A stretch of 64,000 nt of DNA from Botryllus schlosseri (lineage: Eukaryota), in NCBI GenBank assembly GCA_051294905.1, contig CM119373.1, positions 5,952,001-6,016,000 of the forward strand, read 5' to 3'. Of the stretch, positions 1 through 64,000 are shown piece by piece. The translations under genes were made by a program, and so were the position numbers. The notes beneath the pieces were generated by a model. That model searched no databases and was not told the origin of the DNA. It was given only the letters and a program-made list of their open reading frames with translations. Position 1 is the stretch's first letter. Each line of letters begins with the position of its first letter.

Positions 1-1041
1 TTATCAGTCACTTTGTTGCATGCTATTATTACTTGACCTTCCATCAGGATTGTTGGTATAGTTAGGAGCACACGATTGCGAGTTTGTATTTAAATATGGG
101 GCGCATCATTTTCCTCTGCTGTTCGAATCTGTACTGTGGGAACTGCTTAGAAAAGGGCGCTGCTATATATCAAAATCCAAAAATGAAGGCACATTGAATC
201 CGCGCGCAGCGCGAAGAAAATTTCAAGATCAGGTATAATGTCTCAAGAAATCGGGAGTCAATTCGTAAATTAAAATTGCATGTCGACAGCCACCAGCACA
301 TACTAATTGCATTCCGTGTCCACGGCCGCACAAATTTCCTTCTACGGCCGCAGGTCGGTTCCCCTGATGTAGGCCTACCGCGTTAAAACACTGATGTGAC
401 GTCTTAATATCAGCAATGCACTCATTACTATCAAGACCACCAGTCAGATATAATGATATGAATATTCAAGTCTGACTGAAGCAAGAATAATATCAGCGTC
501 TGACCTTATTGACAGAAGATTCCCGTTCAAACGAATCGAATAAAATCAAAATTTGTGCTGCTGAGAAGCTGATGTAATTCAACGCCCTACAGTGCACACT
601 GGCAGCATTTCCCGTTCAACGTTTGCAAGGGGACGGTTTCTTCTAATAATATTGGTGCTTGTACTTGCGTATTCTGCACATTATCCTATCTCACCGCCAT
701 ACGTGGTCAGATTTGCCTGATGGAAGTGATATGAATTCGAAAATTCGCGGCATGTAATTGTACACGCCACGTGAAGAAGACTGTTCGTTAGTTTCTCACA
801 GATAACTTCGAGCTAGCCCATTGTTATTTATAACTTTGTTAAACCATGTTATTTCGCCATTCCCAGAAAAGATTGCGCTATTGAAATGATATCAGTATCG
901 CTCACGCGTACGAGACCATAATAAAAGAAAAATCTCTTTCGTGAGGTGTACGTCATTGCAAATTATGAGTTATTCACAGAGCGCAATATTTACCTTTACG
1001 GGCTGCACTTGTATTTCAGCGACAACACTATTTCACCCTGG

Positions 1042-1192
1042 CAATGTTCCCTCTAATTTTTCAAGAGTCTTCGCGTTTGCGCGGTCCCTTGAGAACAGTG
1101 CGCAACGACTAAAAAAAATCATCACTTCGGATTTCTTTGTGCGCAGCTTGGATTTTCTGTGCGCGCACGTGCGCAGCTTAGAGGGAACATTG
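1042..1192. mobile_element. Short MITE with 15-bp TIR CAATGTTCCCTCTAA (hAT-like)
   Basis: CAATGTTCCCTCTAA at 1042 and its reverse complement TTAGAGGGAACATTG ending at 1192; internal GTGCGC motifs; no clear TSD. Confidence 0.6.
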
Positions 1193-2201
1193 CTCCTTAT
1201 CATGATATCACAAAATATTAAAAAGTGCAACCAGAATGCTAGCAATCCCTATACGGATAGTTTGATGGCATGGAAGTTTTTGACTGTTGATGAGTGAATT
1301 ATGAAATATCAAAGTCGGACAACATACAGAGGAGCAACTATAAGTTGTGGGTAAATCGCGCCGGGCGCGAAACAAATTTCATTAAACTTGAGCTTCGCGC
1401 CGACTTCGGATGCTTCATGCCCCCCAATTCGAGAACCACGACACTGAAATGAATGTATATGCAATAACACAAAGCTTATTTTCTTGGTCGCTGCCTTACC
1501 GAGCCGTGTTCAGCTTAAATAGCCTTAATGTTGAGTGAAGCTTGCAGTTTGCAGTCTGAAATTCGCCCTCCCTTGACCCAGTATGTCGTGTTGTTGTCAT
1601 ACGGTCAACATTAATTAAAGCCCTCAATCTCGGCGACATGCCCGGCAAAAATACCCCTGACTCCAATATTCAAATATTTAGTGGTCTAAAGTCTAAATCT
1701 TCTTTGAACTTCAGTTTTTGGCTTTTTTTGGCATGCCCGGTAATCCTTTATGGTGGATAGATATGTTGAGTCATATAGTAATCGCGAGCACTGATTGACT
1801 CGATTTATGAATTGGGGATTTGGAAGCGTATCACGTAACAATTTGAAACACATACCGTATAATGCGTACTGTGACAATGGCAACAAAGAAGGTTTGAACT
1901 AAACTATATAGAAAGAGTGATTTCTTGTGACTTTAATGGCTACTCATACTTTGCCGCATTGCTGTTATTTCGAATCTGGATTACGCATGTGAGGTACGTA
2001 GGCACCGTAATCGTGGCATAATAATGGACGGCTTCAGGGTAAACGAATTTCCTGTTGAGTTGATGCAGCCTATGGTTTTAGTCATTCAAAAGGCAAGTTT
2101 TATGTTTTGAATTCTAAGCAACCTTTCGCGGGCAGGACATTGCCCAGCTCTGAAACAGATGAAGATGGATGGATATGAAAGCTGGCAACAAAGTGAGGTA
2201 C

Positions 2202-5200
2202 CTCCGCTCCTGATTTTGCTTTTCGTTCTTCGATGACGTGGCTCGCAACAGCCCTGAAGTATGCCATGTTTTCGCGTCCCAGCAACGAGTAATTGAAGAA
2301 TTCCAAAACCCTTTCAAATGGCGGATAGATGACTGTAAATGAAATTAAGTAGGTTACAAGTGGAATGTGGGACGTGATAAAATCTATAGGCAGATCATAA
2401 GGAACATAGGCCTATATGCGCGTACGACCAGGAACACGAATCTACAGTACACAAATATTTAGTCAAACTCATGCTGCAGTAATTGCGTCAAACTCTAATG
2501 CTATCCACAAGTACGTGGGGGCCACTGCTGGGATGAATTATTGGTTTAGGGAATACATTGGGACAAAGCAGTTAAAATTATCCTCCGGTTCACTCACGGC
2601 AGATAATAGGGAGCGGATTGAAAAGCGATACGTTGAACAAGCTCCTAGCCCGCCTAGAAATTTCTGGTTCCTTCTGCGTGTCGTCTTGCGAATTAACTTC
2701 AGTGCTGAATGCCGCAGAGCAGATGATATCGAGGGATAGTCGAGAGAATATTCTGAGGAATATGATGAGTAATTATCAAGGGTCTGATACTTGTGTTATA
2801 CTGCGAGAAGCCATGAAGCACGGTTTATTCCATTTCCCAATTTGTTACTAATCAGAGCATATAAACGTAGTCGGGATGAGAATTTAGTGGTCGGGTACAG
2901 AATGTCTCCGAACAATCACGTGACATCACGAATACCCGTTTTGACGCGAGGAAAACGAACGACGTCACAGTGTTCACGTTGGAAATTAGGGGTCATTGGC
3001 AACTTTGCTTCGCCTCACTTGGTGGTTTAAAAGGACGAGTTTGGATGATGATTCGAATTACTGAAAAAGTTTAATGAATAATTGGAAATGTTCCACATCA
3101 AAATTCAAAACTAGTTTACTATCACTAATCCGAATCCGATTTAAATACTGTCACTTTCAGATCATTTTTTCTCGACTACAAATTTAAGTTCATCTATGAT
3201 GAGGGTGTAAAACAGGTACGGTTATAATGAATAATACATATAAATACAAAGGATGCACTACTGTAGACCTATTTCTAGCTTGAGACGAAATCTCAACTAC
3301 GTACTTTCTTGCATTGAAAACTCCTTGATTAGATCCAACGAGCCGGTCGAACGCGTCTGCGGCGTTGCCGACGCATCTGTCGATAATGTAGGTCATCTGT
3401 CTTATTTTGGACGCAGAAAATGTCGGAGTCAAAGACGATCTAATTCGCTTCCACTGAGCTCCTTCAGTCACTGTGAGTCCCTGATTTAGCTCAGCTCCAT
3501 TGATTTTGGATAGCGTTCGCTGTGAACACAGAAATTAATATTAATATTTGAGGTAACAAATGAAAAATAGCGGCGTATATCAGTTACGTCTTGTACGCCA
3601 CGACATTGTTCACTTTTTACGTGTCAGCAATTCACACAAAGTGGTTACACGGAAAGTATTAAGGTGTCTTCACTACGAGTATTGCCGCGTTGTTGTACAG
3701 ACGATACACTGGGAGAACATGAACATCCGATTCACTACAAAACATTGCCGGACATACCGTATCCAGTAACAGAATCTGAATTTAGTCGATTAGTGATAGA
3801 CGGTGTTTTCGAGAACTGGAATTGTCACTGCGAGTCTTGAAACCTTACTCGGTCCTACCGCAGCATCGGCCATTTGCAGCACAAATTTATGCAATTATTT
3901 CAATGTAATGTTCGCGTGGAGACATTTCAGTGAAATGTAGTGGTTGAGTTGAGATATTGTCACCAAGGACTAGCGTTTCAACTGCGAGTGCCAAAACAGC
4001 AAAAGTTATAATAACTTGGCATTCAAAATAACTCAAGCAAACCCTAACTGTACCCGAACTTTCGCAGGCGCGTATCTTTTTCTGGATAACAATTGGTATC
4101 CAATATTTACATTTGTGGGCTTAATTCTATAATATTGTACCCGCACTGCAAAGTTACTTACTTTTCTTACGGGAAATGAGTGAAAATCCTTGATGAATAT
4201 CTGTCTTAACATGTCCGGATCGTGAATGGTGATGCTTGGTGACAGCATCGAATAGGCGCTGAAACGTGGTACGGGTTTTTCGATGTAACGAATAAGATGA
4301 TGGATTTAACAAACATTACTAAAAGCTGGTGGGAATTGCCTTTAAAGGGATGTGACACATAAACTTCTAGTATCTAAACTTATGAATGTGGAAGCAGCCG
4401 AATAAATAGTGCAGCAAAGATAAGTTTTACTATACATTATGCGAATGCCACGTCAACAATTTAGTGCAAATGGCCTATTCCCAGATTTCATATCTTGTTG
4501 TTGTCATCACCATTCATGTTAAGGTGTGAAGTTACTTGGTTATTATTATTCGAGTCTTACCCCCATATTGGTCCGTGCTTTTTCTTCATATCATTGTCGT
4601 ACGTAAATGCAGTCTGAATGAATACAATAATATTTCAAAGCCTATGTATTATTTGCTATGACCGTTTTGCTAGCATTCGGATCATATCGAAATGCGCTTA
4701 CTTTTTTACCCAAGAGAAGGCCCATGTGACCTAATTGAGATATACTGGGAGAGTCGTGAGGAATATTCAGCTCCTTGAGATACTGCCATTGGCGATGCGC
4801 GTAGTACCTAAATGACGAATATAAGACTAGGGTTATTATACGCCTACGCCCCCGCTTGGGCTGATGTATTTTGATAAAAGTCGACTTCAAGGCACACATA
4901 TGAAAGTGTGAGCGGCCCCTCTCGATGACATGAAATCTGTCGTCTCGATAATTTTTCGCACAGGCAGGATTATCCAACAGATGTTTGCCAATGGCCGAAT
5001 TTATGGCCTTTGAACGCTCAGCGTCAAGTTTGAGAGGATTGTAAGTCCGTAAACATATTTTTCGAGACGGCACTATGAAAAAACACGCCGTGAAATACAA
5101 ACGCACTCGTCGGCTTGCTGAGGCCAAGAGGGGGATTTCAGAGCATTTGCTAGCAAAACTCTCAAAACAACGAAACTAAAGGCGACGCTACGCACAGATC

Positions 5201-5969
5201 GGGACCAAGACCCGCTTTGTAATATCCCAAATACATTTTGACGTCTCTACAGAAAAGGGGGTATGGAAAAATATTATTTAAGTGAGTTAAGATTGTTTCG
5301 TGTCTCGCATTGTTTTGGATGTTGTCACTGGATGGATCCCTAAATATATTTTTTTGCAAATTAACCCTCACTTTGTCGTAGCCTAAATTTAACACATCCA
5401 CTTAGCTAGCAGCTTGTGATAACAATGTAATGCGCTGTTTCCCATCCAGAAATGAAATAAGCCACGGAATTTAGTTAGCACTTTTGGCCTGGCCCGCAAA
5501 CCAATCTTTTGCTTCTCATTTCGAAAGCGTAGAAAACTAATTGGCCACCCCTCATTTAACTTGGAGGTTCAAGCCGTCTCCGGTGACGACATGCGAGCGA
5601 CAAGTACGAGCTAACTCGCTGAACAGTGCAGTTTACACGATAATTCCTTTGCGATTCATTCATTTTATGGATAACCCCGTATCTCTGTTCTCAAAAAACG
5701 GTTCCATAATTGACATTTTGGGTTGATTTCAGTTTTTATAGTCCACCGGTCCTCCAAATATTTTTTTGAAATTTTACCGGTCCGCGAGGTGAAAAGGTTG
5801 AGAACCACTGGTATAATGCTCATCGGTGATAGATATATTAGACAATAGACAGGTCTCTATATACGTTTAGACCAAAACGGCGATGTACAATAACTCACCA
5901 GAGTAGCCCGAAAATGACCACCATCAGAGTCCATGTTTCTTTGGACAAAATATTTATCACCGCTATCAT
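2202..5969 (-). CDS. Cytochrome P450, clan 3 / CYP3A-like, copy A (partial: exons 1-7 only)
   Basis: Exons with canonical GT-AG ends and consistent phases: 5969-5899 (MIAVINILSKETWTLMVVIFGLLW, membrane anchor), 4807-4702, 4613-4561 (KKHGPIWG), 4258-4162 (ITIHDPDMLRQIFIKDF), 3519-3305 (C-helix WKRIRSSLTPTFS), 2752-2598 (LDIICSAAFS), 2332-2202. Exons 8-13 were not found in 1-2201. Confidence 0.9.
4858..5075 (-). mobile_element. Penelope-like retroelement GIY-YIG endonuclease C-terminal relic (intron 1 of copy A)
   Basis: ORF 4642-5127 contains SAIGKHLLDNPACAKNYRDDRFHVIERGRSHFHMCALKSTFIKIHQP. This matches the SAIGxHLLxNPxCAxxYxDxxFxIIxxARSxFHLxxLExxYIKxxxP end of PLE endonucleases (recognised by pattern, not by search). 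Confidence 0.7.
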
Positions 5970-6021
5970 ACTCTTACATGAACTGCACCCTGGAAATTGA
6001 AACATTGTTGGATATTTCGAG

Positions 6022-6176
6022 CAGTGTTGGGATGAATCGAGTCATGACTTGACTCGAGTCACCTTTTTCGTATGACTTGACTTGACTCGAGTCACCTTCG
6101 AAAATCGATTGACTTGACTCCAGTCAAAATATGCAATGACTCGTGACTCGAAGGTAGTGACTTGATCCCAACACTG
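6022..6176. mobile_element. hAT MITE, GACTC/GACTT-array family (155 bp)
   Basis: TIR CAGTGTTGGGAT...ATCCCAACACTG; perfect 8-bp TSD ATTTCGAG (6014-6021 / 6177-6184). Confidence 0.9.
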
Positions 6177-6389
6177 ATTTCGAGCGTACTAGGATACGAG
6201 CCCGGCTGAATATCGTGTCGCCGATAATATAGAGTTGATATCAAACGTTGACAGAAACATCGGAATCGGCCAGCAGATAATTTTCGGTAATACGTAGTCA
6301 GAGAACTATAAATTGCGACTTATAGACTGGAAATTTCGAGAGATAGACAGAGAGATGATATTCTTTTTCGCTTGCACCATCGAGATGCT

Positions 6390-6546
6390 TTGACGACCCC
6401 CGTTTTTTCATCTCCTCCATGCTATCCGTGATTGCTGAGCGCCCAGCAGGAGAGCCAATATCAATTTTCAAGTCTTTGGCCGGCCGGGTATCGAACCCAC
6501 GACCGACCGATCGAGAAGCCGGACGCACAACCATTACACTATCTCG
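6390..6546 (-). mobile_element. tRNA-derived SINE, family 1
   Basis: Minus strand has an A-box-like TAGTGTAATGG and a B-box-like GGTTCGATACC, followed by a non-tRNA body (CTCCTGCTGGGCGCTCAGCAAT). A homologous copy lies at ~19385-19567. Confidence 0.75.
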
Positions 6547-7533
6547 ATATATTTCTTACAGCTTACAAGTATCCAGATGAAGCCTTTGTCTGGTGCATTG
6601 CCCGCCAATGGAATAACGCAGACAGATACAGGCTTGTTCTATAGACTAGCCTAAACCCAGCAGACTAGCTCGAATAGAAGCAGCATTGGTTGTAGTTGTG
6701 TGACCAAACACTCGAATTTAGTCCGCAAATGAAATCCGGTAAAATCGAAATCTCAAAGATATTAACTTCGTAGTACTATTATTCGATAAGTTCGATATAT
6801 GGACAGTAGCCATCGCCTATCACAACATGACTGCCACTAAACTTCTTGCCTCGCTATCTCTGTTGCCTACGCTGATGGAATGAATGATACAATTTCATAT
6901 TCATTGAAATCGCTATCTTCATTCTATACGTACAGAATAGGATACGCGTGGATGGCCAATAAGTCTCGACGAAATGTAGACAATCGCATCGTCATGTTGA
7001 CACCTGGGAGATATTAAATATTTGCGTTTGATTATGAGTTCTGAGAGTCACCATTATCAGAGAACTCTTTTGAATTAACTCATCAGAAGACTTGTTATGT
7101 CTACAACATAAATAATTCGATGGGCAGGTAGATGGGTAACGGTATTCTGCCCTGCGATCGATATGTGTGCGAATAGCTGTCTTTGACACTAATCTTGCTC
7201 AAAACACCCAGATTGGGCGATATAATCCCTAGTATAATACAATGCACATAGCTTATATCTTATATTTTGCACTCCAGTAAAATTAGCTACATCGTCAACC
7301 CCAATGTCAATAATTTTGCAATAAAATATGACATGCACGATGTCCAACATTCTCTATTTTAATTTCCAAACAACCGTAAGTGGTATAGTCCCATACATGT
7401 AGGGTAGCCGTCAGTACGAGAATATATGTGCCGTGTGCACTATGCAGATATACGATTTGGCTTATATCCCTCATCTTGCGGCAGTGCATGTCCTGGATGA
7501 AGTAGGAAACCAATCGTGAAATACGCAGTGCTT

Positions 7534-10500
7534 TTAAGCGAATATCTCATTTCTTCTGACTGCACGAAGGTTGTAATCGACAATTGATCTAATGTTGACA
7601 CCAAATCCAAGTTTCAGAGGAGGTTTCTGAAATAAAAATGTGATTATATATTTTCAACTTAACACACACGTAATAATCCGCGGTAAAAATACTTCGGTAA
7701 AGTAGAGGAATCTCATGCGTTGTTACAAATCGTGTATTGTTAAAAACTTGATGGTCACTTGGAGTTATAAAAAAACTCATTCTCTGAGTTATTACTGAAG
7801 TTACCACGCTAATGCACATCGGGTAGGAGATACTTTGCAATCATGCTAATATGGATGCGGCTACTGCTGGCTCCATGCTTCGCACAAGGAGAATTTCGTT
7901 GCGCTGTAATCACAGCTGGGATCGGATTTTCAGTAGCTCAAACTCAAAACCAGTATAATATAAGAGTTTGGGAAAGGTTGATGCAGATAACAATCCCAGA
8001 AATAGCGGAGACATCGCACAATTTCTGAACACGCATTGAATTAACGTATTTACCAATTGACCAAAATAAAATTGAATTAGGGACCAACAAAGGTTTAATT
8101 TAAAGATTTATACATATACGCAGCATTACTCAAACAAAATTGAAGTCATAATACCGGCGTAGTTTCAGTAGGTTCGAAGGTGTATTGTCGTAGAAGATGA
8201 GCCATACTCAGTTTGATCTCCATCAGAGCGAATCGCATAGCGATGCAATTCCGTGGACCTCCGCCGAATGGTTGATAGACCATCGGGTCGATTTGGGTCA
8301 TATCACTCATCCTAACGATATAGAGAAGGCTATCTAGTGTCACTGAATCGAAAGGACAAACCATAGGTAAGACATCTCACCTTTCAGGATTGAAAACCTC
8401 AGGCTCATCCCAGTATTCTGGGTCGCGCGATAGAGCGAATGTGGGTACATTTATCGAAATTCCTTTCGGTATGGTTAGACCGTTGATCGTTGTCTGGCTT
8501 TCACAAATCCTAGCATTTCTGTTAGATCAGAACCCGAGGGTGGTGGTTGCTTCTAATATGTTAAGCCTTAGGTCTACTTACCTTAAAGTGGGATTGTAGA
8601 TTCTTAGCGTCTCGTTCACACACATCTCGAGCCATTTCATTTCGGCAATGGCTTCGTAATCCAATTTATCCTGATGCCAAAAAAGTTGAAATTGAAACGC
8701 GATAAAATCGATTCGTGAGATTGGCAATTACTTCCTGCGTGCTGTTACCTTTTTCGCATAGGTTTCGTCGATTTCTTCCTGGACTTTCCTTTGAACTTGA
8801 GGGTGTTGCGCCAAGTTATAGGCTAAGAAACTCAAAGTGTTGCCGGTATTCTCGAAGCCTGCCAGTATCATGAGCATTGCGTTTCCAAGGATCTCTTTCC
8901 TGTCCATGCCTGTTTGAACACTGAACAGTTGAGATGTTAGCTGTTATTCTGGAGACAAGTTCAGCCGGCTGTTAGAATATCATTTTCGAAAGACTTCTAT
9001 GTATTAACGTCGTTATGTTCAATATAGTTCTTGGGGTTACTGGCTGTAAGCAAGAAAATACTATAACATGTTACTCACTTAAGAACGAGTAGTTCTTTTA
9101 GACCAGGGGTGGGCAACTTGCCCTGCGGGCCGCATGGGGACCGCAACACTGTTTTGTGCGGCCCGCGAAAGCCTCAAAAAACGTTGTAAACTATTGATAA
9201 AATGTGTACTAAAAATCAAACTACTGTTGGTACTTGATTAAACTTTTTCTTAATATATTTCAACATGATAATGATAAGTTATATTCTTGTCATAGTAAGT
9301 ATATTTTTATTTTATCGATGGCGCAATAGCCCCGATCTCGCGGCGCATGCGTTTTGAAAGGTTTCTATTGCTAAACATCACAGAAACAGCAAGTGAAACG
9401 TAAATCACCTAATTTGTAGCACGAGAGTGATTTTAGATCGGCAACACGAGCAAGTTTATTACTTTTAGTGTTGTACTTAGAAAAACCGATTCGTTTGTTT
9501 CATAGATTCGTTCTTTGTTTGTGGAGTAGTACCGTATTTGCAATACAACGGCAATATTGAACTTCGGCGGGAAGTATTATATCGGCGCACTAATTAGAAA
9601 CTTTACTAATTGTGCCTCCCACCTTTCTCCAATTTATTTGACTTCGCTTCTTCTTTTGATATTTCGTTATCCAGCATCAGTTGCATCAGGTCAACCCGCC
9701 GTGTCTAAACATGAAATATCGATGAGATAACACCGACACCAACGATGTAGGAGATAGGTTGTATACGAAAGTTAGATCATCCCTGATATTTGCAACTTTC
9801 TTAGGCGAGAGATATTTTTTGCTTCTGATTACGTCATTGTGTCGATATAGATCGAATGTTTTAAAATGTATCCATAAATTTTGACAATTCTATACAATGT
9901 GAACTTGATCTGGTGACTTCGATCGAATTTGGTCTCTAACGTCTTCGGCAATCGTCAGCATTCATTTTATGTATTAATATCAACTACCAGTGATGTAAGC
10001 TCCCATTGCAATCTATCATAAGACACCATATAGTACTCACCGCATATAATTGAAAAGATTATGAAGTTGTGGATACTCTAATCAATGTATCAAGCCAAAA
10101 GGAAGCCTATTCTCGCCCACAAAAGTCAGGTTCTTATAAGATAAGATGAAAATGCGATGGAACCGTAAGATTAAAGACTCAGCACGACCTATCCTCCTGT
10201 TCACGCTTTTCCAGAAGCGCCACGTCTGCTATCGTTTTACAAAAGAGTATTCGTCTTACTATCAGGATGCTCTTACTTAATAAAAATAGAAAACATCTTG
10301 AACCTGCGATTTTGAGTCGGTTCTCCGTTCATTGATCACTTGACCAGCCAGAGATGTGAAGTAGTGTAGCGGCTCCTGCCCCAGTATCGAATAATTGAAG
10401 AACTCTAACACTCTTTCGAATGGCGGCCATAGGACTACAAATGAAAATTAAATGGTTGTAGGAGAAGCCTATATACAGGGTTGGTAAACTGTCCTTATTT

Positions 10501-13500
10501 CTACGAATTGACCTTCTTTTGATGTCTTAAAAATTTACGTTGTCCATATTATACATATTTCTAGGGTTAGTCATTATATCTTCTTTTTGTCCATGTTTAC
10601 CGAGTTCTGATGAAAACTATACGAAAGTGAGTTAGACAGACAGGCAGACTGGCAGAGTCGTGTGTTAGCCACACTCTCGAATTTAAATTTCCAGTTTTCA
10701 GAGTGTTAAACATCCCATTTACTAGTCTTTACCGACATGGTAATAATGTTACCATCCATGGTACTTGACAACGTTTGCCGGTAGAATCTTGTTTAGGCCA
10801 GGCCGTAACATCAAATTTTAGACCGAGCCTTGGCATGCTGCTATTAGAACCCCAAAACGTACAACAGAATACATGGATCCTGTGGGAATTGGCCTGACGT
10901 AATCGTTACGGGCGATAAAAATATTTTCAATTATTCGTAATCGATAGTTTGGCTGAAGTTTTTGGAAGCGCCACTAAAGTTAATGAGAGCCACCAGCAAG
11001 CAAATTCAATCAACTCTCCACTTCATAAAATTCACACTCACAGCACATCAAAATCAACGGATTGAAAAACGACATCTTGAATAGATTCTTCGTCTGTCTT
11101 GCAATTTCGGGTTCCTTTTCCGTGTCGTCTTGCGAATTAACATCGGTGCTGAATGCGGCAGAGCATATGATGTCTAGAGACAGTCGCGAAAATATCCTGC
11201 ATAGAAGTAAATATCGCAATAAATACCCTATATTCAACTGCAACTTTTATTAGACGTTAGGTACAGACACACCGACACTGTTGTCATTTAATATCCATGG
11301 TGTTTCGACATCAGAGATCAAAAAACACAAATAATGTCTTCAATTATTACTAGTTGCCGACTCACAGCACGGCCCAATTTTTTCTAGGCTTTTCTACGAC
11401 AACGATTACACGGATCAGCCTATAATTTTACCACCTTTTGCAGAGATTGTGAGGTCGAACTTCTTAGAAATGCCCCGTACAGTAGTATGGGGCATGGGTG
11501 GTGAAAGAAGTCGAAAACTCGTAAATCGTTATCGTTCAGGAGTAACATGGCCAATGATCATGGATATAGACTCAACAACCAGAAAACCAACAACAAGTAC
11601 GTACGTTTTGGAATTGAAGATTCCATCATTCGCTGCAATCTTCCTATCTAAAGCAGACGCGGCATTCTGCGCGCATCTGTCGAAAATGTAAATCATCTGC
11701 TTTAGTTTGGCTGTTGAAAATGTAGGAGTCAAAGACGATCTGATACGCTTCCACTGACTTCCTTCGACTGACGTCAATGCCAGTTTCATCTCTTCCCCGT
11801 TAATCTTCGCAAGTGCTCTCTGATAACGAAGAATTTCAGGCATATTTCTCTTGTCGGTAGCCTTTACTCGCGGGTCCTTGCCGGGACTAACACGAGGCAG
11901 AAAACAAATTTAAGCAACCATCTACCGCTATGTACACATTGTTACAGCATACACAAGGCATGTCACACAATAAATGCCGCAGGTCAATACTGGGGATTGT
12001 GCGCTGTGTCACGAGGATAATAACGGAATAGCCGCATTCCCGCAATGTTAGTTGCCACAGACTGTTTGGCTTTCTGTCATTGTTTGTAAATAGCAATCAA
12101 GATGTAATATTGCTTTGCAGTAAGAGACGATTCCTCCCAGGTCAAAGCATATATAACGAAAATCATTTGCTAAGCAAGTGCCGTTTGAATCGTAACCGTA
12201 CTCCCAGGCAAGCCTCTAATGGCATGGCCTCCATAGACGTACCTTGACAAAGTTTGGTGTGCTATGGGAATTTCCCTATTCCACACCAACGTCACTCGTT
12301 CCATACCATACCAAAAATCTTGATTATCATATCTGATACTTTTCAATACTTTAGAAGTTGCTCACAACCCGAGATACAATTGTAACTTTAATCTCTGTCC
12401 CATACCCGTGAATTCCCATTCCATACCATACTTCCTTTTTTTCAAATTCCATACTATGTCCTGGGGACTTGCATAAACCATACTGGATTTTCAAATTGCT
12501 CAACTAGAACTGGAACTAGAACTACAACTACTCACTTATCAAATCTCGCATATGGAACCAGAACCAGAACTATAAAGACTTCTACAATTCCGCAACCAAC
12601 TAACTAAAATACAACTGACCAGATTCAATTCCGATGCAACCTTTTAAATTTTATCGTATCGGAGTCGAAATGGCATTTCCCATGAACATCAGTACAAGTT
12701 TCAAACCGCAATGGTTTCGACTCCCAAAATGGCGGCAAGAACATCACACAACATATCATCGGTATCACGATTCATGCCAAACGACCACACGTGTTTTCAA
12801 TTCTTATTTTATTGCGTAACTGAGACTAGAACTTAAACTACTCAATTTTCAAAATACACAGCTAGAAACAGAACAAATCAAAATCCAGTCTTTATAGTTG
12901 ACCGTCAACAAACTAGGTTGGTAGTTCGTTATTATTTCAATTGGATCTGAACCTCCTCTTGCAAGTTAACGAAAAGAATCCGAATGCGCAATTCATATCA
13001 AGTGAACATGAACATAAATGTGGCTATACATTACCTGTCGCACTGAAAAAGACTGGAATTCCTTGATATATATTTGTCTCAGCATTTGCGGATCATGTAT
13101 GGTGATGCTCGGTGTTAAAAATGAGTACGCGCTGAAATACGGATTGATCTCCTGTGAAGCTAGACGAATTTAGTAGCAAAATAAGATTGCGGGAAGAGGT
13201 AACAATCAGAGTTTATGTAAAAACCAGTCATTCTTCAATCGTATACGTAAGATTTGTACAAGAACAATGAGCATTTGATAATTATGCAAGTTACTCACTG
13301 TAACATCTCAATTGAATATTGTCATGACTATTGATTGATGTGTAACTTTCGATAAAATCCATCGTAGTTACATGTTGCATTGTAGTGAAACACTACGTTG
13401 TTATGTAAGGCCTTAATTATATTTACCCCCATATTGGTCCATGCTTCTTCTTCATTTCATTATCATACGTAAAGGCCTTTTAAATGAAAAGAAATAATTG

Positions 13501-14801
13501 TAGAAATAAGGCAATGCAGCGTAAAGTAGGCATTTAATTCATTTCTACACAATACACTTCAATAAAATATCCTCACAGTGCATTTATTACAAACCATATG
13601 TATACAAGTTTAAGAACACTTACGTCTTTACCAAAAAGGCGACCCATGTGACCAAGTTGGAACAGAGTCGGCGGGTCGTGAGGTACATTGAGGTCTTTCA
13701 GAAACTGCCATTTCCGATGAACATAGTACCTGGACATGAAATACAGGCTTTCAGAATAATGGCGAATGTGATCTACGTGTTGGGAAAGGATCTTCTCGTA
13801 ATATGGCTATGATTTTCATGACCCTGGTAATCTGACTTACAGTATGGCATAATCCAAGGGTGGGCAATTATTTTTCCTCGCCAGACAAATGTGAAGCGAA
13901 AAATACGTTGGCGGCCCGAGACAAAGCTTGAACTATAATCTGCGGCATACAGTTTTATTTCTAAATTGAAAGCAGTGAATTATATCGTTAACACGTGCGG
14001 CAAAATGGACCTGTTAATATTAAGCTACGTCCCGAGCTATGTGTGACTTGGCCAAATAGCTTTTTCGCTTAATTCCGAAAATATATTCCGACTATTTCGT
14101 CCATGCAGTTGATACGACAATTCATCATACAAGGGATGTCAATATGTCCTAAAGCTACACTGAACTTTACAAATGTCAAAGTTTAAATGTAATTATTTTC
14201 TTAAATATGTTGCCTAGAATAGGGAGTGGTAAAACATAACCGCTTGAGTCTGTAGTACAAGCAGGTAAACATAATTTAGTACTCGAAAAAAGTCGAAGCA
14301 CTTCTTTTCTGGTTATATCAGTATCATATGCATGTAACATGTAACCGCACTTCCTTATAAGGCGGGTCATATTACTCGCACAAGTCGACGGCAATTAAAT
14401 AAACAGCAATCATGAAAACAACAGCATCCTGATAACGTGATTCAGGTATGACAATTCATTACACATCCTAATGATATTGATCGAAAGTGATTTCCATAAT
14501 AATCAATCAGATAACTCACTGAATTTACATTACTATTCATGTACTGTTCAGTAACATAGTAGAGCGTAATCTAATCTAGTGAAATGCTATTAGAACAGGG
14601 GTCGGCAGCCCCGGGCGCGCGTGCAAATTGTGGCACGCGAGAGAGAGTACCTAATCTGAACGCCAATCCGACCTAAATATACACAACAACACAACACAGT
14701 CTAATGCAAAATACGGTAATAAGTTCTTACCATATTAGAGCAATAAAGCTAATCATCAGAATCCAGGACTCCGGAGCTATCATATTTATGAACGCCCACA
14801 G
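7534..14801 (-). CDS. Cytochrome P450, clan 3 / CYP3A-like, copy B (13 exons; 514 aa from CTG 14801 or 508 aa from ATG 14783)
   Basis: Exons 14801-14731, 13729-13624, 13476-13427, 13131-13035, 11819-11605, 11196-11042, 10434-10304, 9704-9623, 8909-8749, 8670-8582, 8518-8381, 8311-8155, 7626-7534 (TAA); total 1545 nt, in frame. Motifs: WKRIR, RVDLMQLML, I-helix AGFENT, K-helix ETLR, PER, heme PFGGGPRNCIA. Confidence 0.93.
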
Positions 14802-17151
14802 CTTCCTATGTACTGCGATTAGGGGTGAAATTGTAAAAAAAACGAATTGATTTATTGTAGCACCGATGGACACAGAGCCGGCGGCCGAAGTGCGTATGAT
14901 AACGAATGGTGACAACGCGACAGACGGCTGTCAGAACATCAACTTTCGTAACAACGACATGCCGCATTTTTTAATCTGTTGCCAGAGATGGGCCTATTGC
15001 AGATTTTAGGAATCCAAATCCGTCCTGATCCGGCAGTAAAATAGTATATTCCATGGTTCGACACATGTGAACCACAAATCCTACTATTCCTTTAGTGCTA
15101 TTTCGTCTAAATATAACCTGAAAGACAGATATGAATATAAATCAACAAATTCATCTTGAAAATGTCTCACGGCGTTCATTTCTACTACATTTCAAATCAA
15201 TTTCGTAAAGCGTATTGAACCGAACTGCATATAGTAGCTAAGCAGTGTCAAATGAGCTAATATAACTGTCATAATAGCGAAAACCATGTTGGTTGCTTCG
15301 CGAAGATAAGTAACTCAGGCAAAACTGGAACAATATTAGAAGTTACTACTGTACAAACACAAGTAAGCCAAGCATAATCCTATTGAAGAACACAAGCAAA
15401 TTTACACGAATGGCAGTCACAGGCTCACAGCATAGCAACTTGTATCTTAATTGTAGACGAATATAGCGATGTTGACACATCCATTTAAGAGCGCGTGTAC
15501 CGCCATGACTCGACAAATATCGCATAAACATAACCTGTGCAAGAAATATCGTGATACGCGATTGTTTCAACGCCGCAGGCCCGAATTTAAATTTTTCGAG
15601 CGAGGGTGGCAAGACGATTGACTGATGGTTGTCCTCACGCGAATGCGCAGCCGCCGCTCCGTTAGTGTCGGGTTGTAACACTGCATTTATTGCGTTTATT
15701 GAGCGTTGGGAAATGATCGTAAAGCACAACGCTTCTAACTATATCTCTTCGCTAGCCACGGCGCTTCGACATGGTGGCCGATATTCACATTGTTCAGTTC
15801 AGCTTAATGGTAGTTCCGTCAGATCTGACACCTCAAGAACTGCGATGCAACGATCATGTAGGAAGGAAACGAACTGGCTTGAAGAAATCATTTAATACAA
15901 CTCCAACCCTGGCCTGCAAATGTATTTAATACATGTAGTGCAACCTATAGGATTCTCTCTCGACTCACAGCAAGCGTTAATATCAAAGCAGATCGCGAAC
16001 AGCGTGATTAAGTATCTTTAATCCACCATGAACTGCTTTCTACTCTGTGGCAGCACCTGGCATAATGTTCCCTGCCAAGCCAGTATATTCATGGAACAAA
16101 TAGCGAATCCACAACTGATTTTGCACAAGCATATCATAAACACAATGTCTTTAGGCATCAACTGGCTACTAGTACTACGTCCGCGCCTTTCAACGATAGC
16201 CTACGAATAAAGTTAAACAGAGAACGTCTTTAAAGCGACAGTACAGACGTCGTCGCATTATGAACCAAAGTAGCGACAGCGATGATTTTGATTCGGTATC
16301 GTAATTTAGGTGACAAGCGACGGCACCAACACTCATAACTCACCGACCGCAGTATCTTGATAGGTTTCACGCATTAGCTGTTTCAACCTCGTCTATTGGA
16401 TGTTTCTCACAATGTACTAAAGGACCTGAGCTGCTTTATTTAACTATGTCGTCGATTCCCAGGGCAAGTTAATGCACAAATACAATGTATTTAATATAAA
16501 TAGGATTGCAGTAACAACGCCTTATCAAATATCCACACGACAGCAATAAACCAGAAGGCATCAAGACGACAGTGAACGATACAGCACTACTATGAGAATA
16601 ACGACTAGTCGTTGCACAGCGATTTCTTCATGTTATGACTTATTGCGTCATTTCCGTGCTTCTGCAAATGCTACGAGCCAACCTATACAGCCAGCAATGA
16701 TCAATGATCACAGCTTTTGCACCGAATGCCGAAGCTGCGTCAGTCTACCTCAAACAGCGGTAAATTCCGCGAGCATGTACGACATGAATTTCATATCTAA
16801 ACGAATCGGAAAATATCCTGCCGGCGTTCGACGAATTAGCGAATACATTTTGTGTACTCAGTATAGCGGTAAGTCTTATATTGACGTAATTCTACCGTAC
16901 ATCAATTGCCATACGATGTCTTGGAATTGTCAACTCTCAAGAAATGAACGCCCGATTAGATTTTCGTGATATCTCGTTTATGTTTGCCTTGATAATTATA
17001 GATAAGACGTGTTACGCGATTAAAACTCTTGTATTTGCGTAAAATATTCCTGGGTTTTGCTAAAAGAATATATGGAACAGGAAGGGACGTTATGTATTTT
17101 TGTCCTTGCTTTTTTCGCAGCATATATACCATCTCATGATAGACATACACC

Positions 17152-19309
17152 TAGGGTTGCATTTAAAACAACATTCAATTGAAAACAAAAATGTTTAAAA
17201 CATGGCCCTTGTTTAAAACATGTTTTTTATTGTACCTTTTTCGTTTTTTTCAAGCCATTTCGTGAAAAACGTTGAAGTGTGACGTCATAGTGGACTGACA
17301 TTGACAATTGAAAATATTGGGTAAATATAGCTCCGTTGACGAAATCTGTTTCCAATCCCTGTCATGTACGGACCAAAAATATGTTAGGTCTACATCGTCA
17401 TGTAGCATTTTGACGGTCTGCGGTCATCATCATCGGAACATTCATTCTGTACCAATGATCGATATTCACGTACTGTAGCTTAGAGAGTAGCGTGGATTAG
17501 GATTAGGATTTGGGAAAACTGGATTTGTAAAATTTTGGCGGATTTGGATTGGATTTGGATATGAGTTATTTTTATGAATGGATTTGGATTGGATTAGGAC
17601 ATGGAAATTTAATCTCTGTGGTTAAACCGACTATTTCACGGATTCCAGCCATCCCATATCATATACGGCGGCTATATCGGGTGGTTATCATCCGTAGGCT
17701 CATACAACATGTCCTTTTGGAAAGTATTCACACAATTCTGGCATAATTATTCAACTTGACAAAAAAACACATTTTAAACAAAAGGCTTTTGTTTATTGTT
17801 GTGGTTGTTTAAAACATGTTTAACCTTAGAATGCATAACAGGGGTCAAAATGACCCAGACAGTGTTATTCATTGTAACTGCTAAACACATATTGCGAATT
17901 GAATCCTGAAATTTCTTGACTTTGTTCGTCTTTTATACTTATACATGATGAGAAAAAATTTGTTCTGAAAAATTTTACATTTGACAAGAAAAATGCTTAT
18001 TTCATTGAGTACCCCGAGAATGCATAACAGGGGTCATTTTGACCCGCAGCAAATTGAAATAGAAAAGGACCCGAAAATGAGGCCTGAGATCATCAGATTT
18101 TATGAACAGACAAAGATTTGTGTTTACTTGATTGACCAAATGGTTCAAACATATACTTGCAAACGAAAATCCTGTCGATGGCCTGTAGTTCTCTTTTACA
18201 ATCTGCTCAACATCGCAGCTCTAAATGCTTTTACCATATTCAGACAAGTATGACCTGATTATATGAATGGACAAGGTTCAAAGCAATGAGTTTTGATCGA
18301 TATCTTGCTGCCTCATTTTGCTCCACATCATGACAAGATAGACAATGCAACACCACAGAGCCACAGGAGAGGCTAGATGAGATGTGGCATAGCTTTTCGA
18401 AGTCTATCCACGCAATCAACAAACACGTTGCAGAATAGGAAGTGGTGTTCCTTACTAGGGATGGTGTGATTTGTGGTGAGGTTCACGTTCGCGTTCTGTG
18501 TTTGAACCCCCGAAATTTAGAGGTTCACGTCCACAAACGAACCTTGATAAGTTCTGCACTGTGAACCTTTTTGATAGGTTTTGCAATGTGAACCTTTTTG
18601 ATTGATTACAATTTTCACTTCCTTCTTTGTATGAAATTTATTGCATTTCATCTGCGGGCCACTCTATGCAGGGCGTTGTCGCAGCTTAAAAACAAATCAA
18701 CACCAAATGCGCATGTACCGTGAAAATCTCAAATACTTTTACTTGCTTTGTTACAAAAGTTTGCTCGAAATATCCTACTTGCCGTTTGTGAATATGTAGT
18801 GATTCTCTGCTAGGAGCTTGACTTGCAATCATAAAACATCAAGATCCAAATACGCTACATATAGGTAGCCACTCCTTATGTCCAGGCGCAAGGGATAAGA
18901 AAGTTGCGAAATGTTGCTCCAGATGTTGCAGGCCGATGTGCCAAGAATACAGCGTGGCCATGATCATAGGCAACAAATGCAATGAATGAATCAGGGTGTT
19001 CTTTGTAGTGTGAACTGTTCTGGACTTTTATTTCATTTTATCACGACTTCTTTACACTGTTTTTCGTCGGTTTTCACATTAAAATACAGCAGAAACTCTA
19101 GACATGTCATCATTACGCCACTGAAAGATCTGAGGAACGAACAAAAAGAAAAATTTTCAATGTCTTTGTAATGCAATTGCACGTAATAGCAATACGGGTC
19201 AAAATGACCCCTGTTATGCAGTAGCGTAAGTTTTTTCGTGTATGCATTCTAGGGTTAAACATGTTTAAGCAACGTGTTTTAAATAACCATTTGTTTTAAT
19301 GCAACCCTA
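17152..19309. mobile_element. hAT MITE (TIR TAGGGTTGCATTTAAAAC) hosting nested insertions
   Basis: TAGGGTTGCATTTAAAAC at 17152 and GTTTTAATGCAACCCTA ending at 19309. The interior 17290-17480 is the reverse complement of the uninterrupted copy at 31583-32088. Confidence 0.8.
17824..19254 (+). mobile_element. Internally deleted piggyBac element
   Basis: TTAA TSDs (17820-23, 19255-58); TIR CCTTAGAATGCATA / TATGCATTCTAGGG; subterminal GGGTCAAAATGACCC repeats. Transposase remnant RPEIIRFYEQTK...DQMVQTYTCKRKSCRWPVVLFYNLLNIAALNAF (17981-18253). Cys-rich C-terminus CPGARDKKVAKCCSRCCRPMCQEY...C* (18879-18989). Confidence 0.9.
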
Positions 19310-19384
19310 TACATACACCCGATCTGTGCATATGAATACTACGAGTGTGTGCATGTGCATATGCTGCTGGACAAGGAAGGTGAA

Positions 19385-19567
19385 GATATAGCCTTATTCG
19401 GCTTTCTAAGTCTAGCACCACCCCTCCAAGCTATCCCGGTATTGCTGAGCGCCAAGCGAGGGAGTCATGGATACCAGTTTTACGAATCAGGTTTTGATCT
19501 TACCCGGCCTGGGATTGAATCCACGACCTATCGATCAAGAAGCCGGACGCTTCACCATTACGCTACT
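19385..19567 (-). mobile_element. tRNA-derived SINE, family 1 (second copy)
   Basis: Minus strand reads TAGCGTAATGG...GGATTCAATCCC, then CTCCCTCGCTTGGCGCTCAGCAAT; aligns by eye with 6390-6546. Confidence 0.75.
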
Positions 19568-19867
19568 TTGTGAGGTCTTAACTAGTGTTCCATGAACGCT
19601 ATGCGTTCAATGAGCCAGTCTCAGGGGTTCCGTGGAAGTCAAGACACGCACTCAATTCATACATATGATTAGTGGTGATACGCCTGCCTCGACTATCATT
19701 GTTACAGGCAATGAAGCCCGACCACTTGTCAAGTTGCGACTGTTGTGGTGGGTTCAATATCGAAACCAGGACGCTCTGAAATACTAACTCCAATTCTACC
19801 TTCAATATTTATCAGGTCATTTGTGACTATGTGATAGTTATCACGCTGTTGCGTTTCAACCTAACAA

Positions 19868-20299
19868 TAGGGTTACCATATTTTGGGAATCTGAAAAGGG
19901 GACACTTTTTCAAAATTTTCAGACTTACAATACCGGAGCAAAATCCGGAAAAATTGGTAAATTTATTCCAAGTTTGTAGTTGGTTGACTAAAAAATAAAA
20001 ATAAAAAAGGTCATCTTTTCGACTCAACTCGACTCGACACGTTGTATGACATTCTCCGTTGGTTGACTATGAATTAAAAGAAGGTCTTATGTGTGGCTCA
20101 GCTTCCAAAAGACCCGCCGGACAGTTACTTGAATACTGATATCCTATATCTCAGTCCAATTGTTACATATACTAAACCAAAACTTTCCAAAAAGACGACC
20201 AATTCTCAAAAAATAGAACATTTAGGCGTCCTACCAGGACACTTTAAAAAAGTCAAAAAGAGGACAAATCCTCTTAAAAGAGGACGTATGGCAACCCTA
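19868..20299. mobile_element. hAT MITE, TAGGGTTACCA family
   Basis: TIR TAGGGTTACCAT / ATGGCAACCCTA; TSD CCTAACAA / CCTAAAAA (7/8). Confidence 0.8.
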
Positions 20300-21329
20300 C
20301 CTAAAAAGATGATGACACTTTCCAAGGTCAAGCCTCTCATTTAACGGGTGAAAATGATGTCCCGGCTCCGATTTAGCTGTGATAAGGTCCGGGTTGTCTA
20401 ACTCAGGACTTGCAAAATTCGGGGTCTCAACGAGTAAATCAATTTCACACGAATTACATTAACTATGTCCAGTCCATTGAACAGTCAATTCGAATAATTT
20501 CATTGTGAGCTTGTCAGGTATTAATATGCAATAGCGAAATGCGGTCATGGATATAGATTGTTTCAACATTACTATATTGTTGTGCTATATCCTCACTGCA
20601 CATTGCTACAGTCAGGCGACATTTAATTTCAGAATGTCGCTATCAAACGAAGGAATTTTCGCGGTCGAAGGAATTCGCAGTGCAGGTTTTAGTATGCGCT
20701 GTACAACCGACTCGGGCGACTGGATAATTGTGATGGTCTAGTTAGGCTAATTAGAGGTAAATGCCGGCAATCTGGTTTTTATTTAATTTGTGAAATGTTT
20801 CTTTGTTCTAATTCAAACCTAATTAGTGAAATGTTTATATGCTCTAATTTTGTTTCAAATCTAATTTCTGGACTTCCTGAAAATGATATTGAACTTTATC
20901 GTGCAAAACCAGACACGCAGACAGACCTTTGTCATTTTCATGCTTATGACAATGAACTCTGATTTGATATGAACTGAACTTGATTAAATTTCCAAATTTT
21001 CCCAAATTCAGTAAATCTAATTCTAATCCAACATGGAAAATGCTGTTTAGCTATATTTCTAGTACTAATCTAATTTCGAAATGTTGAAAATTTCCCAGTG
21101 TTCGAATTCTGCTGTGGAGGTATGGGCTGTAGCTATCGACATCCCAACGTGATTGCTAATAAAGGTCTTTCCTCGAAACCTTTGTGGAGCTAGACCTTAC
21201 CTTGATCGGTTCAGTGGTACAATTACATATATACCGAAATCCTTAACTTATAATCAAACGGCGAAGGCCGACACTGTCGACGAACTAATAAACATCGCAT
21301 CGCGATGTTAACACCTGTAGGATGTTAAA

Positions 21330-21738
21330 TAGGGTTACCACACGTCCTTTTTAAGAGGATTTGTCCTCTTTTTTGACTTCTTTGAATGTGTCCTCGGAGG
21401 ACGCCCTTTTGTCCTCTTTTTTGAGATTTCGTCCTCATTTTTGAGCATTTTGGTCAAATCTACGGCTAATTCCACGGATATGCCGTAAATCAGCACGGAA
21501 GTAACGCTCCGGTGGGTATTTCGGGAGCTGAGCAGGGAAGTTGACCTTTTTTTCAGTCAACCACCTGATAATGTGGAGGAAAAAACTGTATTTTGGGCGC
21601 TGAGCGAGAAAGTTGACCTTTTCTTATTAATCAACCGACTACGAAGTGGGAAAAATTTACGATTTTTGAAGGATTCTCCACCGGTTTTGCAAGTCTGAAA
21701 AATGTCCTCTTCTCAGATTTCCAAAATATGGTAACCTA
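21330..21738. mobile_element. hAT MITE, TAGGGTTACCA family (opposite orientation to the 19868 copy)
   Basis: TIR TAGGGTTACCA / TGGTAACCTA; perfect TSD ATGTTAAA. Related or partial copies at ~41836, 53960-54278 and ~58120-58218. Confidence 0.85.
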
Positions 21739-24700
21739 ATGTTAAATATTTGCGTGTGATAATTTGAGTACTAGGAGTCCAAAAGACCCTTTTGAATGAA
21801 GCTATACCAGAAGATTTGTTATCTCTACAACCTAATTATTTCAGTCGCCGCGTGGATGCGAATGGTGTTTCTCCCTTCGATCGCTTCGCCAGCCAATGGC
21901 TGACTTTGATTGTGGTCCTGCTTCAAACACGAAGATAGGATAGTATAATTGCAAGCTTAGTGCATTCTTCTCCAATTTCGCAGCCCAATATATCACTCAC
22001 ATCAATATCAATATTCCTGCATAAGAAGTAAAGGTGAACTTTTATTCAACATTCTTGGTCGAATTTTCTTTATTCCCTATTATGTAACAACGCTTATAAC
22101 TAGTAAGCTTATAAAGGTAGCCTTCAGTATACGAGAGTATTACGTATATATACGAAAATTGCGTATGTCCAACAGCTTGAGACAGTGCGTGTCCTTGAAT
22201 AACAAGGAATCGAATCGTTCAATACCGGCTACTTAACTACTTATTTGCAGTAGTGGGATTTCTTCTGACCGCACGAAGATCATAATCGACAATTGATCTA
22301 ATGCTGACACCAAACCCAAGTTCCAAAGGAGGTTTCTGGAATAAAAATAAATAACGATTTCCTAAAACGCTATAAAGTGTCCGTTACCAAATAATCGTGT
22401 ACAAGATTCAATTTGGTAACAGAAAATGCTGAATTCCTTAATGTATGCAGCATTGCACAAACAAATTTCAAGTCACATTACCGGCGTATTTTCAGTAGGT
22501 TCGAAGGTAAATTGCCGCAGAAGATGGGCCATACTCAGTTTGATCTCCATTAGAGCGAATCGCATAGCGATACAATTCCGCGGACCTCCACCGAATGGTT
22601 GATATACCATCGGGTCAATTTGGGTCATGTCACTCATCCTATAGGAAAACAGAACAGGTTAAATATTGTGACTGAATTCAAAATGCACGACCAGGTAAGA
22701 CATCTGACCTTTCTGGCTTGAAACGCTCAGGCTCATCCCAGTACTCGGGGTCGTGCGAAAGAGCGAATGTGGGTACATTGATCGACATCCCTTTCGGTAT
22801 GGTGAAACCGTTGATTGTTGTCTGGCTATCGCATACCCTAGAATTTCTGTTAAACCACAAGTTGAAAGCTATAGCAACGTAACAGCAATATATCAGCCGA
22901 TCTATATAAGCATCAATAAATTTCTTTGAAAAATTTCATGTTCAATACTTCCCCAAAAGATTCTACTTCATGTCTATATACGAAATAACTTTTAGCCCCC
23001 TTCAAGATTTATTAGAGTCTCCTCCCATGGCGATCTTAGGGTTGTTTGTGGTATTGGTGGTGCTATTAGAGACTAACTGGTCAGCCTTTATTGTGATATG
23101 GTATGGTTTCTGGCTCGTAAGCTTTTGCACTCATATGGTATGCATAGTCACAGATGGTGTGTATTTATATCATGAGTCGGTGTATATGCTGCAAACACAT
23201 CACGGACAAAAACATATAACGTCCTATTCCCATAGTTCCGGCTAATATAATACGGATAGGATCGATGCCTCTGTTACAATTTTGGTTTTGACTTACCTCA
23301 AAATGGGATTGTAGATTCTTAACGTCTCGTTTACACACATCTCGAGATATTTCATTTCGGTTATCGCTTCGTAATCAAATTGGCCCTGACGGGAAAGCGA
23401 TATATTGAATTTCTGACATTACTAGCTGCGTGTTGTTACCTTTTTCGCATAGGTTTCGTCGATTTCTTTTTGGACTTTCTCTTGAACTTCTGGGTGTTGC
23501 GCCAAGTTATAGGCTAAGAAGCTCAATGTGTTCCCGGTATTCTCGAAGCCCGCCAGTATCATGAGCATTGAGTTTCCAAGTATCTCGTTATACGGTCCAT
23601 ACCTGTTCGAAAGATTGATATGTTTACTGCGAAACTAATTACCCTGTATATATCTCTGGTTATTAGATTATTTAGACCAGGGCCCGAATCTGAATATTAG
23701 TGGCAACTGACGATCCATGTCTAACACATAAAAATGAATGCATTTTCATATCAGTATGCTACGTTTCTACAGGCATGTATGACATAGATAATGCGCCGAT
23801 ATCAGATGTACGGAATGTGCTCTATAAAACATGACTGGCACACGCGATTTCAAATTGGTGCATATGCAATATTTTTTGTGTCCGCTGCATCTGTACTGTA
23901 TTTCTACTACTGTCTACTCAGATTGAAATGACGGGACTGTTCGGAGACGAGTATTTCGACGACCAGGCATATCAAGATCGAAAGTTTTGGCCAACCGCCA
24001 ACGGACAAGGTTTTATCGCCGTCCATCTTTTTTGCAGCCCTCTTTGCTCAATGCTCAGTCATATCTCGGCAAAACCGTCATGCATTCATGTTTCCTGGCG
24101 CGGAACGGATCTGCCCCGACATACCTGTATCGCAAAGTCTCGCACCGCCTCGTTCCACACCACTACACCTCCCAACGGTCGGCAATAGAGTTTTCCAGAG
24201 AAAACAATGTCGGACAAGTCTTATCATGACATCAAATGCATTTGTGTAATACAATATAGGGCAATGCACATTTTCATGATCAAGCCATATTGTCGTTGCC
24301 ACTTTGCTGCGTGTCTTACTTAGATACAACAGTAACCAACACAGTGACTTCGGATATATGAAAAGTATCCACAGAAAAGCACGCGAAGCGCGAAGAAATT
24401 TTATGTTGCAAGAAACTCAAGAAATATTAGATACATATTTAAATATCGTATGGTGTCGGCGGGACCTACAATTATACCCTTCACGGCCCACGTTTGGGTC
24501 GCGACCACTACTCTAAGAATTCATGCTGTATAGAAAATGGCGTGGAGAGAAGATTAGACGGATATCGAAATATATTTGACGAAATCATGGCCGCCGAAAA
24601 ATGCTTGACCGGTAAATATAAAAGAAATTTCATGAGAAGCTATACTTAGTTGAGTGCAATTCATTGCTTCCGATGCAGCCCAAAACCTTTGGGTAACTGG

Positions 24701-27114
24701 AACGAACACTTTGAAATGTACTCAATTATACATTGACCGCGGGCCGCACTACATAAAAGTGGGATACTAAATCAAAATTCAATATTGTCCTTTGATCATA
24801 TAGTTCCGACAACATGTAAATAATATATATGCATTTGTCTATTTAAAACAATCCAAACATTTATTTGATGATAACGTACACGAGTCGAGAATTTAAAACC
24901 TCTTCCATGGTTACGGATGGTCATCCTCATTGTCAAAATTAGGGCGGAAAGTCGCTCGTCCCGATTCTTAGCACTAGATGATAATGTAAGTCTGTGAGCA
25001 GCGCTCTGTTCATACATTTGCTGATTGTACTTTTGGTTCAACTCCAGGACACACAACACTGACAGCATCATAACCATGTTACCTTTAAATACGCTTCTAC
25101 GGTATATAAATATCAAAAATATATACCTCTACTCATACAGAGAACGAATCTATTCAACAGTCGTGAAACGGTTTTCCAAGTATAGCACTACAATTAATAA
25201 ACTTGCTCGCGTTGCCAATCTAAAATTACATTCGTGGTCGGAATTAAGTCATTTACGTTTCACTTTCTTAAAAGATGCTTAGCAATTGAAACCTTTCAAG
25301 ATGCGTGGGCCACGAGGTCGGGCTGTCGCGCCTTCAATAAAATAAACTTATATTATGGTAATAATATAACTTATCGTTATGATGCTGAAATATGGTAAGG
25401 AAAAGTTTACATCGTTACATCGTTTCTTGAGCCTTTCGCGGATCGCACAAAACGGAGTTGCGTGCCGTAGTTTGGGGTAACTTGGGACGGGTGTCTCATG
25501 CACTGTCAGGTCAATATACTCCGACGGCTTCCTTGATCCCGAAATGTATGTATCTAGATTTTGCTAACATTCAGGCCCCTATACTAGGTTCTACCCGCGA
25601 TACAACGGTTATAGACTGACCAAAGTCGGCCTGTCTTACAATAACACACGGGAACTATAAGCAGAATATTTGAAATAGTGTCTCGCACCTTTCTCCAATT
25701 TATCGGACTTCGCCTCTTTTGCGGATACTTCGTTATTGAGCATCATTTGCATCAGGTCAACTCGTCGAGTCTAAATGTAAAGACGATGACATAAAGAAAA
25801 TACTTCCCAACACCACCCGTGTTGTCGTGGGGGATAGGAAAGTGGTTATATTAGAAAAGCTGAATTATATGTCCAACATGTCTACATGTTACGTACCGAT
25901 ACCAAAAACATACATTAGTTTAAGATAAATTCCTAATATACGAAGCGAAAACGAAATAGCAAACATATTTAACCTGCGATGTTGAGTTCTTTCTCCGTTC
26001 GTTTATCACGTGGTCGGTGAGAGCTCTGAAATAGCGTATCGGTTCCTTTCCGAGAATCGAATAATTGAAAAACTCTAAACACTTTTTCCAATGGCGGGTA
26101 TACGACTGGAAACGAAACGGAAGACTGGACACGAATTCGGATTCAAAATGCCATGTGTAAGGGTCAAGGGCAACGCAATTCCACACCGAGGGAATTCGAG
26201 CATTAGCACGTTCACATTATGGTCCTACAATGGTCAGAGAAGACATGAGTCCTATATGCATTGACCATAGCATTGCATCGCCAAATACGATCAACTGTGA
26301 ACGCATTAGTGTTGAAGAGAGCCACCAACACCCGCAGACAAAGCCAATCAACTCCTCACAATATTACAGTTTCACTCACAGCACATTAGAATGAACGGGT
26401 CGAAGAAGGACATATTGAATAGACTCTTCGCCTGTCTTGCAATTTCGGGCTCTTTTTCCGTGTCGTCTTGTGAATTGACTTCTGTGCTGAAGGCGGCAGA
26501 GCATATGATATCCAGAGACAGTCGGGAAAATATCCTGTATCGAAGGTGTGACTACTCAACTTTATATTGTACGAGGACTATGACAGAGTCTGAACATTTG
26601 CGAACGTGGAATGCTCTGCAGACTTCTGTCCAGTTATTGACAGTAGAAATGTCAGATTTGTAAACTTCGCCGCGCGTTATTACAGAAATTAGCTATTCTC
26701 GCTACTTCGTCTCAAATAACGAGTTTTTCACATACCGTCAGTAGATATTCGATGTAGCACTATGATCATCGAGAAAACAGCCGTTATGCCGTATCGGTTT
26801 GGTGTGTAGAATGAATACATATGTCGACAACAACAGCTACGTACGTCTTGGAGTTGAAGATTCCGCAATTTGCCCCAATCTTCCTATCTAAAGCAGACGA
26901 GGCATTCTGCGCGCATCTGTCCATGATGTAGGTCATCTGCCTTAGTTTGGCTGTCGAGAATGTCGGAGTCAAAGATGATCTGATACGCTTCCACTGATTT
27001 CCCTCGACTGAAGTCAGTGCTTGGTTGATCTCTTTCCCGTTTACCTTGGAAAGCGTCCTCTGACGAGAAACAAGGTTTATTTTACTTCTCTTATTAGAGT
27101 ACCTATATAGGTGT

Positions 27115-27510
27115 ATGCCTGGACTTGACTTGAGCCAATCTGTGTATTGACTGGACTTGAACTCAAGTCATTGCGCATGACTCGGACCAAGTCATATGAC
27201 TCGAGACTCAGACGGCCAAGACTGCCATGTCAATGTAATTTCGAAGAATAGTAAGTTGAACACAATATTGTTATATCTCATCTATTGGTACTGGTAGCCC
27301 TACTTGAAAATGTTCAAAGTGAGGAAAATTAGTATATTAGAAATGCGACCCATTCGATATCACCAAGCAGAGTTATAAAAAGTGGGTTTAACAAGATTTT
27401 AACTAGAAACAGAGTAGTCAACGCAATGACTTTGACTCGGACTACTCGAGTCACAATACCATGACTCGGACTCGACCCCCTGCTCGCTGACTTGGAATCG
27501 GACTAGACTA
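27115..27510. mobile_element. Truncated GACTC/GACTT-array hAT element
   Basis: Co-linear with the interior of 49652-50161 (caagtcatatgactcgagactc..., tcgatatcaccaa.cagagttataaaaagtgg); ends abruptly at a TAGGGTTGTCATACGTCC-type TIR at ~27509. Confidence 0.7.
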
Positions 27511-28624
27511 GGGTTGTCATACGTCCGGAATTTCCCGGACATGTCCGGAATTTCACTGAAAAAACTGCGTCCGGGAGAAAATTCTAAATTATGCCTAAAT
27601 GTCCGTAATTTTGAAGACTTGAAGTAGGTTCAAAAGTTTTTCCCAACTAAATCAACATAAACAATAATATGTTCGAGCAGATTTATTCTATTCGAAATTT
27701 TTCGTCGCACTGCGCGCAAGTTAATGCAACGTATAATGATATTAGTATGGACAACAGGCACCGCCCTCGCAAAAAGCACAATCAAAAATCAATATAAACT
27801 ACCATCATTTACTGAAATAAGTCTAATTGTAATCGCAATTACAAGCTAACGGTATATTTCTAAAGTTGGTTAAGGCCGATTGGATGCTTCAGTCACATAA
27901 AGTGATTTCAAATCTTGGGGTCGTTTGCCTTTATCTGGGGCTCGCTAAGATGATGGACGTAATCAGCTTCCAAAATAGGCCGTGAGTAAGTTTGGCAAGC
28001 TTAATTTTTATAGTAATCAGTTTATCAAGTTTTGAGCTGGGCCACGGAACATTTTCAAGTTGGAAATGAGGTCGCGACCATAAAAGTTTGGAAATCACCA
28101 GAAGTGGAACCTGCTGGAGCATTTTATAGTAGCCTGATGTAAGGAAGAATCAATATTATTGACAAAATTCAACAATCAGATGCATAGTAGCCTAAGTGCT
28201 CAAGAAGTTACATCGATTACCCTATGGTGGGCTCAAGATCAGTGCTTTTTTGAGTGGAAGGAGGCTGATAAATTTTGTTTCGGACCTGGTAAAAATATAC
28301 AACCAGATAGCCGCACCGACCTAGCAGTATAGCAGGGCTATTAAACACAGTCCCGACAGGCCAGTCACGGCCCTCCAGACGATTTCATCCGCCCGTGATG
28401 AAATCTATTGCAGACCCTAGCAAGCAGCAATCCCCAGAGCTCACATTACAGATGGCCCAATTCATGACCTATGTTCCACTCCATTCCTGTTTGCAGTTGA
28501 TGGGCTATGCTTTGCTAGTGCGACGTCATGTTGACAGTCAACTTGTCATACCTCATGTTAAGTTCGCTAGTGGGCGCTATAGAGTATCCGGAATTTGCTT
28601 CACGCAAATATGATAACCGTAGAC

Positions 28625-30178
28625 CAGGGGTCGGCAAGCTTTCGCTAGTCATGGGCCAAATTTCGAGTGTACAACTTTTTGGCGGCCGGAATTTTTCATA
28701 TTACTATATTTTACGCTTACTTCGGTATATTATCCAAGATTGCTGCAATCTCAATCATACCAATCATAAAGCAAATGTATTAACACTTCAACAACGCAGA
28801 ATAAATGTGACAATTGACGCAGCATGCTTTGTGACAGGTTTTCAACTTCTGGTAACAAGTCAGATGAAGCAAGAATCACGTCCGAAACATGTGATCTTAG
28901 ATGCATGAATTTTATTGTTCAAAACTATGGCTCACATACGTACGTGCTACCAAAAATCGATGCAATGTCTTTTGCATCGTTGGACAAGCTGGGATAAAGA
29001 TCAATTTCAAGAACGTACTCTTTGTCAAAGTCATGCAGCGATATGCTCTTTGTATGAAATTTGCCATTCAATTCACCTGCATCGCATTTCAAAAAGGCCC
29101 ATTTGTAATTTTCAGGCAATGGTATTGGCGTCCACATTAAATGGAGTACTGAATAGTCAAAAAATTATATTGTATAGAAGGAATGTCGGAGAAGCGGGTG
29201 AATATTAAGTAATTAAATTTCGTATCACAGTTACAAATATAGTGTTGGTACTAGGTTTTCTCTCCTCCAGTGTAGGAAAGTGAGCATAATTTTGTTCGTA
29301 CATTCCCCGAGTCGCAGATTTGTTTCGAATGCGCCTCAACATCGTATGTATTCAGTTGTTTTTCCCTACAAGTTGCAAATTCAATTTTTTCAGATGTGAC
29401 GTTAAACGAACCGCAAGATTAGATACCCATTTACGATTACAAGAGTATGAGTCGGCAATATCTGTATTTTCGAGAAAAGTTGCTATTTAATTTCTCAGTT
29501 CATAGACTCGTGCAAGCATAGCTGCTCGACTTAATGCGCGAACATGGCAGATATGCATTACATCGCCATATTGATTCTATGCTTCTAGCAATATCTGGTG
29601 TAACAATGTTGGTGATTCAGTTTGTGAGACAAAATCATATTAACAGTTTTCATCATTGTGGCCAAAACACTTCAGGTTTATTGTCTTGTCGCACAATGCC
29701 TTGTCGTGAATTAAACTACGGATAACTAACCTATACGGAGGCTAGTTATCTGTAATTAAACTGTCAGTATAAGTTTGAGTTTTGTCATTGCTTCTGAGAT
29801 GTTACAAGCGTTTTTGAAGCAGAGGAAGGACACCTTTATTTTCACACCCCATCGGTACACCCTTTAAAAAGCATGATACACCTTCGGTTGCGAGATGCGC
29901 CCGATTGATAAGCACTGATCTAGTCTACTCCATACAGACAATCTCCATCTCCTAATTCAAACGCCTTCGTTTAATAGCGTAACAATAGACTAATACGGCG
30001 TAGGCAACTTATATCGTAGCAACGCCGCATTCTTTCCAAGCAGTGCTGCACTGCAGATTGAATCTCATTGTGAAATGGTGGGTCGTATTATCGTGATAAC
30101 TAATTATTATGTCGCGGGCCGGACGATTTCGTTTGGCGGGCCGGATCCGGCCCGCGGGCCGTAGGTTGCCGACCCTTG
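28625..30178 (-). mobile_element. hAT (Buster/Charlie-like) element with decayed transposase dimerisation-domain remnant (intron 4 of copy C)
   Basis: TIR CAGGGGTCGGCAA / TTGCCGACCCTTG; TSD-like CCGTAGAC / CCTTAGAA. ORF 28925-29137 ends YPSLSNDAKDIASIFGSTYVCE, the FGSTYxCE motif of Buster/SPIN-type transposases. Confidence 0.75.
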
Positions 30179-31582
30179 CCTTAGAATATAATATTCCGTA
30201 ACTACGCATACTCATTATTGCATATGACTGCTCTTATCGTCATTAAAAAAGATAACCGAACAAAATGCTAATGCGCGATTCATGTCGAGTAGGTAATGCC
30301 AATAAGACTACATTACCTGTCGCACGGAAAAGGACTGGAATTCTTTGATAAATATTTGTCTCAGCATTTGCGGATCATGTATCGTGATGCTTGGCGATAA
30401 AAATGAGTACGAACTGAAATAGGAATTGTTCTCGTGTAGAGCTAAAGAAATTCAGTAGCAAAATGCGACTGTGAGCATACCAAATTGAATATGGTTCAAA
30501 GGTTTAATACAATAGTAGATGCCGTAGGACAATAAAAAAAGTCCACGTATTGCTCAGTGTGATAACTTTCATTGCCAAATTGATTTATTATTCTTATCGC
30601 TATAGAAGTCGTAATTGGTAGTAGTTAATGCAAAATTAACCAGATTCATTTTGTTATGTTTATGGATATAATGTCCTTGATAGTAAAGAAACTGGGCAAC
30701 ATACGGAATACGCAAATCTCTTATATTTGGAATGACCGATATACCGTCACCCAAACCCACAAGTACCAGAGACGTGAATCGCGCGAAGCGCGAAATTTTT
30801 TTATGTTTTACGGAATCGAGTCTAAAATATTCTTGAATCGGTCGTAATATAAGATTTATTAAAATTTGATATTTAGAATTGTTCCCCTCCTATCGCTTTG
30901 TAACGTGCCTCGTGATTGTGGTTCTGATGCGATAAGAGTAAGGTTTGAGATTGATATTGAAGAGGATTCTGAATTTGATAGTATAAATGCTCAGACCAAA
31001 GTAACGTATAGTGACTTGTAAAATTGCAGCCAGATCAATGCAAGAATCATAGAATCTGGAGACACGTGACGTTGGCCCGTTTTATTCCGAAAGCCTGTAT
31101 CGAGCAGGCTTAGTTGTACCGAATATAATGCGAAATATAAATATAAACACAAATCTCGCTTCATCGAATTGTACATTCAATAATTTTCCGATCCACTGAA
31201 GCTTCTCGCGTACCAACAATTTCAAATACTTACCGAGATTTTTGGTCAACACCAAAATTGGAAGGTAACATAACAAATGTGAGCTAGATTCATGGGGGAC
31301 CCACCTGGCATATTTTATTCATTAAAATTTAATTCCTATGTGTCGAAACTAGAAATTACTTGACGCAAACAATTTTGAATTTGGGTGTTTTTAATTACTA
31401 ATTCAGAAAAGAAGAAGTAAGATCATAATTTGAAAAGTTGCGATGATGCAAAAAAATGATAATTAATGTGGCCGAACTTAGCGCCCCAACAAACAAAAGT
31501 GGAATCAGAAAAAGAAACCAATATAATTACTCTTACTTGCTATGATCAATGTATAACATTCAGGTCTTTCCATTGTTATAAT

Positions 31583-32088
31583 TAGGGTTGCATTTAAAAC
31601 AAACGTTCGTCTAAAACACTTTATTTAAAACATGTTTCAAACAATGCTTTAAACATCGGCTTAAAAATAGTTGTATAATTATGCCATATTGTGTAAATAC
31701 TTTCCAAAACATGAATGATGTGCCTACGGACGATTTACACTCGGCATAGAGGACGTATACGATATGGAATGGTTGGAACCCTCGAGATAGTAGGCTCAAC
31801 AGCTATAGCATACGTAGATATAAATCATTGATGCGGAATGTATGCTCTGATGATGATGAGCGCTGACCGTAAAATGCTGCATGACGATGTAGTTATGGCT
31901 AAGAATATTTTTGGTCCATATATGACAGAGGTTTGAAGCCCTTTTTGTCAAAGAAGCTATATCTACCGTAAATTTTCAATTGCCAACGTGAATCTATTAG
32001 GACGCCACATTTGAATATTAATAAAATAAAAGCATGTTTTAAACAAGGGTCTTGTTTTAAATAGATGTTCGTTTTAAATGCAACCCTA
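31583..32088. mobile_element. hAT MITE (TIR TAGGGTTGCATTTAAAAC), uninterrupted 506-bp copy
   Basis: Matching TIRs and a perfect 8-bp TSD GTTATAAT. Confidence 0.9.
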
Positions 32089-33033
32089 GTTATAATATAT
32101 GTTGCATCGTACCGTAAAATCGTATCAGGTACTTTACATATGTTTGAAATTAATTCTATTTACCCCCAAATTGGTCCATGCTTTTTCTTCATTTTGTTGT
32201 CATACGAAAAGGCCTTTGAAATGAAAAGGAATATATCATTATAGAATCTTGACATCATACTTTGAAGCATGCGCAATTGCCTATGCATCATTTCCAACCA
32301 TAAATAAGAATAAATTCCGCTGTCCAACCGACTATTGCTATGTGTACCAAAACTTACGTCTTTGCCAAAAAGAAGACGCAGATGACCAAATTGGAACAGA
32401 GTCGGCGCGTCGTGAGGAATGTTGAGGTCCTTCAGAACCTGCCATTTTCGATGAACGAAGTACCTGTACGTAGAAGAAACACGGTCTATGATTATTCTAT
32501 TCAAAATAATGTGGAATCGCGAGTGCCGTGTTGAGGAAAGATCATTTCACAGCACTATCTTCATTTTTTCTCCAGCTACTATATGACATCTTTGTCAATT
32601 TAGTTACGAAATTTCACTTCTTTGCAGAGGCGGAGGCGCATGTAATGAGGTCATCCCTCTTTTGGCGACACGATTGTATTATAATCATCAAATTGTAAAC
32701 GGTCTCTTTGAGTAAATTGCAAGCCGTTCACACTGCACTAATTGCAATTGAATAATATTGCTGACTGTTGTGATCTCGTCTGGGTAATTGCAATTTCGAT
32801 ACTAACGATTACGTGACGCAGCGATGGGCTCGTCATAAAAGAGTTGAGAATTACGCCTATATGACGCGACGCCTATCATGTGCCGATGCTGAAATTGAGA
32901 TATAATTGAACTGGGACCGCAACAATATCATTTCGGTGTTGAAGATATTTATTCCCGTCACCGCACATTGTCAATTCTCTTGAGCACCCCGTAATTCATA
33001 CGAACATTCGACATACGCGCATGCACAGTGTGT

Positions 33034-33060
33034 ACACACACACACACACACACACACACA
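33034..33060. repeat. (AC)n microsatellite just inside intron 1 of copy C
   Basis: Direct reading: uninterrupted AC dinucleotide run. Confidence 0.95.
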
Positions 33061-33989
33061 GAGACAGACAATCTGCTGTAGAATGCATAAATTACTATAC
33101 TTACCATGTTAGTGCAAAAAAGCTAATCACCAGAATCCACGTCTCAAGCGATATCATATTTATGAGCGCCCACATTTTCAGACGTATCGTAATTGGTAAA
33201 ACCTTAAAATAACTGATAATTATAGCACCTGTTGCCGACGGTCGAGGTGCGTGTGATAAGGCACACATGAAGTTTGAAGGTCTCGATTAAAAATATGAAA
33301 TGCACTTAAACTGATCTTCAGTCGTTGCCAATCCGGATAGGACTGTTGGGGGCACCCCATATATGCATAAAATTAAAATTAAAGAAGTTACGTCAGCTGG
33401 GCAGATAGTCGGCGGGCTTTGATCCACGAACCGGTTTTATGTTTGCGCGTGGAGTGGTTGAATAGCGATAATGGGCTGCTTTGTTCTACTTTAAAAGACC
33501 CTCCCGTGACAGTTGTCTTAATAGATATGACTATAGCTCATTTGCTAGTTATTCATGAAATGAGATATTTTCATCTGTACAGCTCACTCCGTGGCAGGTG
33601 ATCCAGCAACTTTTTATCAGTCAAAAGAAGTACTGGTAGTTCATGAGCAAAATCGCAGTGAAACTGATGGTAACATTTCAATTTTGTTATATTTTTTATA
33701 ACAGCTGACAATGCGGTAACAGTGCTTGCTCTCCTCAGTTTTCTGCAGTATCCCATCTATGTCAAACATAAAGCGATTTGCAAATTGTTTCGGATATGTG
33801 CTTATTTGTTTATTTTTCGTCAATTCGACAACTCCAGCACCTCCTCACGGCTTAACGCGTCATACTACAACACGGACACCAGACAACAATATTTAGAGAC
33901 AGTCATCACACATTATTCCTGCAAGTCCCTATATTGATCTAAGCCACTATGGTACGTATTTCCGTCGTCGACTCAGAGACAATGAACAT

Positions 33990-34385
33990 GTCTGCATCTC
34001 TTAATCATAAACTTTTAACGTTACGCATATTACGTCATCGCAAACCTGTATCCCAGCCGAGACAGCAAGATAAGGAACCGAGAATAATCAAAAAGGCTAA
34101 CCTGAAGCCACTCTATATTCCACCCACGATTCTCAACAGTGATACACAGATCAGTAATATATCATGACTGTGATAATCAATAGGCGAAGGGACATATTGT
34201 TTGTTGAATGCAGCCCGCTCAAAGTTCACAAATGCTGTTTGTAAGATTCATTGGGCACGACGACCATCGCTCCCGCAATTTTTTTCAAGAACAGTGATAA
34301 TTGAGAACAATTCACGAGCTTAACCATTGTATATAGGTTCGACATTCGTCACGTAGTTTCCGGGGGTTCCTTTTTGCATCGTACA
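33990..34385 (-). mobile_element. Possible highly decayed non-LTR reverse transcriptase remnant
   Basis: Ordered weak motif echoes on the minus strand: KGTPGNY (~KGDPxNYR), AFVNFERAAF (~AFIDFEKAFD), QVCDDVIC (~FADDxxL); frames are broken. Confidence 0.3.
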
Positions 34386-34416
34386 GGGTAAAGTGACGGA
34401 ATAATGGCCATGGCAC

Positions 34417-35604
34417 CAGGGCTTTGGAGCAGCCGGAAATTTAAACTGCTCCGGCTCCGGAGCTTTCTTCTATCATACATTAGCTCCGGCTCCAGCTCCG
34501 GAGCGGCATTATTACCACTGCTCCGGCTCCAGCTCCGGCTCCGGCTCTGAAATTATCGAATGGGCCTGTCTATATCAGGGGTGGCCAACCCGCGGGCCAA
34601 ATGTGGCCCGCGCGAGAGGGTTTTGCGTGGCCCGCGATGTAATTTCCTTCCTATTATTATCGAAAATGAATTGCTCAGATTTTGAAATTGCAATGCCAAC
34701 CAAAAATTGCAATAAACTAAAATAGTAGTGAATTTTTTCTTCACGCTTCACGTGTTTAATTGTCACACGATTTCTTGCTGCCTACCCCCTACTGAAAATG
34801 AAAAAAAACGCCTAATTTCCCCGATTGAGTCTAACTGTATTCGCAATTACGGGAGAAAGTCTTTTCGCGTTTGCGCTCGCATAAAGATCGTCGACGGTGA
34901 AATGTAGGCACAAAATGATTATCGCATATTATCGGAGACCTTCGATATAGATGTGGCCAGACGCCGAATAGTCGTGTCCTTGCAAACTGAGCCTAGCAGG
35001 TGGTATATTATACAGTAGACCCGCAATATACTCAAGTAATAATATTATTGACCTGGTTTATATATAAACTTTGTAAATTTTACCCGCTTGGCGCGGCTGG
35101 TGGACCGCGCGCTCGGTCGTCAATTTCATGTGTCCTTTAGACCAGAAGGTTGGCCCTTCCTTGTCTATATAGATTACTAATCTACCCATAGGTTAGTTAT
35201 CTATAGTAATCTAGAGTCTGTCAGCCGTCAGTAACATCCGATGTAGCAACGAAGACATTAGGTGCCACCGTGCCGGCTTGTGACGTCATAATGAATACTT
35301 GTCAATTGTCGATAACATCATAGTTGCACTAGAACGCACTTAACTCTATGCCATTGCTGCGCACAGCATTAATATTAAGGCCTGCTGTTCAATTATGATA
35401 AATCAGCAGATGTGGTTTTTGCATATATAATAACATCTTATGAAATACGTCGGAGCCGGAGCTACTCCTCAAATAACGGGCTCCAGCTCCGGCTCCGGCT
35501 CCGGCTGAATTTTATGTAGAGCTCCGGCTCCGGCTCCAGCTCCGGTGAAAATGCCCGGCTCCGGAGCTCCGGCTCCGGGCTCCGGCTCCGGCTCCAAAGC
35601 CCTG
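34417..35604. mobile_element. hAT MITE with (GCTCCG)n subterminal arrays, containing a nested MITE
   Basis: TIR CAGGGCTTTGGAGC / GCTCCAAAGCCCTG; perfect TSD CATGGCAC. GGCTCC/GGAGCC arrays at ~34445-34550 and ~35450-35595. Confidence 0.9.
34576..35162. mobile_element. Charlie-like hAT MITE nested in 34417-35604
   Basis: Starts CAGGGGTGGCCAACCCGCGGGCC; flanked by a perfect TSD GTCTATAT (34568-75 / 35163-70); right TIR degenerate. Confidence 0.75.
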
Positions 35605-35998
35605 CATGGCACACAGAAATAATGTGTCAATATTGATTTTACATTCAATCATCTAGTCTGGTGGAGTTGACAGGTTTGAACATCCAAAATGACAAAGTGA
35701 GACGAAACAGCTGCCAAAAATAGATCACCGAGTTCAAATTGTTCACTTTCAGACGTCGACTATATGTACCGTCGCTTTGGTAATATTCGTTTTTCTGCTA
35801 TCCAAACCCGGATTGCCCACTGTATGAACTGCAGATCTGCACATTATTTCTAGTGGGCCGAACAAATCTATATTCGCCGCAAATGACGTATACGGATAGT
35901 TGCGGCACAAAATCTGTTTTAAATTTACCTAGTGAATAAATATGTAATTTAGTGAATCAGCCTTCTTTTATCAATTGTGACATGAGTTCAATTTAGAA

Positions 35999-37296
35999 CA
36001 GGGGTCACCAACACGCGGCCCGCGGGCCGCATGCGGCCCGCGAGGTCATATTTTGCGGCCCGCGGCCTGATTTGGAGAAATTCTGGAAGAACGCTCAGTA
36101 AACCATTTCGAAATGCCGAAATTGATTTCAGTTTAAGCATATTGTTGTTGCTGATAAAAGTTAGCCATTCTACTGCGCCCAATATCACTTTTCCTTCGGT
36201 TCGGCATGGTAATATCATTCTATGGAGGAATAAAAATTATGCGGCCGTCGACACTCAACTCAATTAGGATGTGTTGGCGGCTGTCAATATTATGCAAATG
36301 GAATTTACGAAATGACTCCCTAAATGAAAGGTTTGAATTATTCTTGAAATTTTCTTCGTGTTGCTCGCGCTTCAATGCGAGCTGATTTTGGGTTTTAATA
36401 CAGCAGTGTCCGTTGTAATCTGAATCCCACAATACAGATGCGAAAAGCAAAGAAAAATGATGCGCCCCATAAAGAAATACCAATACTTAATCGGGTTCTT
36501 CTTATCCCGAATTAATTGTAATGGGAGGTCAAGAAATACCTACATGCAACATATGGGACTAATGAGAAGTGGATCACCCAAAGATGCACCACAGCATTAA
36601 TAACTTCTCCAAGTTTTTGAAGATTCACCCTGCATAAACTCTACCGGTGAATATGATCACATGGGCCGAGAAAGGATGAATATTTGATAATAATATGTGA
36701 AACTATACTAATATCAAATGACGAAATTCACTCATGAGCATGAAAAAATTTTCGCGCATCGCGCGACTGCAGTACAATTCCCTGTCTCTCTTCACAACTT
36801 CAATATATTCACGATCTCGGTGCCCATAGTAAGCCGATATGAGTAAATAGATTTGACCGGAGTGTACCAGCAATGGACATGGTGAGTTTAACGTGGATAT
36901 TTGGCCCCAGTTTGTTTATTACCACTATGCACCGGAATGCAGCCGCGGGCTACATGAGTAATCGAAATGCGGCCGTGAATAGCAACAAGGTTATTTGGCC
37001 AACCCGGTTTTAGTAGCTACAGAGTGTTGTCAGGTATCGTGCGCAGATCATAGTTCAAATATAATGAAATTGATGAGCATGATATTTTTTGTTGTATTTG
37101 TGTTTGTTCAATAAAATATTATTCATTTTTTGGTTACTATGCCCATCGCCCATGTAAGAGAGCACAGCATTGTACTTGCGCAGAGTTATCATACGCTGCG
37201 TTGGCTATAATAATTTCGATATTAAAGTCATGCGGCCCGCGGCCTCTAAGAATTTTGAAAAGTGGCCCGCGACCCATTTTGAGTTGGCGACCCCTG
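35999..37296. mobile_element. Charlie-like hAT non-autonomous element
   Basis: TIR CAGGGGTCACCAAC / GTTGGCGACCCCTG; subterminal GCGGCCCGCG motifs; perfect TSD ATTTAGAA. Confidence 0.9.
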
Positions 37297-38214
37297 ATTT
37301 AGAACATTCCCTAATGAGAGCAGTACTGAAGCTTCCGCCAGACCACCAATCAGCCGTTATTTCTTTACTGCTACTATCAGCGAGATATGTTGTACCGCCT
37401 AGTGAGCCAGCTTACTACTCATAACCGCGCGAAGCGCGAACAATTAATATGATACATGATTAAATCTATCAATATGATCGAGAATCGCCTATATAGTGCT
37501 ATCAATTTTTACCCTCTCTCTGCTCACGTAATCAGATTTATCGGTAGACGTGAGTGAGGTATCTTGGAAAATATAGGGCCCTTATATAAAATAATTTATT
37601 CAATCAATCATATTCTGTCGAACCCGTTGCTATAATGCCTCCGTTGTATGATGTTGTTTCGTGACCTCATGTCTGCTATGTCAAATGATATTGAAATCGC
37701 CCAAACAAAAAGAGACACACAATTTCAAATTGGTATTTCTGCACTGGAATATAATTGTTCTGTGCGAGATGGCATTGGTCTTGTGGGGTTCAGATTGCCA
37801 AGACAGGAACATTCGACGCCAACCATTTCGGCGCCTATGGACAATGAACCATACATATATAGCCTATATATCGAAGTTTTCGGTCAGCATAAGGGCAGTA
37901 CTTTTCGGCCATGTTTTTTCGTTGTTGATCATTCCGGCAGACTTCTCGAAGTCGCATGTTACATGGCCTAAAACTTTATATACCTTGGTGCGTCGTGGCG
38001 CGGTAATGGCCGACGCCGAAATGCCTATAACTATTAATCATGCGTAAGTGTTTTTCTTGGGAGAAGGGTACACCCCAATAATCGTGATATTTGACAACTT
38101 TAGATCGCGCCTACCACGAAAAAAGTTGAAAACTTGGTATATATTTTCAAATAAATACTCCATAATTTATGATAATTCATGAAGTAATTTTCGAGCTCGG
38201 CCTTTTGAGTGATT

Positions 38215-39822
38215 TTTATTCATGTATGTACATAAAATATCAATAATTTCATAAAGAAAATCATTCCCCTTCATCGGGTCATCTCGTCTCAGCCGTCGCC
38301 GAATTTGGATTTGTAGTCGAGGTCGTAGCCGCTCGGTTCGTCTCATCTCGCTGTAGTCGATGTAAATTTGTAGTCGTGGTCGTAGTAGGAGCCGCCGGTA
38401 TCTGGCGCTCGTTTGCGTTTGTGGATTGGGTTGGGTGCTGGGTATTCGGTGCGGAGTGGTGGTGGGGTTTGGGAGGTGGGGGTTAGATGGGTTAGGGAAG
38501 GGTTTAGGGGGTGGGTAGAGTGGGATTGGATGGGAGGTTAGAGTGGTTGGGATATGTTGTGGGTGGATTGGTTGGGTTTTGTGGGTCGATAAATATGATA
38601 CGATTTATCTCGTTTTGTCTGTGCGTTCAGTGGGCTCGCTTAAATTTTTCGGTATATTTTACTTCTTATATCATTGATGCGTTGGTCAATATTTTGGGCG
38701 TATTCATTTTGGATGTCGAGTGCATTTTTCCATTCCCACACAAGGGTTTTCACGTTCATAAAGGCTTTTATTATGGTCGGAGCTTGCGGTCCGTCGTATA
38801 CGCTGCGCATTATCTCGTCGGGTGTAGCGTCGATAGTCGTTTGCAGGTCGTTCTCGAGATCCTGTATTACAAGAGAGAACAGTTTTTTGTAAGTTGCACA
38901 TTCGGCGAAGGTATGGCGCAAAGTATCTTCTGCATGTTGGCAGAATTTGCATTTGTTTTTCAGGTAGGCGTCTTTTCTTCGTATCCATCCAGCGTTGGTT
39001 TTTCTGGAGCCTGTAAAGTAGCTCTCAGTGTTGATGCGATACGAGATCTCGCGTTGCTTGTTGTCAATGTGATCTTTGATATTGGGTTGGTATAGCCATA
39101 TCTGTTTCCAGTCCGACATTCGGTTTCCTCCTTGTTGCGTCTTCTTTTTAACAAGGATCTGGTACATTTCTTTCTGGCTTAGTTCTTGTACCTCTTGTGA
39201 TTGGCTTTTGATTACGTCAAAAATTTCCTTTTCCTTCCTCCATTCCTTCGTCAAGGTATTTCTGTGAGGGTAGAGGTTGTTGTATAAATTGCAATTTATA
39301 TCTCTCACCCTCGTTGTCAAATTGTATATTGCTTCAGCGTGCCAGATATCAATCGGGCTCTCAAGTCGGCTTAGTTGTTGTAGCCTTTTTGCTCTCTTTG
39401 CGTGTGTGGCGGATTCAATATCTGGCATGTCGATCCCTCCTTCTGGCTTGGGTTTGATCAGTTTCATTCTGCCCCTTTGCTCGAGTTTTTCAGGGCTCCA
39501 CAGTAGGCTGAAGACGAGGCGTTCAAATTGCTTGAGCTTGTCGTCTGGAATCTGCTTGTTAGCATATGTATACGTTATTTTGCTAATTATGTATGCCCTA
39601 ATGGCCGTTATTTTACCAATCCAGGAAAGCCGTTTTGATTTAATATGCCTTACGCTCTTTTCAGCTCCTTGCCAGAGTCTGTCAAAGTTCATTTGCAGTT
39701 CGCTTTCACCGTGGTATAAGCCCAGCCCCAATTGGGTGGGTTGGGATGCGGCTGTAACGGTCCTAACTGTTAGCAGGCCTAATACGGAACCAATTGCAGA
39801 GCTGGTGCGAAATGGGTTGTGA
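38215..39822 (-). mobile_element. 5'-truncated non-LTR retrotransposon (L1/Tx1-like): ORF2 C-terminus plus 3' UTR
   Basis: Open 363-aa frame 38640-39731 with LSWIGKITAIRAYIISKITY, KPEGGIDMPDI and the CCHC-type finger CKFCQHAEDTLRHTFAEC. C-rich 3' UTR and an AATAAA near 38215-38220. Confidence 0.85.
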
Positions 39823-40790
39823 ATAATTTTATATGTAGTTCTATTAGTGAAATTAAAATAGTATCTTCCCCGACGAAAATACTCGGGTTCATTTCAATAC
39901 TATTCATCTGTATATTGAAGTTCCGGTTCAATCCGCACATAGACACAATATTCCACTTTCGTTCAGATCGCTATTGAAAAGTTCTTACACGGTACAATCA
40001 CTGCTAGACTTTGTCATATTGTCCACTAGGGACTTAGAGTTCCATGAATAAACAGGCATGGTGCAAAAGGCCTCAGTTTTCCGAGAAGCACTCCCATCCT
40101 CCTATACATACATTTGAGTTCTGTACCTCCAAGAAGCTCTTCCAAGTTCAATTAAACAAAATTTCGGCAGTTAGATCCATTTCTTTTGTCAGCATGTTAA
40201 TTGGTACGTATTCTACAGTTCCTTGTGACCAACCGCGTCATTCTCCGCTCTTCCTTGAATAGTCCAAATAGACTTATACTGCCGGCAATGTATAGTCATT
40301 TGGTTGTCTGTATTATGCTTAACTGAATTCGACAGTTATCCTAACCAATCGTAACCAAATTTCAAAATAGTGTCTGTATTTGTTCAATGCAGGGATCAGA
40401 CCAGTTGAACATATCCAGAGTCATATCGATAGCGCTATTTTCGATTGGCACGTAAATGGAGTATGCCGTCTCTCCATTTGGTCGCTTTCCCAGGAATAGA
40501 TCTCTTTGACTCTGATCTTACTTCAAACGCTAATATGGGATGACAAAATCGCTAGTTTTCTACAATGCATTCATATCTTATTTTGCAATCCAGTATAATT
40601 AGTCATATCACTCAAATCAATGTCAATACGCAGGAAAGGCGAGATTTTATTCAACATTCCCTATATTGGCTGAGCGAGCTCGTACGAGAGTATATGTAGA
40701 ATGAAAATATTCGGATATGCCTATATCCAACATCTTGAGACAGTGCATGCATGTCCTTGACTAACAGGAATCCATCAATACCAGAATCGT

Positions 40791-43700
40791 TTATTCAGTT
40801 CTTGAATTTCTTCTGATCGCGCGAAGATCATAATCCACCATTGATCGAACGCTGATACCAAACCCAAGTTTCGAAGGAGGTTTCTGCAATAAAAATAGAA
40901 TGTGGAACTTTTAACTTATTACGCACGAGATAATGCGTAGGATTTATAATGTTTGATGCGCACTGGAAATCATACGCAAATGTGTCTGGTGGAGTAGGGT
41001 GGGAAGGGATGCTTTCACTCCCAAAACATGAGGACTCAACATTGTGCCGACTTATTGTTCGTAAATTCGACTTGTATCGCGTCTTTCCCATTTGACTTCG
41101 TAGTATATCACGTGGTGACTTTACATTATTTAACCAATTACCCTTGTCCGGATTATCCATCGCACGCAGTTTCGGAATTTAAAGTAACATTTTTACATAT
41201 ATTAGGCTACCTTGTAAAAGATCATAATCTCGCGATGCAAGATATCAACATTAGTGGTAATGATCACTCTACTATTCAATATTACTAATAATGATTTAAA
41301 AATTTCGCCCGTCGCATATTTTCACCGAAGTGGCGCTATTTGTACATGAGAACGACAAATTTTTTAATCCTTCTAATAACGGTGCGGAATCTGCTCTTCC
41401 CTTACTGTGGACTTTAGGGTTGTCAAAAATTTAGAAGTTTTCAAAGTTCTGCATTGTAATGTCTTATTATGTACATTAGTGATAAAAAAATCAATGAGAT
41501 TGGAATATGCCCACAGGAAAAGCGTTATTATTTCGCGCAAAACTTTTGAAAGTAGCTACCGAAGAGTGGCCGTGCTATCGACGAGAAAACCAGCAAGCAC
41601 GAAATTATACCTTTTTATTCGCCAATCTGATATGCTTCAATGACCACCACGGCGTCTTGCTGATCAGGTGCTTCTATTTGTTCACGAAGTGTGATAACGG
41701 CAGTGATTCGGTAAGCGCATTGTAGGCTTGTGAGTTAGGGCAATTTTTGCAACTTTTTTACAGCTTCCGGCAGCTTCCAAATACTCGGAAATCGTGTAGT
41801 ATGATTTTTAAGCTGTTTGGAGGATTATCATATTGTAGGGTTTCCATACGTCCTCTTTTAGGAGGATTTGTCCTCCTTTTCGCGGGTTTTTGAAAATGTC
41901 TTCCGAGGACGCCTAAATGTCCTCCTTGATCTTGGTCTTGGCCTTGGTTATATTTATAGCAAAATTCGACTGAGATGCCGTAAATCAGACCGAAGTGACG
42001 GCGGGTATTTCGGGAGCTGAGTAAAAAGTATTTTTTTAGTCAACCGCCCGACAGCTGTGAAGGTAAGACTGTATTTTGGGCAATGAGCGAGAAAGTTGAC
42101 CATTTTTTTAGTCAAACACCTGATAAATTGAAGGAAAACTGTATTTTGGTCACTGAACGAGAAAGTTGACCTTTGATTTTTTGATTTTTCGTGAAACATT
42201 TTGCAACTTTTTTCGATTTTTCATGGAAATTTTTTACAGCTTTTTTCGATTTTTCATGCAACTAACTTTTTACTGGAAATATTTGCCACTAAATAGATCG
42301 CTTGATTATTTCACTGTCGTTCAAATTGAGGACATTTCTGATTTGACGTACATTCCAGTGTTGGGATGACTCGAGTCAACTTTTGGTATGACTTGACTTG
42401 ACTCGGCGCTTCAAAAGTGCAGATTGAGCAAAATTTACGAGTCAATTTCCAGTCATCAAGTTCTTTAAATCACTGTATTTTGTGCATGTTCGGATTGTGA
42501 GAGTAACCAGTCATTCACTGATTGTACGTTTCACTGCTCCTCTATTCCTATTGTTACAGCTCAAATAAATTGACCTCAAACGAAATGATCACAACGTTGT
42601 AGTAGTATCAGTATATTAATATAATAGCAACGTATGTATGTTTGTTAGACGGCCCAGTCCTTTCATTGCGCCGTGATCACCTTTATCAACCCTCTTGTAT
42701 GATTTAAATCGGGCGAATATAGTTTATGAGTTTATATTCTCACTTATGCTATGTGTAGATGGGTAGTGTATTGTACCATATCAATTTGCTTCAACTTCTC
42801 GAGGCTCGTATTCGATCCTCTTGGCTGATAATAACAGACTCTAGCATGTAGCTAATAGCGAAACAGTTACACACGCACATTGTTTGCAGTTCGACGTGTG
42901 CGTGAACGATACAACGCCTTATTCTTGCATGCATATTCAACTTTATATTCGTTATTTAATTCAAAATAAATGGTCTTTCACACAGCTAGCAAAATGTAAT
43001 GACTTTGAATTTGAATTGTCATTGATAATTCAAAAATTGAGTTTGACTTGAATTGTGACTTGACGCGTGACTCGACTTGACTTGACTTGACTCGAGTCAC
43101 CTTCGAAAATTGATTGACTTGACTTGACTCGAGTCAAAATCTACAATGGCTCGAGATGACTCGTAGCTCAAAGGTAGTGACTTGATCCCAACACTGGTAC
43201 ATTGAGGCTAGACCGCCGAAAATTATAATTTCACTGGGTCAATTTTTCCAGGCAATTGATTTTGTTGAGGTCGCCAACACCGAGTTTTGCTACACTGCCT
43301 TGGATACGAATCGATTCAAGTATCTCATAACCTAATAATTTCAAGAAACTTGTCTATAAATCCAACTTTCCATGGATTTGACTGCAACAAAAACCTGCCC
43401 TAGTTAATAGTAAAATTTGACACCAGGTGATTGAATGTTTCAGTTGTAAGAATAATTGATGATAAAAGTCTGGACTGGATATTGAATACTTGTTTGTTTG
43501 TTTGTTTTGGGGTATTTATGGTGTTTGTCGACTACTATGGTCATTTACACCATGCCGATATTCTTCATATTTTCCGTAACTGCCGACTTATAGCACTGCC
43601 CACCTCTAGGCTTTTGTAACACGCCGCTGACGTGGATGAGGTGGCGAGGAGGAGCCTAGGTAAACCTCCAACACTTAGGTAACGGAATTTGGAAGTCGAC

Positions 43701-46700
43701 CTCGGTCGGACTCGAACGCGCACCCATTGGTGTTGCAGCCGCGGATCACACCACTGCGCTATGTCGCCATATATTGAATACTTCGTATGGCGGTTATCAC
43801 AACTAAGGATTCAAGGTATTTCAACCTCAGGGTACAAACTTTGTTCAAACCCAGCAATATCAGACTTCTAGAGCACATGACGTCAATATCAGATCAGACG
43901 GCGCAGAGAACTTATGCTTTCTAAACACGTTATGAAATAACCCGTATTAATTTATCGCATTAAGAATTGATTGATTCATGCAGCAGTGCTAAACCAATTT
44001 TTAGTCGCAGTACCGGTGTATTTGCAGTAGGTTCGAAGGTAAATTGCCGTAGAAGATGCGCCATGCTCAGCTTGATCTCAATCAGGGCAAATCGCGTAGC
44101 GATGCAATTTCGTGGACCTCCGCCAAACGGTTAATATACCATTGGGTCAATCTGGGTCATGTCACTCATCCTAGGAAAATAGGGTAAGCTTTATATTGTG
44201 ATTGAATTTAAAGGGCACGGCCCGGTTAATTACGTAACCTTTCAGGCTTGAAAAGGTCAGGCTCATCCCAATATTCTGGGTCGTGCGATAGAGCGAATGT
44301 AGGTATATTGATCGTCACTCCTCTTGGTATGGTGAAGCCGTTGATCGTTGTCTGACTGCCGCATATTCTAGTATTCCTGTAAAAACAAACTTTGAAAGAT
44401 GCAGGGACATATCATCAATTTTCCATGAACATAAAATATACCACGCTGATATTTGGCTCCCATAGTTTGACCCCCATCCTCGGCGGGTCATTTTATCACT
44501 ACCCTTTTGTTATACTATAGTTACAGATACACACATTATATTGTAACCTACACCATCCATGTTCAATTTGTCATGTTACCCTGATAGGAGTAACTGAATA
44601 GGTTACAAAATGAACACGTTTTTTGGAATGCAGTAATTGTAGCTCTGGAAAGGATGGGTCGCGCTGAGATTGTCTGCACGATTTACCTCAAAATGGTAAT
44701 TTATTCCGTTTCCGCCATTATTCATGTACACTGTTATTGGTCGTGGCGCAAAAGGCCGTCAGGCGATAAGCGCCTTCCTTTATGTTTAATAAACAAAAAC
44801 CTCAAAATGGGATTGTAGATTCTTATTACAGTTTTGTTCACAGATATCTCAAGTTATTTCATTTCGGTTGTGGTTTCATCATCAAATTTGCTTTGGCAGG
44901 ACAACCTTTGTAGTTTGCATGCGACATATTAGATTCGTTAGATTGTCAGCTATGTGTGTTGTCACCTTTCTCGCATAGATTTCGTCGACAAAAACATCGT
45001 GGAAAAAATATATAACGCTATATTCCCATAGTTCCGGCTACGTAGAGGGTCGATGCCGAGTTAAAGATTCTGGTTTTGACTTACCTCAAAATGGGATTGT
45101 AGATTCTTAACGTCTCGTTCACACACATCTCCAGATATTTCATTTCGGTTATGGCTTCGTAATCGAATTCGCCCTAACGGGAAACAGGTGAAGTTGATAT
45201 GCGATATATTGAATTTCTGAGATTGCTAGATTTGTGTTGTCACCTTTTTCGCATAGGTTTCGTCGACTTCTTCCTGGACTTTCTTTTGAACTTGTGGGTG
45301 TTGCGCCAAGTTGTAGGCTAAGAAACTCAAGGCGTTCCCGGTATTCTCGAAGCCTGCTAGTATCATGAGCATTGAGTTTCCAAGGATCTCGTTCCGGTCC
45401 ATGCCTGTTTGAACAGTTGGGATGTTCAATGGGAACCTGAGCGGCCTATATGTGGTATCGTCTGGAGACAGAATAAGACGGATATCGTAATATAATTGAT
45501 GAAAAACATAGGCGTAATAACATAGGCAGTCGATAAATGCTTGATGCTACTGACTGGTCAGTAAACATAAAATAAATGTCATCGAATGCGGATATCGGAA
45601 TATATAGTTAACGTAACCCTTATGTATATTATGCGAATGCGCTCAAAATAATCGTTATTGTTCCCGACACTTGCGGCAAGTAAAGGTATTAGAATATCAT
45701 CAATCGCAACGTAGATGAGTAGGACTATACAAGTCCGTCCTTCCGATGCAGCCTAAGACTTTTCAAGTAAACATATCTGAAGCGTGCAGTTTGATCTGTA
45801 CTCAAAAATACCAAGTTTTAAAGGGTAATTTGCGAGGGGCGTCTCATATGTTTTCATGCCAATCTAAATAGATATTAGACTGATGCCTTAGATATTACGA
45901 AATGCGTGCATAATTTGCTAATGCAGATTTTGATTATTGCGACGTCTCCATACTAGGCACTATTCGTAACTTCTGCACTAAACAATCGTGGGGTGTCTTA
46001 TAATGGCGCACGGGAACGACACATGAGATTTGACGATTGTGTATCCCACCTTTCTCCAATTTATTGGACTTCGCCTCTTTTGCTGATATTTCGTTGTCCA
46101 GCATCAGTTGCATCAGGTCAACCCGCCGTGTCTAAACGAAAAGTCGATGAGATGATGTTTATATTTACTAACACTAGTCGTTTATGAGAAAAGGGTGGGT
46201 AGAAAAGTGATGTTAAAAACTTAAATTAATTATCCAACATTTCGCCATCTTGCTTCTAAGAAGTCCTCCAAATTTGTGTGCAGCAGATATCAAGAGAGAA
46301 CACTAGAGAACAATATACCTAGTCTGTGGTAAATTCGGCCGAATTATGTCAGCAAGTCCTTTGGGATCGCCTGCCGTCATTTATTATGAGAAGACTAAAT
46401 CAACGGTGACGTTGATTACGTACAGTGTTAGAAGGCAGCCAATTCTTGCCTACACATTTGAGATGGTTATAGACGATGAAGATGGGACGGAAGCACCACC
46501 CTATCTCCTATCCAGGCTATGCTGGAGGGCCGAGCGCCTATCAGAGTTGAAGCGGATAACATCCGTTAGCCTATTCCAAAATGAGTCATTAGTATGAGTC
46601 AAGTATTGCAATCACTTTCTTATTTGATAGCTTATTGAAACCAACACCAACCTTATAATTGTATATTAATTCCAGACATACGAAGCGAACAAGAAATAAC

Positions 46701-49700
46701 AAACATAACTGACCTGGGATTTTGGGGTCGTCATCCGTTCGTATATCACGTGTTGGAACACAGCTCGGAAGTAGTGTAGCGGCTCCTTTGCGAGAATAGA
46801 ATAATTGAAAAACTCCAATACTCTTTCGAATGGCGGGTATATGACTAGAAATGAAAACGAATGACTGGATGTTTATTCAAAGTGCCTCATGTAAGAGCTG
46901 TAACACCTATGAATTGCGATTTCGAGTCCATCCCGAACGACTCCATAATTGCTTCTTAGGTGTTGTAGGTTTATCTAGGTTCCTCTTAGCCTATATTACT
47001 CGCGAGCGGTGTCGTACAGAAGCCTAACAGGAAAGTGGGCCGTGTTACAAGTCGGCAGATCAGGAATCAAAATATATAATATCGGCCTGACGCAAACTGA
47101 CCAATGTATCCGAAACATCATAACATGATTGAGCATGAGCAGGCCTTGGAGAGTCGGGAGCAGAGGTAAAATCGGATGTTTCTATTTTAGGGTGGAGTGA
47201 AAAATGGAAAATTTGGAATTTCAAATATCAAAAATATATATTTCTATAATAGTTTTTGACTCGTGTACCCTGTAGTGGTCCTGCAATTTCACCGAAAGAG
47301 CCAAAAATAACTAATTTCGCTATATACTCATAACCGCTTACACTAGAAAGCTTTATTTCGGCCTAAAAGATGCAGAAGCAACAATAAGTTTTTATCTCAC
47401 TTCCACAGAACTTTGTCTTAAAATTAAACAGAAAAAATTACAAGTAAATTATTGATTTTTAGACCGTTTATATGTAAAATTAGGCACTGAAGCAGTGGGT
47501 ACGATGCCAAAAGCGTGTGGTGATTGATCGTATGACTGACAACTCCATATTGAAAACACATAAATTGCAAATCCATATTGAAAACACAAAAACATCAATT
47601 CTATATTGAAAAAAGAAAAATTTCGAAGATGGTTTCACTACCAGAGTATTAGTCTGCACAGTCTGCATAGTCTGCAAAGCCCAAAATCAGCTTTCTAGTG
47701 TAAGCGGTTTTCAATATATAGCGAAATTAGCTAGTTTTGGCTCGTTCGGTTAAATTGCACGACCACTAGAGGGTGCACGAGCCCAAAATTAATATATAAA
47801 TTATTTTATTGATATTTGGCGACACGCATCAAGTGTCCATTTTGAAATTCCAAATTTTACATTTTTCACCGTACGCTATTCTATATACATGGGAGTTTGC
47901 GTCGCGAAAAAATTGTTTGATTTTGTCGTTTCGGGAGTCATATATAATCGAAAAAAACATTTCCCCGAGTTCACATCGCATCGATATGTAAAACCATAGT
48001 TGGACTGGAGAAAGTCGTATAGCTTGAATCTGGAATACGTGTCATTGTCGCAAATACCTTCACGAATGAGTCGCATTAGGAGTTGTAGTCACGAGTTGAG
48101 AACAGATTGAGTGGGGGCTTGGCCAGTGTCGAAGTTTAATTCAAATTTTACGGTGTGTTGAAGATAATATCGGTGGTTCGTACCGAGATATTGACCAAGT
48201 CCTACTGGTATTTTTTCGGAGACAGTAATACAGTCGTGGTGTCTCGCAACTAGTGAAGCAATCCGAATACACATGTTCCAATTAGATTATACGTTGGCAT
48301 TTGGTTTGATTTCATACCTGGGAAATTCGAGACTTATCACGTTCATATTATGGTCGCGAAACAAAAACAAAGAGACGATTTGTGGTGAGACCGTCAACAC
48401 CAACGGACAAACCCGACCAACTAAAAGTCACACTCACAGCACATCAGAATCATCGGACTGAAAAATGACATATTGAATAGATTCTTCGTCTGTCTTGCCA
48501 TTTCCGGTTCTTTTTCCGTGTCGTCTTGTGAATTAACTTCGGTGCTGAAGGCGGCAGAACATATGATGTCTAGGGACAGCCGCGAGAATATCCTGCGTAG
48601 AAGTTAATATCGCAATAAGTAGCTTATATCCAATAGAAATTCAATTTGGATGTCGTGAACACGCATGGGGAAATCGCTATATGCAATCGCAATCGATTAC
48701 AGCATTTTTACGTAATCGTGATTAGGGATGGTGTGAACCTCTACTTTTCAGAGAAGTTATAGCCTATATTATTGTAGGTGTACACGATACCTAGGGAAGT
48801 CTTGTTCATCACCAGATGGGGGTCTAAGGCCAACGTTTTTTTTGGGGGGGGGGGCTGACGAAGTGCTGTTACGGCCCTGCTCGGGACACATAATGCCACA
48901 ATGCTGAAGTACATATTGACGTTTTTAACGTCGCTAAATGTATCAACTGGGGCAATCAAACGATATAATATTCCCATAAAATCAAAATCTTCCGTCGCTT
49001 TGCCGATAATTTCGACAAGGGCTTGCAAGGGAATATAAGCATACGCCTTAACGGTCAGGCCAGACGTGACAAATGTATTCGGCGTGTGAGTATTGCTACG
49101 TTTATATTGAGCAGAGTGTAAAACGGGATCCTGTACTTGGTACCGATAATATTTTAACAAGTTATACAGTCGTCATTCTTCACGGATTTGGTTTGTATGA
49201 TACAATAAACGTATGAAATCAAGATTGACCCCGTACGCCTGCTAGATTTTTTACATCAGACAATGATATCAATTTCATTCATTGGTTGAATAAGCATCAT
49301 TCGCTGACTACCCACATGTGGTGTATTTCGCTCTTGGTGTTGTGTGATTGCGGGTCAAGCTCACGGCAAAGAGGCACTAAATATTCACGATCGGAAAGCT
49401 GGATATTTCGAGCAAACTTTTGTAACAAAGCAGGTAGAAATGTTGAGATTGTCGAGGTGCAGGGTCGTTTAGACTTGATTCTTTTATGCTGCTAGCGCCA
49501 TGCATAGTGCGGCTCGCAGTTCAAATGCAAAGAATTACAACCAAAGTAATTATAATGAAGTGAAAATTGTGATATATGAAAAAGGTTCACAGTGCAGAAC
49601 CTACCACGGTTCGTTTGTGAACGCGAACCTCTAAATTTTCTAGGTTCACACCAGGGTGGTAATGACTCGAGTCATGACTCGACTCGAGTCATGTTTTTCA

Positions 49701-52700
49701 GATGAATCGACTTGACTCGAGTCATTGCGCATGACTCGAACCAAGTCATATGACTCGAGACTCTGAAGGCCAAGACCGACGTTTCATTGTAATTTCGAGG
49801 AATAGTAAAGTAATCACACTATTGGGATTTCGTCTCATGGTACTGGTACTTAAAAATGCGTCCCGAAACTGCTAAAAATGACGAAAATTAGTATATTATA
49901 AATTCGAACCATTCGATATCACCAAACAGAGTTATAAAAAGTGGATTTAACAAGCCTTTAACTCGAAACTGGCAGTCAACACAATGACTTGGACTCGACT
50001 CGAGTCATAATACCATGACTCGGACTCGACCCTCTGCTCAGTGACTTGGACTCGGACTTGACTTGGTGGTGAATTCAAAATGACTCGACTTGACTCGAGT
50101 CAAAACTATAAAACTGAGATTGGCTTGTGACTCGGAGCCTTGTGACTTGGTTACAACCCTGGTTCACACACAGAACGCGAACGTGAACCTCACGTTCACA
50201 CCATCCCTAATCGTAATTGTAATCAACGATTACTATTTGACCAATCAAATCGATTTCATTGCAAAAGATTGACTACTCACCTTTTCACTTTTACGAGGAC
50301 AGAAGCTAAACATTTGTGAACAATAAATATCGAGTTGTGACAATTTATTGACAGCAGGAAGATCGAATTTGTAAACTGTTCTGCTCATTATTACTAACGT
50401 CACATGTTCGCGATATGCTTGTCATGGTGTCGTAAATAACAAATCATCCACAAGTGTTCGATGGATATTATATGTAATAGTAAGTTTGAGAAAGGAATCG
50501 TGATGGCTAATCGGTAATTTGTAAAATGACCATAAATGTCATCGACAACAACAACGCCATACGCTTTGGAATTGAAGACTCCACCATTCGCTCCAATCTT
50601 CCTATCTAAAGCAGACGAGGCATTCTGCGCGCATCTGTCCATGATGTAGGTCATCTGCCTCAGTTTGGCTGTCGAGAATGTCGGAGTCAAAGACGATCTG
50701 ATGCGCTTCCACTGATTTCCCTCGACTGTACTCAATGATTGGTTCATCTCTTCCCCGTTAATCTTGGCAAGTGTCCCCTGTGGTAGCGAATAATTTTTAT
50801 CTTATTAGTGTTCCTAGGTCCTTGCCGGGACTACAACAATGCATGATACGAACACCCGCACACATGTACCTTCTGACATACATCGTGACGGTATATACAA
50901 AACAAGTCGCAGAAGACCAATCGCGCGCTGTGTCTGCAAACAGGAATGTGGCTACAAAAGGCGGGCAAAATAGGAAAGAAATAAGAAAATCTGCTCGTAT
51001 CATTTGGAATTATTAAAGGATTCTTCGTGTTGAGAGGCCATTCCATTACGCTCTACTCATGCTTTACGTAGGAAAAGAGTTCAACACACGTTCCATATTA
51101 GTCACAACCGTAGTCCAAGGCAAGTCGCTGATCGTATGACTTGGTACCGCATATGTGATCATGATCATTAGGGAATCTTGTGACTTCATATGCAATACTC
51201 CATGACGCACACCAATTATTACGTATGTCTGCTCCGATCCATCCTTAAGATATAACGAAATAAAATCCCGATATAATATTAACCTCGAATAGGGTCGACT
51301 CTAAATGAACACCAATGAGGCTACTTTACCTGCCGCACGGAAAAAGACTGGAATTCCTTGATATATATTTGTCTCAGCAGTTGCGGATCATGTATAGTGA
51401 TGCTTGGTGATAAAAATGTATACGCTCTGAAATACGAATTGTTCTCTTGTAAAGCTGGAATAATTCTACAAATCAGAAATAATATAATAAACCATCTATC
51501 TCAGGCAATATTTGTGCATGAACAATTAACATTTACCAATTATGAAAGGGACTTATGGTACATCTCAATTGCCCATGGTCATCAATATTAATCAATGTAT
51601 ACCATTCAACTCAAGTCTATCCAGTATCCATCATAGATGCATGCTTCATTGTATAAAACCTGAGGGGCTAAAAGTAGTGAATATAGCAAGTCAAGTAGAA
51701 GTAGCGACGCAACAATCTATTGAAGTACGAGTTGAAGTTGTGCTTACTAAATCATACTAAAGCTACTTCAAGCAGAAGTGATATTGTCAGGCTTTAAATC
51801 TATTAATTGTAAAAATCAGTTTTAAATGCACTCTCGTGGGACTGTTCAAAACTTGAAATTGAGTGTGCAGGTCGATTAAAACTACTCGAGTACTTCGAAA
51901 AGTAGAAGTACTTCGTTACTGACTACCTCCAAGTAAAACTATATAAAGTACACTTTCCTACGTTACAACCTAATCCCATTTACCCCCATATTGGTCCATG
52001 TTTCTTCTTCATTTCGTTGTCGTACGAAAAGGCCTTTGAAATGAAAGAAACAATCGAATTTAAAATCGGACATCATACTGTGGAGTAGGCCTATGCATCA
52101 TTTTCACTCGTCATTAGAAATATCCACGAAATGCATCCCTGTCTTACCGACTATTTATAAGTGTAGCAATACTTACGCCATCGCCCAAAAGTCGACGCAT
52201 GTGACCTAATTGGAACAGATTCGGCGCGTCGTGAGGTATGTTGAGGTCCTTCAAAAACTGCCATTTCCGACGAACATAGTACCTGAACACGAAACAAGGG
52301 CTATGAAAATTTTAATTAGAATCATGTGTAATCGGGCATGTCTTGTAGCGCGACTTTAAATTTCTTGACCACGTAGGTGGGTAATAAACTCCATTTGTGT
52401 ATTGTAAAATATAATTCTAGCAGAGGAGGTTAAATTAGTCAGCATTCTACAGTAGAAGTAGAAGCAGCGGCACCAGCTTCTACTTAATTACAAGAAGTAG
52501 CCCTTCACAGGAAACATCCGAATATAATACCTTACGCCTAAATAGAAAACGAAGATCCGATAAATAATCAAGTAGGTAAGTATCACCATGAAACAGATGT
52601 TGTCCCAGGGATCGCGTACATTATTAAAAAGTTCTTCAGAGGTGGCTATTGTTAAAATTTCTGCATAAATCTTGAAGACTAACACAAATGGCACTTTAAA

Positions 52701-53674
52701 TAGCTGCAGCTTTCTTTATATGATGGGGTCATCAAAATCGGCAAAATGAATTAGGCAACAGTGAAAAAAACACTTGCTCCGTGGCGTTATTCAGGTTATA
52801 TAATTCGTTCAAACGTCCTAATAATTTGGATCAAATGTTATGATAAGATCAATCGGCCATAAATACTTGTTGTCTTTACAGACAACCACATTATACATCG
52901 GACCAGCCCGATATCATATGTAGAGTGCCATAGCAGTGTTTAATCCGATATAGTGGCCCATGGAACGAATCTGACGACTGAGGCAAGCCGTACAGGGTTT
53001 TGTAGTACTAGTCGGATTTGAACCGGAATAGAAGAATCGAATCCAATGCATCGTATCGGGAGCTGTCTGGAAGTCAATAAATAGAGATCTCGTGCAGTAG
53101 GCTAATTGTACGCCAATTAAGTTATGAACTGTCATTCATTTTTAACTTTACATTCTGCTGTGCCAACAAGGAGGTGCATGTTGTCATTTTGAACGCAGTC
53201 GCTTCTTGGGCTATGCTATAATATTGGCAAATCTTCAATTAGACTGCGGCTACTTTGATAAATTTGCAAAGAGCTGATTTGAAGTATACCTTGCACGGAC
53301 ACACCGTATTAATCCTATTTGAATAACATAGAAGACTACTTCTCGGTGACCGTACTTTGCATGAAGACGCAGAGCAGATTTAAAGCTAATATACAAAATA
53401 TGTCAATCTGCCATCCTTAATTTTACGGTTACAAAGCTTATCATGCGCCAAATGTTGATTTGTTAATGCAATCGGACAATTACTCTTTGTTTTCCTTGGT
53501 AGAAATTCTTATTCCTGTGTAAGTGCACATTTGTAATACGTTGTAGCGAATCCTATCTATTTTTATTCACAATAAGCTGTAAAATGCGTCCATGATTACT
53601 TACCATGTTAGAGCAATAAAACTGATAATAAGAGTCCATGTTTCCGGAGATATCATATCTATTAGCGCCCACAT
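40791..53674 (-). CDS. Cytochrome P450, clan 3 / CYP3A-like, copy D (13 exons, 514 aa, apparently intact)
   Basis: Exons 53674-53604 (MWALIDMISPETW), 52282-52177, 52033-51984, 51426-51330, 50777-50563, 48592-48438, 46844-46714, 46131-46050, 45404-45244 (AGFENT), 45173-45085 (ETLR), 44376-44239, 44170-44014 (PFGGGPRNCIATRF), 40883-40791 (TAA); 1545 nt, no stops or shifts seen. Confidence 0.93.
42356..43196. mobile_element. hAT element, GACTC/GACTT-array family (841 bp)
   Basis: TIR CAGTGTTGGGAT; TSD GTACATTC / GTACATTG (7/8); interior is the reverse complement of 55687-56682. Confidence 0.9.
43575..43768 (-). mobile_element. tRNA-derived SINE, family 2
   Basis: Minus strand GGCGACATAGCGCAGTGG...CGTTCGAGTCC (A/B boxes) without a closable cloverleaf; the body aligns with ~46915-47070 (+). 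Confidence 0.65.
44801..44989 (-). pseudogene. Decayed tandem duplicate of the end of copy D exon 9, intron 9 and exon 10 (pseudo-exon inside intron 10)
   Basis: 44966-44989 matches the exon 9 3' end (VDEIYARK|gtgac). 44801-44892 matches exon 10 but reads KFDDETTTEMK*LEISVNKTVIRIYNPILR: in-frame stop and ExxR lost. Confidence 0.8.
47197..47869. repeat. Foldback / long imperfect inverted repeat (intron 6 of copy D)
   Basis: GTGAAAAATGGAAAATTTGGAATTTCAAA pairs with TTTGAAATTCCAAATTTTACATTTTTCAC. The inner CCCTGTAGTGGTC...CCGCTTACACTAGAAAGCT block pairs with AGCTTTCTAGTGTAAGCGG...GACCACTAGAGGG. Confidence 0.85.
48723..50209. mobile_element. hAT element with GTGAAC motifs (TIR TAGGGATGGTGTGAAC), hosting a nested element
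   Basis: TIRs at 48723 and 50209; TSD ATCGTGAT / ATCGTAAT. A related left end is inserted in the piggyBac at ~18456. Confidence 0.85.
49652..50161. mobile_element. hAT MITE with GACTC arrays nested in 48723-50209
   Basis: TIR CAGGGTGGTAA / TTACAACCCTG; perfect TSD GTTCACAC (49644-51 / 50162-69). Confidence 0.9.
52520..53110 (-). mobile_element. Possible highly decayed non-LTR reverse transcriptase remnant (intron 1 of copy D)
   Basis: Ordered motif echoes on the minus strand: LFIDFQTAPD (~FIDFxKAFD), VFMAD* (~YADD), FYLGV (~YLG); frames are broken. Confidence 0.35.
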
Positions 53675-55132
53675 TTTCCAATGTATGCGTTGAGTCTTAA
53701 AATAACAGATGATTGTGGGTGTAGCATCGATAGAACGGATGCCGACATCCGACATGTGTATTATATGGTCTTAGCAGTTTTTTTCATGGTCAGGACTATA
53801 AATATGAAATTCATTGATGATGGTCTGCCTTCACCGGTCCAGCGGTTGGGCGGGGCGGGCGGTCAATAATTGCATAAGTCAAAATTCCAACAAAAGTCGC
53901 ATCGCCAACTAGGGTATTATGGATTAGTTCACTTACGATGAACAAGATGTATATGTAACTAGGGTTACCATACGTCCTCTTTTTTGACATTTTTGAAAGT
54001 GTCCTCGGAGGACGCCAAAATGTACTCTTTTTTGAGAATTTGTCCCCTACTTATTGATAATTTTGGTTAAATGTATCTTAAAACTCAGCCGAGATATAGG
54101 AAATCAGTTCTGAAATAACGTTCAGGCGAGGCATTCGGGAGCTGAGTCAGAAAGTTGATCTTATTTTTTAGACAACCAACTACATAATCGCATTAAATTC
54201 ACCAATTTTTCCGGATTTGTAAGTCTTGATATTTTTTAAAAGGGCCTCTTTTCAGATTGCCAAAATATGGTAACCCTAATATTAACCGACAAATTAAGAC
54301 GACGACAAAGCGAGAACTGCGGCAGAAGATCGACAATCGAAAAAGACGGTTTGTCACACTTTCCAATACACGGCCTAGACGGCTTCAGTGCGACAGAAAA
54401 CGACAGGCTAGATTAACAGTTCCCACTTTTTTCTTCATTACACAGTAGCTATTGCTGATTTATCCCGAACCTTAATTCCTCACAACCTAAATCGTCTACC
54501 CAACTCTTTAAATGCAACTTCCATATACATAATTTAGTGATACCTTGCTTATCTAGTAAAGACACGCTTTTGGTGCACAGTTAAGAATTAATAGTGGCGA
54601 CCCGTGTAAATAAACCGATGATTGTGGCAGTTGGTAACATTTTTCTCCACAAACATCAATCCGCGGTCGACATAATTATGATCGTATACAATCTTTTAGG
54701 ATTATACGTTTTATCAAACTTTAAATTTTACCATAGGAATATGCTGGGTGACACAACCCAGCTATGCTATATGCTTAATTGAGCGCGCCCAATATCTTTC
54801 TGACTGCTGTTTCATGTAAACAAAGAGCGTTTTAAATCAATATTTGTTTTTTGTTCAAACGCTGTAAATTCTACCATAATCGTGTAAATACTTTCGAAAA
54901 AACAGCTGGTATGAGCCTATGGCTGCAACCCTCGAAATCGTCGTCGGTTCAACGGTTACAGAAGGTAAATATAGATCATTGGCTGTTCTGATGATGATGA
55001 CCACAGTCAATAAAAATGCTGTAAAATAAAGTATTCCGGGTTTAGGATATTTTGGTCTGTTTATGACAGGGTCGGGAGCCATTTTCGTGAAAGGAGCAAT
55101 ATATACCCTATATTTTCAATTGTCTATGACAA

Positions 55133-57523
55133 CACTGGTCAACAAAATGATTTTTTTTAGGCAGAATATCTGAGAGCCGTTTCTGGGGTTTTTGAGGTTG
55201 CTGATTACGAATATTACATTAGTTTTGTCCGATTGGCTCTTTGTCGGAAGATATTTATATCCCTAAAATAGCCCAAAACTGCTTACATATTTCACTTGCT
55301 TATAAGAAAATCGTAGTTTTTTCTAATTTTATGCTGAGCATGAAGAAATAATTGACTATGAAGAACCCTCATGTCGTTCTCAGTCATTCTATCAATATTA
55401 ACATGATGTGATGAGAAATATTTGTTTGTCAAAAAAGCAGTTTGTGGAGCCTAAAAATTGTACTTTGCACAACGGAAATACATATTCTTCTGTGTCAATT
55501 GGTCATCCTACCAAGATTAAAGAGGAGTATAAAACTAAATTTGTCCTTGAAAAGCTTGACCGCAATACTCAAATGCGTCTCATTTCTCTGACTGGTAATT
55601 GGATAATTTTACCGCTGAGTCAACAAAGTCGGTATACCTTGTAACTCTATCAAACGAGAAGCTTAAATATGGTATCTGGTGCATTCCAGTGTTGGGATCA
55701 AGTCACTACCTTCGAGTCACGAGTCATCTCGAGTCATTGCCCATTTTGACTCGAGTCAAGTCAAGTCAATCGATTTTCGAAGGTGACTCGAGTCAAGTCA
55801 AGTCACTCGTTTTTTGGAGGTGACTCGAGTCAAGTCAAGTCAAGTCAAGTCAAGTCACGAGTCAAGTCACAATTCAAGTCAAATTGAATTTTCGAAGTAT
55901 GAGTGATGATTCAAAGTCATTACATTTTGCTAGCTGTGTGAATGACCGATTAATTGGCCATTTATCTCGATTCAAATAACGAATATAAAGTTAAATATAC
56001 ATGCAAAAAGGCGTTGTATCGCTTACGCACACGTAAAACTGCTGATATATTACTTGAGTAACGGTACAGCTGCATGCTACGCTACAGTCAGTTATTATCA
56101 GCCAAAATATAGAAACGAATGCGAAAGCTCGAGAAGTTGATATAGTACAATAGCCTACACCACCCATCTACACATTCGTGAAAATATAAACGCACAAACT
56201 ATAGTTGTTCGATTTCTATCATACAAGAGGGTTGGTAAAGGTCAGCACTGCGCAACTTAAGCAAGCCGTCCAAGAAACAGGGTCACATTGCTATTAGATT
56301 AATCTACTATACTACGGCAACGTAAGCTGTGATAGTTTCGTTTGCGGTCAATTTATTTATGATGTAACAATGCAGGATGAGTGTAACGTACAATCAGTGA
56401 ACGGCTGGTTGCTCTCGCAAGTGACACCGCCGTAGCTCGAACAATCCAATCCAAACGTAGGCTACACAAGAAACAGTGATTTAATCGATACCGTTTACTT
56501 GATGACTTGAAATTGACTCGTAAATTTTGCTCCGAGTCACGAGTCAATGCACATTTCTGAAGCTCCGAGTCAAGTCAAGTCAAGTCATTTTTCCAAAGTG
56601 ACTCGAGTCAAGTCAAGTCATACGAAAAAGTTGACTCGAGTCTGACTCGAGTCAAGTCATGACTTGAGTCATCCCAACACTGGTGCATTCTAATTGGATT
56701 GAAAGATTGCAATTTCACATTTCACTGCATGTAGTTTCTCCTAAGATGTAGTAAATGAAACTTTTTAGATCATCAAAAAGCACCCAACTACAAACAGTTG
56801 GTCCGAAAATTCGTAGCTGCATATCGAAATCTTGAGCACAAACATGGGCATAAAAGTTCACTTTCGGTTCAGACATCTGTATATATTTCCCGATCATCTT
56901 GTTGATCAGCAAGGGGAAAGGTTCCCGAGACATCAGAACAACAACAAAAAGATACCAGGGCTAATGAGATGAAAAATTGAACATATTATGGGAGATCATT
57001 GCCGGAACCTTTCGAGAAACTGCACCAAATAGCTTACAGGCGAAAATCGTACAAAAAACAATTTTGCTTTAAAATAAACTAATAATATTATATTCCAACT
57101 GAATATTTCAAATTTACAATAGGTGGTTGACTTAAAAGTGATTAAATTAATGCCACGTTATTTGAATATCTAAGGTAAATACTTATACACATGACTGGAG
57201 TTTATTTATGTACAATTGTACATGATACCCGTGATAGTATGTAACTATGATAAATATATTACCCCTAAATATAGTGCTGTTGCTGTATTTTGAGTTGAAA
57301 GAGTCTTCTGTGAGTAAAAATAACAAGTAGATTGGATTTTAAAGCATTATAGTACGACTGAGCCGATTTTCTATCTAGTCATTACCGCGAAAATGGGAGG
57401 TTTTTGTCAAAATAGCCCCATGGGTTATCTCCACAACACTAAGGTCATATTTTGAATCAGTGGCATTCAGAACACCCAAAGCCACTCGTACTTTGCCTGC
57501 CCAAAAATATGTTTTGACCAGTG
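55133..57523 (+). mobile_element. Chapaev3-like (CMC) DNA transposon relic, interrupted by a hAT element
   Basis: TIR CACTGGTCAA / TTGACCAGTG. Remnants LHNGNTYSSVSIGHPTKIKEEYK..VLEKL (~55465-55560) and MGIKVHFRFRHLYIFPDHL.DQQGERF..DIRT..KRYQG (~56843-56960) resemble the LHNGN...H...KExY and MSxKVHFLHSHLDxFPxNLGxVSxEQGERFHQDI...RYQG motifs. Family assignment is from recall. Confidence 0.75.
55687..56682. mobile_element. hAT element, GACTC/GACTT-array family (996 bp), nested in the Chapaev3-like relic
   Basis: TIR CAGTGTTGGGAT; perfect TSD GTGCATTC. Confidence 0.92.
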
Positions 57524-59695
57524 TAATCCATTGTGGCGTTACAATGAAAGATTCATGACATCATGGCTGAATTAGGAAATTGAATAAAAAACATGTTTTA
57601 AACAAGGGCAATGTTTTAAACATGTTTGTTTTCATTTGATTTTCCGTTTTAAATGCAACTATATCTGACATATATGATAGAAGACAATCGCCTTTTACCG
57701 CAACATAAAAGTTCTTGTGTACAAGTAACCCGCAATGTTATATGAAAGCTTCATTGCACATCATGCCACTCATGCTAGACGGATTTGCGACAGGGTAATT
57801 GGTTACATCCTGACTTCAAAATGGGTTTTTGTAAACGGCACACGATAAAATTTGTGACGTATGCAGTCCAGAGCGGCCAACTAGTAACCGCAATAGCAGT
57901 GTTGGAGCTGCGTAAATATGTATAATAATCATACTGCAAATAGGCTATTATAGAGTGTCTGTTCCCCACCAGAAACCTCTGAATTCTCCACCGGTTTCGA
58001 ATCACTGGATTAAATCATGATAAAGTGGCGGTAAATCATCAAGAAATTGTACGGTTTCCGATTCTGCAATTTTCACTTTTTCACTCGAATATATACATCC
58101 TCTTAGCTCTAAAAGCTGTGAAGGGGCGAATTGTCAAAAAAGGTGGACATTTAGTCGCATTTTACAAAACCTGAAAAGGAGGACAAATCTTCCTAAAGGA
58201 GAACGTATGTTAACCCTACGCAAGTGCACACTGACATTGGGCCCACTGGTATATCATTTGTAAACTGGAGCCCATTTTTGATGACAGTTCAAACTCCGCG
58301 ATATACTACTGACCATCGTCAGTGTTGAGCAATATCTCATCTTCGATAACCAATCAGGGTTTTGAGACTGATTTTAGGTACGTTCTATCGGTTTATTTTT
58401 CGTCAACTTCCAGATTCCCGTTGCATCCTCACTGCTAGACCCACCAAATCCCAACCGTATGATCACAATATTTTAGGTCAGTTATCACAAATTATTCCTG
58501 CAAACACTTCTTTTCATCTAATCCCCTATGATACGCATTTCGGCCGTCTCCTACGAGCATGGTGCATCTCATGTGTCGTATACCTTTAATACGACTCAAT
58601 TCTGACAATTCTGTTTCTCAGCCGCGCCTTCACGATAAGAAGCCCATATTAATTAGGCTAACTAAGTTTAACGAAATATATTGTTCACGCCATTTTAAGA
58701 TTTGAGCAATAGGAAGTGTTGTGAACCTTACCTAATTCCCTGAAGTGAAAACCCGAAAGACCTTCGTGAGTCGTCTATTTGTCGTGTGAATTTAAGAGAA
58801 ATAAATCGTACGATGTTTGGTGCATGTAATCTGTTGTGGCTATGATATATATACGGATGTAATACAGCGTACATATACATTCATGATTATTAGCTGATTC
58901 GGAAGTCGATATACATTCATGGTTATTTCGATGATTCGGAAGTCGATAGACATTCATAAGTACTTCTCTGGTTGGGTGGAGATATACTGCATTTTGAACG
59001 TACGTGATATTCAATAAAGTTACAAGCCGGGGAGACGGAAACAAAATAAATTCGTCAGTGTGATCCATCGAATTCGTGTGCAAGAGACAGGCCTGGTGGT
59101 ACGTCAGCCAACAAGGCCGTACGGCGTGGTAAGCCGGTCCGTCGAACGAAAAAAGAAACACGCAGCGAATTGTAAACGCAACCTTCTTGGAGTCAGATAT
59201 ACAATTATACAACTACAAACGTTCGCTCTGCGTTAAACTAAGCAACACTCTGTTCCATCATAGATTCGCGGCAGTGATCACACAGATCAGTAATATTACT
59301 AATATAGCATAACTGTGAAAATTAGCAAACCAACCAACCAACCACTTATTTGCTCAAAGCCAGCCGTCCAAAGTTCACAGATGCTGTTTGCGAAGTTCAT
59401 AGAGAATGGCGACCATCGACACCGCAATTTTATTTAGGATTAGCTATAACTGTGAAGGATTTACTAACTCAGAACTGTTCTCTTTTAAATTACCAAATCG
59501 GTAATAAGCTTAGGCACAGATATTCGAGCATTACAATTCCAAGCGATAGTATTTATGACGATCCAGGTCAACTTTCATGGCAGCCTTGAAACCTGAATTG
59601 GCCGTATCACAGTATACGAAACGTGTAGCTGTAGTACAAGACTACGCAAGTAGTTATGTAGATCGGTCGTGAGCGGCTATTGTGGCTTATGGGTC

Positions 59696-60060
59696 CGCTC
59701 GCACGCGGCTGGGAAACTCGTATTGGCACGCGGCTCCTTATGTCTTATGGGCCCGCTCGCACGCGGCTATTGCGTCTTATGACCCCTCTCGCACGGTAAC
59801 TCTTTTCAGTATAGCGATCGCTCGCACGCGGCTGGGAAACTCGTATTGGCACGCGGCTCCTTATGTCTTATGGGCCCGCTCACACGCGGCTATTGCGTCT
59901 TATGGCCCCTCTCGCACGGTAACTCTTTTCAGTATAGCGATCGCTCGCACGCGGCTGGGAAACTCGTGTTGGCATGCGGCTCTTATGTCTTATGGGTGCG
60001 TTGGCATGCGGCTATTGCGTCTTGTGGTCGCGCGGTAACCCTTTTCAGTATAGCTCGCAA
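59696..60060. repeat. Minisatellite, 123-bp unit, about 3 copies
   Basis: Unit starts CGCTCGCACGCGGCTGGGAAACTCG at 59696, 59819 and 59942. Confidence 0.92.
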
Positions 60061-60199
60061 GCGGCTTCGTTGTTGGCATGTTGTACTTTGTGTTGAATAT
60101 GTATCAAGTAAATAGTCATGTGATTGATCCTTAGGTAATGTGTATATTCCAAATTACGGCGAGTACGACAATGATATATCGTTATTCTTATGGACGCGA

Positions 60200-63100
60200 C
60201 GATGATTCGTACTTTCAGGCATCTCTCGCGCGGTGTTGAATATGTACGTGTCACCAACAATAACCGCGCAGACGGAAACGTGGCTTGTTGTGAGGATTAA
60301 GCAGTGCGTGCGACAGACGGTGATTCGAATATCAACAATAGTCGCGTTCGCAAACTAACACTTCAAAAAGATGTGAAATATTTGTAAAATCCTACGATCG
60401 CTCACAAGATACCACTTCCGGCATATCAATCTATCACTCAATACACAACCGAAGTTGAATTGTAATTGAATGCATAAATTTATCACCTCGACATCAAAAT
60501 TCGAAAACAACAACTTGACGCTTTATGTTCTCACTCTAATTTCATGATAAGTGTAATAAGTGCCGAATAACAGATACACCACCGGCGAGACTTGAATACC
60601 AACAAATTGTCACTTATTTCTATTCTAGCCGTAATCCTTTGTGAAGTTGACGCTTATTCAAAAAGGTGTGAAATAGTTTGCAAAACCCCGCGATCACTGA
60701 CAAGATAATGTCTCAGACATACCCATCTTTCACGACTTGGTGTCATAGCCATACCGATCGCTCACGCGGTGAAATTTTAGTAATCAGTTTGTCACAGAAC
60801 TAGATTTCACTGGTAAGATTTAATAAATACCGACTATCAGAACCATCAGTGTGGGTAACTTGAATAGCAACAAATTGTCACTTATTTCCGACGAGAAATT
60901 CACTAAACCGCAGTACATTGTGTGATTTTGAAAAACAGATGTTTGCGCTTGCGTTTTGATATGTGCGACCACTAACTACATCCGTTTTGCGAACACGGCT
61001 TGTTGTGAGGATTACGCGCGCGCCCTATATTTCGAATGACCTGCGCGCTGAAGTGCGAAATAGTTTGCTAAATCTAGTAATCAGTCGCAAGGTGTTACTT
61101 TAGTAATTACTTTACCATAGAACCGGCGTAGCCGGTGATTCGAATACCGACAAATTTTCACTTATTTCTGACCCAACCCTAATCCTCTGTGAAGTTGACG
61201 CTTATTCAAAAAGGTGTGAAATAATTGTAAAATCCTAATCCGAAACCGATTATTTTGACTTTGGCGTAGTGTGCATTGAAATAGGATTGACAAACATGAC
61301 TAGCAACTTCCCCACAGTCCCGTTTCGATATTATACACACATTGATTTGAAACAAGTAATGTAACATTACAACTCTATTCCCGATCCAGCTTTCCGTTTG
61401 TCAAAGAGACATTTTAACATCTTACCATACTCAAAAGAATTATTCACAACATTAACAAGTGTTTAAAATCTAGTTTTCACTTACTTGGCTATATCAGTAC
61501 AACTCGCAAACTTGAATTAATTCATCTGGTTGTATTCATAGGACCGATAATTTTTATCCAACTGTAAAGGTCGTTATACTATTCTGTAAGACAGAGTATT
61601 TACTAATCGGTGCATATACGATTTGACTTGGGCATATTATATTTTGAGTATACGAGATTTGAGTGTCAGAACAATAACTGAGAATTAAATTATCACAATT
61701 GAATCCATATACGACAGCGTGAATTAAATTATCACAATTGAATCCATATACGACAGCGTAAAAGATATTGGGATGTCAGCATCTCTTTACGGTTATAGTT
61801 ACAACCACATTACCTAATTTACCCGACCAACTCGTCATGATCATTCCCGAAATCAACACAAACATGACTACTGACTTGAGTCAACCACAAAACAGCATCA
61901 AGTTTTAAATCCACTTGTAGCTTACGGCTTATTTGAATGCGGGTTATGTTTTGTTGTAATTGAGTGTATGGAAATAGTATTACGTCTCTACATCTCACCA
62001 TCTTACCATACTCAAAGAGTCAACCACGAAAACATTGTCAAGTAAATCCGTTTGTAACTTACCCAACCAACTCAAACAGTATCAGTATGGAAAACAGCCA
62101 AACATACACGAATCCATACTATCACTAAAACCTAAAATCCATAACAAGCTTGGTTGTATTCATATCCCTACACATCTTTTTTTATTCAGCTTGAAAAGTC
62201 GTTACTATTCTGTAAGATAGAGGAATTACTACGCGGTATATTCTGCAAGACAAACTAATTACTACTCGGTATATTTTGTAAGACAAAAGTAATTACTTCT
62301 CAGTGTCGGCGACTTGAGATTAACATAATATGTTTGAGTATACGAGATTTGAAAGTCCGACCAACGTAGTTGAGAATTCATTTCTTACAATCGAACAATG
62401 GTGTTATATTCAAAGTTATCATGCTGTGAACATAAGATTGACACATTGATTTGACATATGAGATTTGTAATAGTTGATCATTACTTTATTATTAAATTAT
62501 TTGCGTTAATTAGACCCGGCGTTATGGTAAATGTTATGACAGCAACAAACTTTTCAGTACCAATGTTATTAACACATTAAGCTGTAAAACTATGTATGTC
62601 TGAAATGTTCTTGATAGGAAAATTACTCCACCTTGGTAAAAATCACTCTGCGTATTGCGGATATCAGAAAATATTTCCAGTACCCAAGACTAAAGATGAA
62701 ACGACAATTTCGTTTGCTGATTAACAACCGGTACAATACTTTATCATCATAATCCGCGGTGAGAATTGAAACACTTTCGCGCATTACCCGGTGTCAAGAT
62801 ATCACACTAGGTGAATTGACATACCGCCGCTTGAATAATACCTAATCCGTTCGCACCATTTCACATACTTTGATCATTACAAAAGTAAATTGTGATATGT
62901 TTGTTAGATGCATTCAATTCAACTAGAAGTGTCTGGCACACAACAATCGTAATATCGAAAAAGTACTTGCCACACTGTTATTTGTTAACGTGTTTTGCAT
63001 TGTTGTTCATTTGTAGTATTGATTGTTTTTGAACCCCCAAATCATAATTCCCGACATGAAACCAAGCCGCTGAAAGTCGTTACCATCACGAAGATACAAT

Positions 63101-63600
63101 GTGCACGATGTTTGTCAAATGTGTCCTACCTGGCCAACAGAAAACAATTTTCACTCACTCGAAATGAAACCAATGTGATGGTCTCCATTCGATATTTTGT
63201 TTGTGTCAAATATACTTTGCAATGAACACATTTGCGTGGTTGAGCTTTGCCATCATCAAGCTGTCATTTGTATCGTTTAATTAACCGACATTTAGCGATT
63301 GGTGAACATACCGAACGATACACAGTCACTTCGAAATACTCCGTTGATCATAATTTCCATCATCATAATAATCGAAGTACAATTGCTTCGAATCGCTAGA
63401 GTGGTTGAGCTTTACATCATCAGACTGCCATCTGTACATCAAGAATACATCCACCTTGTAACTGGTTCGTTTACCTAACCGAGTTGTATGCACAGTTTGA
63501 TATTTAGCGATTGCAGAACATACCATTTCGAAATACTGCGTTGATCTCAATTCCTTTGTCGTGATAATCGAAGTATATTTGTTTCGATTTCATAAAAACC
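60200..63600. repeat. Mosaic of degenerate long-period duplications
   Basis: Recurrent blocks: GGCTTGTTGTGAGGATTA (~60282, ~60998), CAAATT(G/T)TCACTTATTTC (~60603, ~60871, ~61151), GTGAAGTTGACGCTTATTCAAAAAGGTGTGAAATA (~60641, ~61190), TTACCATACTCAAA (~61423, ~62003), TTTGAGTATACGAGATTTGA (~61643, ~62334), and a 39-bp direct tandem at ~61681-61760. Confidence 0.8.
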
Positions 63601-64000
63601 AACTTTTCTATGACATGATAAATTTTTGAAAAGTTATACTTAGAAGGTTGGTGCATATCGCGAAAAATAATATACCACCCATATTGATATTGCTACTCCA
63701 TTGATCGGTATTTTCACGCGAGTCGATTTTCAAATGAGTAAAATTTATTACATGAGTTTCTCCGCTTAATGTAAATGAAAACTCAGTCGTCTTTTAACAT
63801 CGCAAAGACATTGATAAAAAGTAAGCAATCAAACACAACACTTTGTACGACACTAGTTATTGTTCCACACATCTCATTTCATACTAAGTGTATACGAAAG
63901 ATATTCATGATGCACGAAAATATTCGCTCATGCTACAAACCTGTAGAATGATTGGTGGTGCAAGGCCAGCACAATTGTGGTATCCATCCGAGTTTAGTTA

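Follow-up and report, generated by a model that had tools for sequence, protein, structure and literature searches.

Few catalytic residues of P450 monooxygenases are cited as often as the Thr of the I-helix motif [A/G]-G-x-[D/E]-T-[T/S]. Animal P450s without this canonical Thr include CYP5A1, which is also a clan 3 enzyme, CYP7A1, CYP8A1, and CYP39. These enzymes are without the acid residue or without both Thr residues of the motif, and in CYP5A1 hydrophobic residues replace both Thr residues (E-I-I-T-N-T-L-S-F). In an annelid CYP39, whose motif is ASLANA, an Asn is found at the same place (PMC4229089).

An Asn directly after the I-helix acid residue occurs in P450cin (CYP176A1), as a preliminary description of the locus studied here had correctly stated, and also in OxyB and RufM. 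P450cin and RufM, in which Asn naturally replaces Thr, oxidise their substrates, the Asn tuning selectivity or sequential oxidation, and the Asn of OxyB hydrogen-bonds the I-helix backbone, like Thr (PMC13439498). All three come from bacteria, are soluble, serve a single biosynthetic or catabolic purpose, and have no close sequence relation to the genes described below; their Asn either touches a specific substrate or governs sequential oxidation. The identical replacement, engineered into the eukaryote-like class II P450 BM3 (T268N), cripples coupling and turnover, makes the oxyferrous state less stable, and leaves almost none of the spin shift that substrate normally induces (PMC11900375). 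T268N is a laboratory mutant, whereas the ascidian change is natural, old, and conserved.

Vertebrate CYP3A and Ciona CYP3-like genes share with our locus the 13 exons, the membrane anchor, the ExxR and PERF motifs, the heme loop FGxGPRNCI[GA], and the tandem clusters with birth-and-death turnover. They differ from it in that the copies studied here have Asn at the equivalent of Thr309 and Ala at the end of the heme loop. Our literature search found no paper combining ascidian, P450, I-helix, and threonine.

Results

We analyzed a stretch of 64,000 nucleotides of the Botryllus schlosseri genome (the window), whose minus strand carries four tandem 13-exon CYP3-like P450 genes, named A, B, C, and D (Table 1). 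The proteins of B and D are 82% identical, which makes B, C, and D paralogues; these copies are thus not three independent observations of the Asn.

Table 1. Coordinates, strand, and supporting evidence for the features of the window.
Feature	Position	Strand	Evidence or remark
Gene A, exons 1-7	1..5969	-	tblastn with P0003 and with B; runs past window start
Gene B, only intact window copy	7534..14801	-	13 exons, GT-AG junctions, RNA
B exon 12, heme-binding loop FGGGPRNCIA, Cys codon 8245-8247	8155..8311	-	motif search, profile match
B exon 9, I-helix exon	8749..8909	-	translation, profile match, RNA splicing both sides
B start region	14781..14801	-	CTG at 14799-14801; in-frame ATG at 14781-14783 = codon 7
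Gene C, pseudogene	22237..33175	-	exon-by-exon blastn against D, translation with canonical splice sites, junction search
Open frame of 363 aa, retroelement remnant between C and D	38640..39731	-	Pfam PF13966
Gene D, 13 clean exons plus nonsense codon	40791..53674	-	exon translation

Gene B is transcribed and spliced as modelled. Transcript contigs from three studies match ten of its junctions exactly, and raw RNA-seq reads, compared with gene B only, match six of the ten as well. RNA joins exon 9 to its neighbours on either side (8669/8748 and 8908/9622). All B junctions are GT-AG, internal stops are absent, and the frame comprises 516 codons from the CTG or 510 from the in-frame ATG. The initiator position is occupied by CTG in B and by ATG in C and D; the CTG of B stands at the ancestral initiator position, and the ancestral ATG has been lost in B. 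The protein shows an N-terminal hydrophobic anchor, followed by WxxxR, ETLR, PEVFNPER, and FGGGPRNCIA, and its heme loop is without insertion.

The three other copies are broken. C carries two insertions that shift the frame: one extra nucleotide in exon 7 (near 26076), after which exon 8 contains three stops, and two extra nucleotides at the 5' end of the I-helix exon itself, exon 9 (near 23590). In D, the CAA (Gln) that B and C share nine codons ahead of the heme Cys is a TAA (44131-44133), a stop which could represent a segregating null allele. Exon 1 of A lies at 5969-5898 and exon 7 at about 2348-2199, and exons 8 and 10-13 were found in the adjoining 20 kb outside the window; the 7.2 kb separating exon 8 from exon 10 gave no match to exon 9, which would encode the I-helix, with tblastn (E up to 100) or blastn. 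The family had been described as expanded, which holds for the genome, where at least 30 related I-helix exons occur in tandem clusters with pseudogenes, but the window's own cluster is mostly decaying.

The I-helix of B is encoded on the minus strand of 8749-8910, whose translation contains MLMILAGFENTGNTLSFLAYNLAQHP; C (minus strand of 23440-23601) carries MLMILAGFENTGNTLSFLAYNLAQHP with one change, and the minus-strand translation of 45244-45405 in D contains AGFENTGNALSF. The motif ILAGFENTGN is thereby encoded in B, C, and D where it had been reported, the AGFENT codons exactly filling the 18-base spans 8845-8862 (B), 23536-23553 (C), and 45340-45357 (D), with AAT as the Asn codon in B (8848-8850) and in D (45343-45345). 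In a phmmer comparison with the PDB, the I-helix exon aligns gaplessly to residues 273-318 of CYP3A4, AGFENTGNTLSF over AGYETTSSVLSF, with Asn on Thr309, the Glu on E308, and the next Thr on T310. The proposal that Asn occupies the conserved I-helix Thr position is therefore borne out by this alignment: relative to the canonical motif, the Thr after the acid residue is missing, and the acid residue and the following Thr are present. The latter Thr, that of E-N-T, was considered as the catalytic residue and ruled out at the sequence level, since the gapless alignment places it on T310, a position which is itself at least 90% conserved.

The Asn recurs in about two dozen further genomic copies and in other species, which makes chance or a sequencing slip an inadequate explanation. 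Among the 30 best I-helix exons of the B. schlosseri genome, 22 read [D/E]-N-T or [D/E]-N-S, and one more reads E-N-V. In these 23 copies, the Asn is retained down to about 46% exon identity and is encoded by AAC in 14 and by AAT in 9. It is also found in Styela clava proteins and in transcripts from other samples. The relatives compared from Ciona, Phallusia, and Clavelina and vertebrate CYP3A keep the Thr, one Clavelina protein having Ser instead. Only one alignment column sets the Asn clade apart, that of the Thr-to-Asn change itself, with N in 13/13 rows of the clade and in 0/65 of the Thr rows, and a single origin of the Asn is not rejected (AU p 0.42). One lineage inside the Asn clade reverted to Thr, and Asn also arose independently in an amphioxus protein (ENS), an unassigned tunicate-clade protein (ENS), and a Lingula protein (RNT).

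Because both Asn codons are in use, because dN/dS among B, C, and D is 0.16-0.21, and because the Asn occurs across species, the sequences indicate that it marks a lineage-specific ascidian subfamily kept under purifying selection, in agreement with what had been proposed from the window alone. The Asn could instead be a substitution of nearly neutral or mildly harmful effect that was tolerated, became fixed a single time in an ancestor, and passed without functional meaning to a family now partly decaying, as the three broken window copies, the independent gains, the return to Thr, and the low conservation of the I-helix, the least conserved of four motifs in CYPome surveys (PMC4229089; PMC8110760), might suggest. 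We regard this as improbable, considering the persistence of the Asn in so many divergent copies and several species with turnover of its codon, and a dN/dS of about 0.2. In addition, the reverted lineage has the heme loop FGARPRNCIA, in which Arg replaces a conserved Gly, and may itself be degenerate.

Membership of the P450 family is well supported by profile PF00067: against a curated cut-off of 22.8, scores of 43-47 bits are reached by exons 9, 11, and 12 of B and by the I-helix exons of C and of D, exon 5 of B reaches 20 bits, just under this cut-off, and the I-helix exons of B, C, and D each match profile positions 258-307. Homologues of the window genes carry PF00067 as well. B, C, and D have both ETLR, corresponding to the K-helix ExxR, and the PERF-type meander PE[VRL]F[NK]PER. 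For the heme-thiolate loop (FxxGxRxCxG), a strict pattern that required the terminal Gly gave no match, and a looser one revealed FGGGPRNCIA, including the Cys, in A, B, C, and D, with Ala as the last residue, a conservative variant recorded in CYPome surveys (PMC8110760). Its length does not differ from that of the loop in 55 CYP3-type sequences (invariant F449 G450 G452 R454 C456 G458).

For the homologue search, the structural model, and the comparison with the PDB, we used as a proxy the closest Asn-type relative, P0003, which is 58% identical to B. Its nearest solved sequences by a wide margin are CYP3A4/5/7 (E 1e-93 vs 1e-36 for the next family), and thromboxane synthase had no entry among the PDB matches. 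The model, which has a pLDDT of 92.4, shows a continuous I-helix (308-339) and is without heme or side-chain geometry. Its nearest folds are again CYP3A (TM 0.89-0.94, normalised by solved chain), with 32-35% identity to human CYP3A over the model. In the tree, from which CYP5A1 is absent, the tunicate clade, which has a support of 100*, is sister to vertebrate CYP3A. The clan 3, CYP3-like identity given to these genes at the outset thus finds agreement in sequence, predicted fold, and phylogeny. Apart from the Asn, the acid residue, the next Thr, ExxR, PERF, heme loop length, anchor, and predicted fold all appear CYP3A-like.

These likenesses bear on the suggestion that the genes encode peroxide or endoperoxide isomerases of the thromboxane/prostacyclin synthase or CYP74 type, which would rearrange PGH2-like molecules or fatty-acid hydroperoxides without O2 or redox partner, the I-helix Asn contacting the peroxide. 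The catalytic Thr is indeed absent, and an Asn over the heme is found in PGIS and in CYP74 allene oxide synthase, which counts for this suggestion. Class III P450s work without O2 and without electron donors, and their I-helix groove is remodelled (PMC10813956). Nevertheless, the remodelled oxygen-binding and heme-loop regions of class III enzymes (CYP74, CYP8A1) are not seen here, the loop being of normal length and the acid residue and second Thr being kept; the nearest sequences and folds are CYP3A rather than CYP8A or CYP74. The family is moreover multiplied and unstable, and vertebrate enzymes with endogenous substrates are phylogenetically stable (PMC1866355). The NTLSF segment, previously taken as an echo of CYP5A1, is uninformative as a link to that enzyme, given that it is common to many ordinary ETT-type clan 3 proteins, e.g., ETTSNTLSF in echidna and ETTSNTLSY in a coral. 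Isomerase activity is, in our opinion, highly unlikely.

Discussion

Thomas (2007) found the birth-death pattern to be specific to xenobiotic vertebrate P450s, all those with known endogenous substrates being phylogenetically stable (PMC1866355). CYP5A1 and the clan 7 enzymes belong to the stable class, whereas the ascidian family, with its many I-helix exons, tandem clusters, and pseudogenes, has retained E/D together with the second Thr and has multiplied by dozens. Such expansion in tandem, accompanied by pseudogenes, is what xenobiotic P450s show and single-copy synthases such as CYP5A1 and CYP7A1 do not, and on this basis we read the ascidian enzymes as O2- and reductase-dependent monooxygenases with an unusual I-helix.

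We consider it probable that the window genes belong to a large ascidian subfamily of microsomal CYP3-like P450s which arose by one ancestral Thr-to-Asn change and local expansion, and whose intact members would be membrane-anchored monooxygenases dependent on O2 and NADPH-P450 reductase and acting on environmental or dietary chemicals. In the ancestor, the equivalent of CYP3A4 Thr309 would have become Asn by a single base change, followed by local duplication. The Asn carboxamide would then take over the hydrogen-bonding role of the Thr hydroxyl in the I-helix groove, presumably with the backbone carbonyl at i-4 and the network of waters over the heme as partners, and the retained Glu would keep the proton relay. 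Such a change probably alters spin-state behaviour, coupling, or substrate orientation, and not the reaction class. Against this assignment stand the damage that T268N does to P450 BM3 (PMC11900375), the non-functional state of three of the four local copies, and the absence of the ancestral ATG in B.

A departure from CYP3A-type detoxification towards sterol-type or endoperoxide chemistry, as first put forward for these genes, is not favoured by our results, as the Thr-to-Asn change is the only clade-diagnostic one, the remaining active-site and structural features listed above are CYP3A-like, and unstable tandem arrays with fresh pseudogenes are a xenobiotic signature in vertebrates (PMC1866355). 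Another reading would keep the monooxygenase frame and alter oxygen activation for a specialised ascidian pathway, e.g., sterol, oxylipin, or natural-product tailoring, in place of broad detoxification. With the Asn, the enzymes would depend on a hydroxyl or carbonyl of the substrate to deliver protons (as in EryF), or would favour hydroperoxo-iron chemistry or oxidations in sequence. The strict conservation of the Asn in the clade despite synonymous codon turnover fits this idea, as does the harm done by T268N to canonical P450 BM3 (PMC11900375): a plain swap is not neutral in a canonical enzyme, which implies some adaptation of the family or an altered chemistry. Furthermore, the Asn of P450cin and RufM is mechanistically specific, and its replacement by Thr almost abolishes activity (PMC13439498). 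Still, the Asn has no co-varying partner among the other active-site columns, Thr has returned in one lineage of the clade, and a dedicated biosynthetic step would not be expected to involve paralogues by the dozen, arranged in unstable tandem arrays that include pseudogenes, so that we judge this reading unlikely.

We likewise see a slim chance that the ascidian P450s form a dozens-strong subfamily with changed oxygen activation, substrate-assisted or hydroperoxo/peroxide-driven, acting for instance on oxylipins or on natural products that the animal makes itself or takes up with its food. If true, this would be an animal parallel to P450cin, OxyB, and RufM and a natural escape from the Thr requirement within the CYP3 lineage. 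If, on the other hand, the enzymes are ordinary oxygenases, as we favour, the main lesson would be one of caution against inferring function from a single motif.

In either case, a whole, actively duplicating chordate CYP3 branch has long carried Asn under purifying selection, beside Thr-type sister genes in the same genomes. Together with the one natural reversal, these Asn-type and Thr-type sister genes provide matched natural pairs for the role of this residue in a CYP3A-type active site. The subfamily also bears on the handling of foreign chemicals by sea squirts, which among invertebrates stand closest to the vertebrates and which are common both as fouling organisms and as invaders.

The open frame between C and D is separate from the P450 genes. 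It shows a weak match to a reverse-transcriptase zinc-binding domain (PF13966, E 1.4e-4, below the curated cut-off) and is a retroelement remnant.

An asparagine in place of the conserved I-helix threonine

In three of the four tandem genes, B, C and D, the I-helix had been described as A-G-F-E-N-T, and minus-strand translation of the three 18-base spans encodes this motif at each. The I-helix exon of copy B, GMDRKEILGNAMLMILAGFENTGNTLSFLAYNLAQHPQVQRKVQEEIDETYAKK, and its close variants in C and D each match Pfam PF00067 at profile positions 258-307, and the best matches of the exon in a search of all PDB sequences are CYP3A4, CYP3A7 and CYP3A5. The PDB alignment, AGFENTGNTLSF over AGYETTSSVLSF, is gapless and pairs Glu with E308 of CYP3A4, Asn with T309 and the Thr after it with T310; therefore, both the observation and the register in which the preliminary description had read it are correct. 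Although they belong to the chordate CYP3-like line, these genes lack one of the features that define a canonical monooxygenase motif.

CYPome surveys find the I-helix to be the least conserved of four motifs and report Asn at this place in annelid CYP39 (ASLANA) (PMC4229089; PMC8110760). Our literature search found no paper on an Asn-type CYP3-like subfamily in ascidians, which provides a natural experiment on the conserved I-helix threonine.

The gene array

The genes were mapped with P0003, an Asn-type protein and the nearest full-length relative that the I-helix exon retrieved; its 511-aa open frame lies on a transcript contig of 1,704 nt. This placed four paralogous genes in the window. 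All lie on the minus strand, each is split into 13 exons by GT-AG introns, and their nearest named proteins are those of Styela clava at about 58% identity. Coordinates are collected in the table below.

Coordinates of the genes and associated features in the window and in the Botryllus genome searched (G000)
Feature	Position	Strand	Remarks
Gene A	start 5969, continues past window edge	-	exons 8 and 10-13 in adjoining sequence
Gene B	14801-7534	-	no internal stops
Gene C	33175-22237	-	1-nt insertion in exon 7, giving three stops in exon 8
Gene D	53674-40791	-	exons clean; TAA for CAA at 44131-44133
Gene D last intron	40883-44014		3.1 kb
Gene B intron 8, high-depth interval	9100-9299		summed contig depth ~445
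Open frame between genes C and D	38640-39731	-	363 aa
Paired I-helix exons, contig C3	6.39-6.41 Mb and 7.28-7.30 Mb		identical protein sequence
Paired I-helix exons, contig C3	6.73-6.75 Mb and 8.55-8.57 Mb		identical protein sequence
Thr-type copy, contig C3	7912301-7932300		L035+L036; 7.918 Mb
Weaker I-helix matches	C13:24283274; C14:8038659; C10:6731619		L027, L028 and matches without a locus

The first codon of gene B is CTG, whereas C and D have ATG, and an in-frame ATG at codon 7 still lies upstream of the hydrophobic anchor. Transcript contigs of three studies match ten of its junctions to the base, and raw RNA-seq reads from a fourth also reproduce six of these, so transcription of gene B and its modelled splicing are both confirmed. 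Besides its exon 7 lesion, gene C has 2 nt inserted where its I-helix exon has its 5' end, and the stop in gene D falls nine codons ahead of the heme cysteine. For gene A, a search of the 7.2 kb that separate exons 8 and 10 revealed no I-helix exon, and skipping this 161-nt exon would shift the frame. From these reading frames, one of the four window copies is likely functional. Among B, C and D, dN/dS is 0.16-0.21 at dS of 0.43-0.49, so that the defects, as read in the assembly, appear to be recent compared with the duplications.

The 3.1-kb last intron of gene D must have gained an insertion, being far longer than its counterparts in B (0.53 kb) and C (0.15 kb). Intron 8 of gene B probably hosts a repeat or an independently transcribed element, its depth in one RNA-like run (X12) contrasting with 10-25 on exons. 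The 363-aa open frame, which lies in a G+C-richer, AT-skewed stretch at 36-40 kb and weakly matches a reverse-transcriptase zinc-binding region, is probably a non-LTR retroelement remnant.

Distribution and phylogeny of the Asn

The I-helix exon has 36 matches in the 495-Mb genome, spread over five contigs and mostly clustered. The best 30 comprise 22 with [D/E]-N-T or [D/E]-N-S, one E-N-V, four E-T-T and three for which none was read, all counted as I-helix exons. The Asn is encoded by AAC in 14 genomic exons and AAT in nine, and is held even in exons only about 46% identical to B.

The paired exons on contig C3 (L006/L007, L011/L012, L008/L009 and L016/L019) are separated by constant distances of about 0.887 Mb and 1.822 Mb, a pattern that suggests whole P450 clusters lying in large segmental duplications or in haplotypes left uncollapsed; in at least one pair the Asn codon differs (AAC vs AAT). 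The weaker matches on C10, C13 and C14 fall in open frames of 328-580 aa, in intron-poor or intronless P450 genes, unlike the 13-exon genes of the window, and may have arisen as retrogenes or belong to another clan.

Among the homologues of P0003, seven Styela clava proteins with a 'CYP3A-like' annotation carry Asn, as do five proteins derived from transcripts of other samples. Styela clava also has an ETT-type protein, P0040. Of the other homologues compared, those of Ciona, Phallusia and Clavelina have Thr (one Clavelina protein has Ser), as do all those of vertebrates, sea urchins and molluscs. In a maximum-likelihood tree built without CYP5A1, the tunicate proteins group as a single clade (100*) with vertebrate CYP3A as its sister, and all 13 ascidian Asn rows fall, along with nine Thr rows, in one starred sub-clade. 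Constraining the Asn rows to be monophyletic lowers the log-likelihood by 2.8 units (AU p 0.42), which does not reject a single origin. Separate origins are seen in an amphioxus protein (E-N-S), one unassigned tunicate-clade protein (E-N-S) and a Lingula protein (R-N-T).

Further genomic copies were added to the tree as rough gene models joined from tblastn pieces. With these, the Thr-type copy on contig C3 (AGYETTGG, codon ACC) falls inside the Asn clade (starred support of 98*, 97* and 96*), which is a reversal to Thr. Its heme loop, FGARPRNCIA, has Arg for a conserved Gly, so this copy may be degenerate. Its ETTGG motif is common to L016 and L019.

Conservation of the remaining protein

Comparison of 13 Asn rows with 65 Thr rows gave four separating columns, of which the Thr-to-Asn change alone is absolute; beyond it, nothing of note has changed. 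Gene B retains the acid residue, WxxxR, ETLR, a PERF-type meander and the second Thr, whose conservation in the family is 90% or more, as well as an uninserted heme loop, whose final Gly is Ala in the window copies. The AlphaFold model of P0003, a relative and not B itself (56-sequence alignment, heme-free), has a mean pLDDT of 92.4 and a predicted I-helix at 308-339, continuous through N325. Its closest solved folds are human CYP3A5, CYP3A4 and CYP3A7 (TM 0.89-0.94, normalised by solved chain), and the sequence matches CYP3A4 in the PDB with an E of 1e-93, against 1e-36 for the next family, CYP46A1.

Possible function of the Asn-type enzymes

The literature on Asn at this place points both ways. 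It occurs naturally in P450cin, OxyB and RufM (PMC13439498; PMC10465960). In P450cin, Asn binds the substrate and sets selectivity; activity does not require a hydrogen-bonding residue there. Putting Thr back nearly abolishes activity in P450cin and RufM, and the Asn of OxyB, like Thr, forms a hydrogen bond with the I-helix backbone (PMC13439498; PMC10465960). The engineered T268N variant of P450 BM3 keeps the hydrogen bonds, but its axial water is bonded directly, its spin shift is nearly gone, and turnover, coupling and oxyferrous stability are all lower (PMC11900375). Asn can thus serve in an oxygenase, though the exchange is not neutral, and a family retaining it must, by this comparison, be adapted to it. 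That the change is merely tolerated seems unlikely to us, and only one other reading ranks lower.

That other is a peroxide isomerase, which we consider very unlikely: class III P450s, which rearrange peroxides without needing O2 or a redox partner, show remodelling of their catalytic regions (PMC10813956), whereas no such remodelling is seen in the ascidian Asn-type genes. In vertebrates, P450s with endogenous substrates are phylogenetically stable, and detoxification of xenobiotics is the task of those whose tandem clusters are unstable and often gain or lose genes (Thomas, PMC1866355). The ascidian subfamily is of the second kind, and its unstable array therefore argues for an ordinary role.

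Given that Asn is compatible with oxygenases, the genomic pattern, and catalytic regions without class III remodelling, we hold that the intact members are probably reductase-dependent monooxygenases in which Asn would replace Thr as the hydrogen-bonding group. The main rival, altered oxygen-activation chemistry, is possible but rather unlikely. The change of function proposed in the preliminary description, to sterol-type oxidation or peroxide/endoperoxide rearrangement, had the single residue as its sole support and was not upheld.

Two Asn-type proteins have lost the acid residue too, P0154 of Styela clava (AGYQNT) and P0251 of Lingula (AGFRNT). Should any members have abandoned the usual proton relay, these two would be the likeliest.
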